Position numbers and translations under genes: made by a program. Source: Bacteriovoracia bacterium (lineage in GTDB: Bacteria > Bdellovibrionota > Bacteriovoracia > Bacteriovoracales > Bacteriovoracaceae). Taken from it: DNA of 64,000 nt. Location of the stretch: contig JBKHVI010000003.1 of assembly GCA_046570105.1 (NCBI GenBank), positions 1 through 64,000 on the forward strand. Reading direction: 5' to 3'. The notes under the pieces were generated by a model. The model searched no databases, was not told the DNA's origin, and saw nothing but the letters and a program-made list of their open reading frames with translations. Positions within the stretch are counted from its first letter, which is position 1; every line of letters starts with the position of its first letter. This document shows positions 1-64,000 of this stretch, piece by piece.

Positions 1-2
1 TG

Positions 3-1250
3 GTGGTCTCGGCAACATCGGGCACAACGAATAAATTAATTGAACTGGCCCGCACCGCTGAAAAAGGTGATTGGGAAAATTCTGAAAAACTCCTGTTTGA
101 AATGCGTGAGCGCCATTTCTCAATGGGCAAAGAGCTCACTGTTTCTGCTGAAACAACTGAACAGATGACAGAACTCCTCGATGAAGCCGAAACACTCGCT
201 CGTGGCATTCATCTCATGCGAGAGTGTTCTCCGCGCGCTTTTGATCGCATGCAATCTTTTGGCGAACGTCTCTCATCGCTCTTATTCACAGAAGCATTAG
301 CGAAAGTCTGGTCTGGCCATGAAGTCAAAAACCTCGATGTGAGAACTGTGCTTGCCACTGATTCACTCTATGGCAAGGCCGCTCCTCAGATTGAGAAAAC
401 GGCACAAAATGCAGCTCGAGTATTAACCAATATTCGCAGTGGCAAAACCACTTGGGTGACACAAGGATTTATTGGCCAGGATTCTCTAGGTCACACCACC
501 ACACTTGGTCGCGGAGGCTCTGATTACTCGGCATCACTATTAGGTGAAGCGATCAGCGCAGATGTTGTGGAGATCTGGACTGATGTGGATGGTATCGCCA
601 CCACCGATCCACGCCTTCACAAAGGTGCACGTGCGATTCGTGACATCACTTTCACTGAAGCTGCCGAGATGGCGGTCTTTGGAGCGAAAGTTCTTCATCC
701 CACAACAGTGCTACCCGCGATGAGAAAAGATATTGCCGTTTTTGTTGGTAGCTCGTTTGAGCCTGAGAAGGCCGGCACCTGGATTCGTCGTGAAGTTAAA
801 GACGCTCCTACTTTTCGTGCGGTCGCTTTGAAAAAAGACCAAGCACTGGTCACTCTTTCAACGCCCAAGATGTTAAACGTTCACGGTTTCTTGGCGCGCG
901 TTTTTAGTGTGTTTGAAAAACATCACGTCAGCGTTGATGCCATTACCACTTCTGAGATCTCTATCGCCATGACAGTCGATCGTCCGATGCTCACTCACGA
1001 GGCGCTCTTTCAAGACTTACGTGAACTGGGTGAAGTCAGTATCGAAGAAGGCTTCTCGTTAGTATCGTTAATCGGCAACAGTATGAATCATCGCCCGGGT
1101 CTTGCCGTTAAAATCTTTGGTGCCATCGAGGACATCAATGTCCGGATGATCTGCCTGGGTGCCTCAAAACATAACTTCTGTGTGCTCGTACATGAGTCAC
1201 AGGGGGCAGAAGTTGTCGCAAGGCTCCACAGAGGCCTGATCGAGGCTTAA
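3..1250 (+). CDS. lysC: Aspartate kinase (LysC/AKIII-like), 5'-truncated by the window edge
   Basis: VVSAxxGTTN, GERLSS, TTLGRGGSDYSA, WTDVDG and GAKVLHP motifs; two C-terminal ACT domains. Confidence 0.93.
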   Translation: MVSATSGTTNKLIELARTAEKGDWENSEKLLFEMRERHFSMGKELTVSAETTEQMTELLDEAETLARGIHLMRECSPRAFDRMQSFGERLSSLLFTEALAKVWSGHEVKNLDVRTVLATDSLYGKAAPQIEKTAQNAARVLTNIRSGKTTWVTQGFIGQDSLGHTTTLGRGGSDYSASLLGEAISADVVEIWTDVDGIATTDPRLHKGARAIRDITFTEAAEMAVFGAKVLHPTTVLPAMRKDIAVFVGSSFEPEKAGTWIRREVKDAPTFRAVALKKDQALVTLSTPKMLNVHGFLARVFSVFEKHHVSVDAITTSEISIAMTVDRPMLTHEALFQDLRELGEVSIEEGFSLVSLIGNSMNHRPGLAVKIFGAIEDINVRMICLGASKHNFCVLVHESQGAEVVARLHRGLIEA

Positions 1251-1298
1251 ATAACCCATTGAAAAGACGTTGGGCAACCCAAACCATAGAAAAATAAC

Positions 1299-1325
1299 TA
1301 AAACTATTGTTTGGGTAGCCGAACA
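1299..1325 (+). promoter_or_regulatory. Candidate sigma28 (FliA) promoter upstream of bfd
   Basis: TAAAACTA-N11-GCCGAACA, matching TAAA-N15-GCCGATAA in spacing. Confidence 0.5.
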
Positions 1326-1358
1326 GATATACACTCTTACTCAGAAGAGAGGTTCCGA

Positions 1359-1577
1359 GTGTACGTCTGTATCTGTAAAGGCATTACCCAAAAACAACTA
1401 GAAGACGCTGTCGCTAGCCGTAAAGGTCAAGCGACTAAAGATGTTATGCGCGCTCTTGGCCTGGGCTCTGATTGCGGCACTTGTGTTGAAGATGCCATCA
1501 AACAAATGTTGCAGACATCGAACAAAAAATCTCATCACTCTCACTCTGAGAAATCTTCCACTCCATCACGCGAGTAG
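1359..1577 (+). CDS. bfd: Bacterioferritin-associated ferredoxin (2Fe-2S)
   Basis: GTG start; (M)YVCICKG...GSDCGTC motif; directly upstream of bfr. Confidence 0.9.
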   Translation: MYVCICKGITQKQLEDAVASRKGQATKDVMRALGLGSDCGTCVEDAIKQMLQTSNKKSHHSHSEKSSTPSRE

Positions 1578-1635
1578 GACTTCCCTACACTCTTCGATAC
1601 GTCTATTCTGAATGAAATCATTCAGGGAGAAACTT

Positions 1636-2121
1636 ATGAAAGGTTCAGTCAAAATTATTGAAGCACTCAACTCTGTGCTGATGAAAGAACTCACCGCCAT
1701 CAATCAATATTTCCTCCACGCTCGTATGCTGGAGAATTGGGGTCTCGCAAAAATTGGCAAACTTGAGTACGCCGCTTCGATCGATGAAATGAAGCACGCT
1801 GATATGGTTATCAAGCGCATCTTGTTCCTCGAAGGTTTGCCGAATCTCCAAAAACTTGGAAAATTGCGTGTGGGCCAAGATATCAAGGAAGTACTTGCCG
1901 CTGACCTAGAGGTTGAGTACGAAGCGATTCCACATCTTAAGAACTGTATAAAGCTCGCCGAAACGGAAAGGGACTACGTCAGCCGTGACCTTTTTCTGTC
2001 CATTCTCGCTTCGGAAGAGAAGCATGTAGATTGGTTGGAAACCCAACAAGAGCTCTTGAAGCGTGTGGGTCCACAAAACTATATGCAATCACAAATGGAA
2101 CCAGACAAAGGCGCGGATTAA
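1636..2121 (+). CDS. bfr: Bacterioferritin
   Basis: MKG...ELTAINQYFLH, SIDEMKHAD, RILFLEGLPNLQ and EEKHVDWLE motifs; GGAGA RBS. Confidence 0.96.
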   Translation: MKGSVKIIEALNSVLMKELTAINQYFLHARMLENWGLAKIGKLEYAASIDEMKHADMVIKRILFLEGLPNLQKLGKLRVGQDIKEVLAADLEVEYEAIPHLKNCIKLAETERDYVSRDLFLSILASEEKHVDWLETQQELLKRVGPQNYMQSQMEPDKGAD

Positions 2122-2135
2122 CATCTGGAGGCCTT

Positions 2136-2396
2136 ATGAAATTTTTCGCTGTATTGCTTACGTTCTCGCTCATCACTGTCGCTTGTAACAAAAAAGAAGA
2201 AGCGGCTGCACCTGAAGCCGGTGTGACTGAAGTCGCTCCTTCAAGTGCTGCTATGGAATCTCACGACAAAGAACATCATCATGTGACTGAAGGTGCAGAT
2301 CATGCGCATGAAGACGCTCACCACGGTGATCATGACCACGCCGCTCATCATCCTAACCATGATGCAGAAGTCGGCAGCGACACTCATTCGAATTAG
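2136..2396 (+). CDS. Small His-rich lipoprotein
   Basis: GGAGG RBS; lipobox ITVAC; C-terminal half rich in His/Asp/Glu. Confidence 0.8.
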   Translation: MKFFAVLLTFSLITVACNKKEEAAAPEAGVTEVAPSSAAMESHDKEHHHVTEGADHAHEDAHHGDHDHAAHHPNHDAEVGSDTHSN

Positions 2397-2401
2397 TCTT
2401 A

Positions 2402-2424
2402 AGAGGCCCCGAAAGGGGCCTCTC
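2402..2424. terminator. Hairpin terminator between convergent genes
   Basis: AGAGGCCCC-GAAA-GGGGCCTCT perfect stem with a GAAA loop. Confidence 0.7.
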
Positions 2425-3687
2425 TCATTTCTGCCACATCTTTAAAGAAAACGGCGCAAACTTCTCACTGATGCGTTCTGCTTGCTGAATCCGACGCTGA
2501 TACTGACCTTCAAGATCAGCATCATGGCGATGCTTATGACTATGAATCGAAGAGAACCAGCTATAACAAAGGAAATAACAAGCGACACCAATCAGCCAGG
2601 GTTTAAGATTTGGTCGCTCGATGGTTACGCTCGCAATTGGTAACAAGGCAAAGGGATACACTAAATAGAGATGCCAGAAATTAAAAGGCACAGGTGAGAG
2701 AGCAGAAACAGACATGAGTGCGATCAGTGCACACACACAAAGTGTTTTAAGTTTTGCATCCGTTGAATGCCTAAAGAAGCGATAGTTACAATAAGCGACG
2801 TAGACAAGAGACGGGACAGCAACCAGCCATTTCACCACAAACCATATCTGCTCCCAAAGAGTGGCACTCGCCCAGATGATTTTTGGAAGTTGAAATGTTG
2901 TTGCACCAAAATAGAATGACGGATAACGAAACCAATACAGCAAACCCTTTACTGCTTCACCCACATTAAAGAGATTACCAAACAATGAAACTTTGCCTTG
3001 GTTCATTTCCATGATCGCCGGGTTGTGTTTCAGAGCAATAAAAGTCGGAATCAACATCACTAACAAAACACCAATGGATAAAAAAGCGGCTCGCAAATCT
3101 ACTTTGATTTGTTTTCTGGCCCACAAGAGCAAAGTTAGGATGACGAGAAACAAATGCGAGTTATGAATTTGAATAGTGAATGCTACTGAGAGTCCAATGA
3201 GGAACGTACCTAGAAAATTGTCTCCGCGATAACAACGATCAAGTCCATAAAGCCACAAACATGAAAGCGGTAACAACAACGAAGGGTTCCAAATAAACAC
3301 TTCACTGGCGCGCCAAGGTGAGCACCAAAAAAGAAAAGCAAAGATCAGAAAGAATTGCGTCGAGACATTTAGAAATTTGGCGCGAGTAAGCAGCCACAGA
3401 CCTGCCAGTTGCGTTAGCAGAATCCCACCGAGTAAAGCTTTCGTACCACCGATCGCCAAAAATATTCCTGTATAGATCGAAACAAAGGATCCCCAGATAA
3501 AATTAGTTTTAGAAGATCGAGGTCCAAAGGGAACAAGCTCACCTTGGGTGAATAAAAATCCACGCTCTAAAAGCTGGCCCGCATCCACCACCATCACATG
3601 GCGACAAGCATAAATAACTGAGCAGATAACCCCTAAAAGGATTATCGCCACCATGGGAGGTACTTTCATTGTTCCTAGTTTCATCAT
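2425..3687 (-). CDS. Polytopic membrane protein, probable GT-C (ArnT/PMT-like) glycosyltransferase
   Basis: Many hydrophobic segments; PFGPRSS, IWNPSLL and QIH motifs resembling ArnT-like proteins. Confidence 0.55.
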   Translation of the reverse strand: MMKLGTMKVPPMVAIILLGVICSVIYACRHVMVVDAGQLLERGFLFTQGELVPFGPRSSKTNFIWGSFVSIYTGIFLAIGGTKALLGGILLTQLAGLWLLTRAKFLNVSTQFFLIFAFLFWCSPWRASEVFIWNPSLLLPLSCLWLYGLDRCYRGDNFLGTFLIGLSVAFTIQIHNSHLFLVILTLLLWARKQIKVDLRAAFLSIGVLLVMLIPTFIALKHNPAIMEMNQGKVSLFGNLFNVGEAVKGLLYWFRYPSFYFGATTFQLPKIIWASATLWEQIWFVVKWLVAVPSLVYVAYCNYRFFRHSTDAKLKTLCVCALIALMSVSALSPVPFNFWHLYLVYPFALLPIASVTIERPNLKPWLIGVACYFLCYSWFSSIHSHKHRHDADLEGQYQRRIQQAERISEKFAPFSLKMWQK

Positions 3688-3733
3688 TTCATCCTAACAT
3701 GGCCTAGAGGGATTTTTAAAAGAGGAAATCACC

Positions 3734-4141
3734 ATGATTCGCCATCAAACAATTCGTTTAAGTGCTCGCCCAAAGGGCTGTCACATCATAACGGATGATG
3801 TGCTCAAGGTTGTGCAGCTTCCACTAGAAGGTGTGCTTCATCTTTTCCTTCAACACACATCTGCTGGACTTAGTATTCAAGAAAACGCCTCACAAGAAGT
3901 CCTCACCGATCTCGATGCGGCCCTCGATCGCCTGGCACCTCATGATGAATCTCTCTACACTCACACTGAAGAAGGCCCTGACGATATGCCAGCGCATGTC
4001 AAAGCGGCTCTTTGTGGAATTTCTGTTTCTGTCCCCATTCATCAAGGAAAATTGATGCTGGGCCGCTGGCAGGGCATCTATCTTATGGAGTTTCGTGAGA
4101 AGGCACAAGGACGCACCATCGTTGCGACGGTGTGGGAATGA
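3734..4141 (+). CDS. yjbQ: YjbQ (UPF0047) family protein
   Basis: HTSAGLSIQENA, YTHTEEGPDDMPAHVKA and LGRWQGIYL motifs. Confidence 0.92.
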   Translation: MIRHQTIRLSARPKGCHIITDDVLKVVQLPLEGVLHLFLQHTSAGLSIQENASQEVLTDLDAALDRLAPHDESLYTHTEEGPDDMPAHVKAALCGISVSVPIHQGKLMLGRWQGIYLMEFREKAQGRTIVATVWE

Positions 4142-4623
4142 TCTGGCCTATTCTTGCTCTCATTCTAAGTTCCGTGTGGCTTGCCTGGACAGTATTAGTC
4201 GATTTTTTTGTTGTGCCCGCGGTATTTCAAAATGTAGCGCAATTTTTTGAGGCAGGTAAACTCGGTGTCGTGTTATTTAATCGACTCAATATGCTGGAGT
4301 TCCCGCTCGCTTCAGCGCTTTTAGTTTTCATCATTCTCAGTTTCAAAAGATTTAGCTCACTCAAATGGCTTATTCCCGTCTCAGTGGTGCTAGTGGGGAT
4401 TGCTGGTATTTATCTCTTCTCACTGACTCCCAAACTCACTGCACTTACTACCGCCTGGGAGTACGCTGATAAGATGGGAACCCTGGGTACTGGTGGCGAG
4501 GACGTCCAACAACTCCATCAAACCTACCATAACGCTTATATTGCTCTAGATACTGCGAAACTTGTGCTTCTGACCGCCCAAACGATCGTTTTAGGGGTTT
4601 TCAGCTCCCGCGCAAATCGTTAA
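4138..4623 (+). CDS. DUF4149/TMEM205-like membrane protein
   Basis: Four hydrophobic helices; VPAVF...AG..G..LF and H..Y pattern; ATGA coupling to yjbQ. Confidence 0.6.
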   Translation: MIWPILALILSSVWLAWTVLVDFFVVPAVFQNVAQFFEAGKLGVVLFNRLNMLEFPLASALLVFIILSFKRFSSLKWLIPVSVVLVGIAGIYLFSLTPKLTALTTAWEYADKMGTLGTGGEDVQQLHQTYHNAYIALDTAKLVLLTAQTIVLGVFSSRANR

Positions 4624-4634
4624 AGTCGCCGCCT

Positions 4635-5597
4635 ATGAAGGCACTAGATCTCCCCCGTGGCTCGATCATTTTTGCTCCGATGGAAGGAGTCACTGACTCA
4701 GTTTATCGCGAAACTGTGCTCGAAACATGTCCCGGTTGGGACGTGCTCGCTTGCGATTTTTTGCGCGTGCCAAGTGCTGGCCGCTATCCCATGAAACATA
4801 TTTTGGCCCACATGGGTTCACACTTCATGCAAGATGAGCTGAATGCTCGTACCATGTTTCAAATTCTCACTTCGGAAAATGCCCACACAGTAGAAATGGT
4901 GAAACAAGTGGCTGATGCCGGCATGGCGTGGCTGGATTTGAATTTGGGGTGTCCGTCGAAAACGGTTTGTAAGAACGGCGGCGGATCGTTCTTGCTAAAA
5001 AATCTTTCCACTCTTGAGCGCATCGTAACGGATGTTCGCAAAAACTTTCCCAGACGCTTTACCTGTAAAGTACGTGTGGGTTGGGCCGACGGTGGGAGTT
5101 TCACTGACACCATTAAGCTTTTGAATGATGCTGGTGCCGAGATGATCACTGTTCACGGGCGCACTCGTGAGATGATGTACAAAGAACCTGCCCAATGGAA
5201 ATGGATTGAAGAAGCCGTCAAAGTTTCACAAGTTCCAATCATTGGTAACGGTGATATATGGAATGCCCACGATGCTCACCGCATGCTGCATGAAACTGGC
5301 TGTCATTCAGTGATGGTCGCTAGAGGTGCACTTAAAACGCCTTGGTTCCCGCTACACTACAAAGATCATCTGCCTGAATCACCCACTGCCCGCCTTGAGA
5401 TGGCACGACTCTTCTTGGGTCGCTATGCCGAGAAGCTCACGCAAGCTGGTATTCACGAAGGCGGTGTCGTTCGCCAGCTAAAAAGTGTGACTCGTTATAT
5501 TTTTGATGAACTTCCGGAAGGCCAAGCACTTCGTCGTCGTGTACTGCTCTCGCACACTTCAGCTGCGATCTTTCACGAGATTAATTCTTCTTGTTAA
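4635..5597 (+). CDS. tRNA-dihydrouridine synthase (DusB/C family)
   Basis: APMEGVTD, DLNLGCP, VHGRT, GNGDI and VMVARG motifs. Confidence 0.92.
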   Translation: MKALDLPRGSIIFAPMEGVTDSVYRETVLETCPGWDVLACDFLRVPSAGRYPMKHILAHMGSHFMQDELNARTMFQILTSENAHTVEMVKQVADAGMAWLDLNLGCPSKTVCKNGGGSFLLKNLSTLERIVTDVRKNFPRRFTCKVRVGWADGGSFTDTIKLLNDAGAEMITVHGRTREMMYKEPAQWKWIEEAVKVSQVPIIGNGDIWNAHDAHRMLHETGCHSVMVARGALKTPWFPLHYKDHLPESPTARLEMARLFLGRYAEKLTQAGIHEGGVVRQLKSVTRYIFDELPEGQALRRRVLLSHTSAAIFHEINSSC

Positions 5598-7686
5598 AAC
5601 CGTAATCCAGCAAACGATCAAACAACAATGACTGGACATATTCTTCGCGGCGATAGCTGTTGTAAAAACAAGGATCATTGTAATCAATCGGCAGCTCTAT
5701 CGGACGACGGTAATTACGCATGATTTGATAAAGAGGTAGCGTTTTTTGAGCGGCCTGACACTTACGATAAAGGCTTCCATTACTGCGTTTGAGGTAATCA
5801 GAGAATAAGGCGCACACATGACCTGCGGTCTTGCCTTTAAGAATTCCACCTAAGATAGCTGAGTCTGCACTTAAGGCATCCGACACCATTCGATGAATAT
5901 CTTTTTTAAAGCTGCGTTCAAAGCTCTGCTTAGTGGCTTCAAACCCTTCTAGGCGAAATGCCTGACCAGAGCTGGATAGGTTCTTATAAAGATTAATCAC
6001 TCGAATCTCTGCTCCGCGATTAATCACATAAGTACTGTAAGAGGGATGATCCGGATTCTCACGCTCTTCAATGTCACGACTCAAATAAAAGTGATCGACC
6101 GCTCTGAAGGGACGCTCAAAGCGCTCGAATGCAACTTGTGGAATGAGTAATACCGTTTGTGTCGTTACCTGAGCGATTGAGCCATAGCTGAATTCAGCAA
6201 ACATCGCATCACCAAGACTATCGACACGAGAAATATAGTCTTCATAAGACTCATTAGGTAATTGATAAGCATCTACGAAAGCGCGAATTTTCTCAAGCAT
6301 ACGCAAAGTTGCGGTGAACAATGCCTGATACTGACGAGGCAGATCTGTTTTAGCAGCTGGAAATTCGCGCAAGAAGTTTTCCATGAATTCAAACTCTTTA
6401 CTGATATTTCTCGAACTAAGAATCAATTCATCTCGCAAATCTTTGAACGATCTTTTTTCACGAATAGTGGCAATAACCGTGGTGATGATCACTTTTAAGT
6501 TATCGATTCTTACAACGGTATTTTCATAGCGTTCGCGTATCGTTAGCGGACGGTTGCCTTCGCCAGTTTCAAGAATTTCAATTCCTCGATTGGACATTTC
6601 ATTTAACCAACGAGAAAGAACTTCATTGGTTGAATCAGCAGGAGGAATTTGAATATCAAATGGACGAATTCGAACAGCGGCGAAATAACGGAAGATCAGG
6701 TTCAGATCGATGGTCACGGCACTCCCCATCTCTCCGACTTTCGTCATGATCTGTTGAACGCGCGAAAGCATCTGCTGTGCACGTAGATAGCGATCATATT
6801 CGCCTTCTCTACTCTCCTGAAAACGATTATTGATAATGTCTTCAACTCTTTGAGTATCAGCAATGCTCTCACCTGCGCGCTTGAGCTCACAGGCCTGATT
6901 CGTCAAGGCCTGGTAGGTACAAGCAATTATCTGATTATTGCGTTGAGCGATCATTTGCGTGAGAGCTTTTTTAACACCGGTATTACTCAAGATCATAGCG
7001 ATCTCAGTCCCCACCTGGATGGTCGCTGCTGCTGCCGGCATATAGAGCTGGCCAGTCAGAACACCAATATAAGAAGTGGCATTGAGCAAGAGAGGCATCG
7101 CCTGCTTCCAGCCACCGATTTTGCCGATGCAATTAGTAGGCATTTGCGAGAGGCTTTGTACCATTCCAGAAATATGGCTAAATAACTGCAGCTGATTCTG
7201 ACTCAATTGCGTAACGGGCGATGTGCGATTATAGAGTTCAACTTCGTACTCGTTTTCGAGTAACCCTGTACGCAGGGTATCCATCTGTGTCTGCAATGTC
7301 AGAATTCGCGCGCTATCATTGACGTTATTTGGATCAAGCAGCGCGAGTTCAGTTTGCAATGAGACTAGATAGTCTCCATACATTTCACCATACAGCTTGC
7401 GAGCATCCTGAGCTGTTACGTTTTCATCCACGAGCTTTAACATGTTCTCGACATTTGAATTAAGCGTTCGATAGGCCGCCTGACATTGATTATCGCCATC
7501 AATTCGTGTCTCAATTTGCGATCTAATCAACTCTTGAAAAGACTCAAGAGAAAATTCATCGCGATGAATGAAACTGCAGTTCTGCAGAAGATTGGAATTT
7601 TTAAGCGTGAAATGTCCTTGCGCCTGAGCAGACACACACATAAAGGCACAAGCAATGGCCATCATACACAAACGGACAAATTCCAT
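5581..7686 (-). CDS. Large secreted hypothetical protein (701 aa)
   Basis: Signal peptide (…SAQA); predominantly helical composition with paired Cys; no family recognised. Confidence 0.8.
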   Translation of the reverse strand: MEFVRLCMMAIACAFMCVSAQAQGHFTLKNSNLLQNCSFIHRDEFSLESFQELIRSQIETRIDGDNQCQAAYRTLNSNVENMLKLVDENVTAQDARKLYGEMYGDYLVSLQTELALLDPNNVNDSARILTLQTQMDTLRTGLLENEYEVELYNRTSPVTQLSQNQLQLFSHISGMVQSLSQMPTNCIGKIGGWKQAMPLLLNATSYIGVLTGQLYMPAAAATIQVGTEIAMILSNTGVKKALTQMIAQRNNQIIACTYQALTNQACELKRAGESIADTQRVEDIINNRFQESREGEYDRYLRAQQMLSRVQQIMTKVGEMGSAVTIDLNLIFRYFAAVRIRPFDIQIPPADSTNEVLSRWLNEMSNRGIEILETGEGNRPLTIRERYENTVVRIDNLKVIITTVIATIREKRSFKDLRDELILSSRNISKEFEFMENFLREFPAAKTDLPRQYQALFTATLRMLEKIRAFVDAYQLPNESYEDYISRVDSLGDAMFAEFSYGSIAQVTTQTVLLIPQVAFERFERPFRAVDHFYLSRDIEERENPDHPSYSTYVINRGAEIRVINLYKNLSSSGQAFRLEGFEATKQSFERSFKKDIHRMVSDALSADSAILGGILKGKTAGHVCALFSDYLKRSNGSLYRKCQAAQKTLPLYQIMRNYRRPIELPIDYNDPCFYNSYRREEYVQSLLFDRLLDYGFNKKN

Positions 7687-7746
7687 GGCGCCCTCATATC
7701 ACCAAGGGCCAAACGGATGTTAAGAAGTGGTAAAAATGACAGAGGC

Positions 7747-8694
7747 CTAGATGATATGGGCCTGAGAGAAAGCCACGCGTTCTTTAGCAGTTAGCCCACT
7801 TGGAGCATCTTTAAGGATCTTTTCAAGACGAGGCAACAGGCCTTTCTGATTAGCAATCTGGATGGCCAGCCCAGGTCTCGCGTTAAGTTCGAGGATAATT
7901 GGCCCCTGATCAGGAGTCAGAACAATATCCACGCCTAAGTATCCAAGCCCCACCATATCATAGCAGCGAGCGGCGAGTTCTAGCACTTCTTGCCAATGAG
8001 GTATCACGACCCCACTCAAAGCTTGGCCGGTGTCCGGATGAGCTGTAACGACCTGACCATTAATAACCGCATTATTGGTGGTGCCCGTTTGCAGATCAAT
8101 CCCCGCTCCAATAGCACCTTGATGGAGATTGGCCTTACCGTCTGATTTTTTAGTGGGTAAACGCACCATACTCATGACAGGAAAACCTTGGTTCACAATC
8201 ACGCGCACGTCTGGGATTCCACCAAAACAGATATCTTTAAAGATGGGATGCATGTCGATTTTCTGCTGCAGAATCGTCACATCAGGCCTTCCTGAAAGTG
8301 AATACAGTCCTGAAATAATACCAGAAATATGGTGGCGCACTTCCTCCATACTCATGATCTTGCCACTTGAGCGTCGAAAACTTATCCATCCGTTTTCATC
8401 TTTGATGACTTCGGTGATCACAATAATACCATTTCCCTGTGAGCCGTTCGCAGGCTTAATCACAAAGGAAGAAAGATTGGTTACTAATTGTGGAAGTTTT
8501 TTTAAATCACCTACACTGCCAATTTCGAGATAATTCTCCGGCATGGGCACTCCCCACGCACTGGCACGAGCGGCCGTCTTCACCTTGTCATCAACCAAGG
8601 GATAATTTCTGCGGTCGTTTTGGCGCAAAATAAAGCGGCCAATACGATTATTGATTCCTAGGATTCCCAGTTCTCGCATTTCGCGAAAAATCAC
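7747..8694 (-). CDS. Alpha-L-glutamate ligase-like ATP-grasp protein (RimK-related)
   Basis: GILGINNR, YPLVDDK, FVIKPANGSQGNGI, GIPDVRVI, KANLHQGAIG and LELNARPGL motifs. Confidence 0.92.
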   Translation of the reverse strand: MIFREMRELGILGINNRIGRFILRQNDRRNYPLVDDKVKTAARASAWGVPMPENYLEIGSVGDLKKLPQLVTNLSSFVIKPANGSQGNGIIVITEVIKDENGWISFRRSSGKIMSMEEVRHHISGIISGLYSLSGRPDVTILQQKIDMHPIFKDICFGGIPDVRVIVNQGFPVMSMVRLPTKKSDGKANLHQGAIGAGIDLQTGTTNNAVINGQVVTAHPDTGQALSGVVIPHWQEVLELAARCYDMVGLGYLGVDIVLTPDQGPIILELNARPGLAIQIANQKGLLPRLEKILKDAPSGLTAKERVAFSQAHII

Positions 8695-10286
8695 ATTCCC
8701 GCCTTGGCCTTAAGCTGCTTCACAAGACCACGGAAGCGAATAAATTCTGATAAGCGATAGCCTTTATATTTCCCGATCAACACTAAGAAACCCATGATCA
8801 TGAAAAGTAACTCAGGATTGGTGAAAACCAAGATCTCAAGAGTGGAGATTGAGTAAAGACCAAAAGTCAGTACAGAAATGATCATCGTGCCTAGTAACGT
8901 CTTCATCGTATTGACCGTGCCATCCTCGGTCAGCATGATGCTAAATCGCTCAATAAACACTGTCACAATAACGATCGGGAAATAGCCGATATGTGAAGCA
9001 CCAAAAGCTTCTGCAATGCCAGTAAAGGCAATCAACATCAAAAGCAGGATCACGAGAGTAAGGATAATTGAGAGTCTTGGAATGGCGAGTAGATAAAGCT
9101 TATCGAGGAAATAGCGCTCGGCGATTCCAATTCCCACGACAGAGAGGAAAAAGAACAGACCAAATCCCAAGGAAGTCTCTTTGAAGAAAACAGTGAGAAG
9201 AATGGGCGTAAACATACCGAAAGTCGGCACCCCCAAAATATTTCGTGCTAAACAGAGAACTAATGCTCCCAAGGGAATCAACAGGATCGTTTCAAAGATC
9301 TCTTGAACATGAGGCGGTAAACGATAGAGTGAGATGAATGAAAAGAAAGTACCTTTACGGATAACTTCTTTACGAAATTCTTCTTTATTAAATTTATTAA
9401 TAACGGCGCGATCAGCACGAATGGTATAAACCACATTCTTGCGATTGATGCTTTTTTCTATTTCTTCATAGTGACGATGAACGACTAAATAACGATCGGG
9501 TCTTTCACCAAAGTGTCCACGATTGGTATCCACTGGAATCCAACGGTTATTCAAAAACACTTCATTGGCAAAAGTGAGCTGCATTTTCTCTTCAGGAGGA
9601 TCATTGATCAAAGGCAAGCGCAACATGGCAATGATACGAACAGGTACATCTTTACGGCGCAACATGTAGCTATAAAGACGGGCCTTTACGAGAGGTGAGC
9701 CTTTACCTACAGAGAGCGCGTCTTTAATCGTTTTAAACTTAATATTTCGCTGAATCTCTTCATCGATATAGTAGAACGCTTTACGAGCGATCATGGACTT
9801 GTCTTCGTTGCCTTCAAAAATGGCATTTTCCAATAGGACAATCGCCTCTTCATCTTCCGGCGAGATCACAGGCTTTTTGAGATATTTTTTTACTTGTTTG
9901 GGATAATTGACTGTGTTGTCTTTACTGATTTTCTTAATGACGATCGGCTGGATATCAATGCGAGCACTATAACTTACTCGCTTCGCAATAGGTTCTTCAC
10001 CTAGCCAGGTCAGAACGGCCGAGTCTGAGTTACGGTCAATTAATGTATCGTAGCCCTTTCCCTTAATCCGCTCGTCAGAAATCTTGAGATCTTCTCCGGC
10101 CCGTGGAATCGGAAAAGAGACAGTGGTTGCTGTTGGATCTTTGGGTCTCAAAGTAATATCAAAGTTCCAAACATCGTCTACTTTTTGCGGTAATAGACTT
10201 AAGTTTAAAAATTGTGATTTATAAATCAAAAGCCCCGTCGGGAACAAAAACAAAAGGGCCACAATCCAGGGAGTAAGGCGTTTCAT
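8691..10286 (-). CDS. Inactive transglutaminase-like domain fused to a 7TM domain
   Basis: N-terminal TM; transglutaminase-like EVFLNNRWIPVD with no catalytic Cys; 7TM signature LLIPLGA..RNILGVPTFGMFTP, FPIVI.T..IER, Y.GYRL.E..RF. Confidence 0.88.
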   Translation of the reverse strand: MKRLTPWIVALLFLFPTGLLIYKSQFLNLSLLPQKVDDVWNFDITLRPKDPTATTVSFPIPRAGEDLKISDERIKGKGYDTLIDRNSDSAVLTWLGEEPIAKRVSYSARIDIQPIVIKKISKDNTVNYPKQVKKYLKKPVISPEDEEAIVLLENAIFEGNEDKSMIARKAFYYIDEEIQRNIKFKTIKDALSVGKGSPLVKARLYSYMLRRKDVPVRIIAMLRLPLINDPPEEKMQLTFANEVFLNNRWIPVDTNRGHFGERPDRYLVVHRHYEEIEKSINRKNVVYTIRADRAVINKFNKEEFRKEVIRKGTFFSFISLYRLPPHVQEIFETILLIPLGALVLCLARNILGVPTFGMFTPILLTVFFKETSLGFGLFFFLSVVGIGIAERYFLDKLYLLAIPRLSIILTLVILLLMLIAFTGIAEAFGASHIGYFPIVIVTVFIERFSIMLTEDGTVNTMKTLLGTMIISVLTFGLYSISTLEILVFTNPELLFMIMGFLVLIGKYKGYRLSEFIRFRGLVKQLKAKAGM

Positions 10287-10289
10287 GAG

Positions 10290-10778
10290 TTAGTCCCCAG
10301 TCACATGTGAACGGGCGACATCAACAGTGAAATGCCCAAGTAGGAAATTGCGTCCAATCAAAAGCTTATAGGCCATTTTATCGCGGTCATTGAGATTTAA
10401 AGAGATCTCTCGAGTGACCGAACCCAATTTAAGTTTCTCACGAATAACATAACGTCTTGTGGTGGGGCCGGTAGCATTAGCGACTTTCTGAGTGCTTTCT
10501 ACCTTTCGAGTCATCTCAATTTCGGTACCTTCTTCAGTACGGGTGTAGAACTTTATCCACAGGCCGTCTTCGCGTTGAAGTTCTTCAATTTTATAAGCAT
10601 GCATGGAAGTGGTCTTAGCACCGGTATCAATGCGGGCGCGCATTTTGACTTTCAGCTCAGGGACTTCGACCCACTCCACTCTCCCAATCATGACCTTATC
10701 TTTTAAAATTTGGGCATGACTCAAGTTTGGAGAAACTACCCCTAACCACACGGCCATTAGTACCAGGCCTTTCAGCAT
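10290..10778 (-). CDS. RimK-associated putative protease (retropepsin-like, 'ATP-dependent Zn protease' family)
   Basis: IGRVEWV, ARIDTGAKTTS and R..M.Y.LLIGRNFL motifs; signal peptide. Confidence 0.9.
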   Translation of the reverse strand: MLKGLVLMAVWLGVVSPNLSHAQILKDKVMIGRVEWVEVPELKVKMRARIDTGAKTTSMHAYKIEELQREDGLWIKFYTRTEEGTEIEMTRKVESTQKVANATGPTTRRYVIREKLKLGSVTREISLNLNDRDKMAYKLLIGRNFLLGHFTVDVARSHVTGD

Positions 10779-10944
10779 TTTTAACCCCTGTATTGAATCG
10801 AGTTATTTTACTCTTGGCAGGCTTTAGGTGGCAATAGCGTTAGTCAGCATAAACTCTTGAATTAACTGCATTTAATCCTAAAAACTTGGGCTTAATCCCG
10901 AATAGACCGATAGGTTCTTCAAGAGTTCTTACCTGGAGGATGTC

Positions 10945-11106
10945 ATGGCCCTATTTATTCGCTTCTTTGTTTGCTGTAGCTTTATCGCACTAGGGGCAGC
11001 ATTCAGTGTTTGGAACTACCCTCATACTCCTGCTCGTGGACTTGCTAGCCATAATGATCACTTCGCCCCGCCGAAATTTAAATATGATCCCTCTTATAAA
11101 CTCTAA
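10945..11106 (+). CDS. Small 53-aa membrane/secreted protein with an RGLAS motif (absent from the ORF track)
   Basis: Translated by hand: MALFIRFFVCCSFIALGAAFSVWNYPHTPARGLASHNDHFAPPKFKYDPSYKL; GGAGG RBS. Confidence 0.65.
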   Translation: MALFIRFFVCCSFIALGAAFSVWNYPHTPARGLASHNDHFAPPKFKYDPSYKL

Positions 11107-11206
11107 GAGTTCACAAGCTGAGAAAGCTGTTTTTTCAATCTGAGTGTTTAGAATAAATCTGCTTACCGGTGCATGCTAAAACGAATTCCACTAAGTGGAG
11201 GTTTTT

Positions 11207-11458
11207 ATGCATTTCATATTCGCTCTGTTGCTTGTTTCGGGAACAGCTTTGGCCAATGATCGTATCGGTGACTACCATACATGGAATGATGAAACGAGCT
11301 ACCTCGCTTGGTGTGAAGACAACCAAGTCATGTCACAAGACTCGACCGGTCGCGTATTTGTTCAAATCGATTGCAACGAGTCACAACAGATCTGTCGCGA
11401 AAAAAACATTCGTCGCGCTCAGCGCCTGATCGTAACCGCAGCTTGCTTTAACCAATAA
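11207..11458 (+). CDS. Small secreted 4-Cys protein
   Basis: GGAGG RBS; signal peptide ending ALA; four Cys. Confidence 0.7.
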   Translation: MHFIFALLLVSGTALANDRIGDYHTWNDETSYLAWCEDNQVMSQDSTGRVFVQIDCNESQQICREKNIRRAQRLIVTAACFNQ

Positions 11459-12800
11459 GAAATTTTAAGAGACCCTCTTTACCTTTGTAGGGAGGGTATC
11501 TCACCGGCACATCCACCATGGTTGTTTGCTTAAAGACAGCTTTCTTGTGAGAGAACGTCTCAAAGCTTAATTTGCCATGATAGGCGCCCATACCTGAAGG
11601 CCCTACTCCTCCAAAGGGTAATTCCGAATTAGCGAGATGAATGACCGTATCATTGATGCATCCTCCGCCAAATGAAACCGATTCTAAGACCTTTTTCTCG
11701 CTGTCTTTGTTCTGGGTGAAGAGATAGAGCGCGAGCGGTTTATTTCTTTTTTTAATGAAACTGATCGCTTCATCAAAGTTTTCATAAGTCATTATGGGAA
11801 GCAGTGGACCGAAGATCTCGTCTTGCATAATCGGATGATTCTCGCTCACTCCTCTTAATATTGTGGGTGCAATAAAACGTTCAGTACGATCATGTTGACC
11901 ACCACAAACTATTTCTGCATCGGCCATCAACTTAACCAATCGATCAAAATGTCTTTCATTTACGATACGACCAAAATCAGGGCTCTGCTGAGGTGATGCC
12001 GAATAGAATTGCTCAATCGCTTTTTTTATTTCAACTAAAAAACTAGCTTCTAGTTTTTTAGGAATCAGAACATAGTCAGGAGCAACACAAGTCTGCCCTG
12101 CATTCATCCATTTGCCCCAAGCGACTCGCTTAGCAGCGACAGCGAGGTTAGCACTTTCATCAATTAAGCATGGACTCTTACCACCAAGCTCAAGTGTGAT
12201 AGGCGTGAGATGTTCAGCAGCTGCTCGCATAACCACTTTTCCTACAGCAGTACTGCCAGTGAAGAAGATATAATCGAACTGCTCTTTCAGAAGCTGCGTG
12301 GTTTCTTCTACTCCACCTAAGACAACTTGCACTTCTTCCTCGCTGAAAACCTGGGCGACAACATCTGCAATGACCTGCGCGCAATGAGGAGTCATTTCTG
12401 AAGGTTTGATAACGACACGATTTCCAGCAGCGATCGCTCCAATTAAGGGAGAGAAGGCCAACTGCACAGGATAATTCCAGGGAGCAAGCACCAGCACGAC
12501 GCCGTAAGGCTCTTTATAAATATAGCTTGCACCCGGCTGCATAGTGAGAGGTGTAGCGACTTTTTCTGGTGACATCATTGAAGGTAAATCTTTTACAAAA
12601 TGAGAAATCTCACCTGTTAAAAAACCTATTTCAGTCGACCACGCTTCAAAGCTGCACTTACCTAAATCTTTTTTGAGTGCAACTCCTATCTGGGCCTGAT
12701 CCTTGATAAGAACAGCTTTCAAGGAGTTTAATAACTCCACTCGGCGATGAAAAGTAAGAGCGCTCTTGTTGGCAGCCTGTCTTAGAATATTGACTTTCAT
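11448..12800 (-). CDS. Aldehyde dehydrogenase (ALDH3/fatty aldehyde type)
   Basis: PWNYP, FFTGS, LELGGKSP, NAGQTCVAPDY, EIFGP and PFGGVG motifs. Confidence 0.95.
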   Translation of the reverse strand: MKVNILRQAANKSALTFHRRVELLNSLKAVLIKDQAQIGVALKKDLGKCSFEAWSTEIGFLTGEISHFVKDLPSMMSPEKVATPLTMQPGASYIYKEPYGVVLVLAPWNYPVQLAFSPLIGAIAAGNRVVIKPSEMTPHCAQVIADVVAQVFSEEEVQVVLGGVEETTQLLKEQFDYIFFTGSTAVGKVVMRAAAEHLTPITLELGGKSPCLIDESANLAVAAKRVAWGKWMNAGQTCVAPDYVLIPKKLEASFLVEIKKAIEQFYSASPQQSPDFGRIVNERHFDRLVKLMADAEIVCGGQHDRTERFIAPTILRGVSENHPIMQDEIFGPLLPIMTYENFDEAISFIKKRNKPLALYLFTQNKDSEKKVLESVSFGGGCINDTVIHLANSELPFGGVGPSGMGAYHGKLSFETFSHKKAVFKQTTMVDVPVRYPPYKGKEGLLKFLIG

Positions 12801-13951
12801 AGTACTTCCCTTACTTCTTTTGACTGGCCCACGAGACGAAGAATCGCTTCTTGCGTGACACCAAATGCGAGACCCATGCCATGGCCACTAAAACCACCGA
12901 CAAAGGTGGTATTTTTTAAAAAAGATACTTTCTTAATGTAGGGCCTCTCTTCTGGAGTAAATCCCATCACTCCTGACCAGCGGGCCTTCACGCTTAAGTT
13001 CGTTTGAAAAATGTCTTCGGCATATTGAGCTAAAGCATTTTGAATGACAGGTGTTGTCTTATCAAAGTCTGAGTTCTCGCTATCTTCTTCAAGCAGTCTC
13101 ATGCCACCTACTAGCAAATCTCCCGTCAACGGGTCTTGTCGAAAATAAACTTTGTGAGGAGGATCGTAGAAATTTCCGATGAGTTTATGTTTTGAAAAAT
13201 CTAAGGCCAGCATTTGCGCGCGTTTTGGTTGCACCCAACTTTTCAATTCGGGATGAAACTGTCCTGCATAGCCATTGATCGCTAGCAAAACCTTAGTGGC
13301 TTTCACCGATCCTCGTGAACAAATAAGCTTAACTTCATCACCAAGATTTTCACCCCAAGAGACTGCTTGTTGAGTGAATATCTGTACTCCCTTACTCTCG
13401 ATATAATCTTTTATGGCAGTCAGTAGTTTCATCGAATGAAGACAACCTTCATGAGTAAAACTTAAACCACCTACCAAACCTTTCAGATTTTGAGTCGCGA
13501 GCTCTGCACTTGAAACCACTTTTAGATTTTCGGCTTGTAGCGAATGAAGAACAGATTCATGTTCTGCGAGTAAAGCTTGGTCACGATAGACTGTAATTGA
13601 ACCCCAGAATTTTTGTGAAACGGAAAATCGATTAAATAAATGCTCACGCATGAGTCGCAAGCTTTGTTGCTTAAAGTCCCAGTAGCGCTTGGCTTCTACC
13701 AGTCCATCCTTCGCAACAAGATTGGCCAAGTAAGAAGTACTTCCAACAGTATTAAACCCAGCATTGCGTCCAGATGCCCCATGGCCGATGGTTTCTGCTT
13801 CGATAATACAAACTTTGAGTTTGGGGGCGAGCTCGGTCAACCAGTAGGCCAGTGACAGCCCAGCTATGCCACCACCCACAATAGCGACATCAACCTGAGC
13901 CGTTATGGGATCAGCCGGTTTATTCTGCCAACACGATTGAGTCATAAGCAT
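12797..13951 (-). CDS. FAD-dependent oxidoreductase (DAO/PuuB family)
   Basis: GGGIAG, GASGRNAG, WSGVMGFT and GFSGHGMG motifs. Confidence 0.9.
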   Translation of the reverse strand: MLMTQSCWQNKPADPITAQVDVAIVGGGIAGLSLAYWLTELAPKLKVCIIEAETIGHGASGRNAGFNTVGSTSYLANLVAKDGLVEAKRYWDFKQQSLRLMREHLFNRFSVSQKFWGSITVYRDQALLAEHESVLHSLQAENLKVVSSAELATQNLKGLVGGLSFTHEGCLHSMKLLTAIKDYIESKGVQIFTQQAVSWGENLGDEVKLICSRGSVKATKVLLAINGYAGQFHPELKSWVQPKRAQMLALDFSKHKLIGNFYDPPHKVYFRQDPLTGDLLVGGMRLLEEDSENSDFDKTTPVIQNALAQYAEDIFQTNLSVKARWSGVMGFTPEERPYIKKVSFLKNTTFVGGFSGHGMGLAFGVTQEAILRLVGQSKEVREVL

Positions 13952-13992
13952 CCTCTTTGAGACTGCTTAATCCTACCTCTGTAAAAAACAAG

Positions 13993-14013
13993 AAGGCCCT
14001 AAAAATGGGCCTT
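13993..14013 (-). terminator. Probable terminator of the 14046-14315 gene
   Basis: AAGGCCC-N7-GGGCCTT stem flanked by A/T tracts. Confidence 0.55.
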
Positions 14014-14045
14014 TTGTTATTGAGAATTTTAGTTGATAAGAGTGC

Positions 14046-14315
14046 TTAAGAAGCTTTTTTATGGCCCTTAGCTTTAGCCTTCACTTCACCTTTCCTAATT
14101 TCAGGATAGAAGTCTTCGAGATATTCATTTTTGTAGCGCAAAAATATCTGATAGTTGTGGAATTCCACTTCGCCCATCATGCCAATTTGTTCATCCAATG
14201 ATTTTTTAAAACACATCTCGATATAATTGAGCTGAAACGCATCCAAATCGGTGAAAAAATCTTCCGTCAGCGGTGTGGCCTTCAATAAATCCCGAATTGT
14301 CTTTGCTTGCATCAT
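14046..14315 (-). CDS. Hypothetical protein
   Basis: ORF with GGGAG RBS and a basic C-terminus ending KKAS. Confidence 0.65.
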   Translation of the reverse strand: MMQAKTIRDLLKATPLTEDFFTDLDAFQLNYIEMCFKKSLDEQIGMMGEVEFHNYQIFLRYKNEYLEDFYPEIRKGEVKAKAKGHKKAS

Positions 14316-14513
14316 AGCGAACTCCCTTCGCACGTTTCCTCAATAGCCATTTCGGAATTATTTAGCTTTGAGATTAAAAGAACTATGCGACTTCTGGCAC
14401 ATCTTGGCATGTGCTCGAAATCACGCATTTGAACTAGGAGTTTTTTTCCATAGTTTTTTAGTCAAGAAGCCAAATCCGATGCTAATGTTAGTGACCACTA
14501 ACAAAACTAAGTC

Positions 14514-14864
14514 ATGACGCAAGAAAAAATACTATCGCTTCTCTTTGAACTCGCCGTCCTGGTCTTCATTGCTGGCCTTTATTATCTTTGGCAACGCCGC
14601 CGCATTCTTTATGGTCCCAAGCATTGGCAGCACCATAAACTCATGGAGATTTATCACTTGGGCGTTGATTGCCATGAGCCGGAACGTCACCAGGATCTCG
14701 TGCCGTTTTTAGATGATTGCGAGCAAAGACTTAAAAGTGAACACCCTTGGATGGATGGGGCCTTTATCTCACGCTGGAATGGCAGAAAACTTCCGGAGAA
14801 AATTTTAACTATCCTGAGCGATTGCTCTGAGTGGCACGCTCAGTCCCAGCCCAAAACACGATAG
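14514..14864 (+). CDS. Hypothetical protein with one N-terminal TM helix
   Basis: Hydrophobic helix followed by RRR. Confidence 0.65.
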   Translation: MTQEKILSLLFELAVLVFIAGLYYLWQRRRILYGPKHWQHHKLMEIYHLGVDCHEPERHQDLVPFLDDCEQRLKSEHPWMDGAFISRWNGRKLPEKILTILSDCSEWHAQSQPKTR

Positions 14865-15226
14865 CCTTTATCAGCAAGACATTGATTCACATAACGGCGC
14901 TTCAACTCGTCAGGTGAAATCGCTCCGCCCGCTGCACCGGCACCAGCACCTACCGCCGAATTTCGTACGACACTCCCGCCAATATCACCGGTGAATAGTC
15001 CTGTGACGACGCCTACTGCGGCACCAATCGCGGCACCGGCACCAGCACCTTTGGCAATTTGTTTTCCTTTACCGCTTTTTAAATATTCATCAGCATCAGC
15101 AATGCACTGATCAACATCATTTTGAGCGGCTTCCTTGCCGACACTCTTAAGTTTGTCGTTGGGATAAAGCGTAGGCTTTGAAGCGCAGGCCACTAAGGTA
15201 ACCAGTAAGAGCCAAGATATTTTCAT
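14840..15226 (-). CDS. Glycine-zipper lipoprotein
   Basis: Lipobox LVAC; GAGAGAAIGAA glycine zipper; C..GY.V.GW end; GGAGG RBS. Confidence 0.82.
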   Translation of the reverse strand: MKISWLLLVTLVACASKPTLYPNDKLKSVGKEAAQNDVDQCIADADEYLKSGKGKQIAKGAGAGAAIGAAVGVVTGLFTGDIGGSVVRNSAVGAGAGAAGGAISPDELKRRYVNQCLADKGYRVLGWD

Positions 15227-15258
15227 GTAAGCCTCCCGTGTGGTACCCATTATAGCCT

Positions 15259-15741
15259 ATGGAGAAGAAGAATTACATCACACCTCAAGGCCAACGAGCT
15301 TTGTCTGATGAACTACAAGAGCTTCTGCGCGTTGAAAGACCCAAAGTCTGTGAGTTGGTGCAGTGGGCGGCGGGCAATGGTGATCGCTCGGAAAATGCGG
15401 ATTATCAGTATGGAAAAAAACGTCTGCGCGAAATAGATCGACGAGTACGCTTTCTCACTTCGCGCTTAGATGCCGCAGTGGTGGTTGATCCCGTCACAAT
15501 CAAGAGTGAAAAAGTACAATTTGGCGCCACCGTCAAAACTTTGGACGAAGAAGGGCGTGAAAAAACTTGGTCAATTGTTGGAATCGATGAAATTGACACA
15601 AAGCGGGGCCGGATTAGTTGGCAGTCCCCTATTGGTCGTGCTCTCATTGGTAAAAGTATTGGTGATGAAGTTGAGATCGTGGGGCCGCAAGGTTCGCACT
15701 CAATCGAAATCATCGCAATTGAGTATCTGCCTTTAAACTAG
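15259..15741 (+). CDS. greB: Transcription elongation factor GreB
   Basis: NYITP.G, WAAGNGDRSENADYQYGKKRLREIDRR and ISWQSPIGRAL motifs. Confidence 0.95.
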   Translation: MEKKNYITPQGQRALSDELQELLRVERPKVCELVQWAAGNGDRSENADYQYGKKRLREIDRRVRFLTSRLDAAVVVDPVTIKSEKVQFGATVKTLDEEGREKTWSIVGIDEIDTKRGRISWQSPIGRALIGKSIGDEVEIVGPQGSHSIEIIAIEYLPLN

Positions 15742-15753
15742 AGAGGTGTTGTT

Positions 15754-16122
15754 ATGAAAATTTTTGCTTTAATTCTCACTCTGTTCTCTTTTTCTGCCTT
15801 TGCCTCATTCAATGATGTTGAGTGTAGCGGAACTGTACGCAACGGCGACCGTGCTCGTGTCGAAGTTGAGCGCGGCTTTGGTGGTTCAATGCGTGATGCT
15901 CGCGTCGTGATCTTTGGTGCCCGTGGAACAAATCCACGAGTCTTCAATTACCGCATTTTCCAAATTCGTAAATTTGGCACCATGCTTGAATTCGTAGGCG
16001 ACAGCAACTTCCGTCTAGAAGTGGATCTTTTTCCAGACCAATCACCACGCTGGGGCCGTACTTACCGCGGTCAGATGCGCGACATGTTTAATGTCTCGTG
16101 CCGCTTTCCTAACGCTCAGTAG
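15754..16122 (+). CDS. Secreted hypothetical protein
   Basis: GAGG RBS; signal peptide ending AFA; two Cys. Confidence 0.75.
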   Translation: MKIFALILTLFSFSAFASFNDVECSGTVRNGDRARVEVERGFGGSMRDARVVIFGARGTNPRVFNYRIFQIRKFGTMLEFVGDSNFRLEVDLFPDQSPRWGRTYRGQMRDMFNVSCRFPNAQ

Positions 16123-16128
16123 TTTGGC

Positions 16129-17043
16129 ATGAAGAGATTTCGTCGCGTCTACATCGAAATCTCTAATATCTGTAATCTTCAATGCACGTTCTGTCCTGAG
16201 GTAGAGAGACCCAAAGAAGTTCTCTCTACCTCACAATTTCAAAATATTTTAAAGCAAGTTTCCCCTCATACAGATGAAGTGTGTCTGCATCTCATGGGAG
16301 AGCCCACCGCTCACCCAGATTTCGAAAAAATCCTGCAAATTTGCACCGAAGAAAAAATGCCAGTACAACTTACGACGAATGGCACATTGTTGGGAAAATT
16401 CTCCACCGATTTGTTTTTTAAATCGAGTGTTCGTCAGATTAATTTTTCACTGCACAGTTTTAAAGATAATTTTCCCGGTAAAGATTGGCGTCCTTACCTC
16501 CACGATCTCTTGGCCTTCACTCGACTCGCCTTAAAAGAAAAGCCCGAACTTTATATTAATTTTCGTCTCTGGAATTTACCCAATCCCACCGGTGCTCGCG
16601 ACGAGAACCAAGACTTCATCGATGAGATCTGTGGCTTCTTTGATGTAGGCATTAATGAAAGAGTTAATGTGGCCCATCGTCGTTCAAAGAACATTGTAGG
16701 TCGTGCTTACTTCCATTTTGATACGCGCTTTGAATGGCCCAGTCTCACAGCTCCCTTCATCAGTGATAAAGGTTTTTGCCATGCTCTTTCACAACACGTC
16801 GGCATTCATGCTGATGGAAGAGTGGTCGCCTGCTGTTTAGATAAAGAAGCCGGCAACACCTTAGGTAATGTTTTTGAACAGGACTTCGCCGAAATCTTGC
16901 AACTTGAGGCCACCGAAAAGCTTCACCAGGGCCTCGTTAATGGCCAACTTTTAAGTCCCCTTTGTCAGCGTTGCAGCTTCATTTCTCGCTTCAAAAAATC
17001 GCCCCTACCAGTCACAAACAAGGCCGCCCCCACACAAAATTAA
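16129..17043 (+). CDS. Radical SAM/SPASM-domain protein
   Basis: CNLQCTFC, GEP and TTNG motifs; C-terminal C...CC.D...LGN...CQRC. Confidence 0.9.
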   Translation: MKRFRRVYIEISNICNLQCTFCPEVERPKEVLSTSQFQNILKQVSPHTDEVCLHLMGEPTAHPDFEKILQICTEEKMPVQLTTNGTLLGKFSTDLFFKSSVRQINFSLHSFKDNFPGKDWRPYLHDLLAFTRLALKEKPELYINFRLWNLPNPTGARDENQDFIDEICGFFDVGINERVNVAHRRSKNIVGRAYFHFDTRFEWPSLTAPFISDKGFCHALSQHVGIHADGRVVACCLDKEAGNTLGNVFEQDFAEILQLEATEKLHQGLVNGQLLSPLCQRCSFISRFKKSPLPVTNKAAPTQN

Positions 17044-17052
17044 AAAAGGGGG

Positions 17053-17102
17053 TTGCATTACGGAAAACTTACGGTATAGTTGTTTTTACGGAAACATTAC
17101 GG
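17053..17102 (+). promoter_or_regulatory. lexA promoter overlapped by two TTACGG-N5-TTACGG direct-repeat sites
   Basis: -35 TTGCAT (17053) and -10 TATAGT (17075); TTACGG at 17058, 17069, 17086 and 17097. Confidence 0.7.
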
Positions 17103-17113
17103 AAGGAAAACGT

Positions 17114-17710
17114 ATGGCCCTCACTAAAAAGCAAAAAGACGTTCTCGACTACATCACAGAGTTTGTGCGCGAAAAAGGTTTCGCTCCTACTCAGAAAGAG
17201 ATTCAGGCCTACTTTGGCTTTAAGTCACTGGGCTCAGTTCAAGACTATATTAAATATCTCACTCAAGGTGGATACCTCAATAACGACTCACACTCAGTTC
17301 GCGGGCTTACTCCGGCCCATATGTCCTCCCAGGGAACCGAAGAGATTCCTCTCCTAGGTAGTATCGCAGCCGGGGTGCCCATTGAGGCGATCGAAAACAC
17401 AGACACTGTTGCTGTCCCGCAAGCAATGATCAAAAAAGGCATGCACTATGCTTTGAAGGTCAAAGGCGAAAGTATGATTGAAGACGGCATCTTGAGTGGT
17501 GACATCGCTGTCATTCGTCACCAAACCCAAGCTGATAACGGTCAGATCGTTGTCGCAGTGATTGATAATGAAACAACATTGAAGCGTTACTTTAAAAAAG
17601 CTAAGCAGGTTGAGTTGCACCCAGCTAACAGCACGATGACTCCTATCATTCTCAAAGACCGCGAAGTTGAAATTCGCGGCGTGATGGTAGGACTTTTACG
17701 AGTTTATTAA
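17114..17710 (+). CDS. lexA: SOS repressor LexA
   Basis: N-terminal winged HTH (LTKKQ..G.APT..EI); IAAG cleavage site; GESM serine; TLKR lysine. Confidence 0.96.
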   Translation: MALTKKQKDVLDYITEFVREKGFAPTQKEIQAYFGFKSLGSVQDYIKYLTQGGYLNNDSHSVRGLTPAHMSSQGTEEIPLLGSIAAGVPIEAIENTDTVAVPQAMIKKGMHYALKVKGESMIEDGILSGDIAVIRHQTQADNGQIVVAVIDNETTLKRYFKKAKQVELHPANSTMTPIILKDREVEIRGVMVGLLRVY

Positions 17711-17719
17711 TTTTTTCCC

Positions 17720-17843
17720 TAGAATCTTTTTTAAATCGTATAGATTCTAGGCGCCAAGGACAGAAAGCTGAGACGTACTCATGTACGTCGCAAGCTTGAA
17801 GGACGAAGGCAACGACGAAGATAACGATTTAAAACAGATTCTA
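17720..17843. mobile_element. MITE-like element with 20-bp terminal inverted repeats
   Basis: Left TAGAATCTTTTTTAAATCGT vs reverse complement of right end TAGAATCTGTTTTAAATCGT (19/20); internal GACGTAC-TCAT-GTACGTC hairpin; no ORF. Confidence 0.75.
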
Positions 17844-17865
17844 ACTTTTTTGTCATGGAGGACAA

Positions 17866-18060
17866 ATGAGCACACACACAAAACAGTCTTCGTTCGATGT
17901 ATCTTCATTCAATGACCTTGGCACTCGTCTCTGCTCGCAAATCTCTGAACGCTACGAAGTCGATCAGCGTCTCGCATCGGAAATGGCCTGGGATCTTTTG
18001 GAACTTTTAGCAGCAGTTGATAGTGACCTTGATACCTTGGATAAGTTTTACTTAAAGTAA
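17866..18060 (+). CDS. Small acidic hypothetical protein (64 aa)
   Basis: GGAGG RBS, ATG start. Confidence 0.65.
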   Translation: MSTHTKQSSFDVSSFNDLGTRLCSQISERYEVDQRLASEMAWDLLELLAAVDSDLDTLDKFYLK

Positions 18061-18161
18061 TTTCTCTCACACACAAATACTAAGAGTGCCCTGGCTGCTT
18101 GGAATCAAGCGCACGGGCGAGTTGCGACCAAAAACTTCCCCTTCTGCACGGAGGATACAAT

Positions 18162-18308
18162 ATGGAACTTAAAGAATTACTAGCTGCCGCACGCCACATC
18201 CGCCCTTGGGTTTTGTTGGTGTTTACCCTTGTCGCTTTTCAATCTTTGAAAAATGCCAACCCACCTGATGTGACCACACCAACGGCACAGTTGGTGGCGA
18301 TGAGATGA
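18162..18308 (+). CDS. Small single-TM protein (48 aa)
   Basis: GGAGG RBS; hydrophobic WVLLVFTLVAF segment. Confidence 0.55.
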   Translation: MELKELLAAARHIRPWVLLVFTLVAFQSLKNANPPDVTTPTAQLVAMR

Positions 18309-18309
18309 T

Positions 18310-18346
18310 GTTTTGGAGTTTTGGAGTTTTGGAGTTTTGGAGTTTT
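18310..18346. repeat. 8-bp tandem repeat (GTTTTGGA)x4 plus a partial copy
   Basis: Read directly; runs into the palindrome TTGGAGTTTTAAAACTCCAA. Confidence 0.9.
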
Positions 18347-18354
18347 AAAACTCC

Positions 18355-18517
18355 AAGTTTTAAAATTCCAATTGAAGGACGAAAAGTAGAATGGATTTAA
18401 TGCTGAGATTTATAGAGGACGCATTTACATACTAGTTGAGAGCCCAATGATCCTGGAATCAGTCCTACTGTGTAGCAAGGTTTAGGCACCAGGATCAGAA
18501 TTGGAATTTTAAAACTT
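18355..18517. repeat. Element bounded by a perfect 19-bp inverted repeat, with an internal 9-bp inverted repeat
   Basis: AAGTTTTAAAATTCCAATT (18355-18373) / AATTGGAATTTTAAAACTT (18499-18517); TGATCCTGG/CCAGGATCA inside. Confidence 0.8.
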
Positions 18518-18534
18518 TGAAAAAGAAATCAACC

Positions 18535-18915
18535 CTAACAAAAGTAATAACTCTCTATGATGTCTTTATCTAATTGTTGGTTTTGGAAATGGCGCCCTAA
18601 GAATACGCCTTTAACGACGATGTGGTTTTTTACTAATAGCCCACAAGTATGCCCTTTGATGGCAATAAATTTGGCGTTATCAGGTAGAAATGGAGTCAGG
18701 TCAAAATCACCTTTGCCTGCGTCATCCAAATAGACTTGGGCCTCTGAGCGCCTTGATTCCTCCCAGTCTTGAAACTGGAGGCCGAGTTTTTTTAGGGTAT
18801 AGCCGTAGGGACAATGGAGACAGGCCGATTTACAGCAAGTCCCCTTGAGCTTGAGGTAACTGCTGGTAAAAACCAAGTTACCTTGCGCGTCTTCATAACT
18901 CTTTAGTTCGCTCAT
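18535..18915 (-). CDS. Protein with an N-terminal Cys-rich DUF5522-like motif
   Basis: G.LVFT..YL..KG.CC.SAC.HCPYG. Confidence 0.7.
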   Translation of the reverse strand: MSELKSYEDAQGNLVFTSSYLKLKGTCCKSACLHCPYGYTLKKLGLQFQDWEESRRSEAQVYLDDAGKGDFDLTPFLPDNAKFIAIKGHTCGLLVKNHIVVKGVFLGRHFQNQQLDKDIIESYYFC

Positions 18916-18943
18916 AGAAACCTCTTCGTTTATAATATAAGGT

Positions 18944-19714
18944 ATGCGACTTATCCTTGTCTTGAGTGTTTTTTTGGCCTTACCCGCACGAGCAGAACCC
19001 TCGCTTGAGCGTCTGTGCTTCCCGTCAGCAATCGAGGCGCAAAAAGGTCAGGCGATTATTCAGCAAATTCTTGCCAAGGGTGTGGACATTGCCACACTTG
19101 AGGCAAATTGTGTGAACGTCATGATTGACGAAAATCGAGTGGAGCTACTTGATCGCTGGGTAGCGACACGTCTACCTCTAGCGAAAAAAACCTTTTCGGC
19201 TTCATCGGCGCCACGTCCGGAATGTGACTTGTTGGTGACTAAGGTTTCTAAAAAAGATGAAAAAAACAAACAAGCAGGTGTTCGACAAAACGGATTCATT
19301 GTTTCTGTTGATTCGGGAGATAATGAAAATCGCGAAGAAAACTTTATCAAAGTTTTGTCTGGTGGCACGGCGAAGTTAAAAGTTGATGAATCAGAGCTCG
19401 AAATAACCTGTGTCGTGAAAGGTTCAAATTATCATCTTAAATTCGCCATGCTCTATGTCCCTAGACCTCTCATCCCTCCCACCACCCAACTGCCTCCAGG
19501 AAGTGTCATTGTTGTGAACGCTCCACCGCCACCGGATAAGAGCGGAAGCTCCCTTCAAACGGAAGTCGAAGCTCAAAAAGGCCAAGAGATTAATCTGGGT
19601 CAAATAACTCGTGATCTTCGTAATAAGACGAAAGAACTCGATATTTCACCCTCTGTTCAAATGGATAGTAAGACCGGCACGGAAACTACACGCTGGTTGT
19701 TAAGAGTTCGTTAA
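18944..19714 (+). CDS. Secreted hypothetical protein, possibly a short secretin-like protein
   Basis: Signal peptide ending ARA; C-terminal LQTEV....GQEINLG resembling secretin-like strands (weak). Confidence 0.6.
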   Translation: MRLILVLSVFLALPARAEPSLERLCFPSAIEAQKGQAIIQQILAKGVDIATLEANCVNVMIDENRVELLDRWVATRLPLAKKTFSASSAPRPECDLLVTKVSKKDEKNKQAGVRQNGFIVSVDSGDNENREENFIKVLSGGTAKLKVDESELEITCVVKGSNYHLKFAMLYVPRPLIPPTTQLPPGSVIVVNAPPPPDKSGSSLQTEVEAQKGQEINLGQITRDLRNKTKELDISPSVQMDSKTGTETTRWLLRVR

Positions 19715-19807
19715 CTAACTGTAAGTAAAACTTCTTTGCCATTCATGACGATTGTCATGGGTTTCTTCCAAAAATAGCCGAAAATAATACCAGGCAAAGG
19801 GGAAGAG

Positions 19808-20182
19808 ATGGCAAAGGTCTTAGTAGTAGATGATGAGATCGAGATTCTCAATCTCGTGTGTGATGAACTTAAGCGACAGGGCCATGATCCCATCGCTGTC
19901 AAATCACCTATCGAAGCTTTGGAAATGCTCAAATATTGTGGCGATGAATTTGAACTGCTAATTTGTGATGTCATCATGCCCCATCAAAATGGCTTGGATT
20001 TTGTTCGCGAAGTAATCAAAAATACCGCATTCGATGGAAAGATTGCCATCATGTCGAGTTACACAACAATGCTGACTCAAGAGATTGAGGAAGCAGGGAT
20101 TAAACACGTACTAAAAAAACCATTTAACTTAGATGGAATTATAGGATTGATGAATCAGTTCTCACCGGTACTTGATTCATAA
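19808..20182 (+). CDS. Single-domain response regulator (REC)
   Basis: VLVVDDE, LLICDVIMP..NG, MSS and KPF motifs. Confidence 0.92.
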   Translation: MAKVLVVDDEIEILNLVCDELKRQGHDPIAVKSPIEALEMLKYCGDEFELLICDVIMPHQNGLDFVREVIKNTAFDGKIAIMSSYTTMLTQEIEEAGIKHVLKKPFNLDGIIGLMNQFSPVLDS

Positions 20183-20757
20183 CGAGGTACATTGAGATCA
20201 TCAAACTTTTGATAGAGTGCGGCCATACGCTTATGAAGCGTTTCAAGACTCTCAATATGCTCCGGATTCACTTCTTCTTTCATACGCATAATTCGACCAA
20301 GCAAAATCACCACAAAATTTCCCAACTCATGTCGTAAGGGACTCACTTGGCGCAGCTCCTGACGCTCTTTCATCCATTGCAAAAGTATTTCAGCATGAGT
20401 GATATCAAGTTTTTCTTGGGTGAGTGAAAGTTGGATGTTTTTTTTTATTTTTAATTCAGGAGTCCAACCATGACCAAACGCAATTTTTAGGCCCGTCCGA
20501 TAGGTATGCTCATCGCTACTTGAGATAAAATGAAGATCAGCAGACTCTCCTGACCCCTGCATTATCTTCACACCTAACTCACTCGCAACCTTTGTGAGAA
20601 GTAGTAAGAATGCTGATAAATCGAGCTCGGCTGACTGAAGATATGTCAGTGTCATAAATTCCCTTGGGCGCCAGATGACCCCGGCCTCATGCCAGGTCTT
20701 AGGTACATTTTGCCCCCATGCGCCGCCCCCTACAACGACTTTCTCTACAGTTGCCAC
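20155..20757 (-). CDS. Hypothetical protein with a C-terminal HisKA-like helix pair and no ATPase domain
   Basis: LRHELGNFVVILLG near the C-terminus. Confidence 0.6.
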   Translation of the reverse strand: MATVEKVVVGGGAWGQNVPKTWHEAGVIWRPREFMTLTYLQSAELDLSAFLLLLTKVASELGVKIMQGSGESADLHFISSSDEHTYRTGLKIAFGHGWTPELKIKKNIQLSLTQEKLDITHAEILLQWMKERQELRQVSPLRHELGNFVVILLGRIMRMKEEVNPEHIESLETLHKRMAALYQKFDDLNVPRYESSTGEN

Positions 20758-20768
20758 AGAATTAAGGT

Positions 20769-20784
20769 TGGCACGGAGAATGCT
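20769..20784 (+). promoter_or_regulatory. Candidate sigma54 -24/-12 promoter
   Basis: TGGCACGGAGAATGCT with GG-N10-GC spacing, ~200 bp upstream of the 20990 gene. Confidence 0.5.
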
Positions 20785-20989
20785 TTATCTAATTTGAGCC
20801 GGGGGAAGGGACACCACAAAAGTTCACCAAAATATCCCCGAAGAGATGAGTATTCATCCTTCGCACAAATCCCACCTCAAAAGATCACCGTCTTTACCCC
20901 GGCCCACTTCCTCTCTATAAAATCTTCATCATTTCAACTTCATATTGCCAACCTGAGTTATAAGTGTCGCCCACACAAAGGATACACCT

Positions 20990-21889
20990 ATGAAAGCTCT
21001 GCTTGGCTTCGCTCTATTGGTTTCTACTCTTTCAGTCCATGCCCAATCATATGTACTCCAGATGAACGGCACTCTCTTGACTCAAGATGCCGAGGGCCGT
21101 GTGTATGACCTCAATCAATTTGTTAATCCAAATAATATTGTTGGCCGCGGTAAAAACTGGATACTCGATCGTCAGCAATTAGTGACGACAATCTCGAATA
21201 AAGGATTTGTCTTTAAGAAGACTGATATGAAAGGTCCTAAAGGCATTAAAGCTTCCGGCGACAGCTGGTTTATTTCTGACAAGGGAGAAATGAACGTCGT
21301 GACACGTGAAGGTCTGCTCTTCACTTATACACTCGATCAATTCAAAAAATCTGAAGTGCTACTCGCCGGTGGAAACTGGCTGACGTTGCGTGAAGGTTCT
21401 CAAGTTTCTTTTGTTACAATCGACACCGTGAAGGGTTTTACCTACACTCTCACTCCGCAGGTACTTGCTGGCATAGGTCTTAATCCTATGAATATAAAAG
21501 AGAAAGGCGGCAACTACTTCGTTGACTCCGCCGGTGTGCTCTTCACGGTGGATCGTAACGGACTTGTCTCGAATAAAAAAACCATGGGCCTCTTCGCGGC
21601 CAATAAAAAGCTCGGCTCAAACTACTTGGTCGATGCTAAAGGCGGCGTACGCGTTGTGCTTGATAACGGCTGGATGCTACTGCCTAATCTCCCGGCCAAC
21701 ATGGGTGGCCTGAACAAAACCGGCACAACTCATGCGTGGGATTCTAAGGGACAATTCTTTACGTTCGCCGAAACGGCACCTGATGCTGAAGTCAGCAGCA
21801 GCAATCCAACAGTTTTTAATGGTGTGTTAAGTAAACTCGTCCTCCAACCTGTTGAACAGGTGGATGAGCGCACACTACTTTCTCGCTAA
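20990..21889 (+). CDS. Secreted beta-repeat (propeller-like) protein
   Basis: Signal peptide ending VHA; ~6 repeats of G.N[WY]..D..G......G. Confidence 0.75.
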   Translation: MKALLGFALLVSTLSVHAQSYVLQMNGTLLTQDAEGRVYDLNQFVNPNNIVGRGKNWILDRQQLVTTISNKGFVFKKTDMKGPKGIKASGDSWFISDKGEMNVVTREGLLFTYTLDQFKKSEVLLAGGNWLTLREGSQVSFVTIDTVKGFTYTLTPQVLAGIGLNPMNIKEKGGNYFVDSAGVLFTVDRNGLVSNKKTMGLFAANKKLGSNYLVDAKGGVRVVLDNGWMLLPNLPANMGGLNKTGTTHAWDSKGQFFTFAETAPDAEVSSSNPTVFNGVLSKLVLQPVEQVDERTLLSR

Positions 21890-22335
21890 GGCATCCATTC
21901 AAACAATTGATAGTGCTCACCGTTCATCCCAAGCTTGTTATAGACAGCTTGGGCAGCGGTGTTGCGCTTATCAACGTAAAGGCGAATTCCTTTATATGTT
22001 TTAGGATCTGTCTTCACTTGATTCTGCACATGCTCATAAAGGGCCGCATAGACTTTGCGGCCACGGTATTTTGGCAGGACATAAACAGAATGAATCCACA
22101 GAATCGTGCCGTTGCGCCAATCACTCCATTCTGGAACAGTCAAAAGACAGCCAGCCACTTCTCCATCGATTTCCGCAATCCAGTAGCGACCCTTTGCTGG
22201 ATCATCGATCACGGCCTGGACTCCTAAACGAACTGTTGGGAGATCAAGTTTAAATTCTTCCGTTTCCCACGCCATGGTGACCTGGAGTTCCGCAAGAGTA
22301 TCAATGTCATAAAATAGGCCAGGACGAATTTTCAT
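21886..22335 (-). CDS. GNAT family N-acetyltransferase
   Basis: EWSDWRNG, WIHSVYV.P.YRG and N..AQ.VY.KLGM motifs. Confidence 0.92.
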   Translation of the reverse strand: MKIRPGLFYDIDTLAELQVTMAWETEEFKLDLPTVRLGVQAVIDDPAKGRYWIAEIDGEVAGCLLTVPEWSDWRNGTILWIHSVYVLPKYRGRKVYAALYEHVQNQVKTDPKTYKGIRLYVDKRNTAAQAVYNKLGMNGEHYQLFEWMP

Positions 22336-22568
22336 TTTAAAACTCCACGCACTCGTTGAGCGAACTCACGAAGAGCATCGTTCATATTTTTGCCCGCATC
22401 CATGACCGCCTTGACTTCAGCTGCTTGCAGATAGTCACTCATTTGATCACCTGGATCGTCCTGAGTTTTGACGGGAGCGACACCTGTTTGTTCAAACTCA
22501 TCAGCAAACTTATTCAGTTCATCGACTGAATACTTCTGCACCAAATCTTTAATAATTTTTATATCCAT
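22332..22568 (-). CDS. Small hypothetical protein coupled to a thioredoxin-like gene
   Basis: 78 aa; ends ALREFAQRVR; in an operon with trx and GNAT genes. Confidence 0.75.
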   Translation of the reverse strand: MDIKIIKDLVQKYSVDELNKFADEFEQTGVAPVKTQDDPGDQMSDYLQAAEVKAVMDAGKNMNDALREFAQRVRGVLK

Positions 22569-22570
22569 AT

Positions 22571-22879
22571 CTAACTCTTGGAGAAATTTTGTACGAATTC
22601 GCGGAAGGCTTCTTCTTTAGTGATATTCACTAAGTCTTGTGGTTCTCCGCCTTTGAAGCCACCTACTGATGGAAGGCCTGGAAGCTCAACCATCTCTTTG
22701 ATCTTCGGGTTTTTTTCCACGTCGATTTTATAAATGGGAATATTAAATTCTTTGGCCACTCGCTCAAACATGGGAGCGGCAACACGACAAGCGCCACACC
22801 AAGAAGCAAAAAAATCAATCAGGACCTTAGGTTCTTTTTCGATTACCGCCATAATGGTGTCATCGTTCAATTCTTGCAT
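22571..22879 (-). CDS. Thioredoxin family protein
   Basis: DFFASWCGAC active site; cis-Pro loop GLP. Confidence 0.9.
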   Translation of the reverse strand: MQELNDDTIMAVIEKEPKVLIDFFASWCGACRVAAPMFERVAKEFNIPIYKIDVEKNPKIKEMVELPGLPSVGGFKGGEPQDLVNITKEEAFREFVQNFSKS

Positions 22880-22886
22880 AAATACC

Positions 22887-25622
22887 TCAGAGAATGACTC
22901 GAAGAGAGTCGAGGGTTAACTGTGCCTCACCCATCGCTTTCTCGAGTTTAAGTTTTTGTGTTTTGAGCGCTACAATTTCTTGTAGTGAAACAGTGGGGTT
23001 TACTTCGCGCAACTTTTCAAGACGAGTGATCTCGTGATCAAACGCTGTTTTCATTTCAAGATGAAATTTCTCTTTATATTGCTTCGCACGTATTAATGTT
23101 GCTTCTTTACCTTGTTTCAAGAGAGCTTTGAGAGTTTCACGAGGCAAACTTCTGACTTGCGTAATCTTGTCGGCCCCTGCGTTCGTAACACCCTCATCCA
23201 CCATCTTTTTAGGAAACTTCGCTGTGATGTCTTGGCCCTTACTATTTAAAAGCACACGCAACGGCGTAGGTGGGAACCATTTCTGAGGTTGCAGCTTACG
23301 ATCGGCGACACAATGAAGTGTGAAAAATGCTTCTAAAAGGAACGGCTCAGGAGCTTTTGTTTTCCAGGTGGCGACAGTCACGTTGCCCATTTCTTTTGAA
23401 GCGATGAGTTCAATAATTCCCAGCACCATGGGATGATCCCACGTCAGAAACATCAATTCGGGACGACGAAGCGCCACGTCTCTTTTGAATGTTACAGAAA
23501 CACCTTCATGAGGAAGTCCCGGAAAATGGGGCAAGAGCATGGTGTCGCTGGGCTTTAGATAATAACTATCTCCATCGAGATCTTCGGCATCAATTCCTAA
23601 ACGCTCACAGAGAGAAAGCATAAAGTCTCGCAACACAGGAGATGCTTCTACTTCTTTAAGGGCGCTAATATGACCTTGAGCTTTAACTTCATTGTACGAA
23701 TTAAGTTCCACTAAGCGATCTTGCCCTTCTTCCAAGCGCTCTTCAATCTGCTCATGCTCAACTTTTACTCGTTTAAGAAGTGCGGCAAACTTTTTCTCAT
23801 CAATCTCTTCACTTTCAATCAAAGGAATTAAATCTTCGCGAACGGTAGCGTAAAGCTCCGAGGCCCCACGAGGAGAAGACTCAAAGGCATTGAGTCCTTC
23901 GTGATACCAACGGAACATCAATTCTTCTTTGCCACCAGTGAGAAAAGGAACGTGAATATGAATATCGTTTTTTTGCCCAATACGATCGAGGCGACCAATT
24001 CGCTGTTCAAGTAGATCTGGCAAGCGAGGTAGATCAAATAAAACTAAATGCTGAGAGAATTCAAAATTGCGCCCTTCCGATCCAATTTCAGTTGAAAGAA
24101 GTAATTGCGCGCCTTCGGGATCAGCAAACCAGGCCGCTGCACGATCTCGATGCAAAAGTGGCATACCCGCATGAAACACCGCCACTTTTGCGGGAGATTT
24201 TTGTTTGAGGCTCGCTTCAAGCGCCACCACCAATTCTTTCTCGTGACATAAGAGCAAAGTCTTCTGACCTTTGGTTTCACCCAAGTGATCAATCAACCAA
24301 TCAACTTTAGTAGTATAATCTTGTTTCTCGGCGGCCTTGCCTTTTCCTGGCTTGAGTGGATGAGCATGCAGCACACGCTTAGGAAAAAACTCTGCAAAGG
24401 TCGCCATACGTTTGCGGGTATTGCGGAAATACACACGTCCCGTCCCATGGCGATCAAGCAAATCCATTAAAGTTTGAGTTCGCTCTTCTGGAGTCGATGG
24501 AATTTTCAAACCCAGCTCTTTAAGCTTCTTCTGTTGTTTTTCAGTGAGTGGCTTAGCACCATCTAAGAACTTAGCAATAGCTGAGATCTCTTGGTAGTTA
24601 GCATGATCCTGTAAGAACGCTTCATAATCATGAAAGCGCTGAGGATCGAGTAAGCGCAACCGTGAGAAGTGACCAGCAAGTCCTAAAATTTCTGGCGTTC
24701 CCGAAAGCAGCACTAGCCCTTCTGTGCGAGTAGAAAGTTCTTCCACTAATTTATATTCAGGAGATGCTTGCGTGGGATTCCAGCGCAGTTGATGGGCCTC
24801 ATCGACAATCAGCATATCCCATTGATCAGCTTTGACATGATCGGCGAGCCCTGGATGCTGCATCATGAAGCGCAAACTCACGATAAAGAGCTGCTGATCT
24901 TCAAAGGGATTCTCATGATCTTCCAGATTGGATTCATGATTGATGGTGGCAAATGAGAGACCAAACTTTTTAAGCATCTCCACAAACCACTGATACACCA
25001 ATGAATCAGGTACTATAATCAGAGCGCGCTCCACACGACCAATCTGAATTAAGTGATGAAGAATCATCCCTGCTTCAATGGTTTTCCCGAGACCTACTTC
25101 ATCGGCCAGCATGACTCTTGGACGAGCGCGGGTGGCGATTTCGTGGGCCACATACTGTTGATGTGGAATCAGCGCCAAGCGCGCACCAGTAAATCCACGC
25201 ACAGGAGAGAGAAATAAATTTCTTTGATTCAGCAAAAGGTCGTAGCGTAATTTAAAAAGCTCCAGTGAATCAACTTGGCCGGCGAACAAGCGCTCTTCAG
25301 GACGAGAAAGTGAAAGAGTGTCTGAAAGATGAGTCTCTGCTGCTTCACCAGCTTCCGTTAAATAAGTCATGAGACCATGACTCTCGCGTGCATCAACGAC
25401 AACGTGAGTGCTGCCATCTTGCAAGCGGATCTCATCACCTTTCATAAATTGAATTCGACGAAGGGGTGCTGTCTGAGTGCCATAACGTCGCTCGACTTTG
25501 GCGGCAGGAAAATAAACCATGACGGTTTTCTGCTCTGATTCCATCACCATGCCGAGACCTAATTCAGGCTCTGACTCACTGATCCAACGCTGTCCGACTA
25601 GAAAACTTCTCAAGGGTGACAT
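22887..25622 (-). CDS. rapA: RNA polymerase-associated SWI2/SNF2 ATPase RapA
   Basis: GQRWISESEPELGLG, LADEVGLGKTIEAG, DEAH, EIGSEGRNF and EQRIGRLDRIGQ motifs. Confidence 0.95.
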   Translation of the reverse strand: MSPLRSFLVGQRWISESEPELGLGMVMESEQKTVMVYFPAAKVERRYGTQTAPLRRIQFMKGDEIRLQDGSTHVVVDARESHGLMTYLTEAGEAAETHLSDTLSLSRPEERLFAGQVDSLELFKLRYDLLLNQRNLFLSPVRGFTGARLALIPHQQYVAHEIATRARPRVMLADEVGLGKTIEAGMILHHLIQIGRVERALIIVPDSLVYQWFVEMLKKFGLSFATINHESNLEDHENPFEDQQLFIVSLRFMMQHPGLADHVKADQWDMLIVDEAHQLRWNPTQASPEYKLVEELSTRTEGLVLLSGTPEILGLAGHFSRLRLLDPQRFHDYEAFLQDHANYQEISAIAKFLDGAKPLTEKQQKKLKELGLKIPSTPEERTQTLMDLLDRHGTGRVYFRNTRKRMATFAEFFPKRVLHAHPLKPGKGKAAEKQDYTTKVDWLIDHLGETKGQKTLLLCHEKELVVALEASLKQKSPAKVAVFHAGMPLLHRDRAAAWFADPEGAQLLLSTEIGSEGRNFEFSQHLVLFDLPRLPDLLEQRIGRLDRIGQKNDIHIHVPFLTGGKEELMFRWYHEGLNAFESSPRGASELYATVREDLIPLIESEEIDEKKFAALLKRVKVEHEQIEERLEEGQDRLVELNSYNEVKAQGHISALKEVEASPVLRDFMLSLCERLGIDAEDLDGDSYYLKPSDTMLLPHFPGLPHEGVSVTFKRDVALRRPELMFLTWDHPMVLGIIELIASKEMGNVTVATWKTKAPEPFLLEAFFTLHCVADRKLQPQKWFPPTPLRVLLNSKGQDITAKFPKKMVDEGVTNAGADKITQVRSLPRETLKALLKQGKEATLIRAKQYKEKFHLEMKTAFDHEITRLEKLREVNPTVSLQEIVALKTQKLKLEKAMGEAQLTLDSLRVIL

Positions 25623-25688
25623 CCCGGTCAAAATAAAGAAAGATATTAACCCATCCACCGTACTGTGGGCAATTGTTGAGGACGCTGT

Positions 25689-26882
25689 ATGATGCTTAGA
25701 TTCACTCTTGTACTGTTATTCACTCTCAATTCTGCTATCGCTTCTCGTCAACCGACGCCTAAAGCTGGTGTTTGGCGCTTTGAGCTGAAATACCCAGGTG
25801 TTTCAATCCCTTTTTTGATGGAGCTTGAGCCCGGCCGTCGCGGTTGGCAGGCCACCTTGATTAACGGCAAGGAGCGCATTGAGATCAATGAGATTCGTGC
25901 TTCAAAAGGTAAATGGATTATTCCCCTAGGCACGTACCAAAACTATCTCGAATTCACCGCCATCTCACCCAATTCAATTCGTGGTGCCTTTGTAAAACCC
26001 AATCGTAAACCAGAAGAACGCATTCCTATACAAGGTCGCCCTGGCGCTTTTCGTCGCTTTGATGGGCCCGTCAAAAAAACTGATATCCAGTTAAGTGGGA
26101 AATGGTCGATGGAGATGATCGACAGTAGTGGAAATAAAACTGATGCCGTACTACTGCTCGATCAAAGTGGTTCCAGCCTCAATGCTTCTATCATGACCAA
26201 GACCGGTGATTACCGTTATATTGATGGTTACGTTTCTGGAAATGATTTTGAAACGGCTGCCTTTGATGGTGTATTTAACTTTGTTTTTCGAGGAAAACTT
26301 GAGGGCAAACAACTATCCGGCGAGATGCTGGGTAAAAGTGTGACTAAATTCACTGCTTACCGAAACGAGAAAGCCACTCTCCCGGATCCCACCAAACAAA
26401 CTCAAGTTGAAACTATCGAATTTAGTTTTCCAACTACGGATGGCAAAACTGTCAGTCTCGCCGATTACAAAGGTAAACCAGTTATCATTCAAATTTTTGG
26501 ATCGTGGTGTCCCAATTGTATTGATGAACTTGGGTTCTTAGCTCCTTGGTATCAGAAAAATAAATCACGCGGCATTGAAGTTGTTGCTCTTTCGTTTGAA
26601 TACGCTCTCACTCCAGAAGACGCGCGCAAACATCTGGCGATGGTAGTGAAGAAGAGAGCTATTCCTTACCCAGTTCTTTTGGCGGGAACATCTAAAGACG
26701 ACTCTCCAGCAAATAAATTACCGGGTATAAAGAATTTTATCTCTTTCCCGACAACCATCTTCCTCGATAAGAAGCATCAAGTGTTTAAAGTGCATGCGGG
26801 CTTCAATGGTCCAGGAACTGGACTCTACTTTAATGAGTTTAAGACGATGTTTGAGCAAACGATTAACGAGCTACTCGATTAA
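25689..26882 (+). CDS. TlpA/peroxiredoxin-like thioredoxin-fold protein with N-terminal beta domains
   Basis: TGDYRY, GSWCPNCIDE, FPTTIFLD and H.GF.GP.TG motifs; signal peptide. Confidence 0.85.
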   Translation: MMLRFTLVLLFTLNSAIASRQPTPKAGVWRFELKYPGVSIPFLMELEPGRRGWQATLINGKERIEINEIRASKGKWIIPLGTYQNYLEFTAISPNSIRGAFVKPNRKPEERIPIQGRPGAFRRFDGPVKKTDIQLSGKWSMEMIDSSGNKTDAVLLLDQSGSSLNASIMTKTGDYRYIDGYVSGNDFETAAFDGVFNFVFRGKLEGKQLSGEMLGKSVTKFTAYRNEKATLPDPTKQTQVETIEFSFPTTDGKTVSLADYKGKPVIIQIFGSWCPNCIDELGFLAPWYQKNKSRGIEVVALSFEYALTPEDARKHLAMVVKKRAIPYPVLLAGTSKDDSPANKLPGIKNFISFPTTIFLDKKHQVFKVHAGFNGPGTGLYFNEFKTMFEQTINELLD

Positions 26883-27478
26883 TCGTCTTCTCGATTTTCT
26901 TCGGACTCGTCTTCTTCCACCGCTTCCCCAGGAGCGTAGTCATTTTCATCTTGGGGATATTCCGACTCAGACGTATTCATTCCAGGTGTCGGTAAAAGAC
27001 CTTGAGGTTCGCCTGCTGATTCATTCTGACTATAGGCTTCGGCTGCTTTATGCACATACACCAAAGCGCCTCCACTTTGGCCCGAACGCACTCCTAAAAA
27101 GAGTTGGCCGAGCATAAGAATAAAACTCACCAACATCAGTGGAAATTTGGCGTTTAATTTTACTAACAGCACAGTGGCACTAAATACAGTCGAGGCGACT
27201 GATGAAGCGACAAACATCTCGGCATGCTCTTCATGACGATGGAGAGCTTCCTTACCTACCACCTTCTCCACTACTTCTTCTTCATCTTCGCCCAAGCTCA
27301 TCGCCACATAACCAGAAACAGTCGCCACTAATTGCAGGCCCACAATAATCGTCCAAACTTGGGGAGGGAATTTTTCGCTCTTAATTAAAAAAGCCAAGAC
27401 GATCGCTAGGATTGGTAAAATCAGCGCTAACGCTAACGGAAGATGAACGAACTGTGGGTGCAGTGGCAATTCAGTCAT
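26879..27478 (-). CDS. DUF2231-like membrane protein with an acidic tail
   Basis: LHP.FVHLP, HEEHAE and GG.LVY.H motifs. Confidence 0.75.
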   Translation of the reverse strand: MTELPLHPQFVHLPLALALILPILAIVLAFLIKSEKFPPQVWTIIVGLQLVATVSGYVAMSLGEDEEEVVEKVVGKEALHRHEEHAEMFVASSVASTVFSATVLLVKLNAKFPLMLVSFILMLGQLFLGVRSGQSGGALVYVHKAAEAYSQNESAGEPQGLLPTPGMNTSESEYPQDENDYAPGEAVEEDESEENREDD

Positions 27479-27529
27479 AAAGGCTCCTATGACTTTATTA
27501 TGCCTGGCAGCTCAATCCTTGAGCAAGCC

Positions 27530-28345
27530 TCAAACCGAACAAGCGAGCGAGCGAAATTTTTGTGAAACTATTTGATGTGCCATATTCGCCATGTCCTGGC
27601 TTTCCATCGGCTCTGCAATTCTCTCATGAACATAAATCGAAAGTTGAGCTTCTTTAATACGAGTGAGTGTCACGAGATGTGAAAAGAAAGTCATATCGCC
27701 ATACCAACAAAGCACATCACGATTGAGAGCAGTCACAGCTTCTCCATCAATAGTTTGATAATTGACAGTCACTGGCTGAACGGCAACCTGCGCTCTGATA
27801 GCGGCATTAAAGAGTGGACGACGAAAACGGATGACTTCATCTCCTGCAGTGCTCGTGGCCTCAGGGAACACCACAACATCTAGTCCACTGCGCAAGGCTT
27901 CCTCAATCTCAATGACTTCATTACCCAACTTTGTCTTACTTCTACGTTCCACAAACAAACATCCCGCCAACTGAACAATCCATCCTAAAACGGGCGTTTC
28001 TTTAATTTCGACAGAAGTGACGAAACAACAAGGCCTAGAACTAGCGATCAACAAAACATCTACATAACTCATATGATTAGCGACGATCAGCTGTCCGCCG
28101 CGTTTGTGCCACAAATCCTTACGCCCCTCTATCTTTGATCGAAGCCCCAGCACACGCATCGCTAGAGACGCATAAAGCGCTACTAGACGCACTAATAGAG
28201 GACGCGCTCGTTTAGCGTCCAGCTGTAACCACGGTAACAGTGGTATGGCCGTGAGAAAAAAACACGACAGGCACAATCCAAAAAGAAAAAGCTTGGTAAG
28301 AACTCGCATAACACTATTGAAAATCTGATTGATGTTCATGTCCAT
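27530..28345 (-). CDS. Lysophospholipid acyltransferase (PlsC/OlsA family)
   Basis: NHMSYVD, FVER and FPEATST motifs; start codon uncertain. Confidence 0.9.
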   Translation of the reverse strand: MDMNINQIFNSVMRVLTKLFLFGLCLSCFFLTAIPLLPWLQLDAKRARPLLVRLVALYASLAMRVLGLRSKIEGRKDLWHKRGGQLIVANHMSYVDVLLIASSRPCCFVTSVEIKETPVLGWIVQLAGCLFVERRSKTKLGNEVIEIEEALRSGLDVVVFPEATSTAGDEVIRFRRPLFNAAIRAQVAVQPVTVNYQTIDGEAVTALNRDVLCWYGDMTFFSHLVTLTRIKEAQLSIYVHERIAEPMESQDMANMAHQIVSQKFRSLACSV

Positions 28346-28544
28346 GGATTGCCAAAAAACTGACGCATTCTTAACCCAAACTTGAAGATCATGAAGTGCC
28401 TTTTCAGAGGAGAAACAGCAGTTATGTAAGCAAATGTTAGCGATTAAGAAACGATGTAAGACAATACTAACTTGGCAGAGTGAACGGCTACCTATGTAAT
28501 CGATAGACACACAAGACAGACCTCTCTTCTAAGGAGTTTGAAGT

Positions 28545-28982
28545 ATGGCCCGTCTCAATAAGCATTTGTCTAAGACACAGTTAGCTGCCCTCAAGGAGAC
28601 TCTTCACACGGAAGCCGAAAGAATCCGGATGAATTTCACCAAGAAGAAAGCTGAATACGAGAGCGCCTCTCTAACGGGAGCGAAAGATGAAGTAGATGCA
28701 GCGAACGACAACATATTGTTGGCCGCTGATATGCGCTTCTCTAATCGCGAAGCTCTCTATTACAAAAAAGTTCTTAAATCTCTCGCCAAGACCGACACAG
28801 AGCAATATGGCATGTGCGATGACTGCGGCTGTGAGATTAGCTTCCAGCGCCTCATGGCGCGTCCGACTTCTGAGGTTTGCATCATTTGCAAAGAAGAGTC
28901 TGAAAAAGAAGAAAAACAGAATTATCATGAGCGTCGTTCTAAGTCGCTTGGACGCGAGATGAATGTTGCATCCAGTTTGTGA
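28545..28982 (+). CDS. dksA: DksA/TraR C4-type zinc-finger protein
   Basis: Coiled-coil tip DEVDAA; YG.CDDCG.EI...RL.ARP....CIICK. Confidence 0.85.
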   Translation: MARLNKHLSKTQLAALKETLHTEAERIRMNFTKKKAEYESASLTGAKDEVDAANDNILLAADMRFSNREALYYKKVLKSLAKTDTEQYGMCDDCGCEISFQRLMARPTSEVCIICKEESEKEEKQNYHERRSKSLGREMNVASSL

Positions 28983-29614
28983 TTGCCTACATCATTCCTG
29001 AGAATCCTGACGATCGACTACTAACCAAGGCCTCCCAGATTTTAAACTCTGGGGGGCTTTTGTGTTTACCCCTCGACACCAATTGGATCGTCATTGCTGA
29101 TCCGTTCGTCAAAGATGGCGTGGATAAGCTTTATCGCTTTCGGCACGTCGACAACACAAAGCACTTCACTATCTTCTGCGCTCACTTTGCCCAAGCAGCT
29201 GAGATTGCCCATATCAACGATCAGGCGTTCCGCTTACTTCGTCGAGTTGTGCCTGGCCCTTACACTTTTATTTTTAAAGCGCAAAAAAAGATTATTCGTC
29301 ATTTAAAAGCCTCGAAGATGGATCATGAAGTTGGACTTCGCTTTCCCTCTTCAAGCCTCTTACAAACGCTTTTAGAGCGTCATGGTGGGGTCGCCATCGG
29401 AACTCACGTGACTGCCGATATGTTTCCAGACCATGATCCAGAGATTCCTATTTGGTCAGGCCTTATCGACGATCATTTCGCGGGTCAGTTTGAAATGATT
29501 CTCGATGCCGGGGAGACCAATTTCGTTGGACCCACGACTATCATTTCTTTAAGTGAAGATGTGCCAGAATTAGTGCGCGAGGGAACAGGTTCACTCGCGC
29601 CTTTTGGACTATGA
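28979..29614 (+). CDS. Sua5/YciO/YrdC family protein
   Basis: ENP..RL, P.DT, PGPYTFI, VGLRFP and REG.G motifs. Confidence 0.88.
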   Translation: MIAYIIPENPDDRLLTKASQILNSGGLLCLPLDTNWIVIADPFVKDGVDKLYRFRHVDNTKHFTIFCAHFAQAAEIAHINDQAFRLLRRVVPGPYTFIFKAQKKIIRHLKASKMDHEVGLRFPSSSLLQTLLERHGGVAIGTHVTADMFPDHDPEIPIWSGLIDDHFAGQFEMILDAGETNFVGPTTIISLSEDVPELVREGTGSLAPFGL

Positions 29615-29615
29615 T

Positions 29616-31118
29616 TTAAATCGAAAACTTATTGCCGCACTTTCTATTTAAGAAATCGATAAGCGCCTTATCATCGGCATAACGGAAATCAGAATCGGGT
29701 GTCCACAATTCCTTAGCAGGAACCTGACAGGTCTTCCCGTTCTGGGTAATGACAGCATTCCCTGGAATCAAACGAGGGTCTTCACCGCGTTTGTCTACGC
29801 GAATACTAATTCCAGTTCCGCTATACTTAATCGGCGCAAATTTGCGGTTAAAGCGATTGGGGTTAAGGTCTACTGGTCCCTCAGACAACACACCCGACTT
29901 CACTAATTTTGTTTTTTTATCATAAACAACTTTCTCACCCGTCGTAAGTGTCACATGCAACTCATCTCCAACCACTTCGACCGCCGGACGTGATCTTCTT
30001 GGCACGAGTAAAACGATTGTCTCCATCAACTGAGATAAATAACCAGAACCAGCATCATCAGTGACCCAGAGATATGTTTCTCGCTGACTATGATCAGTCG
30101 AAACAAAATTCCAATTTCGTTCTACTTTTTCGGCCGGATCAATGGGTGCTCCCGCCATACTCGTGGGTCCCGTCATACGAAACTCAAATCCATTGGGTCT
30201 CAGCTCTTCACTATTCTTGTCTTTGGTGAAGGTATTCTGAAATGAAGGATCTGATCCTGGACGAGACGTGGTGTATTCAAAATCGAGGGGTCTAGGTTCT
30301 GTGCGAGCAAACGGCAGAACAACACCAGGTAAATCCTTATCAGCTGATCTGACTACCGGAACCCCTGATGGATCACAATCTGTCGGAACAGTTCCAGTCG
30401 TCTGGCCGACACCTTCAACGACTGTTGTCTCACTCACAGCACCAACTAAATCACTACGAACCTGATCATCACGCACCTCTTTGCCTTGAATGACAATACT
30501 GGCACGAACCTCAGGTAATCCATTTCGAACTCGCAACACAGCGGCCTCAAGACGGCGACACATTCCGGTATTTTTTTGTTTTGAAGTCGCACATATATTG
30601 TCGGCAAAATCCAAGAGACTCAACAATTCAGCTTCTAAACCTTTTCCTAAATTTTCGCGAATGACATCTTCTACAGTGCGGCCCGCTTTGTTAAAGCGTT
30701 TTTCACATTCACTAAAGGCACTGTTACGTTGTACTTGCGTACTAACTGGTGCACAAAGACCTTCACCAAAAAGTGCTGGCTGACAGTGCAATTCATTACT
30801 CTGACAACTCCCCGCTTGATACTTAGGATTCATGCGTGCAGGACTTGAGCAACTCGAACCCACTCGCTGACTCGGCCATCCTGCATAGATACAATCCATA
30901 CCTTCGGCAGCAAACGCTTCAGAAATAAAACTCAATGATGTTGTTTGCTTCAATGACCACTCAGCTAATTTTTCTGGATGCTGGGCCAACAGCGCTTTGT
31001 ACTCGTTGAGAAGAAAGACTTTGTATTTCATGTTAGCGACTTTCCACGCACTTCGACCTCGCTGCGCAAATGCCTCACCAGAAATAACAAGTAATGCAAA
31101 AAGAATGAAAAATCGCAT
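29616..31118 (-). CDS. Secreted protein with a Cys-rich N-terminal domain
   Basis: Signal peptide; CIYAGWPS...C...C...C.PALFG..LC; beta-rich C-terminal half. Confidence 0.8.
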   Translation of the reverse strand: MRFFILFALLVISGEAFAQRGRSAWKVANMKYKVFLLNEYKALLAQHPEKLAEWSLKQTTSLSFISEAFAAEGMDCIYAGWPSQRVGSSCSSPARMNPKYQAGSCQSNELHCQPALFGEGLCAPVSTQVQRNSAFSECEKRFNKAGRTVEDVIRENLGKGLEAELLSLLDFADNICATSKQKNTGMCRRLEAAVLRVRNGLPEVRASIVIQGKEVRDDQVRSDLVGAVSETTVVEGVGQTTGTVPTDCDPSGVPVVRSADKDLPGVVLPFARTEPRPLDFEYTTSRPGSDPSFQNTFTKDKNSEELRPNGFEFRMTGPTSMAGAPIDPAEKVERNWNFVSTDHSQRETYLWVTDDAGSGYLSQLMETIVLLVPRRSRPAVEVVGDELHVTLTTGEKVVYDKKTKLVKSGVLSEGPVDLNPNRFNRKFAPIKYSGTGISIRVDKRGEDPRLIPGNAVITQNGKTCQVPAKELWTPDSDFRYADDKALIDFLNRKCGNKFSI

Positions 31119-31242
31119 AGTCCCCTCCAGAGATAAGTATCGGAGTTTTCAGGGAGATACTGTAATGACCGAGCCCTTCTCTCGGACACTGTAAAGTTTT
31201 TAGCTTCTGACTCCTGGCTAAGAGTTTAGTTATACTAGGAGT

Positions 31243-31692
31243 ATGTTTATTTTAATCCTGAGCTTCTTCCTTAATGCCTCGGCCGGCGAACTTCGTCCCT
31301 TTGTAAGTGATGGCTGTACCATGGCACCAGATGGGACACCTGCTCGCCCAGGATTATGGCGCTCTTGCTGTGAAGAGCACGATCTGCGTTTCTGGGGTGG
31401 AGGGACTAAGTCTCAGCGCCAACAAGCTGACCAAGCTTTGAGAGCATGTGTTGAGAAAAAAGCTGGCAAAAAAATCGCCGCCCTCTTCTACCGTGGCGTG
31501 AAATTAGGCAGCAGCTCACCTTGGAAATTGCCTGCAAAAAAATGGGGCAATGCTTGGTATGAACGTGCAGGATATCGCACTCTCAACACTCAAGAATTAG
31601 CAGAGCTTTTGATTGAACTTGATAAGCTCAATATTCCGGAAGAGCAGCGTAAACGCTATCGTATCGAATTAGAAGAGCGCCTTAATCCTTAA
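31243..31692 (+). CDS. Secreted protein with a phospholipase-A2-like Cys/His-Asp motif
   Basis: F.SDGCT...W..CC.EHD...W.GG...R..AD..L..CV. Confidence 0.7.
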   Translation: MFILILSFFLNASAGELRPFVSDGCTMAPDGTPARPGLWRSCCEEHDLRFWGGGTKSQRQQADQALRACVEKKAGKKIAALFYRGVKLGSSSPWKLPAKKWGNAWYERAGYRTLNTQELAELLIELDKLNIPEEQRKRYRIELEERLNP

Positions 31693-32527
31693 GGCGCTTT
31701 GAAAAGAAACTCGTCATCTTTCCCACATGTAATGTTGCTGCTTTGATGAGTCCTGGTGCGTGAGACGCATTCATCACAAACACTAACGGCTCTCTTACGG
31801 CCTGTCGCAACTCTTGCTGGTAACGAGTTGGAACAGTGGTGTCACTGTTAGCAATAAAAAGATACATCGAACGTGGGGCCACATTACCTGCAACTAAAAG
31901 TGGATCACGTGTTACAAAAGAGCTAAGTCGTGATTGGTAATCTTGCACGTCAGCTAATCCTAAAGCGCTCAATCGCGCATTTCTCTGGCGCACCACAATT
32001 TCTTGATCACTACCTGCTAATACTCCTGGAACATTGCCGGCGCCTGCCACAATCACACTCGCCAAGATGCGCGGCTCAGATCCCGCCACATAACTTGAAA
32101 GCATGCCACCTAAACTCATGCCTAAGATGCCAAACTTGCCATTAAATCTTGGATCGTTTTCCATCGCGCTGATTAATTGACGAACACCACCAAGCGCTCG
32201 CTCATAAGACTCATCATGCACTCGCAGATCATTGATCTCTCGCTCCTGCGAATTTTCTTTAACGACCTGAATAACGTAAGCGGCCATGCCACTTGCACAG
32301 AATTTGCTCGCAACACGACGATCTAGCACCGTCTCCCCTACAATCGGTGGCAATACAAAAATGACGGGTCCACCTTTTTTGGCCGGCAAATACTCTTTGG
32401 TTCGAATCTCCCAGCTTGATTGATCAATCGGATCGATCCCCTGAAAGCTGCGCTCGCTGCCGGTGCATTGAGCGATAGCTGTTAAAGGAAGTGAAAATAA
32501 TGAAGCGAGTAGAATAATGTTTTTCAT
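31682..32527 (-). CDS. Secreted alpha/beta hydrolase
   Basis: Signal peptide; GMSLGG nucleophile elbow; D.TVP; ASH catalytic His. Confidence 0.85.
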   Translation of the reverse strand: MKNIILLASLFSLPLTAIAQCTGSERSFQGIDPIDQSSWEIRTKEYLPAKKGGPVIFVLPPIVGETVLDRRVASKFCASGMAAYVIQVVKENSQEREINDLRVHDESYERALGGVRQLISAMENDPRFNGKFGILGMSLGGMLSSYVAGSEPRILASVIVAGAGNVPGVLAGSDQEIVVRQRNARLSALGLADVQDYQSRLSSFVTRDPLLVAGNVAPRSMYLFIANSDTTVPTRYQQELRQAVREPLVFVMNASHAPGLIKAATLHVGKMTSFFSKRLKD

Positions 32528-32637
32528 AGGGGTTCTTCTAGCAACGGAGTCTTGGCAATTATAGCAACAACACCTAGACGGCCTTATGTTTGAAAATTTA
32601 CCTGACACTTAAGTCTTATCGCGCTAAAAATTCCTCT

Positions 32638-33417
32638 ATGGAAAGACCCACTCCTTCGGCCGAAGTATTGCAGCAGTATCAAGGGCTTAAGCTCTCTGAT
32701 GCGGGCAGTGACTTCTTTATCGCCGACTCTTCTCGCGTGGTGCTCAAGCTCTTAGCGTCGGACATCCCGGTCGAATCAATCTTAGCGACGGCCGAATGGT
32801 ACGCTGAAAATCAGCACCAAATTTTTTTAAAACAAACACCCATCGCTTACCAGGTTCCCATTGAAGTTATGCAATCGATCGTGGGTTATAGTCTTCATCA
32901 CGGTGTGATGGCGCGCGCTCGTCGTCCCCAAGATGCCAGTTTAGCCGACCTCTTAACCGGCCCCATTCTCGTCATGGACGGCATTGCTAAAACCGATAAC
33001 GTCGGCGCCATCATTCGTAACGCCGCCGCTTTTGGAATAACTAATATCCTGGTTGATCATCGCACTTGTCACCCTTTTCAGCGTCGCGCGGTTCGCACTT
33101 CCATGGGCAATGTCTATGGCATGAAAATTCATCAAACCAGAAACCTAGCAGCTGATCTTTTGTGGCTTAAGTCGCAAGGTGTGCAGGTGGTGGGCTTTGA
33201 AAATCGCCCCTCGGCAGTCAATCTAGGTGAGCTGCAATTCACTTCAAAAACAGCTTTAATCATCGGTTCAGAAGCCACTGGCATGTCCCCAGAAGTGATG
33301 GCGACAGTTAATCAGTTAGTTCGCATTCCTATCGACGAAGATGTCTACGCTCTCAATGCCGCTTGCGCCTCGGCAGTGGCCCTTTACGCCTTCAAAGAAA
33401 ACTTCAAACCAGCCTAG
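32638..33417 (+). CDS. TrmH/SpoU family RNA methyltransferase
   Basis: [24 protein letters not shown] and ALNAACA motifs. Confidence 0.92.
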
Positions 33418-33736
33418 CACCGTTAGGTGATAACTTGTCTGGTCGAACTAAAACGACCGCACCTGATTGGTCATAAATCCCAGTCACCAAAACCTCGGAA
33501 ATAAAATTGGCGATTTGTTTTGGTGCAAAATTACAAACACATAAAACCTGTGTGCCGATCAACGATTCTGGGGTGTAATGAGTGGTAATCTGAGCGCTCG
33601 ACTGCTTAATTCCCAGCTCACCTAAATCGATCCACAGTTTATAAGCAGGTTTTTTGGCCTGGTTAAAAACCTCCGCCTTTTGAATCGTGCCAATTCGCAG
33701 CTCTACCTGGCTAAAATCCTCCCAAGTTATCGACAT
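33404..33736 (-). CDS. csaA: CsaA tRNA-binding protein/chaperone
   Basis: [23 protein letters not shown]...SEVLV.G and NGARL motifs. Confidence 0.92.
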
Positions 33737-33824
33737 TATAACCCCTTATGACCTGTAAAGAATACTCAGCATAACCGCAAAAGTGTCGCTTCCCCTTAAT
33801 ATACAAATATTAAAAGGGTTTATC

Positions 33825-34622
33825 ATGTTGCGCTTAACAATGCTGATTCTGCTGTGCCTTTCAGTGATTTCTTGCGGAAAAGAAAGCACCAAAAGTGCAC
33901 GTAAAAAGATCACACTGACTGAAGCCGATATGGAAGCCTTGATGGCCCAGCAGAGTATTTCATGCCCCAGCCAAGACTGCCCTGATGCCATCGCTCGTTT
34001 GTTTATTATCAATTTCAATGATGCAGAAAATAGCTCGCTGTGCACCGGCTCTCTCGTTGGACCTCGTCTACTTATGACTAACTCTCATTGCATCGAAAAC
34101 GGCAACCTCCAACAAGTGTGTGAAGGCTTCTATGCTGTTTTCAATTCGCAATTTGGTGGTCACGAAGTGGCACGCTGTTCACAAGTTCTCTTTCGCCATA
34201 ATCACTCTACCAATCGTTCAGGACTCTCATCACAGGACTATGCTCTCATCCAACTAGATCGTGATGTGATGGCGACACCACTCACAATTGAGCGCCAAGG
34301 CTTTAAACCGGGCGACACAGTTCACCCTTACGTGATTGATCATATAAGCGGCGCCAGTGCGCGCATCGTAAAGCTAGAATGCACAGTAAGCTCAGACACC
34401 AACAACGGTCGTGATCTTGTGCTCAATCGCTGCCCTGCGATTGGTGGTAACTCAGGCGCACCTATTCTTCTCACTAATGGATTGGTGGGTGGAGTGCTTT
34501 ACGCAGCTCAAGACACTTCCGTAAATGAAATCACTGAGCTTCCAGAACGCCAAACCGCCAATACCATCTCAGTTGGTTTTCCCATGAATGAAATCTTGGA
34601 AGATCTAGATCGCTGGTTATAA
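33825..34622 (+). CDS. Trypsin-like serine protease lipoprotein
   Basis: Lipobox VISC; CTG, TNSHC, DYALI and GNSGAP catalytic triad motifs. Confidence 0.88.
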   Translation: MLRLTMLILLCLSVISCGKESTKSARKKITLTEADMEALMAQQSISCPSQDCPDAIARLFIINFNDAENSSLCTGSLVGPRLLMTNSHCIENGNLQQVCEGFYAVFNSQFGGHEVARCSQVLFRHNHSTNRSGLSSQDYALIQLDRDVMATPLTIERQGFKPGDTVHPYVIDHISGASARIVKLECTVSSDTNNGRDLVLNRCPAIGGNSGAPILLTNGLVGGVLYAAQDTSVNEITELPERQTANTISVGFPMNEILEDLDRWL

Positions 34623-34724
34623 GTTGTAAGCATTTTCATCCCTCAAAGTGCCAGTTTGTCCCTATCCTGCCTGTCTTTTCTCTTGATACGAGTTCTATAG
34701 GACTTAAATCTTAGGAGAAAGAAT

Positions 34725-35312
34725 ATGCGTCTCTTTATCGCTGTGTTTTTATTTTGTGTGACCGCTGAAGCTGTTCACGCTCAACGCGTTGACACTATTA
34801 TCAATGGCCGTCGTTATACTTGTCATCCAGCTGATAACGGTCCTCTTCCTCCACCACCGCCACGCGATCCTAGCCTCTGCGCCAATACTGCTTACGCGGG
34901 TCCTTTCTCGCGCGATGAATCTCTTCGTTTATGTGAAGGTGCCTATGATGATTCACCTGCACGTTGTGCGATCAAAGCTTATGCAGGTCCCTTCAGCAAA
35001 GATGAATCTATTAACCTCTGCACACGTGCTTACTCAGTAGGTCCAGCCGACTGTGCGATCAAGGCCTACGCCGGCCCATTCAGCAAAGCTGAGAGCCTTC
35101 AGCTATGTGGTAGCCCTTACGCAGACGTAGCAACAGCAGATTGCGCTATACGTGCTTACCAAGGCCCCTACTCGCGCGAAGAAAGCATTCGTATGTGTTC
35201 TGGTCGCAGTTCGTTGAAGTCTGCACCAAGCTTGTTAGCCAAGAGTGAGCTAGAAAATCTACTCATCTTAGCGAATGAAAAAGCTGTGTTGGAAGGAAGC
35301 TATAAGAGATAA
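34725..35312 (+). CDS. Secreted Cys-repeat protein
   Basis: AGGAG RBS; signal peptide; four ~29-aa repeats CAxxAYxGP[FY]SxxESxxLC. Confidence 0.85.
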   Translation: MRLFIAVFLFCVTAEAVHAQRVDTIINGRRYTCHPADNGPLPPPPPRDPSLCANTAYAGPFSRDESLRLCEGAYDDSPARCAIKAYAGPFSKDESINLCTRAYSVGPADCAIKAYAGPFSKAESLQLCGSPYADVATADCAIRAYQGPYSREESIRMCSGRSSLKSAPSLLAKSELENLLILANEKAVLEGSYKR

Positions 35313-35314
35313 TG

Positions 35315-35344
35315 AAAAAGGCCCCGAAAGGGGCCTTCTTTTTT
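35315..35344. terminator. Bidirectional rho-independent terminator
   Basis: AAAAAGGCCCC-GAAA-GGGGCCTTCTTTTTT between convergent genes. Confidence 0.8.
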
Positions 35345-35600
35345 AAAAGCCTAAAATATCTACGTAAGTTGTGCCCTTCGCCAGTGACGAAGAAGATTTC
35401 GCGCGCTGACCTTTGATCCAAATTTTCTTTTCATTAAAAAGATCTTTCAAGGCCGTGCGAGAGATCAATTTTAACTTCATATTCTCGTCCTGATCTCTCA
35501 GGGCATTTAATAAAGTATTGTCCATGCGCGACTCTGGATTCTCCAAAGTGAGGGCAATACGAAAAGAATTGGGAACAGTTGCTGGCATCGAATCACTCAT
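35343..35600 (-). CDS. Small hypothetical protein, possibly S4-like
   Basis: RMD..L...SR..LK.LF....I.I.G pattern (weak). Confidence 0.6.
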   Translation of the reverse strand: MSDSMPATVPNSFRIALTLENPESRMDNTLLNALRDQDENMKLKLISRTALKDLFNEKKIWIKGQRAKSSSSLAKGTTYVDILGF

Positions 35601-35607
35601 GGTCTAC

Positions 35608-36084
35608 CTATTTACGTTTAAAAGTTACTACTGTGTTACGAACTTCATGGTCAGTTGATTCTTCATCCCAACCAATAATTGTCATTCTTGCTGTTACGCT
35701 TTCATCCGAAACTGACAGAACCTCAAAGTAAGCGATTCCTTCATCTTGCGAGATACGGTAGCTTTCGCCGACCGACCAAGTGCTAGGATTTTCAGATGAG
35801 TCGTCGTTATCCCAGTAATACCAGGTATCGGCAACCGTCAAATCATCCTTACCTACATATTCGCAGACTTCAGAGATCATCCCGCCGTCTTTGCTCCAGG
35901 TATAAAAGCCCACAACAGCGTCTTTACTATTAGTTAAATAGTTAACTTCAGTAAAACCATCCTTGACCCAATCAGCGATTGAATCCTCGAGAGACACTAA
36001 CTGAGAGCTTGAGCAAGCCTTCAGCTCACGCGCCATTGCACTGAACGAAAGTGTTAGCATTAAACCAAAAATGAGAGTTTTCAT
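35608..36084 (-). CDS. Secreted acidic hypothetical protein
   Basis: AGGAG RBS; signal peptide ending AMA. Confidence 0.75.
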   Translation of the reverse strand: MKTLIFGLMLTLSFSAMARELKACSSSQLVSLEDSIADWVKDGFTEVNYLTNSKDAVVGFYTWSKDGGMISEVCEYVGKDDLTVADTWYYWDNDDSSENPSTWSVGESYRISQDEGIAYFEVLSVSDESVTARMTIIGWDEESTDHEVRNTVVTFKRK

Positions 36085-36273
36085 TGCGACTCCTTAATTA
36101 ACGACAATTCCTATCGTTTAACTTTTAGGTGTGCTTGTAGCAGTTTGGCCATGTAGGCCCTATGTGACTGGAAATAAATACAGCGTATTTTGCTTGATGG
36201 ATTTCACGCTCTTCACAAATTCTAAAAAGGAGATGTCTCACCTAACTTACTGAGAACACAGGACTTGCACTCC

Positions 36274-37275
36274 CTAAGGATATTTCTCAACTAGTTGAGC
36301 TGCTAGCTCCTCCGCATCGGAGCGAATCCCACGCAAGAAGCGAGAACGAAAGTCTTTGTTCCTGGGGGAACCTAGATAATAGACATTAGGGTGTGGAAGT
36401 GGGGCCATGTCTGAAAAAGAAAATCCAGTTGTAAAAATGAGCACATCACATTTTATAGGTGAACCATTTTTAAAAAAAACCTCATCACTGGATATTCTCT
36501 CAATTATTCCACGACAAACAATAGGCTTATGTTTGATCAATTTATTTACTGACTCATCCATCAGAACTGGAAAGTTCAAACGAGGCCACAATCTCGCGAC
36601 GAGTGCTTCAATGCCTATGCTAAACCAGACAGGCAATTTATGAATCCATGCTGGTGAGAAACGAATGGGACTGCGATGACTGATTATAAAACTGACTTTG
36701 CCTTTCGTTTTTAATTCAATCTCTTCAATAATTTGTCCCGCCGATAAACGGCTTCCAACTATGAGTACTTTTTTGTTGGTGAAATCAAACTTGTCTGTAG
36801 GGTTATCCACGAAATGAAAGACCGGGATGCTCGCCTGACTAATGATATCTTTTGAAAGTGAATAAGCAGGATTATTCCAGTACCCGGTAGCAAAGACTAC
36901 TGCCCGTGCCTTGATTGATTCGTTATCTGTTTGCAAAATTAGTTCGTTGCTTTTGGAATCGATCGTTAATACGGATTTATTATATTCGACAGAGAGATGA
37001 TGCTTGCGCGCGTACTCGGCAAAATAGCCATGTATTTCTTGCGCTGATAATTGCCTTTTGCTTGGAAAAAGTTCGCGATCTTCACTATCAAGATGATTCA
37101 TCGCCCAGGGTGTCAGAATTTTAAGAAATGAAGGCATCGCTTTAAAAGAACTCGCCGGCCCCTCTGCCTTCTCTAGCACTCGATGAGGAATATTTCTGCG
37201 TAAAAGTTCGCGCGAGAGCTTAAGCCCAGCTGGACCAGCTCCCACGATAACAATCTTGGCAACATCATGTGGCAC
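36274..37275 (-). CDS. FAD/NAD(P)-dependent oxidoreductase (CzcO/flavin monooxygenase-like)
   Basis: GAGPAG, FATG, degenerate second dinucleotide motif VGSRLSA, TGF, and RGIR.DA. Confidence 0.8.
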   Translation of the reverse strand: MPHDVAKIVIVGAGPAGLKLSRELLRRNIPHRVLEKAEGPASSFKAMPSFLKILTPWAMNHLDSEDRELFPSKRQLSAQEIHGYFAEYARKHHLSVEYNKSVLTIDSKSNELILQTDNESIKARAVVFATGYWNNPAYSLSKDIISQASIPVFHFVDNPTDKFDFTNKKVLIVGSRLSAGQIIEEIELKTKGKVSFIISHRSPIRFSPAWIHKLPVWFSIGIEALVARLWPRLNFPVLMDESVNKLIKHKPIVCRGIIERISSDEVFFKNGSPIKCDVLIFTTGFSFSDMAPLPHPNVYYLGSPRNKDFRSRFLRGIRSDAEELAAQLVEKYP

Positions 37276-37280
37276 TTTGA

Positions 37281-38780
37281 TTAAGCAAAAGTCGTAAGCT
37301 TAACTCGCTCAGGTTCATTCACACCTTCAAGATCCAAGCGCTTATCTTTGAAGCGATGGATATTGTTATAAGCACAGCCAGGCATCAATCGACCATCAGG
37401 TAGAGCATAGTGGGTACAACATTTGCGAATACGTGAGACCTCAAAGTCAAACTCGTCCATAAACGCATGAATGAAAATCGCTTTAACTTTAGTTTCAGAA
37501 AGCTTCCAAAGCTGCTCTTGTCCAAGAGTGCCAGCGCCCTGATATTCGTTCAAAATCGACTTCAATGATTGCAGCACCTGCTCTGTATCAACCGTGACAC
37601 TTTGTGCACTCCAGAGATTATAGATGGCATCTTGAATGAGCTGTTGGGCTTTATCATCGGCTTCTAAGATTGCTCGATTGGTAAGCATGTTGAGATAAAC
37701 GGCTACGTCACCAAAGTGAGTCAAAGGAACGAATTTACCGTTGTCCAACTTCAAAACGTAACAAGCGGTATAACAAGAAGGATGCGAGCATGGGATAGGG
37801 AGAAAATCTTCTTTTTTGAGCCAATCAGTTTGCTTCTCAAGTAACTGATGAATATCCACTTGTGTAAGACGTCCCATTGGATCTTGTGGGAATGAGGTTC
37901 CGCCGGCACCAGTATACGCTGCTGGCTGAATAGTCACCGAGGTAACAAAGTCATGCTTAAGCGCAAAGTCGATAACTTCACCTAATTCATGATCGTTGAA
38001 GCCGCGGGCAACTGTTGGAACGAAGATCGTGGGAATATTATATTTCTCACACATCTCGAGCGTTTTCATTTTTGTTTCAAGTAATGAGGCACCACGAAGT
38101 TTTTTGTAATTCTCGTTGTTCAAAGAATCGAACTGCAATGAAAGATAAAGACCCATATCCTTAAAGCGTTTGGCAAATTCTTCGTCCTGAGCAATTTTAA
38201 TACCGTGAGATGAAACCAAAACACGCTTAATATCTTTTTGCTTACAGGCGTATTCCGCTAATTCAAAAAACTGTGGATGAAGTGTCGGCTCTCCACCCGA
38301 AAGTAACATCAACTCAAGACTTCCTTCTTTACGCAGAAGTCCGTCAGTGATGTTTTTAAATTCCTGCAAAGACATATTATAATTGTTCTGATTCCAAACA
38401 ATACAGATGGGGCACTTAAGATCACAGGCATTACTAATTTCAACAATGGGAGAACATGTATGCTGTTCATGTTCTTCACAGAGCCCACAATCATCAGGGC
38501 AGCCATCTTTAAAATGGGTAGAGAATTCTTTCGGCTTAGTTCCAGGTTTGGTGTAAGTCAGACTTTTAACCCAATAATCAACATCAGATGAGAGAAGTGC
38601 TTCAAACTCACCATGGTGAAAACAGCGTTTCGTAAGAATAACTTTATTGTCGCGAAAAATAATTTTGGCCTGAATAGTTTTGCGACATTTGGGGCAGATT
38701 GACTGTGTCGCTGAAAAGAATGAGCCTTTACGGTCTTCTTTATCCTTAAACGTATTAGTTCCGCAGCATCCTACATCCAT
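37281..38780 (-). CDS. Radical SAM enzyme of the tetraether synthase (Tes/GDGT-MAS, MJ0619) family
   Basis: Rubredoxin-like SICPKC...K.C..HG; CPDDCGLCEEHEQHTC auxiliary cluster; CDLKCPIC; SGGEPT; HPSC; FMD.FDF...R.RKCC.HY..PDGR..P.CAYN. Confidence 0.85.
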   Translation of the reverse strand: MDVGCCGTNTFKDKEDRKGSFFSATQSICPKCRKTIQAKIIFRDNKVILTKRCFHHGEFEALLSSDVDYWVKSLTYTKPGTKPKEFSTHFKDGCPDDCGLCEEHEQHTCSPIVEISNACDLKCPICIVWNQNNYNMSLQEFKNITDGLLRKEGSLELMLLSGGEPTLHPQFFELAEYACKQKDIKRVLVSSHGIKIAQDEEFAKRFKDMGLYLSLQFDSLNNENYKKLRGASLLETKMKTLEMCEKYNIPTIFVPTVARGFNDHELGEVIDFALKHDFVTSVTIQPAAYTGAGGTSFPQDPMGRLTQVDIHQLLEKQTDWLKKEDFLPIPCSHPSCYTACYVLKLDNGKFVPLTHFGDVAVYLNMLTNRAILEADDKAQQLIQDAIYNLWSAQSVTVDTEQVLQSLKSILNEYQGAGTLGQEQLWKLSETKVKAIFIHAFMDEFDFEVSRIRKCCTHYALPDGRLMPGCAYNNIHRFKDKRLDLEGVNEPERVKLTTFA

Positions 38781-38880
38781 AGATTCTCCTGGTGAGGAAA
38801 CACCCTACCATAAGGCCAATTTTAGATACAAGTTCCGAATAACCGAGCTTTTTTTTTGCTTTTTTGTCAGAATAGCAACC

Positions 38881-41049
38881 ATGTGGTCACGACTAAACTT
38901 TTTACGCTCACCGCTATCGGTGCTAGCGGTCTTTATAGGCTTTCTGGGCCTTAGTTTTTCTCAACTAAAAAATCTTCGTACCGAGCTACAAATTTATCAC
39001 CTGGACGATACACGCTTTAAAACGGCGCAAGATTTTCAGCGTGTCCGCAAAAGTTTTGCTGACCCTGCTTCGTTTCAATTGCACTGGTCGAAGCAAAATG
39101 GGCCTTTCACCATGGTTGAAGTATGCCAGATAGAAAAGCTTGTAAGAAATCTCAAAAAACTTACTCCTATCAAGGGAACTTTCATTGCCAGCATCAGCTC
39201 TCCGCTTGATCTGCGCACCTTTGAACTGACTGGCAGTCGCCTGTGGTTTCCCCGACTCCTCAGTGTGCAGTGCCAAAATCCCACAACGGAACCCGTCGAC
39301 CTCACTCCGCTCTATAATTTTCCGCTCTATCTTCAGCCGCTCACAACTGCTGCCATTCTTTCTTACAACCTGAAGCTCGCAACTGAATCCGACAAGGCAG
39401 AAAATGCTCAGCCTGACATTATCGGTGAAGCGTATGTAAAAGCTTTGCAACTACAAAAGGAAATACCAGGTCTTGAGCTTCACATTGCAGGCCGCGGGGC
39501 GACTCCTTGGCATATGCAAAAAATGATGATGAGTGATGCTCCGATTAATCTATTGGTCTTTCTCTTCATTTTGATTTTCTTTCGTCTTTTTCACGGGTCT
39601 TGGACAAGTGGCTTTCTGCTGACCGGCTCCCTTGTGACGACTCTCACCATTTCACTCGGTGTGATGGCTTATCTTGATATTCCAATCGACGCTCTCACTA
39701 ATACCCTATTTATCCTGGTTATTATTTCTGGAGTTGAAGACTACATCTTTCTCGTGGAAGAGAAGCGAAAAAATCCTCAGACGCAAGTAAACCAACCCTT
39801 TATTAAATTGCGAGCTCCCAGCTTTTTCACCTCTCTTACGACTATCATAGGGTTCGGAGTATTAGTTTTTTCTAGAATAGAAATCATCCAACGCTTTGGA
39901 GCGATCGCCGCTTTTTCCGCTTTGATTGAATGGTTTATTTTACTCTTCGCACTTCCCGCACTGCTGACACTTTTCCCAGCACTTGCTAACAAGTGGCTGC
40001 GAATAGACAAAGCTTGGGCACCTCGCTGGCTAGATAGTCTGGCGACATTGCGCCCCTCCTTCATAGTAAGTGTCATTATGGTTGCCATTTCTTTGGCAGG
40101 ATTTTTAGCATTCTCACACTTGAAATATAATGATTCTCCGAGGGAAAATTTCCCAATTCATCATCCTGCTCATAAAGCCTATGCTTTTTTAACACAGCAG
40201 TTCGGCTCTGAAGGATCACTGGAGATCGTCTTCCCGGCGAAGCATGCAAAACCTAAAAACTTTGAAGAAAAAATTTCTTCCATCTCTGGTGTCGTCAAAA
40301 TCCATTCACTGCCTGCTCTGTTTCATGCTATTCCACAAGACCTACCCCAAGAAGTCACTGAAGATATTAAACGCCATATTATGCAGACTGATCTCGCCCA
40401 ACATTATCAAAATGATGAGTGGGAAAGATGGGTCGTGTATGTTCAATCGATAGATCAAGAATCTTTGAAGAAAATGATTATTCAGATTCAAGCGATTTGT
40501 CAGGATACCTGTTTCCCGAGTGGCGAACTCGTTGTCTACGCAGACTTCGCAGATGAAGTCGCGAGCACACTTTTTAAAGGACTTGATCTCTCACTTTTAT
40601 TAGTGGGACTCACAGTCATCTTCTTGTGTTGGTGGAGAAAGATCAAACCCCTCTGGCCGGTACTCTTTAGTCTATTTTGGTGCCCACTAATGCTGTTGTT
40701 GGTGCTAGTGGTATTTAATGTTCCCATCAATCTGATGACTTGTTTAATAGGAGCCATTTTTGTGGGGCTCTCGGGTGATAACTCTATTCAGTATTTATTT
40801 GCCAGCAAGAATCTTGAGGATGGAGCGCTTGAGCGCTCACGTGCCACTGTTGTATTAACCATACTCTCAATGTGCTTATGTGGCTTCTTATGGGGATTTA
40901 CCCTTCGGCCGCTGCACACCGTAGGAACATTGCTGGCCGTCGGATTTGCTTTTATTCTGATTGGTGATCTGTGGGTATTACGAGGTTTACTTCATAAAGC
41001 GAATCGTGGGGCCAACACGCGCACCAAAGATTCAATTGAAACAAACTGA
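38881..41049 (+). CDS. MMPL/RND family (HpnN-like) lipid exporter
   Basis: Two repeats of TM + periplasmic domain + 5TM; GVEDYI, TSLTT..GF..L..S...I..FG and GLSGDNSI motifs. Confidence 0.8.
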   Translation: MWSRLNFLRSPLSVLAVFIGFLGLSFSQLKNLRTELQIYHLDDTRFKTAQDFQRVRKSFADPASFQLHWSKQNGPFTMVEVCQIEKLVRNLKKLTPIKGTFIASISSPLDLRTFELTGSRLWFPRLLSVQCQNPTTEPVDLTPLYNFPLYLQPLTTAAILSYNLKLATESDKAENAQPDIIGEAYVKALQLQKEIPGLELHIAGRGATPWHMQKMMMSDAPINLLVFLFILIFFRLFHGSWTSGFLLTGSLVTTLTISLGVMAYLDIPIDALTNTLFILVIISGVEDYIFLVEEKRKNPQTQVNQPFIKLRAPSFFTSLTTIIGFGVLVFSRIEIIQRFGAIAAFSALIEWFILLFALPALLTLFPALANKWLRIDKAWAPRWLDSLATLRPSFIVSVIMVAISLAGFLAFSHLKYNDSPRENFPIHHPAHKAYAFLTQQFGSEGSLEIVFPAKHAKPKNFEEKISSISGVVKIHSLPALFHAIPQDLPQEVTEDIKRHIMQTDLAQHYQNDEWERWVVYVQSIDQESLKKMIIQIQAICQDTCFPSGELVVYADFADEVASTLFKGLDLSLLLVGLTVIFLCWWRKIKPLWPVLFSLFWCPLMLLLVLVVFNVPINLMTCLIGAIFVGLSGDNSIQYLFASKNLEDGALERSRATVVLTILSMCLCGFLWGFTLRPLHTVGTLLAVGFAFILIGDLWVLRGLLHKANRGANTRTKDSIETN

Positions 41050-41372
41050 GCCAAGTCTTTGGGCGCTAAGTTATCCGCTGGATTCAACCCTGGAAGTAAG
41101 GGTGCTAAGCGTTTTTTTGCTTCATCACTTAAGATATCATTTTGAACGGCTTCTTCACGACTGAGTCCAGTGCGCTTAAGGAAATCAAAATCATTTTTTT
41201 CTAATTGAATATTGAGGTCACCTTCAAGTTGGAAAATGATATCCATAAAATCCAACGAGTCAGCACCCAGATCAGTCATGATCTTGGTATCAAGAGTCAA
41301 GTCTGCTTCTGATCGCGCCATACTACGGGCGACACAGGCAATAACATTTTTTTCAAGTTCTGAGCGATTCAT
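40992..41372 (-). CDS. Acyl carrier protein, extended (126 aa)
   Basis: DLGADSLDFMDI phosphopantetheinylation motif; long insertion after helix II/III. Confidence 0.9.
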   Translation of the reverse strand: MNRSELEKNVIACVARSMARSEADLTLDTKIMTDLGADSLDFMDIIFQLEGDLNIQLEKNDFDFLKRTGLSREEAVQNDILSDEAKKRLAPLLPGLNPADNLAPKDLAQFVSIESLVRVLAPRFAL

Positions 41373-41384
41373 AGAATTTTCCTC

Positions 41385-42083
41385 TTACCATAAACTATAG
41401 CCACCATCGACTGGAAGTACTACTCCAGTTATCGCTGATGCATCATTAGATAACAAAAAACTGCAAGTTTTTGCAATCTCTTCAGCACGAATTAAGCGCC
41501 CCATCGGTACCATTTCAGCAGGATCAACTCCATTTTCTTCCTTAGATTGGCGCAACATTGCCGAATCAACGGGTCCTGGTAAAACGATATTGATTCGCAC
41601 ATTACGCTTGGCCATTTCGCTGGCAAGAGCTTTGGTTAATCCTTCTAGTCCTGCTTTAGTAGCAGAATACACCGCATGACCACGAGTCATACGATGAGCA
41701 GAAACACTTCCCATTAAGACAATACTGCCGGCACGTTTTTTAGAAAATAAAGGCAGAAGCAGTTGTAAAAACTTAGTGGGTGCAAGCATGTTGGTTTGAA
41801 ACATTTCATTCAAATGCTCTTCAGCTAATCCCATCAAAGGCCCACTGTGATGGATCCCCGTGCAATCAACATAACCGACCAAATCTTCTTGGCTCACTTT
41901 CATGATAAGATTTTTGCAAAGTTCAGGATTATTAACGTCCAATTCAAACCAATCAATGGGTACAGCTGGGTTTTTCTCGCGTCGAAAAGTTCCAATAACA
42001 TTAAAACCGCGACTCACTAAATCTTGCGCTACAGCGAGACCAATCGCGCCCGATGCACCAGTCACAAGGATAGTTTTTTTCAT
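41385..42083 (-). CDS. FabG-like SDR (ketoreductase)
   Basis: TGASGAIG, S...YSATK, PGPVDS and VDGG motifs. Confidence 0.9.
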   Translation of the reverse strand: MKKTILVTGASGAIGLAVAQDLVSRGFNVIGTFRREKNPAVPIDWFELDVNNPELCKNLIMKVSQEDLVGYVDCTGIHHSGPLMGLAEEHLNEMFQTNMLAPTKFLQLLLPLFSKKRAGSIVLMGSVSAHRMTRGHAVYSATKAGLEGLTKALASEMAKRNVRINIVLPGPVDSAMLRQSKEENGVDPAEMVPMGRLIRAEEIAKTCSFLLSNDASAITGVVLPVDGGYSLW

Positions 42084-43294
42084 TCTGCACTTCCTAGGAT
42101 TAAACAAGAGTTATGGCCACCAAAGGCAAATGAGTTCTTAAGTACAATTGAAAAATGCCCCTTGCGTGGCTGACCTAGTACGTGATCAAGCTGGCATGAC
42201 GGATCAATCTCCGTGGTGTTAATCGTCGGATGTAAACTCTGCTGCTTCATACATAGAAGAGCACCCACTGTTTCAAGTGCCCCACCCGCAGCAATTAAAT
42301 GGCCTGTCATAGATTTGGTAGCAAAAACAGGAACACTCATTGCTCGGACACCTAACAACGTTTGGATGGCCTTCGTTTCCATCACATCGTTTTTTGGTGT
42401 TGATGTTCCATGTGCATTCACAGCACTAATATCATTCGCCGTGATCCGTGCATCAGCTAATGCATGTTTCATCGCTCGCAGTGCGCCTTCTCCGTCTGGA
42501 TGAGGATCACTGGGACTATATGCATCCATACTGTGGCCATGGCCTAGAATGAATCCTTGAATGTCAGCACCTCGCTTTTTGGCATTCTCTTCACGCTCTA
42601 ACACCATGAAAGCTGCTCCCTCACCAAGCACAAAACCATCACGATTTTTATCAAAAGGCCTAGAAGCTTTTGTAGGTTCATCATTACGTGCACTCAGCGC
42701 ACCTAATAGACAAAATCCACCCAGTCCCATGGGATTCACCATAGAATCTGTCCCTCCGGCAACAACCACATCTACCTCGCCCGAACGTAAGAGCTCGAGG
42801 GCTGTTCCTATCGCATCAGTACTCGCCACACACGCAGAGAGATGAAGTCGCGGAGGTGAGTGCAAGGAGAATTCGTGAGAGATCAAGTGAACCACTCGTT
42901 CTGCAGGATAATTTAGAAAAGCGAATTTATCTTCATCTGTTACCGCCGGGTAACGGTTTTTTTGCCAATCAATTAAGTCCGGGACGTGAAAAAGTTCAAG
43001 ACCCAAACCTAAACTTAAAGCACATTTCTTAGGAGCATAATGTCCATTTAACTGCGCCATAGCCATCGCTTCTCGGGCAGCTAAAATGGCAAACGACATT
43101 TTCACATCACGCTGATCCAAGACGATGGCAGAATCATCGACTTCTCCGGCAATTTGGGTCTGGTACCCACTTGGATCAAAGCGAGTGATGCGTTTAATTC
43201 CCGACTCACCTTTTTGTAATGCCTGATAAAATGCTTCACAGCCAATACCATTTGGAGAAACAACTCCCATCCCTGTGACAGCGATGCGTTTCAT
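42080..43294 (-). CDS. Beta-ketoacyl-ACP synthase (FabF-like, active)
   Basis: SACVAS (Cys), NAHGTST (His), KSMTGH (His), SRPFD..RDGFV.GEG and NSFAFGG motifs. Confidence 0.93.
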   Translation of the reverse strand: MKRIAVTGMGVVSPNGIGCEAFYQALQKGESGIKRITRFDPSGYQTQIAGEVDDSAIVLDQRDVKMSFAILAAREAMAMAQLNGHYAPKKCALSLGLGLELFHVPDLIDWQKNRYPAVTDEDKFAFLNYPAERVVHLISHEFSLHSPPRLHLSACVASTDAIGTALELLRSGEVDVVVAGGTDSMVNPMGLGGFCLLGALSARNDEPTKASRPFDKNRDGFVLGEGAAFMVLEREENAKKRGADIQGFILGHGHSMDAYSPSDPHPDGEGALRAMKHALADARITANDISAVNAHGTSTPKNDVMETKAIQTLLGVRAMSVPVFATKSMTGHLIAAGGALETVGALLCMKQQSLHPTINTTEIDPSCQLDHVLGQPRKGHFSIVLKNSFAFGGHNSCLILGSAE

Positions 43295-44166
43295 AAAGTC
43301 GCTCCCATCGAAAAATGGTAGCGATAGTAATCATTTTTATAAGAAAAATGGATGACTTCTTTTTTCAGACGTTTCTGTTGAAGTGTATAAAGATCTTGCA
43401 CTGGCCCCAGATGTTGATCAATCTCAGTTTTAAAGCCGATCTCTTGAACTCCACCTGGTGGATGATATTGCATTTCAATTGGACTAACCAATCTGCAGTT
43501 CTGGTGGGTACCCTTACGTGCTAAAAGCCACATGCCTCCACAGTCAGGAGTTAAGACATTTTCAGGAAGACCCATCTTGCGGTTATAATTTTTTACCAAC
43601 GGATTTTGCTGATGAGTCGCCGCTCCCACGAGGGCATAGTCTACCCGGCCTCGACGCAAATCATGCATGGCTGCTGCCAACGCCTGGCCCCACTGATAGC
43701 GATCAGGATATGTCACGAGATAAGCTTCTTTGAGGCCGTAGTTATGAGATAGATGAAAGGCGGCCATATTGGGTAGACACTTAAATGTTGTCAGTGGATT
43801 AAGCGAAGGCATCGCTTTGGTCACAAAGTTCTCTTGTGAAAACTCTCCTTCAATTTGAGATTTCTCACCAAGAATACGAAGCTCTCGTTCTTCAAATGGC
43901 AGAACACCTACACACAAATAAAGTCCGGTACGCTGATTTCGTGTTTCTTGATCAAGTGGATACTGCTCAAGCACCTGGTGACAGGCTTCCATCGCAAGCA
44001 TATCCATCTTTGACATGAATTTAAGATTTTTGGGTTGCACTAAACAGCGACGTACATCAAGACTCACTTCTTGATTCGCACCACCTTGCAAGATGTCGGG
44101 CCCCACAAAAGATGAGGCTAGGAGAACTATCTCAGAATTGGACACGGCTGAAGCTCCCGGCTCCAA
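43291..44166 (-). CDS. Truncated KS-like protein lacking the catalytic Cys (chain-length-factor-like)
   Basis: LKFMSK, NPL..FKCLPNMAAFHLS..YGL and AL..A...L..G.VDYALVGA N-terminal KS motifs, with no ACxS; start may be GTG at 44145. Confidence 0.75.
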   Translation of the reverse strand: MEPGASAVSNSEIVLLASSFVGPDILQGGANQEVSLDVRRCLVQPKNLKFMSKMDMLAMEACHQVLEQYPLDQETRNQRTGLYLCVGVLPFEERELRILGEKSQIEGEFSQENFVTKAMPSLNPLTTFKCLPNMAAFHLSHNYGLKEAYLVTYPDRYQWGQALAAAMHDLRRGRVDYALVGAATHQQNPLVKNYNRKMGLPENVLTPDCGGMWLLARKGTHQNCRLVSPIEMQYHPPGGVQEIGFKTEIDQHLGPVQDLYTLQQKRLKKEVIHFSYKNDYYRYHFSMGATL

Positions 44167-44606
44167 ATTTTATAAATCTGCAGACGCTGTGCTGTTAGCG
44201 CATTGGACTCCACTTCTAATAGAGTCATCATCAATCTCCCCTGAACTCGAATCTCATCCCCACAACGTGCTTCCACACTCAGCATAGCTGTCTCATCAAT
44301 GAGAGAATCAATTTTGGCAAAATAATCAAGTGCATCGCCTGGCCGACTCGGAATCTTGAATTTCATTTTATCAACAGTAGAAAGCACTGCCCTTCTGACG
44401 GGGCGAGAGGCATCTTGATTATGAGTTGTTTCCAATAAAAATCCTGCCACTTGTGCCAGCCCCTCTATAATCAGCGCACCGGGGAAAATTGGAATATCGG
44501 GAAAATGATCGTGGAGGACTTCGTCAGTCAAAGTCACGCACTTGCGAGCTTTAATTGTTTCACCTAATTTAAGCTCTTTAATGACATCAAAAAGAAAATA
44601 TCTCAT
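44127..44606 (-). CDS. 3-hydroxyacyl-ACP dehydratase (FabZ-like)
   Basis: HFP..PIFPGALIIE.LAQ and KF....PGD motifs. Confidence 0.92.
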   Translation of the reverse strand: MRYFLFDVIKELKLGETIKARKCVTLTDEVLHDHFPDIPIFPGALIIEGLAQVAGFLLETTHNQDASRPVRRAVLSTVDKMKFKIPSRPGDALDYFAKIDSLIDETAMLSVEARCGDEIRVQGRLMMTLLEVESNALTAQRLQIYKIWSRELQPCPILR

Positions 44607-45298
44607 AGGGCCCCATCGGCGACGACTGACTCGCCAGTTATATACGTATTATAGGTAAGCATTCCATGCACTAGCTCTGCCACTTCATTTGGTTTCATAT
44701 ATCTGCCGAGCGAACAGTGTTTTAAATATTTATCTTTCAAACCTCGTGGAAGTTGCTGCGATACTTTCCCTTCAACAATTCCCATACAAAGTTGGTTCAC
44801 CAGAATTCCATGCTCTCCCAACTCGTGGGCGGCAGATTCCACAAGACCTTTCAGTGAGGCTTGGCATTGCGAATAAAAAACCGGAGCGGTTTGAGTCTTC
44901 ACTCCATCGAGAGTATTAAGAAAAAGTATTTGTCCTTTTTCATTCAAAAGCCGCTTTGCTTCTTTAATCAGTAGAAAGGGAGCTTCCACTCTTATTTTGT
45001 AAAGCTCATGCATAAACTCTGGGGTTGTTTCTTCCGCGGTTTTAAAAGCAGGATAATCACTTTTGAGAAGTTGCTTAAAATCAATTTGAGCGGCGTAAAC
45101 GATGGCATCATGGCCCGCTTTCAAATCCCAAGGTTTCAAAAGATTAAGTTCAAATCCTTTGGCACCGAGTGCCTCGAGATTTCTTGCTTCTTCGCGATTG
45201 CGACAAAATGAAAAGGCGACTTCGTGGTGCTCTAAGCGCAAATGCTTAACCAATTCACGGCCAATTTCTCCTGTGCCCCCAATAACAAGTATTTTCAC
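44603..45298 (-). CDS. SDR with a degenerate catalytic motif
   Basis: GGTGEIG Rossmann motif; YSQCQ in place of YxxxK; ITG...ADG. Confidence 0.8.
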   Translation of the reverse strand: MKILVIGGTGEIGRELVKHLRLEHHEVAFSFCRNREEARNLEALGAKGFELNLLKPWDLKAGHDAIVYAAQIDFKQLLKSDYPAFKTAEETTPEFMHELYKIRVEAPFLLIKEAKRLLNEKGQILFLNTLDGVKTQTAPVFYSQCQASLKGLVESAAHELGEHGILVNQLCMGIVEGKVSQQLPRGLKDKYLKHCSLGRYMKPNEVAELVHGMLTYNTYITGESVVADGAL

Positions 45299-46023
45299 TA
45301 AAAACCTCCATCCATCAAAACGGTGGAGCCAGTCATATAGCTATTCTTTTCTGAGATCATAAAAGCAGCGAATTTTGCGACTTCATCAAATTCGCCCACT
45401 CTCCTAAGTGCCACATGGTTTTCATAATCTTTCACCATATTGTCAGGAAGATTACGTGCAACCCCTTCTTTGAGCAGTCCAGGTGCCAAGTTCAATACTC
45501 TCACTCCATAGCGACCCACTTCTTTTGCAAGTGTAGCTGTAAAGCCATGCAGAGCCGCTTTGCTAGTTGCATAGTGCACGGGAGCGGCCAGCATTTTCTC
45601 TCCCGCTAGAGAGCCGATATTGAGCACGACACCTTTTTTACGACGAATCATGGGTGGTAAAAATACTTGCGTCACATGAAAAAGACTCTTGGTGTTGCCA
45701 TAAACGACTCGATCCCAGTCTTGTTCATCCTGTAGTGGAAAAGGCATCGCCTGAGAAACGCCGGCATTGTTCACTAAAATATCAATAGTCACATTCTTCT
45801 CATCCAAGTTTTTTTTGAGAGTTTCCATATCCGAACGCTTGAGCGCGTCGGCACGAAAATACTCACCACAACCCATCTGGCGTTGTGTTTCCTGCGCTCC
45901 AGCTTCATCGCTTAGATACGTGAAGAAGACGTTTGCTCCCTGCCTTTTAAATTCCAGACAGAAAGCGCGCCCTAAACCTTTTGAGCCACCTGTCACCAAT
46001 ATGTTTTTTCCTTGCAACAACAT
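45298..46023 (-). CDS. FabG-like 3-oxoacyl-ACP reductase
   Basis: TGGSKGLG, NNAG, S...YATSK, APG and MDGG motifs. Confidence 0.92.
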   Translation of the reverse strand: MLLQGKNILVTGGSKGLGRAFCLEFKRQGANVFFTYLSDEAGAQETQRQMGCGEYFRADALKRSDMETLKKNLDEKNVTIDILVNNAGVSQAMPFPLQDEQDWDRVVYGNTKSLFHVTQVFLPPMIRRKKGVVLNIGSLAGEKMLAAPVHYATSKAALHGFTATLAKEVGRYGVRVLNLAPGLLKEGVARNLPDNMVKDYENHVALRRVGEFDEVAKFAAFMISEKNSYMTGSTVLMDGGF

Positions 46024-46785
46024 TTAAGCTCCCACCACATGCAGGCCACCATCAACAAACTGCACAGTACCGGTGACATGCTTTGAGAGCTCACTTGCGA
46101 GATAAACAGCTGTAAGTCCTACATCGTTGCCATTCGTATTTTGGCGCAGTGGAGCTTTCTCTTTGGCCATCAAGTAATGGGCATCAAATCCCTCTACACC
46201 CATCGCCGACATCGTTCTGACGGGTCCAGCAGAAATGGCATTTACTCTTACTCCTTGTGGTCCAAGTTCATGTGCCAAGTAACGCACACTACTCTCTAGT
46301 GCGGCTTTCGCCATTCCCATCATGCCATAGCCTGGTATCACGCGCTCACTGCCGATATTAGTCAGCGCCAGAAGACTTGCTCCCGGATTTAGGTAAGGCT
46401 GTACAAGTTGAGCTAAACGGACAAACGAAAAGGCACTGACTTCTAATGTTTCTTGCAACCCCTTGAGACTGGTGCCCATCAGTCCGCTGGCCAACTCTGA
46501 CGGCGGAGCAAATGCCATGGAATGCACGACAATATCTATTTTTCCCCACGCCTGAAGCGAAGAAGTTAAATTCTTCCAATGATTCTCATCGCGCACATCT
46601 AAAAGTTGGCAAAAACTTGCTGACAATTTTTCTGCCAACGGAACAGCTCTCTTCTCACTACTAGCAATTCCATACGTGAGTGCAATCGATGCGCCTTGGG
46701 CATGGAGACTTTCTGCGATCGACCAGGCCAGGCTTCGATCATTGGCCAATCCAAGAATCAAGGCCTTTTTATTTTGCACTAGCAT
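46024..46785 (-). CDS. fabI: Enoyl-ACP reductase FabI
   Basis: GLANDRSLAW, HSMAFAP, SAFSF, YGMMGMAKAALES and ISAGPVRT motifs. Confidence 0.92.
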   Translation of the reverse strand: MLVQNKKALILGLANDRSLAWSIAESLHAQGASIALTYGIASSEKRAVPLAEKLSASFCQLLDVRDENHWKNLTSSLQAWGKIDIVVHSMAFAPPSELASGLMGTSLKGLQETLEVSAFSFVRLAQLVQPYLNPGASLLALTNIGSERVIPGYGMMGMAKAALESSVRYLAHELGPQGVRVNAISAGPVRTMSAMGVEGFDAHYLMAKEKAPLRQNTNGNDVGLTAVYLASELSKHVTGTVQFVDGGLHVVGA

Positions 46786-46814
46786 TTTCTTTCCTTGTTG
46801 CGGATGATCGATCC

Positions 46815-47771
46815 ATGTCCAAAAACCTTCTTTCACGCTGGTTCGAAGTTTATCAAGAACTCGGTCAGCCCATTGGAATTCATACTTTTCGCGTTGATAA
46901 GCGCGACGGCCAAATTGAGCACCAAGAACACTCACATATCGAGTGGGATGGTTTCAGTCTGGCGGTCTATAAGCTTCGCCAATTAGGATGGGTCATTCAA
47001 CCCCCACGTCGGCTAAAATCATTTTCCCTTTCTTTTTTAGCTAAAGTGAAAGCCTTTTTTCATTATTTAATTTGGGCGCGAGTGAGAGATGTAAGATGGA
47101 AAAAATTTGATGCACAGCGTACTGGTCATAACCCTCCTCAAATTCATGTATTTGAACAAGAAATGACAGAAAAATGGCTTAGAGATTTAGCACAACAAAA
47201 TCTATCACCTAATGCTTGGCTGCTTCACCGTCTGAACAAGCTCACTGCACCGTTAATTCACAGTTCAGAGGGTATTTGGTGGATTCCGGTCGACTATCGT
47301 CCCTACTCAGACTTTTCTTGGGATGAACCTAATGTCGTGTCTCATATAGCTGTATCAATCAACACGTCGCAAAATCCAAGATTGATAGAAACTTTTATTC
47401 AGAAGAACTTAATAGATGGTGCACCTTGGGCGGCCTGGAAATGGATGCAATTGATTGCTAAATTTGGGAAAACAACAATGAAAGGCATCCTGCAATCACA
47501 GCTCAAAAAAAATCGCTGGTGCGGCACAATGACTTATTTGGGACGCTGGCCGAATCGTTTTGCGACTGCTCCAGTGGACACACCCTATCGGCTAGTAGGT
47601 GCACCGCCACCGATGCTGGGACACCCTATCTCGATGGGCGTGAGTCTTATGTGCGATCAACTCTGTGTTGCCTTTACCAGTCATTGTTCCCTTTTTTCTG
47701 AAACTGAATCGCAAATGTTCTTTCATGATTTTTTAGATGAAGTATCAAATGGAATGAAAGGACAAGTATGA
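46815..47771 (+). CDS. CoA/ACP-dependent acyltransferase (condensation/CAT-like HxxxDG fold)
   Basis: SHIEWDG = HxxxDG; IPVDYR resembling PV[DN]LR; N.VS and T.LG.W. Confidence 0.65.
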   Translation: MSKNLLSRWFEVYQELGQPIGIHTFRVDKRDGQIEHQEHSHIEWDGFSLAVYKLRQLGWVIQPPRRLKSFSLSFLAKVKAFFHYLIWARVRDVRWKKFDAQRTGHNPPQIHVFEQEMTEKWLRDLAQQNLSPNAWLLHRLNKLTAPLIHSSEGIWWIPVDYRPYSDFSWDEPNVVSHIAVSINTSQNPRLIETFIQKNLIDGAPWAAWKWMQLIAKFGKTTMKGILQSQLKKNRWCGTMTYLGRWPNRFATAPVDTPYRLVGAPPPMLGHPISMGVSLMCDQLCVAFTSHCSLFSETESQMFFHDFLDEVSNGMKGQV

Positions 47772-48814
47772 GTAAATTTAAATTCATTCTCTCATTTATA
47801 TTTTTTATCGCACTGACTGCTTGTGGAATTTTTGCAGCAGCGATGCAAACAGAGCAGAAAAATTTTAGCTTTGACTTGATTGCCAGTCTTCCTTGGACTG
47901 TTGTCTCTGCATTGATAATTTCTTCCATCTGCATTTATCTAGTTGATATCCTCCGCTTCTTCATTTTCTCTCATATGATTGGAGTACGACTCCAGTTTCT
48001 TCATGCGCTAGAAGCAGCCATCGTAAATTTATTTTTTGGATGGGTAACACCAGGGGCTGCCATGGGTGCACCGGCGGCTGTTTATACTTTAGGCAAGAGA
48101 GGTATCCCGTGGGATGCCTCATTAATTATCTGTTTTGGAAAATCACTAACAGGTTTTGGAACAATTTTATTATTAGCATTTGTTATGATTGCCATGGGTC
48201 TGGGCCCACAAATTGATAATATTTTTATTTATGGGATCTTGTGGAGCGCATCTTTTATTGCCTTCTTTTTTATCGCTCTGCCCATTGTAGGTAGCTTTTA
48301 TTCGGCGTCGACTCACCGATCGTTAGATCGTATTGAACAGAAACTTTTTTCCAAAAATCCTAAGATCAAGCTTCGTGCGAACAAGATATTTAAAGTACTA
48401 AAAGATATGATTGAACGTCTGCGGTTGTTACATAACCAAAGAAAGTTTCTATTTCTCATCGCGCTTGTTTCACAATTACTTTATTTCGCAGCTTTCATTG
48501 CACCCGCCGTTATCGTTTGTCATTATTTCGGAGGAGAGATTAGCAAGGCCATACCCCACTCACTCATTTACACTGCCCTTGCCTATTCTGCGCCGACCCC
48601 TGGTGGAGCTGGTATCTCTGAAGCATCCTCAGTCATTTTCTTTAATACAATTGTGCCAGCGATGAGCGCGGCTTATGTCGGAGTCATCTTCCGAGGATTT
48701 ACTTTCTATTTCCAAATTCTTATGGGGATACTTTATTTCCTTTTTTTTGGTGGGGGGTCTGCCATTCTTAATAGTAAAAATGCATTAGCTGGGAAATCAC
48801 ATGAGCCCAGTTGA
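47768..48814 (+). CDS. Lysylphosphatidylglycerol-synthase TM (UPF0104, flippase-like) protein
   Basis: R......G, VTPGAAMG and PTPGGAGISEA...R.FTFY motifs; multi-TM. Confidence 0.88.
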   Translation: MSKFKFILSFIFFIALTACGIFAAAMQTEQKNFSFDLIASLPWTVVSALIISSICIYLVDILRFFIFSHMIGVRLQFLHALEAAIVNLFFGWVTPGAAMGAPAAVYTLGKRGIPWDASLIICFGKSLTGFGTILLLAFVMIAMGLGPQIDNIFIYGILWSASFIAFFFIALPIVGSFYSASTHRSLDRIEQKLFSKNPKIKLRANKIFKVLKDMIERLRLLHNQRKFLFLIALVSQLLYFAAFIAPAVIVCHYFGGEISKAIPHSLIYTALAYSAPTPGGAGISEASSVIFFNTIVPAMSAAYVGVIFRGFTFYFQILMGILYFLFFGGGSAILNSKNALAGKSHEPS

Positions 48815-49461
48815 ATGTAAACTATTTAGATTTTTTTGACCTTAAACTGATTAAGGAACTGAGAAACAAAATCAAAAGAAAAGAATCACATTTCAAACCT
48901 ATCGAAGCCAAATTTGGCTTCAACCTTCCACTAAGTTTATTAAACGGTATTGAAATTCGAAAAAACTTTCCAGAAATCGTTTCGTTTGCTGAAACGAATA
49001 TCAAGGAATTAGTTGAACGCGAAGTAGGGACGCCAATCAACCTGATGAGAGATAATCTGCGCTCAATTCGTATCCAGCGCTATACTTCTCCCAAAGAGGG
49101 TTTCCTCTGGCATATTGATGGAGCCGACTACACTGTCTTTATCACCTTAAGTAACACTCTCAAAGGTGGAACAGAGTACATCTCTTTTAAACGCAGTTTG
49201 CTGCTAAAACCCTTGGTGTATTTCTATCCTTTTCTCGTGCTATTTAATCGATGCTCCTGGGCCATTCGTCCCTTCGCTCCACGAAGGATGCTGGGCGAAC
49301 CAGGTGATCTTATTCTGTTACAAGGAGGAAAATCGGCCCATAGAACTTATTGTGAGAGTGAGAGCGGCGAGAGACAGATTCTGGCCATAAGCTTTGATCG
49401 AGTGACAAAACCTAAAAACCCTATCTGGGATTTTATTGCGCAAAAGCTTGTGCACCAGTAG
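48811..49461 (+). CDS. 2OG-Fe(II) oxygenase family protein
   Basis: WHID (HxD), GGT, GD.ILL.G....HR (distal His) and R..L.ISF motifs; TTG start coupled to the upstream stop. Confidence 0.75.
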   Translation: MNVNYLDFFDLKLIKELRNKIKRKESHFKPIEAKFGFNLPLSLLNGIEIRKNFPEIVSFAETNIKELVEREVGTPINLMRDNLRSIRIQRYTSPKEGFLWHIDGADYTVFITLSNTLKGGTEYISFKRSLLLKPLVYFYPFLVLFNRCSWAIRPFAPRRMLGEPGDLILLQGGKSAHRTYCESESGERQILAISFDRVTKPKNPIWDFIAQKLVHQ

Positions 49462-50857
49462 ATTTATCTTTAGACACTTTGCTGACATCTTTCGGTACCT
49501 CATTGCCTGCACCGAAATAGACAGGCACGATGCCGCGACGAACTTTGTACATATAATAAAGATTCGACAGCAGATGGTAGTGCTTTAATTTATACTTCCC
49601 TCTCCAAAGTCGAAGTAAAATTGATCGCAGAGAATAGAAGCGACGAAGCGCTCGCCAATAGCCACGCTGAATCTCATCCGCCGACATATGGGGATGCTTA
49701 AAGACCACATAAGACTCTCGAAAATGGCTCAAATCTTTATCGACGATCATTCCGCTATCAAATACTTTCTTTCCGAGAGGAGTCTTAGGATAAGGCGTAT
49801 AAAGAAAGAATTCAGCAATAGACACACCCATCTTCTCTAACCATTCAACAGTCTCATCAAAAGTTTCCTGAGTATCCTCTGGAAATCCGAAAACAATCAA
49901 TGCATGGACAGCAATTCCACTTGCATGAATTTTCTGAATAGCTTTTTCAAAATCGCTAACACGATTAAACCCCTTAGCGACTTGATTCAAATTCTTTTGC
50001 GAGAGCGATTCAAAACCGACGGCAACAAAAACACAGCCGGCCTCTTTCGCAAGCTGTAATAATTCTGGATCTTTGGCAATGTTGACTGTGCACTGTGTTC
50101 CCCAGCCCACCTTAAGATCTTTCATCGCTCGAAAGAGTTCTTTAGAATAGACGACGTCTTCCATTAGATTATCGTCAACGAATGAAAGCTGTCGCGACTT
50201 ACTGGCCTTAATATCTCTTACGACATCGGCAACTGGACGTAAGCGATAGCGCTTTTGATAAAACTCAATGATCGAACAATATTCACAAACGAAAGGACAT
50301 CCGCGAGTTGCCTGGACAGGTAGCACGGCCATGCGACTTTTGTCTGCCAGGTCATAGCGAGGCACCGGAAGATCTTCGAGGGGAAAAGGTTTGTCCTGTT
50401 GGTAGCTTTTTTTGAGTTGCCCATGCTCTATATCGTGAAGCATCTGAAGCCACACTCCTTCCGCTTCACCAACACAATAGGCATCGACATAATCTTCAAT
50501 TAATTCCGGGTGCATGGTAGGAAGGAAGCCTCCCATGATGACAATCTTTCCTCGTTTCTTAAACTCTTTGGCTATCTCTTGAGCGCGTTTGAGCTGCATA
50601 ACCTGGGCATGAATCCCTATGACATCCGCATCTGTGTTAAAATCGACATCTTGGAAATATTCTTCAATCTTTTCTACTTTGATATGACTGGGTGTCATCG
50701 CTGCTAAAATAAGCAAACCCAACTTCTCCACGTTGACTGTCGTCAGACGATTCCACCATCCCTTGGATTGAACGAGTCTGCCCTTGTCGTCATAATGGGC
50801 ACTGTGAATAAACAGTACCTTTTTGATTTTAGGATGAGCTGTCACAGGTTGATTCAT
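49433..50857 (-). CDS. B12-binding-domain radical SAM protein
   Basis: LGLL.LAAMTP, D..GI, V.MGG..PT, GEAE; TRGCPFVCEYC; FVDDN, GFES and TPYP.TP motifs. Confidence 0.92.
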   Translation of the reverse strand: MNQPVTAHPKIKKVLFIHSAHYDDKGRLVQSKGWWNRLTTVNVEKLGLLILAAMTPSHIKVEKIEEYFQDVDFNTDADVIGIHAQVMQLKRAQEIAKEFKKRGKIVIMGGFLPTMHPELIEDYVDAYCVGEAEGVWLQMLHDIEHGQLKKSYQQDKPFPLEDLPVPRYDLADKSRMAVLPVQATRGCPFVCEYCSIIEFYQKRYRLRPVADVVRDIKASKSRQLSFVDDNLMEDVVYSKELFRAMKDLKVGWGTQCTVNIAKDPELLQLAKEAGCVFVAVGFESLSQKNLNQVAKGFNRVSDFEKAIQKIHASGIAVHALIVFGFPEDTQETFDETVEWLEKMGVSIAEFFLYTPYPKTPLGKKVFDSGMIVDKDLSHFRESYVVFKHPHMSADEIQRGYWRALRRFYSLRSILLRLWRGKYKLKHYHLLSNLYYMYKVRRGIVPVYFGAGNEVPKDVSKVSKDKSTGAQAFAQ

Positions 50858-51795
50858 TTACTTAAATCTTCGCTTGGAAAAGTTATCTCAAATCTCAGCC
50901 CACCTAGCGAGGACTGTCCTAACTTGAGCTCTCCTCGATGTTCATCCAAGCATGCTTTTACCGAGATAAGCCCTAGCCCCGTCCCAGTAGACTTAGTCGT
51001 ATAGAAAGGCTCAAAGATTTGATCGTACTTTTCTGGTGGAATACCTTTGCCATTGTCCTCGATAGAAAACTTTATCGCTTCAGCCTTATCTTGAGCCAAA
51101 GTGATTCTTATCTCAGGATTTACAGTATGAGCATTAGCCGCTTCAGCTGCATTCAAAATGAGATTCAATATCATTTGATGTATTAAAACGGAGCGACCTT
51201 TAAAACTGAAAGAGCCCGCTGATACCTCAGTGTCAAGCTTGCATCTCATCAGTGCCTTATGATGAGATGCGATCTCGACACATTCGCTCAGTACAGAAGA
51301 AAAATTGAAACTCTCAATGCGCCCCATTTCGGAATTACTGGCGGTTTTTAACTTTTTCATCATTTCGATGAGACGATCTGTAGAGGCGCGCAGTTTAACT
51401 AGCGCATCTTGTGTCTCAGTACTATGGCCATTTAAGCTCAGCACATGCTCCACACGCAGCGTGATGATACTTAAAAGATTATTCGCATCATGGGCCAGAC
51501 ATGAAGCCAGCATCCCCGCAGCGGCCTTGCTCTCGGACTTGAGTAATGCCTCTCTCTCGCGCATAAGACGAAGGCCATCTTGGAAAATCTTTTGAAAAAG
51601 GATGTAGCAGAAAATAAAAAGACCTAAAGAGGAAAAGAACATGAAGCCTAGTCCCTTATACATCTCTAACTTTTCAAGCACCTCTTTAGTAGGCGCCATG
51701 CTGGCAACAATCTTTCCAGAAGTCAGAATATAAAGAGAAGCGAGGATGAAATATCCCACTGAGATGAACACAGTATATTTTAGGGGCTTACTCAT
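50854..51795 (-). CDS. Membrane-bound sensor histidine kinase
   Basis: Two TM helices; AHDANN H-box; NLILNA, DNG.G, FYTTK and GTGLGL boxes. Confidence 0.92.
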   Translation of the reverse strand: MSKPLKYTVFISVGYFILASLYILTSGKIVASMAPTKEVLEKLEMYKGLGFMFFSSLGLFIFCYILFQKIFQDGLRLMREREALLKSESKAAAGMLASCLAHDANNLLSIITLRVEHVLSLNGHSTETQDALVKLRASTDRLIEMMKKLKTASNSEMGRIESFNFSSVLSECVEIASHHKALMRCKLDTEVSAGSFSFKGRSVLIHQMILNLILNAAEAANAHTVNPEIRITLAQDKAEAIKFSIEDNGKGIPPEKYDQIFEPFYTTKSTGTGLGLISVKACLDEHRGELKLGQSSLGGLRFEITFPSEDLSK

Positions 51796-51860
51796 GGCTA
51801 AATTCTTCACCGCACAAGCTTAGTTCATGAATGTGGATGGAGACAATTAAAGGTCAGCGC

Positions 51861-51892
51861 AAAAAAAAAGCTCCCTGGTGAAGGGAGCTTTT
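51861..51892 (-). terminator. Rho-independent terminator downstream of tRNA-Leu
   Basis: GCTCCCT-N5-AGGGAGC stem followed by U9 on the minus strand. Confidence 0.85.
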
Positions 51893-51929
51893 CATTTTAA
51901 CAATCGCCAGAGGCGATTAAATTAAAAAG

Positions 51930-52012
51930 TGGTGCCCGGTGAGGGACTCGAACCCCCACGATCACTCACCAGATCCTAAGTCTGGCGTGTCTACCAATTC
52001 CACCAACCGGGC
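51930..52012 (-). tRNA. tRNA-Leu (TAG)
   Basis: GCCCGGT/ACCGGGC acceptor stem + ACCA; D-loop GGAATTGGTAGAC; anticodon arm CCAGA-CTTAGGA-TCTGG; GTTCGAGT T-loop; long variable arm. Confidence 0.96.
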
Positions 52013-52065
52013 AATTAGGGAGCCAGAATAAAGGGAAGATGAGATTTAGGCAAGAGTAAGGCGCT

Positions 52066-55000
52066 TTAAGCTGCTTTTTTGCCCGGAGCAGCAGGCTTCG
52101 CTTTGGCCTTTTCCATGTCTTTTTTAAGCTTTTCCAGCATGTTTTTGAGGGCGGTATTCTCCGCGCGGGCCTTGTTAATCTCTTTTTTAGCTTCACCCAA
52201 CTGATTGGTTGCTGCAGCAAAATCAGCAGAAAGCTTTTTAACTGTCGCATCCATTTGGGCCATTTTGCCTTTGGTGGCCTGGTCACCTGCACCACCACCT
52301 GCTGCCGACTTGGCCAGCATGCCTGTGAGTTCAGCTACTTTTTGCTCTAACTCTTTAATGTTTAACTCGTACTTACCGGCCTTCTGAGTTTGTTGCTTCA
52401 AATCTTCCTGCAAACCGGCAATCGCCTTCTCATGGGCATCGTTCTTAGCGATTGGTGTCGCCATCACTGGACCAGTTGTCGAGAGAGCAGATTTGAGGGC
52501 CTCTTCAAGTCGTTTTCTTTCTCCGCGCAAGCGTGCAAGCTCAGCTTGATCAAGATCAATCCGACTCTTCATCTTAGTCATTTCTTTTTGAGTTGTCTGC
52601 AAAGCGACTTCAGCACGCTGTTTCTCCAGCATGACTTTTCTCACATCTTCATCTTTTTTAGGATTAGCGCCACCGTTTTGCTTTTCTAGGTTTGTCGCCA
52701 TCGACGTGAGTTTGTTCTTATAGACTTCAACTAAGCGAGTAAGCGATTGCTTCTCTTGCTCAAGAGCACGAAGTTTTTGTGCTTGAGTAGCTTGTTGTGT
52801 ATTGGCCTGTGAACCAATCAAATCGGAAATCTTCGTATTTAGATCTTTGATCTCTTTGTCTTTTTTGACCAAGATTATAGAAAGACCATCTTTGGCTTTT
52901 TGCACAACTAGATCACGAGATTTAAGTGCACGATTGGCCTTCTCAATTTCTTGGGCAAAGAAAGCATCTTTCTTCTGCATTTCAATTTTAGCTTTCTTGA
53001 TATCTTGTTCTGCTTGCTTGGCAGCTGTGATGATTTTTTGTTCACGCTCAAGAGCCTCTTTCAAGCGTTCGGTATCGCGAGGATCAATTTCTTTTCCGCT
53101 GGCAAGATCTTGGATGATCTGAATTTTTTCTGCAACCGGAATAATCTCTACTTCTGGTACCACCGCTGATTCGGCCATTTCTTTAGCTTCAATACGCGCT
53201 GATTCCTGGGCTTTCTGCTCCAATTGATGGACTTGAATTCGAGAGTCTTTGAGCACTCTGATTTCCGTTTTCGCCGCTTCTAACTGTCCCTTAGTCGCAT
53301 TGAAATCTGCTTCTACTTGACGTAATTTCTGGATTAAAATGGCATTGGCCGCATCGTTTTGCACCACTTGCTCTTCACCTGCTTGCGGCGCTGGAGCAAC
53401 AAACAAGCGCTGAATAACTTGCTCCCCTTCCATCTTCTTCACTTCTTCATGTGAGCTATGAAGGATCGTTTTAACTTCTTCTTCACTTTCATGCAGTGTA
53501 TGTGACAGGGCCTTGATAAGGCTTTCCTCTCCTACGCCTGAATTATTTTGCACTGCTGAGCGCACTGATTCTTTCACAACAGTTCTAAGTAATTTTTCTT
53601 GTTCCTCAGGAGTGATTATTCCTGCCACTTCATCAGGAGTTTTCCCCGGGAACATGGTGGCCATTTTCGTCTTGAGTGACTCTTGGAAATTTGCTCTGAA
53701 CTGATAATCGGGCAGCTCAGGTAAAACCGTTTCCGGAATAACAAATGCCTCATCAACGGTTACAAAATCTGCAATAACTTTTGGTAATTCTGTTTGACTG
53801 AAAAGTTGCAAATCACTCGATGTGAGTCGATCAAGAGTTTGACCCATCTTGCTAGCAAATCTCTCGAGGCTATGTTTAATTTTATCAGGAGCGGCATTTT
53901 GCACGAGACCCGTTTTGACTTTCCAGTCACCCTTAACTTCTTCTCCGATACCTTGACTCACACGCATGATGAAGTCATTAGCACTCATGGGTGATCCCTT
54001 AATCACCTGATCGCCCACTTCTTCTTCAATACCACCTGTTACACGTTGAATAAGTTCATCGCGAGCAGCTGCTCCTTTGACCATGATGGCAGCTTCGTCT
54101 TCACCCTCTCCACCACCCACGACAACTGGTACATCAGGAGCTTCGACTCCACCTTTAACCAATTGAGCAAGATCGGCTTCATCTAAGCTGCCTGAGATTT
54201 TCTCGGCTACTTTTTCTGCAAAGCTATCACTCAGTTTCTTTTGGAAATCATCGTCATGTTTGAGATCACCACGGACTCTTTCAATTTGCTGTTCATAGGC
54301 TTTTGAAACGTTATTTTTTCTGACTCGATCAATGACGTGTTGAATGTCACTCTCTACGAGATTCGCAATTTGTTCAGAGTCATAAAACTCAGTCAGCAGA
54401 TCCATCATCTGGTTTTCTGAGACTTCAGCAATTTCTTTTTCAGGATAGCGAACTTTCCATTGATCAATTACAAATCCAACCAATTGTTTAGCCAAATCTG
54501 GATGATCTTTTAGATAGCCCTCATGTCCTGTTTCAGGCATGACCATTTCAAGCAAATGTCCTGGTAATGGCTTATCTTTAATTTGCTCAGCATTGAGTTC
54601 CATCCCCGCGACAGTTTCACGTGGGACTTGGTGCAATTGATACTCAATTTGGCGCTCGATCTGGGCAGTGGTCTGAATATGATTCATCATGAGGCCACTA
54701 AATCTCAGAGTGCGAACACCTTTGCGATTTTGCCAAAGACCAGTGATGACCAGCTTAGATGCCGTCTGAATATATTGGATTTCAGTAAAGTCAGCGCTGT
54801 GCATACAGATTGCCAAGAGATAGCGCAATGGATCCTGTCCATTAGGTTGTCCGAAACTGTCCATCAAGTACTCGGCCACGTAGTTTTTAACCGGCAAATG
54901 AATTTGCACAATTGTTTCATGGCCTGTGTGTCCACAATCGACTTCAAACGGGGCCCCAGCAATGCCGGCCTGTTTTAAATACACTAGATAATAAATAGCA

Positions 55001-55494
55001 TGATCAATAAAGGTACGAACGTTTACGACCGCTCCATCCCGAGAATGAACGAAATGAGCTAAGCGATCCAGCTCTGAGCCAATACGCATATGATTGGTAA
55101 TCTTGCAGCTCATGCCCTCTTTGATACTTGGGAAATTCTCTGCAAGCTGAACACTCGCTTGTCCTTGGAAGAATTTCTCCAAGGTCACCTGGCCCATCTT
55201 TTCAGTCAGCCATTTCTGATCCAAAACGAAACGGCCATTGTTGGTAATAAAAGAAGGAAGATCCTTAACTGCTGTTAGGGCGATGATCTTGATGTCATTT
55301 TCAAGAGTATTAAACATGCGATTCATGGCATGGAAATCTTGATCGCCTGAAGCACAAATATGTGTGATCTCCATATTCATTTCAAATTCAGCAAGACCAA
55401 CCGTTTTGGCGTTAATTTTCTCAAAGAACTCCATGAGTTCCCCAGAGGCTTCACCCGAATGGAGGAGAACGATTAGTGGACGCGTGACGCTCAT
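52066..55494 (-). CDS. Large hypothetical protein with a long C-terminal coiled coil
   Basis: ATGA-coupled to the upstream HD-GYP-like gene; acidic middle region with V.G[GS] repeats; C-terminal ~430 aa is E/K/Q heptad-rich. Confidence 0.85.
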   Translation of the reverse strand: MSVTRPLIVLLHSGEASGELMEFFEKINAKTVGLAEFEMNMEITHICASGDQDFHAMNRMFNTLENDIKIIALTAVKDLPSFITNNGRFVLDQKWLTEKMGQVTLEKFFQGQASVQLAENFPSIKEGMSCKITNHMRIGSELDRLAHFVHSRDGAVVNVRTFIDHAIYYLVYLKQAGIAGAPFEVDCGHTGHETIVQIHLPVKNYVAEYLMDSFGQPNGQDPLRYLLAICMHSADFTEIQYIQTASKLVITGLWQNRKGVRTLRFSGLMMNHIQTTAQIERQIEYQLHQVPRETVAGMELNAEQIKDKPLPGHLLEMVMPETGHEGYLKDHPDLAKQLVGFVIDQWKVRYPEKEIAEVSENQMMDLLTEFYDSEQIANLVESDIQHVIDRVRKNNVSKAYEQQIERVRGDLKHDDDFQKKLSDSFAEKVAEKISGSLDEADLAQLVKGGVEAPDVPVVVGGGEGEDEAAIMVKGAAARDELIQRVTGGIEEEVGDQVIKGSPMSANDFIMRVSQGIGEEVKGDWKVKTGLVQNAAPDKIKHSLERFASKMGQTLDRLTSSDLQLFSQTELPKVIADFVTVDEAFVIPETVLPELPDYQFRANFQESLKTKMATMFPGKTPDEVAGIITPEEQEKLLRTVVKESVRSAVQNNSGVGEESLIKALSHTLHESEEEVKTILHSSHEEVKKMEGEQVIQRLFVAPAPQAGEEQVVQNDAANAILIQKLRQVEADFNATKGQLEAAKTEIRVLKDSRIQVHQLEQKAQESARIEAKEMAESAVVPEVEIIPVAEKIQIIQDLASGKEIDPRDTERLKEALEREQKIITAAKQAEQDIKKAKIEMQKKDAFFAQEIEKANRALKSRDLVVQKAKDGLSIILVKKDKEIKDLNTKISDLIGSQANTQQATQAQKLRALEQEKQSLTRLVEVYKNKLTSMATNLEKQNGGANPKKDEDVRKVMLEKQRAEVALQTTQKEMTKMKSRIDLDQAELARLRGERKRLEEALKSALSTTGPVMATPIAKNDAHEKAIAGLQEDLKQQTQKAGKYELNIKELEQKVAELTGMLAKSAAGGGAGDQATKGKMAQMDATVKKLSADFAAATNQLGEAKKEINKARAENTALKNMLEKLKKDMEKAKAKPAAPGKKAA

Positions 55495-56555
55495 GCCGCC
55501 ACCTCCACTGCTTTGGGAATTCTGAACCAAAGTTTAATTTTCGCAAGAATACCTTTCACCGGTAGATTCTCAACAGGCTTAGCTTGATAACGGGCCCAAA
55601 GATGACCAAAGCTCTGACTTAAATCCTTTTCAAGAACTTCTTCTTGGTAATCCACCATATTGTCGGCCAACATCATTAATGTCTGCCAATCTGAGAGCAC
55701 CGAGAATGTCATGCCTTCAGGAAAACCAGTTCCATCAGCTTTTTCATGATGATGAAGGATGCTGGTAATGAGTTCAGGAAAAATATACTGAGCTTCAAAT
55801 TGCTCTCTGACTCGATCGTAACCCATACGCGGATGTTCTAAGAAAAGTTCAACTTCCTCTTTGCCCGCATTTTTCTCTTTTAACAAAAGATCACCTGCGC
55901 CAGGAGAGAACTTCTCTGCTTGGCAAGCAAGTGCAACCCAATAGCTAAAATGCTCACTCAGTAAGCCAATATCTAATAGCCAGCCCGTGAGATAAATATC
56001 TTTCAAAAACTGTGTATCTTCATAACCAGCAGCGATACTTACCAACACTGCCAAAGAAGAAACCATCAAGCCACGACGATAGAGCACCACATGGCCCGCT
56101 TGAAATTCTTCAATAATATTTTGATCAACAGGGAAAAGAGAATAACAAGCAAAAGCCCAATCGAGCATGCACAGCCCACCATCAGGACGCAGACCTAGCC
56201 GAAGAGATGAAATAAATTGTTCGCGCTTATGTTCAATCTCGTTTGGATCTTGAGCAAGATCCCACTGATTGAATAGTTCTTTAAGATTTTCAACTGCCGC
56301 AAGATTGATCAGTGGTTTCCAGAGCAGATTTGCTGAAGTGGCAAACTTCTTTTTCCAATTCTCTTCTAAAACATCCCCAGCACGTTTAAGTCGAAGAGTT
56401 TTTCCTGAATGTGTTTTTAAAAATATATCTCCGGGCGCAATTTTCCATTGCGACAACACTGCACCCTCAATCGGATGCAACGAACTTTCATTTACTGAAA
56501 GCTGAGTTTGATTTTTAGTTGAGGTCGACACAGTGCCTGACCCTCCTTCACTCAA
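55491..56555 (-). CDS. HD-GYP-like protein, degenerate
   Basis: HP..G and HHE..DG.GFP.G present; the HD position reads LLDIG. Confidence 0.8.
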   Translation of the reverse strand: MSEGGSGTVSTSTKNQTQLSVNESSLHPIEGAVLSQWKIAPGDIFLKTHSGKTLRLKRAGDVLEENWKKKFATSANLLWKPLINLAAVENLKELFNQWDLAQDPNEIEHKREQFISSLRLGLRPDGGLCMLDWAFACYSLFPVDQNIIEEFQAGHVVLYRRGLMVSSLAVLVSIAAGYEDTQFLKDIYLTGWLLDIGLLSEHFSYWVALACQAEKFSPGAGDLLLKEKNAGKEEVELFLEHPRMGYDRVREQFEAQYIFPELITSILHHHEKADGTGFPEGMTFSVLSDWQTLMMLADNMVDYQEEVLEKDLSQSFGHLWARYQAKPVENLPVKGILAKIKLWFRIPKAVEVAA

Positions 56556-56691
56556 AGCTTTTCGGTAAAAAACCTAATAAAATCGAGGAAAACTTAACTC
56601 TTGAGTAGACAGCTACAGTATGTGTGTTTGTGAATAGACGAGTGAGTCCCTGAGATTTATCATTAGCAAAACGCTAACCTTTAAGGCCTCG

Positions 56692-58122
56692 ATGACTCCT
56701 TTAGATTCGCTTATTATAGCCGCTTATATCTCTCTGATTTTCTATATGGCCTGGCGAGTGGGACGCGGAAATCATAAATCAACGAGCACTGCCGAGTCTC
56801 AGTATCTGGCGAATCGAAGCCTCAGCTTTACCGAATCAATTTGCTCCATTATTGCTACCGAGGTTTCTGCTCTGACATTTTTAGGCATTCCCGCCTTCGC
56901 TTTTAATCAAAATTTCAGCTTTGTTCAGATTTATTTTGGCGCGATTGCAGGACGCCTACTCGTGGCGCTTTTCTTTCTACCTAAGATTTACGGCAAGGGA
57001 CTGACGATTTATGAAGTGATGGCACAGGGTACACAAGGAGCCACCGGCCGACGTGTGGTGGGAATTTTCTATGCTATCAGCAAAGTTTTTTCTGTCGGTG
57101 TTCGCCTCTTCTCCGGCTCAATCTTAGTCTCTACATTTATGGGAGTGAACGTTTATATCGGACTTGCTGCTGTTACGTTTATTACTTTTTTCTACACACT
57201 GATTGGCGGACTTAAAGCAGTCGTACGAACTGATATTTTACAGATGTCTTTATTCATTCTCGGTGGCATCGCGGCTCACTATTTGATTCCCAATGTCGCC
57301 AATCAATCTTGGGGTGAGATGATGTCGCTTGCCCATGCTGCTGGCAAAACAACAATATTTGATATCACTCAGCCATGGAGTATTGTAGCGGGCCTTTTAG
57401 GTGGTATTTTGTTTGATATGTCGACTCATGGTGTGGATCAGGACTTTGCTCAACGCCTCACCGCCAATGCTTCTCTTAAGCGTGGTCAGCAAGCCATCTT
57501 CTTCTCATCATTTATTTCTATCAGTGTGGGTTTATTATTCTTAGGTGTGGGAGCTTTGTTATGGAGCTACTACCAAACTCATCCCTTCCCTAGTGATATT
57601 CCCAATGCCGATCATTTATTCGCGCATTTTATTGTGAATTATTTTCCTCAAGGCATGAAAGGCCTGATGGTCGCAGGTGTCTTGGCCGCCACCATGAGTA
57701 CTCTTGATTCAACTATCAACGCACTCTGTGCCACGCTTTATAATGATATTTTGCCTAAGCGCTCTAAGCTCTCTATTGGCCAATATTTTATGATCGATAA
57801 TATTGCTATCACATTATTGCTCTTTAGCGTTGCTGTCGTAGCTTCTCAAAATGATGGTCTCTTAATGCTCGGTCTTAAAATTCAATCTTGGACTGCCGGC
57901 GCTCTTTTAAGTCTCTTTATGTCTTATGTGATTTTCAAGCGTCATTTCCACTCTCCGTTTGATAGCGGCACAGTCGTTCTCGCTTATGTTTTTGGCGTCG
58001 GGGGCGTGGCACTCAATACCATGGTGATCCAAGGTAACTGGAACTGGAATACGTACTATGGTTGTGGTTTTGGCATGCTGGCGCTCTTTCTTTTAGGAAA
58101 GCTGCGCCAGCAAAAAAATTAA
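56692..58122 (+). CDS. Sodium:solute symporter family protein
   Basis: SIIATE.SA.TF.G.P, YT..GG.KAVV.TD..Q, G.DQD..QR and AATMST.DS..NAL motifs. Confidence 0.92.
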
Positions 58123-59843
58123 GATAGGAATGACTCGAGATTTTTCGGAAGGCCCTTAGGGATCGCTCCCAAAAGAGTCTTGGTGTATTCTTCGCGAGGT
58201 TGGCGATAGATACGATCGGCATTACCCATCTCAACCAAACGACCACCGTTCATCACGCCCACTTCATCAGAAATGAAATTCACCACACCGAGATCGTGAG
58301 AGATGAAAATATATGTGAGCTTGAACTCTTGCTGAAGATCCAAAAGAAGATTCAACACTTGCGCCTGAATCGACACATCAAGAGCAGAAACTGACTCATC
58401 ACAGATAACAAATTCCGGACGAAGCATCAGGGCACGAGCAATACAGATACGCTGACGTTGACCACCTGAGAACTCATGAGGATAACGATTAAGTTGGTTG
58501 GCCTTAAGACCCACTTTCTCCATCAACTCTTTCGCTGCTGAGAGGCGCTCTGATTTTCCACCACCCAAACCGTGAACCACCAAGGGCTCAGTCAAAATCT
58601 CACCCACTGTCATACGAGGATTGAGCGATGAGTAAGGATCTTGGAAAATGATTTGCATCTTACGACGCAACAAACGCATTTCTTCATGCGTCGCTTTAGT
58701 AATATCTTTGCCGTCATAAACGATGCTGCCAGAAGTTGGCTCCACCAGACGAAGAATGGTGCGACCCAAAGTTGTTTTTCCACAACCTGACTCACCCACG
58801 AGACCCAAAGTCTTGCCGCGCTTTAATTGGAAGCTGACTCCGTTAACCGCCTTCACTTCGCCCACCTGACGACCTAAGAGGCCACCCTTAATAGGGAAAT
58901 GCGTGTGAATATCTTTAACTTCTAAAAGAATTGGATTGTTGTTTTTGGCTTCGTAGTCTTTTTCGAACACCTGAACGCGCTCACGAGTCACTTTAAGACC
59001 GTTGCCTTCTTCATCCATAAAATCACTAACAGTCAAAAGACGCTTAGGATTGGCCCCAAGATCCGGACGGCAAGCGATTAGGCCCTTTGTGTAAGGATGA
59101 TGAGAGCTCTCAAAGATAGAGCGAGTTTTATCTTTCTCCACCATTTTTGAGCGATACATCACAACCACATCATCCGCGATATCAGCGATAACGCCGAGAT
59201 CGTGAGTAATGAAGAGCATGCTCATTTTGTGTTTTTCTTGCAGGTTTTTGAGAAGCTCAAGCACTTGCTTTTGAATGGTCACATCCAAAGCAGTCGTTGG
59301 CTCATCACAAATCAAAAGTTTTGGATCACAGGCGATCGCCATGGCAATCATCACGCGTTGTTTTTGACCGCCACTCATTTCATGAGGGTAAGCCATCACT
59401 TTTTGAGATGGATTAGGAATTCCGACTTCATTGAAGAGATCGATGGCTTTTTCCCAAGCGACTTTTTTATTCATCCCACGGTGAAGCATAAGAGTTTCTG
59501 CCACTTGAGCACCTGTTCTAAAAACTGGATTCAAGCTGGTCATCGGCTCTTGGAAAATCATGGCGATTTTATCACCACGGATTTTTCTCATAGCATCGTC
59601 TGAGAGATTGAGAAGATTAGTGCCATCAAACAGGATCTCGCCACTGATACGCGCTGGTGGCTGGGGCAAGAGGCGCATGACTGCAAGCGAGGTCACACTC
59701 TTTCCAGAGCCCGACTCTCCCACGATCCCCACGGTTTTACCCATCGGAACGTCGAAACTTATATTATCAACTGCACGCATCTGATTATCAGGCGTGATGA
59801 AGTCAACAGTGAGGTTCTTAATCGATAGTAAAGGACGGTCCAT
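58119..59843 (-). CDS. Oligopeptide ABC transporter, fused double ATPase (OppD/F)
   Basis: Two GESG[SC]GK Walker A motifs and two YPHE.SGGQ.QR signatures. Confidence 0.95.
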
Positions 59844-59844
59844 G

Positions 59845-60705
59845 TCACTTCCCTTTGAGTTTCGGATCAAGGGCATCGCGTAGAGCGTCCCCTAGAATGT
59901 TAAAGGCCAAAACAACTACAAACATCGCCGCCGTTGCACCGGCGAGCTGCCACCAAACTCCGCGTGCGAGTTCCATACGAGCATCATCAATCATGGTGCC
60001 CCAGCTTGGCTCACCCTGAACGCCCAAACCTAAATACGAAAGAATGACTTCCGACTTAATCGCAGTTTGGAATTGCAAACTGGTGTTAATAATCACCAAG
60101 TGAGTGACGTTAGGAAGAATGTGAATAAAGAGCTTACGGAAGTGACCGCCGCCAATAGCATCGGCCGCTTGGACATACTCGCGCTCTTTGTGCTTCATAA
60201 CTTCACCACGAATCAAGCGCGCCAGCCCCACCCAACCAGTCATCCCGAGAGCGAGATAGACTGAAGTAAGACCTTTACCCAGGATCAAAGTGATCGAGAT
60301 CAAAAGCATGATATTGGGAATTGAAGAAAATGTTGTAATGAACCAAGTGATAAGATCATCGACCACACCACCGAAGTAGCCCGCCACAGCGCCAAGACAA
60401 ACACCAATAGGAATCGCAATAAGAGAAGTCACAAGACCCACACTCATAGCAATCTTCGTTCCGTGAATAACCTTAGCTAAAACATCACGGCCGAAAAGAT
60501 CTGTTCCGAACCAAAACTGACCACTCGGTGGTAAGTACTCTACGCCTTGGCTGGAATGCCAATCTGGAACACCAATACCGAATGTTGCTAAGACAGCAAC
60601 GAGAGCATAGGTAACCACTATTACGAGAGAGATGAGTGCCCAACGATCTTTTACCAATCGGCTAAAAGCATCGGCCCACAGTGATTTTGTGTCTTGTCCT
60701 TGCAT
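59845..60705 (-). CDS. Oligopeptide ABC permease (OppC/DppC)
   Basis: FGTD..GRD, EYVQAA.A.G, LSYLGLG and [10 protein letters not shown] motifs. Confidence 0.95.
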
Positions 60706-60712
60706 GATATTC

Positions 60713-61648
60713 CTACTTCAACTTTACGCGTGGATCAGCGAGTGTATAGAGCACATCAGTTAACAGTGAGAAAAGGATATAGGCGACTGATGAAAGTACC
60801 GCCATCGCTTTAATCACCGGGAAATCTGACGAGTTCAGAGCGTTAAGAGTAATTCCACCAAGACCTGGGATTGAGAAAAAACTCTCCAAGAGGAGCGCAC
60901 CCAAAATCAAAAACGGAATTTGAATCACAACATAAGTAATAATCGGAATCATGGCGTTGCGAAGAACGTGCTTTAACAACACCGTCACTTCTCCAAGACC
61001 TTTGGCGCGAGCCGTACGAACATAGTCCTGATAGATCTCGTCCAAGATCACCGTACGGAAGAATCGCACATCAGGGCCTAAGCTCAAGACAATCCAGATA
61101 ATCCCCGGAAGCGCGACATAACTAAAGAAGATAGGAAACTCCGGCTCATAGCCGCTAATTTCAAACCATCCCATTTTGTAAGCAAAGAAATATTGAAAGA
61201 ACAAAATATAAGCCACTGAAGAAATCGACATACCGGCGATACAGAGGAAGCGAATAAATAAGTCGATTCCTTTGCCACGGTAGAATGCCACCACGAGGGA
61301 GAGCAAAATCGACAGTACTGTTGAGATAGCAAAAGCAGGAATAGTAAGAGTTAATGAAGGCCAAGCTCCCTGGCGGATCATCTCAAAAATATCTTGGCGA
61401 GTCGCCCACGAACGACCGAAGTCGAGCGTGAAAGAACTTTTCACAACATCTAGATATTGCGCAAACAGTGGTTTATTCAAACCAAGTTGTTCGCGAAGCT
61501 CATGAATCTGTTGAACTGTCGCATGTTTGCCCAAAAGCAGCGGGGCCGGATCACCTGCCACCACGTTGAACAAGACAAAGATAATAAAGCTCACCCCGAA
61601 GATTACGGGGATGAGATATAAGAGCCTACGGAGGATGTAATTCGTCAT
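60713..61648 (-). CDS. Oligopeptide ABC permease (OppB/DppB)
   Basis: YILRRL, DYVRTARAKGL, H.LRNA.IP and D.LY..ADPR motifs. Confidence 0.95.
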   Translation of the reverse strand: MTNYILRRLLYLIPVIFGVSFIIFVLFNVVAGDPAPLLLGKHATVQQIHELREQLGLNKPLFAQYLDVVKSSFTLDFGRSWATRQDIFEMIRQGAWPSLTLTIPAFAISTVLSILLSLVVAFYRGKGIDLFIRFLCIAGMSISSVAYILFFQYFFAYKMGWFEISGYEPEFPIFFSYVALPGIIWIVLSLGPDVRFFRTVILDEIYQDYVRTARAKGLGEVTVLLKHVLRNAMIPIITYVVIQIPFLILGALLLESFFSIPGLGGITLNALNSSDFPVIKAMAVLSSVAYILFSLLTDVLYTLADPRVKLK

Positions 61649-61660
61649 CCTGATCCTTCT

Positions 61661-63421
61661 TTAGAACTTCTTCAGTAATTCTTTTTTAGCTTCCAAATCA
61701 ACATTCAAATACTGAGGTTGAGAGTTATCGAACTCAGTGTACTTGTAGTTTTTCATCCAGCCGTGAGACACAGAAACTGTTGTACGGTGAAGACCATAAA
61801 TCCATGGAACATCATCGCCTACCATTTCATAAAGCTTCTCATAGAGAGCGGTACGCTCAGGGCCGTCTTGCATAATCGCTGCTTGAGCAAAAATTTTATC
61901 AAACGCCGCATTCTTGTAGTTTGAAGAGTTCGAACCTGGAGCTCCGTTTGGACCGTACATCAAACCAAGGAAGTTTTCTGCATCTGGATAGTCCGCGCCC
62001 CACGCCATACCAAACAACTGAGCTGTTTTAGTATTCGTCTTCTTCACGAGTTCAGGCCAGGTGTTGGTGCTGATTTTGATTTTGACACCAATCGCAGTCA
62101 TATACTTAGCGAAAGCTTCTGCCATCTGACGAGAAACCGTTGAACCAAGTGTTTCGTAAGTAAGTTCTGGAAGACCTTTGCCTTCTGGGTAACCAGCTTC
62201 AGCAAGAAGTTTTTTGGCGAGTTCAATATTACGACCGACGTAAGGATTTTTGTAATCCTTCTTGTGGCCAGCAATACCCGGTGGAACGACTGAGTGAGCG
62301 ACTTTACCAGTATTGTTATAGAACAACTTGTTCGACTCTTCATGATCGTAGGCCAGAGACATCGCTTGGCGAAGTTTCAAATTATTTTTGAAGAGAGGAT
62401 CTTCGTGGTTAAACGCTACATAAGTTACGTCAAGAGCAGGAACCATAGAAAGACGAATACCTTTCTTTTCCATGTCTGGAGCAAGCTTGCCGTTAACAAT
62501 CGCTTGATCGAAGTTATCTTTTGGAATGCTCATCAAATCCGCAGCACCCTTCTGGAAGTTCAACCATTGAGGTTGAGACTCGATGATAATGTTCACGATG
62601 ATCTTATCAACCAAAGGAAGCTTCTTGCCGGCATCAGCGAGTAAACCCAATGCCTCATCTCCTTCCTCGCCTTCTGTCGGATAGAATTTGTCGCGGAAAG
62701 TTGGGTTGCGAGTGTAAACGATACGGTTTGAGTTATCGAAGTAAGGAAGAATGAACGGGCCTGTTCCAACCGGATTGTTTTGGAATTCTTGGCCAAAAGT
62801 TTCCACAGCTTCTTTCGCAACGACGAAAGTGAAAGGCATCGCTAAAGCGTAAAGGAACTGAGGGAAAGGCTTCACCAATTTAAATTGAACAGTGTAGTCG
62901 TCAATTTTCTTGAGGCCTTCGATCGCATCGTCGTAGTTCACTTTATCAGCAGAAGCATATTTATCGCGCCATTCATTGAGGCCTGCGATTTTACCATCCA
63001 TCAACCACCAGCCTGTCGACTGAAGTTTTGGATCGGCTAAACGACGAAGTGAATAAACCACATCATCAGCTTTCATCTCGCGGCCTTTGCCATTCGGGAA
63101 AGCTTTACTGTCGTGGAAAACCACGCCCTTTCTTAATTTAAAAGTATAAGTAAGACCGTCTTTAGAAACTTCCGGCAAACTTTCTGCAAGATTTGGTGTG
63201 AGTTCATAAGGACGCTTGAGATAGTGGAACTCCAATAGACCTTCGTAAATTTTACTAATTTCACGAGAGGCATAGAGATCGGCTGCGAAGATAGGATCAA
63301 AGCCTTTGATTTTTGCCGTACCAACTTGGTTGAGTACTTTTTCATCAAAGTTTTGTTCGCGTGTGCAACCAATCATGGTTAGGGCGAAAGCAAGAACACT
63401 AATTAATAAACGCATGGACAT
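61661..63421 (-). CDS. Oligopeptide ABC substrate-binding lipoprotein (OppA/DppA family 5)
   Basis: Lipobox MIGC; P.LAE, YTFKLRKGV.FHD, PVGTGPF, RQA and W.ADYPD motifs. Confidence 0.95.
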   Translation of the reverse strand: MSMRLLISVLAFALTMIGCTREQNFDEKVLNQVGTAKIKGFDPIFAADLYASREISKIYEGLLEFHYLKRPYELTPNLAESLPEVSKDGLTYTFKLRKGVVFHDSKAFPNGKGREMKADDVVYSLRRLADPKLQSTGWWLMDGKIAGLNEWRDKYASADKVNYDDAIEGLKKIDDYTVQFKLVKPFPQFLYALAMPFTFVVAKEAVETFGQEFQNNPVGTGPFILPYFDNSNRIVYTRNPTFRDKFYPTEGEEGDEALGLLADAGKKLPLVDKIIVNIIIESQPQWLNFQKGAADLMSIPKDNFDQAIVNGKLAPDMEKKGIRLSMVPALDVTYVAFNHEDPLFKNNLKLRQAMSLAYDHEESNKLFYNNTGKVAHSVVPPGIAGHKKDYKNPYVGRNIELAKKLLAEAGYPEGKGLPELTYETLGSTVSRQMAEAFAKYMTAIGVKIKISTNTWPELVKKTNTKTAQLFGMAWGADYPDAENFLGLMYGPNGAPGSNSSNYKNAAFDKIFAQAAIMQDGPERTALYEKLYEMVGDDVPWIYGLHRTTVSVSHGWMKNYKYTEFDNSQPQYLNVDLEAKKELLKKF

Positions 63422-63553
63422 AGTCCGCTCCTCTCAAGGTTACGAATTGATCGTATTGAAATCGCTCTATTTTATGAGCTGTTGTGCTAACTGACTATAA
63501 AAAGAACGACATCGCGACAAGAGGTGCAGTTTGGCACTCTGAGCTATTGAGGC

Positions 63554-64000
63554 TTAGCGAAAAAAGAACTCTTGGCGCATTTCAACAAACTGCTTTGACT
63601 CGCTTTCTCGAATGATCTCGAGAGTGACGCGTTTGAAATTTTGGTCTGTAAGATTTTTAAACACGACGCGCATAAGCCACTTGGGACGTAAAATAAATTC
63701 ACCTGTGAACTCTTCTTTGCGCTCATTCCATGTCCAAGAAGAGTTCAACTTATCCCACCGACAGGCCCATTGGTGCGTTGATACTGCGTCGCAGCTTCGA
63801 ATTAGGCCCCACTTTTCAGCGTTCGACCAGCGCAAGATATGGTGAAGGTGGTAAACAAAATCTTGGCCGAGTTGGGGATAATGCAACTTTCTTTCTGCCG
63901 AAGCGGCTCGAAGTGATTGCACCACTCTCCAGCGAAAATCATCCGCCGCAGGTACGACTTCAGCTTGGGGTTTATCCAGACCCGGAAAACTAAAAACCTC
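63554..64000 (-). CDS. Hypothetical protein, C-terminal part (frame open to the window edge)
   Basis: The 63554-63925 ORF frame has no stop up to 64000 (EVFSFPGLDKPQ…). Confidence 0.6.
   Translation of the reverse strand, partial: EVFSFPGLDKPQAEVVPAADDFRWRVVQSLRAASAERKLHYPQLGQDFVYHLHHILRWSNAEKWGLIRSCDAVSTHQWACRWDKLNSSWTWNERKEEFTGEFILRPKWLMRVVFKNLTDQNFKRVTLEIIRESESKQFVEMRQEFFFR

Follow-up and report, generated by a model that had tools for sequence, protein, structure and literature searches.

GDGT-MAS/Tes (MJ0619; PDB 7TOL and 7TOM; NCBIfam NF045702) is an archaeal enzyme that joins lipid tails within isoprenoid ether-lipid metabolism. The highly reducing type II polyketide synthases (PKSs) for ishigamide (Iga11/12), anthraquinone (AntDE), and aryl polyenes (ApeO/ApeC) pair a FabF-like ketosynthase (KS) with a Cys-less partner, presumably ApeC in the last case, and use a discrete acyl carrier protein (ACP), a KR, and a DH. 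PapA5 and other free-standing condensation enzymes use carrier-protein-bound acyl groups to acylate hydroxyls or amines. For Mss of Thermotoga and Thermoanaerobacter, a radical SAM enzyme, the proposed reaction couples two unactivated fatty-acyl carbons tail to tail to give diabolic acids, and the enzyme is active when expressed alone in Escherichia coli; a homology search reportedly shows it to be unrelated to Tes (Sahonero-Canavesi 2022). The anammox Cluster I, a ladderane candidate whose product pathway is also unsolved, comprises amxACP, amxFabZ, amxFabF2/amxFabFmut, a phytoene-dehydrogenase-like protein, and a B12 radical SAM enzyme, as far as the accessible portion of the preprint describes it (bioRxiv 10.64898/2026.05.19.726425).

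The window, i.e., the whole stretch of 64,000 nucleotides that was analyzed, carries what appears to be a private fatty-acid/polyketide line tied to an enzyme related to the archaeal one, in a predatory-type bacterium. The 15 contiguous genes that the earlier note had placed at 36274..50857 were all recovered in an open reading frame check of the window, and their family assignments were reproduced (Pfam, NCBIfam, Atlas, Foldseek, and motifs); two genes without a Pfam match even at E ≤ 10 (46815-47771 and 48811-49461) were assigned by structure and motifs. The genes, with an adjoining kinase gene, are as follows.

36274..37275, minus strand: FAD/NAD(P)-binding flavoprotein, FMO/ArsO-like (Pfam Pyr_redox_3, 81.7 bits)
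37281..38780, minus strand: Tes-like radical SAM enzyme, 499 aa (Pfam Radical_SAM and Zn_ribbon_HMPTM)
38680..41049, plus strand: MMPL/HAE3-like transporter, RND superfamily (Pfam MMPL, 32.1 bits; Sterol-sensing, 32.9 bits)
40992..41372, minus strand: ACP, 126 aa, DSL serine motif (PP-binding, 33.4 bits)
41385..42107, minus strand: SDR1, FabG-like reductase (adh_short_C2, 158 bits; FabG subfamily, 167.5 bits, cut-off 222)
42080..43294, minus strand: FabF-type KS (Pfam KS N and C domains; TIGR03150, 393 bits, cut-off 493.75)
43291..44166, minus strand: Cys-less KS-like partner, 291 aa (Pfam KS_N, 30 bits, residues 43-190 only)
44127..44606, minus strand: FabZ-like 3-hydroxyacyl-ACP dehydratase (FabA-like domain, 54.4 bits; TIGR01750, 88.8 bits, cut-off 155)
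44603..45298, minus strand: SDR2, SDR fold (adh_short_C2, 76 bits)
45298..46023, minus strand: SDR3, FabG-type ketoreductase (adh_short, 158.7 bits; TIGR01830, 182 bits, cut-off 298)
46024..46935, minus strand: FabI-like enoyl-ACP reductase (adh_short_C2, 239.8 bits from residue 62)
46815..47771, plus strand: free-standing condensation/PapA5-superfamily acyltransferase, 318 aa (motif and fold)
47768..48814, plus strand: LPG_synthase_TM (former UPF0104) flippase-like membrane protein (PF03706, 88.6 bits; TIGR00374, 85 bits; both above cut-off)
48811..49461, plus strand: 2OG-Fe(II) oxygenase-like protein, HxD motif, hydroxylase type (Atlas)
49433..50857, minus strand: B12-binding-domain radical SAM enzyme of a subfamily without a name (Pfam Radical_SAM, 72 bits)
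50854..51810, minus strand: sensor histidine kinase (HATPase_c, 83.6 bits; NCBIfam kinase models)

By their coordinates, the cluster genes form tightly packed, translationally coupled units, with 4-nt and 1-nt start/stop overlaps, and make up five transcription units on both strands. All of the reading frames are present; three genes likely start further in than originally called. The overlap with the Tes-like gene places the MMPL start probably near 38878, and because alignments to relatives begin only at residues 51 and 42-51, the most likely starts of FabI and the acyltransferase are near 46785 and at 46815, respectively, the latter being also the gene callers' choice. Housekeeping copies of FabF, FabG, FabZ, and FabI were located by tblastn elsewhere in the genome (contigs C16, C2, and C4), so the cluster is an additional set. 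The literature searched contained no paper on the cluster and no characterized pathway of such composition, in agreement with the earlier note; the cluster is real and uncharacterized.

Linkage of the Tes-like gene to fatty acid synthase (FAS)/PKS genes was evaluated in 80 loci containing Tes-like relatives, the 26 closest and 54 more distant, most of them from metagenome bins. A KS, the ACP type, FabZ, the KS partner, or the B12 enzyme was present in 19/26 of the closest loci and in 3/54 of the more distant ones; the linkage is therefore not due to chance. This synteny, whose absence would by the earlier note have spoken against the proposal, holds across genomes and phyla and extends to the B12 enzyme. 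Five of the seven close loci without a FAS or B12 neighbor lie on contigs of <10 kb. The gene set is kept in several bacterial phyla, the titles of the 26 close loci including Bacteriovoracaceae, Pyrinomonadaceae, Myxococcota, Planctomycetota, Ignavibacteriaceae, and Parabeggiatoa. Within the family, the genes for the Tes-like enzyme, B12 enzyme, acyltransferase, SDR3, SDR2, FabZ, KS partner, KS, and ACP were detected by tblastn in 4/4 relatives, in rearranged order. These nine genes, with an extended ACP and a truncated, Cys-less KS partner, are the conserved core of the five same-family genomes. The 15 genes of the earlier note are thus not one conserved unit: five of them, namely those for FabI, the MMPL transporter, the flavoprotein, the flippase-like protein, and the 2OG oxygenase, are extras confined to particular lineages.

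[quoted passage not shown] In the ligand columns, all four GDGT-MAS metal sites are kept; C336, C454, and C469 are conserved in 36, 35, and 35 of the 36 rows of the Tes-like clade and in 14/14 Tes rows. The protein differs in scoring 303 bits against the curated Tes model, below the cut-off of 450 (the curated TrsS cut-off is likewise missed), in having His438 at the position of the labile Met of GDGT-MAS (His in 34/36 clade rows), and in the extra conserved cysteines Cys109, Cys331, and Cys455. In a FastTree phylogeny, which gives local supports only, it belongs to a separate bacterial clade outside the Tes clade. All 35 linked rows fall in a single 66-row clade (support 98), which includes 29 unlabelled representatives, so linkage was scored on labelled rows only; the window sequence lies within a 23-row subclade (support 100), 22 rows of which are linked. 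The superfamily also contains TrsS and a large, functionally uncharacterized clade. The original designation as Tes family accordingly stands at the superfamily level but no closer, and the missed cut-off, the position outside the Tes clade, and the His in place of the labile Met imply that the chemistry may differ. The setting differs as well, since this gene sits among ACP-dependent FAS/PKS genes and a gene of the GGGPS/PcrB family was not found in the 87.8% complete genome.

The ketosynthase pair resembles that of the highly reducing type II PKSs. The Cys-His-His triad is visible in the FabF-type KS, which has FabF 1J3N as its best PDB match and is only 36% identical to the housekeeping FabF of the genome. 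Its partner aligns with it (hhalign, 92.6%), with a variable non-Cys residue in the FabF Cys column, and lacks the C-terminal half and hence both His; the partners in the known systems retain this entire half. No PDB match to the partner was obtained by sequence, but its AF2 model adopts a KS fold (pLDDT 74.5) that matches KS/CLF structures in Foldseek, including the ishigamide pair and AntE (6SMO_C; TMq 0.53-0.54). Members of the family share an FKCLPNM...FH motif, and the protein is analogous to a chain-length factor. The approximately 50-aa C-terminal extension of the ACP is conserved in 8/8 aligned homologues, and a hidden Markov model of this ACP type matches 16/26 close loci. The FabZ-like protein is most similar in the PDB to Helicobacter pylori FabZ (70.9 bits). 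Of the three SDRs, one has lost its catalytic pair. SDR1, present in 4/5 same-family clusters, has intact TGxxxGxG and YxxxK motifs; in SDR2, present in 5/5, the Tyr/Lys pair is not conserved (YxxxQ in the window), and SDR2 is probably a noncatalytic partner subunit. Homologues of SDR3 (36-53% identity) are the commonest neighbors of Tes-like genes, occurring in 23/26 close loci. The FabI-like protein scores 270 bits against FabI PRK07533 (cut-off 337) and is 45% identical to another FabI that the genome encodes outside the cluster. Only 2/5 same-family genomes have it within the cluster, and the chain may therefore be incompletely saturated.

The B12 enzyme is present in 11/26 close loci, and in many relatives a homologue (46-58% identity) comes immediately after the Tes-like gene. 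Its B12-binding domain scores 30.3 bits, just below the Pfam cut-off of 32.1; the best NCBIfam models (HpnJ, 107 bits; BchE, 98 bits; the ladderane-type TIGR04072, 93.5 bits) are all far under their cut-offs, and PDB matches are distant only. The acyltransferase, which had been treated as peripheral, is a core gene adjoining the B12 enzyme in relatives, and in one genome (G042) the two are fused in a single 761-aa open reading frame. Among the 120 top-scoring B12 homologues, the fusion was met in a single lineage, the one additional record being this protein again. The acyltransferase evolves rapidly (21-27% identity within one bacterial family), while its HxxxDG motif is invariant in 5/5 homologues. 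Its Atlas structure reaches a TM score of 0.80 to PapA_C/Condensation clusters, and its AF2 model (pLDDT 76) matches NRPS C/Cy domains, TRI3, and PapA5 1Q9J in Foldseek. The predicted two-lobed condensation fold and the motif resemble those of PapA5 and SgcC5 (4ZNM); the window protein differs in that it falls approximately 100 residues short of the PDB chains, has no matching Pfam model, and is coupled to a B12 radical SAM enzyme. Its profile has no match in the 26 close loci of other lineages, which implies that offloading differs elsewhere.

The extras are distributed more narrowly. The flavoprotein gene, 5 nt downstream of the Tes-like gene and far under the ArsO cut-off (79.6 bits), has counterparts beside Tes-like genes in 7/26 close loci, e.g., a Pyr_redox_3 gene after a Tes-like pair (L022), and in 0/4 same-family relatives. 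The MMPL protein scores 66 bits against the HAE3 model, under cut-off; its gene diverges from the Tes-like gene, as does a homologue with 70% identity in another locus (L001). A weak homologue (23% identity, tblastn) occurs in the fusion-bearing genome, and L087:15161-17314 is a Pfam MMPL match. The flippase-like gene is found in 1/26 close loci and 0/4 family relatives, and the 2OG oxygenase-like gene, assigned in Atlas by its similarity in features (0.97) and in structure (TM 0.79-0.89) to 2OG-FeII_Oxy_3/HalD clusters, in 1/26 close loci.

With a probability of roughly 0.6, we read the cluster from its sequence as an ACP-based line for a specialized lipid or reduced polyketide, whose hydrocarbon chain is remodeled by the two radical SAM enzymes; the chemistry of coupling, cyclization, methylation, head-group transfer, and export we infer entirely. 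Housekeeping enzymes would load malonate onto the extended ACP, and the KS and its truncated partner would prime and elongate the chain in the manner of KS/CLF pairs. Each round would be reduced by SDR3, with SDR2 as partner, and the FabZ-like dehydratase, plus FabI in the window genome. The Tes-like enzyme could then use an unactivated chain carbon for a C-C bond, either tail to tail between two chains or within one, and the B12 enzyme could methylate the chain or supply a second such bond. Its partner, the acyltransferase, would pass the chain from the ACP to a hydroxyl or amine acceptor. In the window lineage, oxidation of the product may fall to the 2OG oxygenase and flavoprotein, and its passage to the envelope to the flippase-like protein and MMPL transporter. 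The earlier observation is confirmed and its interpretation partly supported.

A less probable reading is that the product is no structural lipid but a secondary metabolite, diffusible or of the pigment type, namely a highly reducing type II polyketide akin to aryl polyenes or ishigamide, and that the radical SAM enzymes merely methylate or decorate it without forming a cross-link or ring. The KS with its Cys-less partner, the dedicated ACP, KR, and DH amount to a minimal highly reducing type II PKS, free-standing condensation-type enzymes typically offload natural products, model names show that methylase roles are frequent among B12 radical SAM enzymes, and 3/5 family clusters lack FabI. The distribution, too, is patchy like that of accessory biosynthetic clusters, with any homologue in 7/100 other same-family genomes and 0/2 same-genus genomes. 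However, the flexirubin SDR model is far from its cut-off (160.8 against 340 bits), and no aryl-starter, adenylation, methyltransferase, or thioesterase gene was detected by Pfam in the window cluster. The enoyl reductase inside the window operon and the two core radical SAM enzymes set it apart from the known PKSs, the Tes-like enzyme retains the auxiliary cluster that serves C-C coupling, and the MMPL and flippase-like genes suggest the envelope.

It is rather unlikely that the Tes-like enzyme joins phospholipid tails into a membrane-spanning (diabolic-acid/brGDGT-like) lipid, as archaeal Tes does, with the FAS genes merely supplying a precursor. The retention of four of four metal sites and the 12 Acidobacteriota-titled loci in the window's subclade accord with such a role. 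In the parts of the reports available, bacterial Tes homologues are put forward for brGDGT synthesis (Zeng 2022), E. coli phospholipids are bound in the GDGT-MAS pocket (Lloyd 2022), and Acidobacteria produce iso-diabolic acid though lacking Mss (Sahonero-Canavesi 2022); yet the accessible part of the last finds Tes homologues in only 3/14 iso-diabolic-acid-producing acidobacteria. Moreover, the invariable partners are ACP-dependent rather than glycerolipid enzymes, same-family clusters carry a carrier-protein-type acyltransferase, no ether-lipid gene was found in the cluster by Pfam, and sporadic presence within the family fits a core membrane lipid poorly.

That the cluster represents the anammox Cluster I pathway and makes fused small rings is very improbable. 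The two or three tandem Tes-like paralogues of some relatives could form several C-C bonds, but in the PDB the cluster FabZ and KS match canonical entries better than the dehydratase and synthase entries ranked below these, which we take to be the anammox enzymes. The accessible descriptions of Cluster I (bioRxiv 10.64898/2026.05.19.726425; Rattray 2009) indicate a similar FAS II-like set of private ACP, FabZ, active and inactive KS, flavoprotein, and B12 radical SAM enzyme, but do not mention a Tes-like enzyme, which the window cluster adds along with the condensation-type acyltransferase. The window B12 enzyme falls outside the TIGR04072 type (cut-off 360 bits), the flavoprotein belongs to Pyr_redox_3 rather than the phytoene-desaturase type, the inactive KS, at 291 aa, is a truncated rather than a full-length protein, and the hosts are not anammox bacteria. 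Chance proximity of genes that do not act together, which the five transcription units over both strands and the 5/15 nonconserved genes might suggest, is scarcely credible, being already contradicted by the synteny counts, the persistence of the core in 4/4 family relatives despite rearrangement, and the gene fusion.

The histidine kinase gene, whose stop overlaps the start of the B12 gene by 4 nt, may belong to the unit as a regulator; in two other genomes (G035 and G087), a kinase with 25-26% identity lies next to the cluster at its ACP end.

All 15 open reading frames (ORFs) that the earlier note had assigned to one lipid-pathway cluster were found within positions 36274 to 50857 of the window. 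Thirteen of its 15 family assignments were reproduced with Pfam and NCBIfam models, the two others being those of the acyltransferase and the 2OG-like protein. The features, in map order, are as follows.

Adjoining the Tes-like gene: Pyr_redox_3 flavoprotein (Pyr_redox_3/FMO-type models)
37281-38780, minus strand: radical SAM enzyme with an HMPTM/GDGT-MAS zinc ribbon (Tes-like enzyme)
Next to the Tes-like gene: MMPL/HAE3-like transporter
Minus strand: ACP, 126 aa
41385-42107, minus strand: SDR1, the first of three SDRs
Minus strand: FabF-type ketosynthase (KS)
43291-44166, minus strand: KS-partner, a truncated Cys-less KS-like protein of 291 aa (partial KS N-domain match only)
Minus strand: FabZ-like dehydratase
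44603-45298, minus strand: SDR2
45298-46023, minus strand: SDR3
Minus strand: FabI-like reductase
46815-47771, plus strand: acyltransferase
Plus strand: LPG_synthase_TM flippase-like protein
48811-49461, plus strand: 2OG-like protein (oxygenase)
49433-50857, minus strand: B12-binding-domain radical SAM enzyme (B12 enzyme)

Neither the acyltransferase nor the 2OG-like protein gave a Pfam match, even at E ≤ 10, and the acyltransferase likewise matched no NCBIfam model. In Atlas, the product of 48811-49461 shows similarity to HalD-type enzymes and 2OG-Fe(II) oxygenases, and its translation contains HxD, the hydroxylase form of the 2OG-oxygenase iron triad. By their coordinates, the minus-strand genes for FabI, SDR3, SDR2, FabZ, KS-partner, KS, SDR1, and ACP form a run in which neighbors overlap by 1 to 40 nt, apart from one 12-nt gap, and the plus-strand run of acyltransferase, flippase-like gene, and oxygenase has a 4-nt overlap at each junction. 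The Tes-like and flavoprotein genes are spaced by 5 nt, and a histidine kinase gene overlaps the start of the B12 gene by 4 nt. FabI probably starts at about 46785 and the acyltransferase at 46815, since these are the points at which the alignments with relatives begin and 46815 is the start in public gene calls; the transporter gene probably starts at about 38878, judging from its overlap with the Tes-like gene. The window's genome (3.02 Mb in 131 contigs) carries further FabF, FabG, FabZ, and FabI genes on contigs C16, C2, and C4, which are 26 to 45% identical to the cluster copies by tblastn. The cluster is an extra set beside these other FAS genes.

To find relatives of the Tes-like enzyme, each species was represented by a single genome in a profile-guided scan, and 507 of 600 candidate stretches encode such a relative. 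The best 80 of the 507 were kept as loci, and neighbors were detected by tblastn with the window proteins and by an HMM of the extended ACP. Among these best 80 of 507, 19 of the 26 closest loci (39 to 78% identity) hold at least one of the KS, KS-partner, FabZ, extended ACP, and B12 enzyme, whereas only 3 of the 54 more distant loci (34 to 40% identity) hold such a neighbor. This comparison, a check set beforehand on whether the Tes-like gene is syntenic with FAS genes elsewhere, establishes the gene association of the cluster that the earlier note had read from a single genome. Five of the seven close loci without such a neighbor are contigs of less than 10 kb. Most of the 19 linked loci are metagenome bins, and their titles include Bacteriovoracaceae, Pyrinomonadaceae and other Acidobacteriota, Myxococcota, Planctomycetota, Ignavibacteriaceae, and Parabeggiatoa; the gene families at five loci (65 ORFs) were confirmed by Pfam. 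The accessory genes recur less often: the flavoprotein is present in 7 of the 26 close loci and none of four family relatives, and for the flippase-like gene, as for the oxygenase, there is a single recurrence. One close locus, a 4.8-kb contig titled as a Sericytochromatia bin (L001), encodes Tes-like, MMPL, and B12 proteins that are 78, 70, and 53% identical to those of the window, and is probably either a mis-binned contig or a recent transfer.

The Tes-like enzyme aligns over its full length with GDGT-MAS (PDB 7TOL; E 4.7e-70). It scores 303.2 bits on the Tes model NF045702 (equivalog cut-off, 450) and 295.2 bits on the TrsS model NF045646 (cut-off, 490); none of the 16 bacterial homologues tested reached either cut-off, and the Tes cut-off was reached in three archaeal control genomes. 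The superfamily is large, with at least 490 representatives at E ≤ 1e-30 in a 50%-clustered library. NCBIfam labeling of 102 full-length representatives placed 13 above the Tes cut-off and 12 above that of TrsS, and one borderline row was added to each group (447 bits for Tes, 489.9 bits for TrsS). In a FastTree phylogeny of 192 rows, with local SH-like supports and an arbitrary root, the Tes clade (14 rows, support 95) is sister to the TrsS clade (13 rows, support 99) in the same half of the tree, and the window protein falls outside both, in the other half. Membership in either family was rejected on both grounds, score and clade. A third clade (55 rows, support 100) comprises homologues without FAS neighbors, from Flavobacteriia, Paenibacillus, Cyanobacteria, Planctomycetota, and Acidobacteriaceae. 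The fourth (66 rows, support 98), hereafter the linked clade, holds all 35 rows classed beforehand as FAS- or B12-linked and includes 29 representatives that carry no genomic-context label. Within it, the window's own subclade has 23 rows (support 100), 22 of them linked; the exception is a 7.8-kb contig.

Several members of the linked clade are encoded in tandem. Two Tes-like paralogues are found at L009, L022, and L026 and three at L007 (6583-11400), in loci titled Myxococcota, Planctomycetota, and Acidobacteriota. Within the linked clade, these paralogues are spread over different old subclades, and they adjoin KS, KS-partner, FabZ, and ACP genes; the L007 operon also encodes a nitroreductase-domain protein.

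According to the accessible portion of Lloyd et al. (2022), GDGT-MAS has four metal sites: a rubredoxin site (CX2CX20CX2H), an N-terminal auxiliary cluster held by three Cys and one His, the radical SAM cluster, and a C-terminal auxiliary cluster in which Met439 is a labile ligand and where the substrate forms a carbon-sulfur intermediate. By column counts, the first three are retained in all groups. At the rubredoxin-type site, C29, C32, C53, and H56 match the GDGT-MAS spacing exactly (PF23545, 62.7 bits); C94, C98, C101, and H104 of the N-terminal auxiliary [4Fe-4S] cluster are present in 36/36 linked-clade rows and 13 to 14 of 14 Tes rows; and C119, C123, and C126 of the CX3CX2C motif, aligned to 7TOL, are invariant in all four groups compared. 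Judging from their conservation, C336, C454, and C469 (window numbering) are the putative ligands of the C-terminal auxiliary [4Fe-4S] cluster, being present in 36, 35, and 35 of 36 linked-clade rows, in 14/14 Tes rows, and in 13/13 TrsS rows. The same columns are occupied in 16, 1, and 1 of 53 rows of the clade without FAS neighbors, which probably does something else because the cysteines of the C-terminal cluster are gone. Loci of that clade lie among the more distant ones, for example L045, L066, L069, and L071 from Acidobacteriaceae-type bins. The column of the labile Met corresponds to His438 of the window, a placement that rests on the MAFFT alignment and the alignment to 7TOL; it is His in 34/36 linked-clade rows and Met in 12/14 Tes and 13/13 TrsS rows. 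Given the retained metal sites and the His at the labile-Met position, the window enzyme is equipped for coupling of the Tes type, but its reactive cluster has a different ligand.

The Tes-like gene is sporadic within the Bacteriovoracaceae: it was found in 7 of 100 other family genomes, in four of the seven at 63 to 77% identity, and in neither of the two same-genus genomes (97 to 99% complete). These four relatives (G035, G042, G054, and G087) all hold a core of Tes-like enzyme, B12 enzyme, acyltransferase, SDR3, SDR2, FabZ, KS-partner, KS, and ACP, in rearranged order. Three of the four also have SDR1, FabI lies inside the cluster only in the window and G054 (identical in sequence to locus L005 and counted once in this comparison), and a weak MMPL homologue occurs in G042. 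The acyltransferase is fast-evolving, at 21 to 27% identity in these relatives. A single uninterrupted 761-aa ORF (L088:1384-3669) encodes both the B12 enzyme and the acyltransferase of G042, with HxxxDG kept in the C-terminal part. Because the one other fused record among the best 120 relatives of this protein is the same protein, the fusion is a single-lineage hint of possible functional coupling. In two relatives, a PLD-type gene (two PLDc_2 domains) and a metallophosphoesterase gene, which may encode head-group enzymes, adjoin the acyltransferase end (L083:13838-17324 in G035; L086:3448-6928 in G087). Upstream of the Tes-like gene of G042 are an MMPL gene and genes for a 2-oxoacid:ferredoxin oxidoreductase pair (L087:12902-15143), and it is conceivable that the pair supplies a starter acyl-CoA.

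The KS retains its Cys and both His and is 36% identical to the housekeeping FabF. Adjacent to its gene is that of the KS-partner, which aligns to FabF residues 67 to 266 (hhalign, 92.6%), places a variable non-Cys residue at the position facing the catalytic Cys, and is missing the half with the two His. Its predicted model has a KS fold, with chain-length factors (CLFs) such as AntE among the top matches, and a phmmer search with the KS-partner sequence against the PDB returned zero matches. In SDR2, the conserved Tyr/Lys pair is gone in four of five family members, and the protein is probably a structural partner. The C-terminal extension of the ACP, approximately 50 residues, is kept in 8/8 homologues from three phyla. 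In the acyltransferase, H41, D45, and G46 of the HxxxDG motif are invariant in 5/5 homologues. Its AlphaFold (AF2) model (pLDDT 76.2) matches NRPS C/Cy/E domains, TRI3, and PapA5 (1Q9J) with a Foldseek probability of 1.00 and TMq of 0.49 to 0.62, and a two-lobed condensation fold is also indicated by Atlas (TM 0.80). A word-based search recovered the protein itself and one homologue at 52% only. The view of the acyltransferase as a universal cluster member was dropped, as a five-sequence profile found none in the ORFs of L001 to L026.

The best-supported reading, to which we assign a probability of roughly 0.6, is that of a private ACP line combined with radical C-C modification and transfer, to which oxidation and export are added in a lineage-specific manner. 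We infer every chemical step from family knowledge. The private line would build the chain, the Tes-like enzyme would form a C-C bond by radical chemistry at an unactivated carbon of that chain, and the B12 enzyme would then methylate it or bridge it further. The condensation-type acyltransferase would move the product to a hydroxyl or amine acceptor, and the window's lineage would contribute oxidation and export functions. If the Tes-like enzyme does join unactivated acyl carbons, bacterial fatty-acid chemistry would gain a reaction that has hitherto been described for archaeal lipids alone. Our literature searches turned up no report of a Tes-like enzyme encoded within an FAS/PKS cluster, and the accessible parts of Zeng 2022, a 2025 Black Sea study, and a 2026 review present the bacterial Tes homologues as uncharacterized.

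The genes could alternatively produce a decorated secondary-metabolite polyketide, which we regard as possible but doubtful. A KS with Cys-His-His stands here next to a homologous partner that lacks the catalytic Cys, as in type II PKSs, and the two would mirror KS/CLF pairs. This putative pair also resembles the FabF2/FabFmut heterodimer of an anammox cluster, as described in the accessible part of bioRxiv 10.64898/2026.05.19.726425. Membership among aryl-polyene or flexirubin clusters was rejected, with 160.8 bits on the FlxB model against a cut-off of 340 and a FabI gene in the operon. It is appreciably less probable that the Tes-like enzyme acts on finished membrane phospholipids to give membrane-spanning lipids. 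Tes/GDGT-MAS itself acts on assembled lipids, the saturated isoprenoid glycerol diethers, whereas the neighbors of the window's Tes-like gene encode ACP-dependent fatty-acid enzymes. The window's genome yielded no gene of the GGGPS/PcrB family, but as it is 87.8% complete, absence is not proven.

A ladderane-type pathway is very improbable, despite the pairing of FAS genes with radical SAM enzymes, which the accessible part of Rattray 2009 reports, with products unresolved, for Kuenenia and some Deltaproteobacteria. Membership was rejected because the B12 enzyme scores 93.5 bits on the ladderane-type model TIGR04072 (cut-off, 360), the FabZ and KS are nearest to canonical enzymes, and the flavoprotein belongs to another family, that of ladderane candidate Cluster I being phytoene-dehydrogenase-like and the window's of the Pyr_redox_3/FMO type. 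In Cluster I, an active FabF stands with a full-length inactive FabF homologue; in the window, an active KS adjoins a Cys-less KS-like protein that is truncated to 291 aa. The B12 enzyme was far below cut-off on the HpnR and HpnJ models as well. Chance adjacency of the genes is the least credible explanation, given their recurrence at the 19 linked loci.

A more specific and tentative proposal is that bacteria use the Tes-like enzyme, B12 radical SAM enzyme, and acyltransferase to make macrocyclic or bola-shaped lipids by a route not described before; we think this unlikely as it stands. The KS/ACP line would make chains of set length, the acyltransferase would attach these, in the manner of PapA5, to an acceptor that is a diol or an amino alcohol, and the Tes-like enzyme would weld the chain ends on its auxiliary cluster, with His as a ligand. 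Where a relative has two or three paralogues in tandem, multiply bridged or ring-bearing chains might then be produced. If true, tail-to-tail coupling of lipids would have arisen independently a third time, besides archaeal Tes and bacterial Mss, and the route could explain orphan environmental lipids of Acidobacteriota, Myxococcota, and Planctomycetota.

Branched tetraether lipids are widely used climate proxies. Genome surveys have tallied the bacterial relatives of Tes, which have been proposed to make these lipids; the accessible parts of the sources report a test of none of them. The accessible portion of Sahonero-Canavesi 2022 reports that acidobacteria lack Mss and that only 3 of 14 iso-diabolic-acid producers have a Tes homologue. 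In our analysis, the bacterial Tes homologues split into at least two groups, one without FAS neighbors in which the C-terminal cysteines are lost and one linked to chain building in which they are kept; surveys counting "Tes homologues" therefore mix different enzymes. The lost cysteines of the former bear on the use of such homologues as markers of brGDGT producers. The linked clade offers a compact set of approximately 10 genes for expression and assay, and the cultivable Sorangium strains, which carry a linked-clade member 80% identical to the L009 row, provide a route to a genetic test.

Promoter and terminator scans of the region gave counts equal to those of shuffled sequence, with the sole exception of a hairpin at 35315-35340. 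This hairpin, the strongest terminator-like structure of the region, has 11 pairs and T-runs on both strands, is flanked by a plus-strand ORF that ends at 35312 and a minus-strand ORF at 35343-35600, and may end the transcript starting at the Tes-like gene. The latter ORF and another small minus-strand ORF at 35608-36084, whose N-terminus is signal-peptide-like, lie downstream of the flavoprotein gene; neither gave a Pfam match at E ≤ 10 or is kept near Tes-like genes elsewhere. A minus-strand ORF at 52066-55530 (1154 aa) gave only weak coiled-coil/SMC-like matches. Elsewhere in the genome, besides the housekeeping locus on C16, contig C2 holds a third FAS-like set (18129-20046 and 31442-32647), in which SDR, FabZ-like, and FabI-like genes stand in a row and a FabF-like gene lies 11 kb away.

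Follow-up and report, generated by a model that had tools for sequence, protein, structure and literature searches.

A radical SAM enzyme of the Tes/GDGT-MAS superfamily from a deep bacterial branch, encoded in an accessory island with FAS/PKS-like genes

Bacterial relatives of archaeal Tes (GDGT-MAS) have been known since 2022 and are often invoked for the brGDGT lipids that serve as climate proxies; in the excerpted literature a function is shown for none of them, and papers of 2025-2026 still call the bacterial homologues unconfirmed. The window analysed here, the whole stretch of 64,000 nucleotides from a Bacteriovoracia genome, carries a gene of this kind at 37281..38780 on the minus strand, surrounded by FAS/PKS-like genes. 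Does this gene encode a Tes that happens to reside in a bacterium, or a different member of the superfamily, and on which chains would its product act?

A full-length superfamily member that is not a Tes orthologue

A single open reading frame is listed for the window at exactly 37281..38780 (minus strand); it begins with ATG and encodes 499 aa. Every motif named in the original prediction is present in its translation: (i) the extra N-terminal GCCG, at residues 4-7; (ii) CPKC...CFHHG, which contains C29, C32, C53 and H56 of a rubredoxin-like site; (iii) CPDDCGLCEEHEQHTC, which contains C94, C98, C101, H104, H107 and C109, the first four of which mark, by motif, the N-terminal cluster; (iv) CDLKCPIC followed by IVW, with C119, C123 and C126 in the CX3CX2C spacing of the radical SAM cluster; and (v) the C-terminal HPSC (C336), FMD (440-442), CCTHY (C454, C455 and Y458) and PGC (C469). 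The residue behind the SAM motif had been singled out as non-aromatic: I127 indeed stands where MJ0619 has Phe, but both proteins have Ile between the second and the third Cys (CPIC). In MJ0619, Phe106 (numbering of the paper) touches the adenine via its backbone nitrogen (PMC9433317, excerpt). Pfam detects a Zn_ribbon_HMPTM domain (PF23545; E 2.3e-17, 62.7 bits, cut-off 27) and a Radical_SAM domain (PF04055; E 1.3e-23, 84.5 bits, cut-off 29.5), and this succession of a zinc-ribbon/rubredoxin domain and a radical SAM core, both above the Pfam gathering scores, is the pattern of the superfamily that holds Tes and TrsS, named IPR034474 in the excerpted text of PMC9433317.

The motifs are no chance matches, and an alignment with GDGT-MAS (7tol_A; E 4.7e-70, residues 23-478) runs from one end of the protein to the other. 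A structural model had been proposed as a check on the assignment. The AF2 model (pLDDT 80.6) matches 7TOL in Foldseek with a TM of 0.76/0.77 over 496 columns, the next match reaching only 0.36; Foldseek and Pfam together reveal the whole four-domain arrangement of GDGT-MAS (rubredoxin, N-terminal auxiliary, radical SAM core and C-terminal auxiliary domain), and the helical C-terminal domain of the 7TOL fold is also retained. With regard to the hydrophobic lipid tunnels and the amphipathic-helix pocket of GDGT-MAS, the C-terminal helices at 376-391 and 399-415 appear amphipathic (a value as high is reached by 1.9% and 1.6% of 1000 shuffles, respectively), in a region that the model places with a pLDDT of ~52. 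The predicted complex of the Tes-like enzyme with the carrier protein encoded nearby received a score of 0.00 in two runs without controls, and nothing is drawn from this score.

With the Tes/GDGT-MAS equivalog model NF045702, whose cut-off is 450 bits, the Tes-like protein obtains 303.2 bits, spread over two stretches; with the TrsS model NF045646 (cut-off 490) it obtains 295.2 bits. In the family tree, calculated with a quick search, a single-matrix model and midpoint rooting, the protein is found in a separate deep branch on the side opposite Tes and TrsS; the TrsS representatives form their own clade beside Tes (SH-aLRT 99). A grouping of Tes with the eight-row clade of the query, a group named after the tree was seen, is rejected by the AU test (p 0.00013). 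The original description as a bacterial Tes homologue is thus correct with respect to the superfamily but fails with respect to orthology: the protein is a full-length member of the Tes/GDGT-MAS superfamily and not a Tes orthologue, and its branch is deep, uncharacterised and bacterial. Among the 99 superfamily representatives scanned, 74 stay below both the Tes and the TrsS cut-off, which calls for caution when every BLAST-level Tes match in a metagenome is counted as tetraether potential. A scan of genome contigs with the Tes-like protein yielded only six close relatives. Representatives that match at E up to 1e-30 number 490, and homologues are also known from cultured Sorangium strains (P0104 and P0120). 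Close homologues also occur in MAGs of Pyrinomonadaceae, which had prompted a link to iso-diabolic acid; this link was dropped because Pyrinomonas methylaliphatogenes is entered without a Tes homologue in table S21 of PMC13159169.

Metal-site ligands and their variants

Conservation of the ligands was read from an alignment of 120 sequences, comprising the query and 119 homologues that are at least 46% identical. All Cys and His positions listed above are invariant in 120/120, except for the N-terminal CC, which is found in 38-40, and the cofactor ligands persist throughout the eight superfamily subgroups that were compared. C29, C32, C53 and H56 are arranged as C-x2-C-x20-C-x2-H, the motif of the rubredoxin-type site of GDGT-MAS, and C94, C98, C101 and H104 align with C73, C77, C80 and the associated His of the [4Fe-4S]N cluster of MJ0619 (both PMC9433317, excerpts). 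C336, C454 and C469, which are kept in all eight subgroups, are the probable ligands of the C-terminal cluster, as judged by alignment. The invariance of these residues, the alignment to 7TOL and the comparison of subgroups bear out the assertion that the ligands of all four metal sites of GDGT-MAS have been retained. In GDGT-MAS these sites, a rubredoxin site and three clusters, correspond to 13 Fe per monomer.

The alignment with MJ0619, which had likewise been proposed as a check, agrees for the Cys and His of the clusters and for the active-site Tyr, but not for the labile ligand Met439 of GDGT-MAS, which aligns with His438 of the Tes-like protein (alignment to 7tol_A). Position 438 is His in 120/120 members of the clade and Met in 12 of 14 Tes and 13 of 13 TrsS representatives; Met439 is fully conserved in 1000 archaeal homologues. 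Y458, which corresponds to Tyr459 of Tes, is invariant in the 120-sequence alignment and is present in all 20 nearest rows and in 13 of 14 Tes representatives. Beyond the four metal sites, H107, C109, C331 and C455 are invariant in the Tes-like clade; the three Cys are absent from Tes, and MJ0619 has Thr, Ile and Ser at the positions of H107, C109 and C331 in the same pairwise alignment. The replacement of Met439 by His438 and the three additional Cys imply that the cluster chemistry may differ from that of Tes, and both provide naturally occurring versions of the cluster on which the substrate radical is proposed to reside. H107, C109, C331 and C455 may form a fifth metal site that has no counterpart in archaeal Tes.

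In common with archaeal Tes/GDGT-MAS (MJ0619; PDB 7TOL/7TOM), the protein has the four-domain fold, the Cys/His sets of four metal sites and the active-site Tyr, whereas it is set apart by an identity of only ~30-35%, its separate deep branch, His438 and the extra H107, C109 and C331. The genes differ as well: the Tes-like gene comes from a bacterium, is accessory and has FAS/PKS-like genes as its partners, not those of isoprenoid ether lipids. TrsS, a member of the same superfamily that is not known to have an established function, shares the C109 position in 13 of 13 representatives, and C331 and C455 in part; unlike the Tes-like protein, it has Met at position 438 and no Tyr at the active-site position.

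The island and its recurrent cassette

The Tes-like gene sits in a ~16-kb accessory island, probably horizontally acquired, beside a tRNA-Leu gene. Synteny with the congeners stops at ~35.5 kb and restarts at ~51.9 kb, beside the tRNA-Leu (anticodon TAG; 51930..52012, minus strand) that forms the right edge and directs its 3' end towards the island; the Tes-like gene is present in 4 of 401 genomes of the phylum and in none of three congeners. No att-type direct repeat of the tRNA was found at the far edge, and no integrase-type family among the island frames scanned with Pfam.

The island includes a type II chain-building set on the minus strand. The Tes-like gene is followed, 5 nt downstream on the same strand, by a gene for a class-B flavoprotein (Pyr_redox_3, FMO-like; 36274..37275), and an MMPL/RND (HAE3-like) transporter gene diverges from it on the plus strand (38680..41049); the transporter frame overlaps the start of the Tes-like gene, so its true start is probably located further downstream. 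The minus-strand genes beyond encode a 126-aa acyl carrier protein (40992..41372) with the phosphopantetheine serine S39 in a DSL motif and a conserved C-terminal extension of ~60 aa, a FabG-like ketoreductase (41385..42107), a FabF-like ketosynthase (KS; 42080..43294) that has the Cys/His/His motifs and reaches 393 of the 494 bits set as the fabF cut-off, a short degenerate ketosynthase-like protein (43291..44166) with none of the three catalytic motifs, resembling a chain-length-factor (CLF) partner, a FabZ/FabA-like dehydratase (44127..44606), a divergent SDR (44603..45298), a FabG-like SDR (45298..46023) and a FabI-like enoyl reductase (46024..46935; 270 bits, cut-off 337). The housekeeping acpP-fabF genes are located elsewhere in the genome; the carrier protein and KS of the island are therefore extra copies.

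Three genes on the plus strand follow: a 318-aa PapA5/condensation-fold acyltransferase-like protein (46815..47771, counted from an internal Met of the frame 46680-47771; motif SHIEWDG), a flippase-like membrane protein (LPG_synthase_TM/TIGR00374; 47768..48814) and a 2OG-Fe(II) oxygenase-like protein with an H-x-D motif (WHIDG; 48811..49461). For the 318-aa, 216-aa and 158-aa proteins, Pfam gave no match at E up to 5; the 318-aa and 216-aa proteins are placed by Atlas look-up only, the former matching PapA/condensation clusters at a TM of ~0.8. Back on the minus strand, a radical SAM enzyme with a B12-binding domain (49433..50857) is outside the assigned families, its best NCBIfam matches (HpnJ 107, BchE 98 and rSAM_ladder_B12 93.5 bits) all being far below their cut-offs, and the last 4 nt of a histidine kinase gene (50854..51810) are shared with the start of the B12 radical SAM gene.

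Other Bdellovibrionota and soil metagenomes contain the same cassette, such that the linkage spans phyla. In four loci (L001, L002, L005 and L006), genes for the carrier protein, ketoreductase, KS, CLF-like protein, dehydratase and two SDRs adjoin the Tes-like gene, in differing order and on differing strands; the CLF-like protein is conserved in these four and in L088 and L093. A soil clade at ~50% identity has the order SDR, Tes-like, B12 radical SAM, 251-aa protein, KS, ketoreductase, carrier protein, dehydratase, condensation-like protein and flavoprotein, and in such soil-type cassettes a homologue of the FabG-like SDR (45298..46023) lies directly upstream of the Tes-like gene. Of the 26 long loci, whose flanks reach 8 kb or more, 23 have a KS homologue, and of the 60 loci whose flanks reach 3 kb or more, 58 have some KS, SDR or B12 homologue. 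In L001, L002, L003, L006 and many soil loci the Tes-like gene is immediately followed by the B12 radical SAM gene, which is found in only 11 of the 26 long loci. Homologues of the two are in several cases located on contigs of equal length (463384, 219762, 113848, 5215025, 166136 and 17809), which we take to be the same contigs. Homologues of the acyltransferase-like gene adjoin the B12 radical SAM gene in L001, L002 and L006, and the two proteins are naturally fused in P0339. Flavoprotein homologues (24-27% identity) occur in 15 of the 26 long metagenome loci, with Pyr_redox_3 at the end of the cassette in L069 and L044 (Pfam); homologues of the enoyl reductase (41-43% identical) adjoin the Tes-like gene in L005, L015 and L017, and those of the 2OG oxygenase-like protein are present in several soil loci (33-40% identical) and in five of the 26 long loci. 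The MMPL transporter, found in 2 of 26 loci, is no conserved member of the cassette, and no homologue of the flippase-like protein was detected in the related loci examined, including the 26 long ones. Linkage with the cassette genes shows a shared pathway, not the reaction. In the literature searched, which covered few subscription journals, no link between Tes/GDGT-MAS homologues and FAS/PKS clusters was found.

A dedicated carrier protein, a FabZ-like dehydratase, an active-type KS with an inactive KS partner and a flavoprotein within one locus constitute a ladderane-type architecture: these components, together with a B12 radical SAM enzyme, are described for the anammox 'Cluster I' (Kuenenia KustE3603-3608) and related FASII-plus-radical-SAM clusters (Desulfotalea, Geobacter) in excerpted accounts, in which a Tes-like enzyme does not appear. 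The individual proteins differ, however: the B12 radical SAM enzyme of the island reaches 93.5 bits where TIGR04072 has a cut-off of 360, and the flavoprotein is FMO-like rather than phytoene-desaturase-like. The island KS is nearer to ordinary FabF (1j3n, 295 bits) than to 9s5h (236 bits), which we take to be the anammox FabF pair. A special kinship with the anammox ladderane proteins was rejected, the KS and dehydratase being generic FabF/FabZ-like proteins and the CLF-like protein (43291..44166) having no PDB match; the resemblance is architectural only. Another parallel is the mycobacterial PDIM pathway, in which a carrier-bound acyl chain is off-loaded by the condensation-fold acyltransferase PapA5 and exported by an MMPL pump, MmpL. 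The island likewise has a PapA/condensation-fold protein and adjoining MMPL gene, but the former is a match at the level of the fold without a Pfam match, the latter is not conserved with the cassette, and the chain builder of the island is of type II, not type I.

Candidate reactions and products

With its distinct ligand pattern and a compact mobile cassette that has its own chain-building genes, this large bacterial branch is more than a bacterial version of Tes. In our estimate the chances are balanced that the Tes-like enzyme, a multi-cluster radical SAM protein of this branch, performs one tailoring step of a lipid-building island. Its somewhat probable substrate is a chain of fatty-acyl origin that the neighbouring genes produce, whereas C-C coupling, assigned by analogy, is a tentative proposal for its chemistry. 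The suggestion that acyl and not isoprenoid chains are the substrates is favoured by the gene context: a carrier protein of its own and FAS/PKS-like genes accompany the Tes-like gene across phyla, and no PcrB/GGGPS family match was found in the 88%-complete genome. These components could cooperate in the following manner: The carrier protein, the KS/CLF pair, the ketoreductase, the dehydratase and the enoyl reductase would build an acyl chain, and the B12 radical SAM enzyme and the Tes-like enzyme would then act on its unactivated carbons. By analogy with GDGT-MAS, the latter might use two SAM-derived 5'-deoxyadenosyl radicals, the first substrate radical being parked on the C-terminal [4Fe-4S] cluster with His438 as the exchangeable ligand; a C(sp3)-C(sp3) bond may then be formed that joins two chains tail to tail or closes a ring. 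The PapA5-like acyltransferase could pass the chain to an acceptor, and the flippase-like protein and the MMPL pump may, in this genome, carry the product into the envelope. The coupling of two fatty-acyl tails by a radical SAM enzyme has been shown for Mss of Thermotoga/Thermoanaerobacter (PMC13159169), which is thus alike in the type of reaction proposed; the likeness is one of description only, and Mss is only remotely related to Tes according to its authors. Several observations weigh against the scheme: the cluster variants named above, the occurrence of the B12 radical SAM gene in only 11 of 26 long loci, the lack of conservation of the MMPL and flippase-like genes, and the presence in the island of enzyme types that depend on O2, the 2OG oxygenase and the FMO-like flavoprotein, beside O2-sensitive radical SAM enzymes.

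The same scaffold could also serve the lipid pathway through another radical reaction, such as sulfur insertion or formation of a C-S bond that stops at the cluster-bound intermediate, desaturation, a hydroxylation-type rearrangement, C-methylation or formation of a small ring on the carrier-bound chain. Such a reaction would suit a branch separate from Tes and TrsS in a superfamily in which 74 of 99 representatives pass neither cut-off, and it would suit the invariant His at the position of the labile ligand and the Cys trio with H107 absent from Tes; the mechanism of GDGT-MAS runs via a substrate-sulfur adduct (PMC9433317, excerpt), which a differently ligated cluster could release or divert. 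We nevertheless regard it as doubtful: Tyr458 and all three Cys of the C-terminal cluster are kept as in Tes, the fold is kept over the whole chain including the helical C-terminal domain, and the cassette already has a B12 radical SAM enzyme for chemistry of the methylation or ring type.

If, instead, the enzyme were a functional equivalent of Tes, it would convert ordinary membrane glycerolipids (diester, diether or isoprenoid) into brGDGTs, diabolic acids or similar lipids that span the membrane, and its FAS-like neighbours would be only loosely connected. The four metal sites and Tyr458 accord with this, published hypotheses tie bacterial Tes homologues to brGDGTs (PMC8941075 and PMC10087280, excerpts), and the pockets of GDGT-MAS accept ester-linked bacterial phosphatidic acid, that of E. 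coli being bound and head groups being read non-specifically (PMC9433317, excerpts). A score below the Tes cut-off and a position outside the Tes clade speak against it, however, as do the tight recurrent linkage to a dedicated carrier protein and KS and the lack of a GGGPS match in the genome; a gene absent from all three congeners and matched in 4 of 401 genomes of the phylum is unlike a core membrane function, and in table S21 of PMC13159169 no Tes homologue is entered for the iso-diabolic-acid producer P. methylaliphatogenes or for 11 of 14 acidobacterial producers. Such equivalence is therefore quite improbable. The label 7,8-dihydro-6-hydroxymethylpterin dimethyltransferase, which the original prediction held to be common in this family, is indeed carried by several homologues in JGI records, and the Pfam name HMPTM stems from that annotation. 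As a function it is hardly credible: Lloyd et al. could not corroborate the activity for MJ0619, the narrow hydrophobic tunnel is unsuited to a pterin (PMC9433317, excerpt), and the neighbourhood is lipid/polyketide-like, not one of pterin biosynthesis.

The tailoring of chains built on the island would, in its most far-reaching form, yield an undescribed class of bacterial lipids: carrier-built chains would be methylated or cyclised, welded tail to tail or macrocyclised by a His-ligated variant of the Tes cluster, esterified and exported, the enzyme having a fifth metal site of H107, C109, C331 and C455. We consider this full scheme unlikely. The cassette is small and can be moved into a host, and its products are readable by lipidomics, so that the product of a bacterial Tes homologue becomes directly testable.

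Architecture and family placement of the Tes-like protein

The Tes-like gene, present in a single copy in the genome, is one open reading frame at 37281-38780 on the minus strand of the window, which starts with ATG, encodes 499 amino acids and has exactly the extent originally predicted. Every motif of that prediction was found in its translation: GCCG at about residues 4-7 (about 38766-38777), CPKC...CFHHG (C29, C32, C53, H56), CPDDCGLCEEHEQHTC (C94, C98, C101, H104, H107, C109), CDLKCPIC followed by IVW (C119, C123, C126), HPSC (C336), FMD (440-442), CCTHY (C454, C455, Y458) and PGC (C469). Pfam assigns an HMPTM zinc-ribbon domain to residues 22-65 (E 2.3e-17) and a Radical_SAM domain to residues 113-273 (E 1.3e-23).

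Two of the checks that accompanied the original prediction, an alignment with MJ0619 and an AlphaFold model, point to the same relative. Among PDB sequences the best match is the M. jannaschii GDGT-MAS (7tol_A), which aligns in two segments spanning residues 23-478 with E 4.7e-70, and the remaining matches cover radical SAM cores only, with E above 1e-5. An AlphaFold2 model (mean pLDDT 80.6, pTM 0.83), computed from a 36-sequence alignment, superimposes on 7TOL with TM 0.76/0.77 over 496 columns at 30% identity (Foldseek), whereas the second-best entry, SkfB, reaches TM 0.36 only; the four-domain architecture of GDGT-MAS is therefore shared in full.

The family-level scores and the tree place the protein elsewhere than in Tes proper. 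It scores 303 bits against the NCBIfam model of Tes (cut-off 450) and 295 bits against that of TrsS (cut-off 490). When 1.84 billion cluster representatives were searched exhaustively with HMMER, 6646 relatives had E values of 1e-3 or lower and 490 had values of 1e-30 or lower. Ninety-nine of the 150 representatives listed were scanned with NCBIfam, 51 short, fragmentary or fused ones being omitted: 13 lie above the Tes cut-off, 12 above the TrsS cut-off and 74 below both, two of the latter within 3 bits of a cut-off; all those scoring more than 232 bits against the query fall below both. A 96-row tree (the query, nine clade members and 86 scanned representatives, 12 partially aligned ones having been dropped) was calculated by an IQ-TREE quick search with LG+G4, SH-aLRT support and midpoint rooting. 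Tes-labelled and TrsS-labelled rows each form a single clade (support 99 for both) within the same 35-row side (support 96). The query belongs to the opposite side, which has 61 rows (support 96), and within it to successively smaller groups of 43 (100), 36 (98) and 20 (94) rows; a grouping of its eight-row clade with the 14 Tes rows was rejected by the AU test (p 0.00013; the group was chosen after the tree had been seen). Thus, at the level of sequence, the designation "Tes homologue" holds for the superfamily and fails for orthology: the protein is not a Tes orthologue.

Metal-site residues

Lloyd et al. (PMC9433317), whose residue numbers are the PDB chain numbers minus 20, describe for GDGT-MAS a rubredoxin site (C9-x2-C12-x20-C33-x2-H36), an [Fe4S4]N cluster bound by C73, C77, C80 and a conserved His, a CX3CX2C radical SAM cluster, an [Fe4S4]C cluster with Met439 as labile ligand, and Tyr459 at a distance of 4.2 A to the substrate's terminal carbon. 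In the alignment with 7tol_A, these correspond to C29/C32/C53/H56, C94/C98/C101/H104, C119/C123/C126, His438 in place of the labile Met, and Y458. Both proteins have the same CPIC core. The aromatic residue following the radical SAM motif is indeed missing, as had been noticed originally: I127 occupies the position of MJ0619 Phe106, which contacts adenine via its backbone nitrogen (PMC9433317). The GDGT-MAS variants M439A, Y459F and Y459L stay active (PMC9433317); therefore, neither residue by itself decides the chemistry.

The ligands of the rubredoxin site, the N-terminal cluster and the radical SAM cluster are invariant among 120 aligned sequences (the query and 119 homologues of at least 440 residues, 46-93% identical), as are H107, C109, C331, H333, C336, H438, M441, D442, C454, C455, Y458 and C469. 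The N-terminal GCCG, which the original prediction had singled out as an extra feature, is present in the query, but the CC pair occurs in just 38-40 of the 120, all of one Bdellovibrionota subclade, and the segment has a pLDDT below 50 in the model.

When eight subgroups of the superfamily were compared by alignment column, the rubredoxin site, the N-terminal cluster, the radical SAM motif and C336/C454/C469 proved to be kept in all of them, which bears out the predicted retention of the four metal-site motifs. At position 438, the Tes and TrsS representatives have Met (12 of 14 and 13 of 13, respectively), and the query clade (8/8), its nearest neighbours (12/12) and two more groups (14/16 and 7/7) have His. 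C109, C331, C455 and H107 are kept in the majority of non-Tes groups and to some extent in TrsS, whereas Tes representatives carry aliphatic residues there; in MJ0619, Thr, Ile and Ser stand in for H107, C109 and C331, and of the C454/C455 pair only the second Cys is kept. Tyr458 is common only to Tes (13/14) and the 20 nearest rows of the query (20/20). The additional Cys3-His set may constitute a fifth metal site, supply further ligands to an existing cluster or form a disulfide. Given the altered ligands and the separate place in the tree, a different chemistry on this scaffold is a real possibility.

An accessory island with a recurring gene cassette

Pfam and NCBIfam scans of the surrounding genes revealed an FMO-like flavoprotein (36274-37275) downstream of the Tes-like gene on the same strand, and a divergent MMPL/RND transporter. 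A tightly packed minus-strand run comprises a carrier protein (40992-41372), a FabG-like KR, a FabF-like KS, a short KS-like protein, a FabZ-like DH, two SDRs and a FabI-like reductase. A plus-strand trio encodes a 318-residue protein of the PapA5/condensation fold (46815-47771; Atlas structure match with TM ~0.8; motif SHIEWDG), a flippase-like membrane protein and a 2OG-Fe(II) oxygenase-like protein with H-x-D. A B12-domain radical SAM enzyme (49433-50857) and a histidine kinase (50854-51810) follow on the minus strand, the 3' end of the kinase gene running into the radical SAM gene at 50854-50857; this 4-nt overlap suggests translational coupling. A weak kinase homologue (25-26%) also adjoins the cassette in the related loci L001 and L002. 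The Cys/His/His motifs, which we take to be the catalytic motifs of KS enzymes, are all present in the FabF-like protein, and its short partner has none. Housekeeping acpP-fabF genes scoring above cut-offs reside on another contig (G000:C16:24934-26448), so that those of the island are additional copies. A third ACP-KS pair, which scores below threshold (G000:C2:31183-32647), suggests one more locus for a specialised lipid or polyketide. All 19 aligned cassette carrier proteins, including that of the window, have a conserved C-terminal extension of ~60 residues past the ACP fold; S39, D41, D44, F47, L65, L81, L89, L93 and L107 are invariant.

The island is accessory. Tes-like matches at E up to 1e-30 occur in four of 401 sampled genomes of the phylum, this one included, and in none of three from the same genus. 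DNA synteny with the congener G306 extends to about 35543 and resumes from about 51860, the intervening 16.3 kb being replaced by about 4.1 kb. At the right edge lies a tRNA-Leu gene (51930-52012, minus strand) with its 3' end toward the island; a search for a repeat of the tRNA end at the opposite edge found none, and the island ORFs scanned with Pfam yielded no integrase-type family. Another genome of the phylum encodes a 42%-identical homologue in a 592-residue open frame (G248:C452:1138-2532), which probably belongs to a different branch of the superfamily.

The linkage itself recurs in rearranged form. In four Bdellovibrionota MAG loci (Tes-like proteins 63-77% identical), genes for a carrier protein, KR, KS, CLF-like protein, DH and SDR adjoin the Tes-like gene in varying orders and strands. 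The B12 radical SAM gene directly follows the Tes-like gene in three of the four and on the short contig L003, and a PapA5-like gene comes next after it in L001, L002 and L006. A profile-guided scan of metagenome contigs yielded 429 stretches encoding relatives of 441 candidates, of which the best 80 were kept. Among these, 26 loci have at least 8 kb of flank on one side, and 23 of them contain a KS homologue, 15 a flavoprotein, 14 a DH and 11 a B12 radical SAM; any KS, SDR or B12 radical SAM homologue is found in 58 of the 60 with at least 3 kb of total flank (all except L085 and L090). Two soil-type loci of about 50% identity, L069 and L044, share by Pfam annotation the order KS-like / SDR / Tes-like / B12 radical SAM / 243-251-residue protein without Pfam match / KS / KR / carrier protein / FabA-like DH / 463-487-residue protein / Pyr_redox_3 flavoprotein, the 463-487-residue protein having a weak Condensation-domain match in L069 and none in L044. 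Reciprocal BLAST gave 50% and 47% for the two radical SAM enzymes and 23-38% for the much less conserved chain-building parts. The distribution of the B12 radical SAM is that of the Tes-like gene: its homologues, whose scores fall steeply below about 44% identity, are on contigs equal in length to those of several Tes-like matches and are taken to lie on the same ones. A natural fusion of 701 residues (P0339) joins a B12 radical SAM part (55% identical to 49433-50857) to a PapA5-like part (28% identical to 46815-47771, E 1e-18) and ties these cassette genes functionally.

A possible acyl-coupling pathway

The fold, the cofactor ligands and their differences, the conserved and rearranged linkage, the extra-copy FAS-like genes and the accessory island are observations, from which we infer the following pathway: an acyl chain would be assembled by the island on the carrier protein that it encodes; both radical SAM enzymes would tailor unactivated carbons of this chain; the condensation-fold acyltransferase would pass it on; and, in this genome, the flippase-like protein and the MMPL pump would bring the product to the envelope. 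The mechanism of GDGT-MAS may serve, by analogy, as default for the Tes-like step. In that enzyme, two SAM are spent per bond, a sulfur atom in the C-terminal cluster holds the first radical, and attack by the second yields a C(sp3)-C(sp3) bond (PMC9433317; PMC13459092); in the island, this could join acyl chains tail to tail or close them into rings. GDGT-MAS bound E. coli phosphatidic acid, its head-group reading being non-specific (PMC9433317), and this 88%-complete genome has no GGGPS/PcrB match; an acyl rather than an isoprenoid substrate fits both. The original interpretation is upheld in part: the metal-site ligands are kept, but the enzyme is not a Tes orthologue and His438 replaces the Met.

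Zeng et al. 2022 (PMC8941075), who counted 456 Tes homologues in bacteria, proposed that they take part in brGDGT synthesis, and Lloyd et al. (PMC9433317) mention such homologues as being of unknown role. Sahonero-Canavesi et al. 2022 (PMC13159169) describe a functional bacterial coupling enzyme, Mss, just remotely related to Tes, and their table S21 places Tes homologues in three of 14 acidobacterial iso-diabolic-acid producers. The bacterial homologues are still treated as unconfirmed in a 2025 study of the Black Sea (PMC11868695) and in a review of 2026 (PMC13459092). For anammox bacteria and some Deltaproteobacteria, clusters that combine FASII genes with radical SAM enzymes and flavoproteins are described (PMC2649909; bioRxiv 10.64898/2026.05.19.726425); a search mostly outside subscription journals found no published link of a Tes/GDGT-MAS homologue to a FAS/PKS cassette. 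The present locus is a well-delimited, mobile and conserved cassette built around a relative of Tes that is not its orthologue and in which His replaces Met and three extra Cys occur; the cassette is compact enough for a direct test of its product.

Two further genes lie outside the island. In the conserved chromosome, 27530-28510 (minus strand) encodes an OlsA/PlsC-like lyso-lipid acyltransferase, which scores 127 bits against the lyso-ornithine lipid acyltransferase model (cut-off 300). Just beyond the island border, 34725-35312 (plus strand) encodes a secreted-looking protein of 195 residues with three tandem-like repeats of 87 nt (29 residues) of the form CAIKAYAGPFSK.ES..LC.
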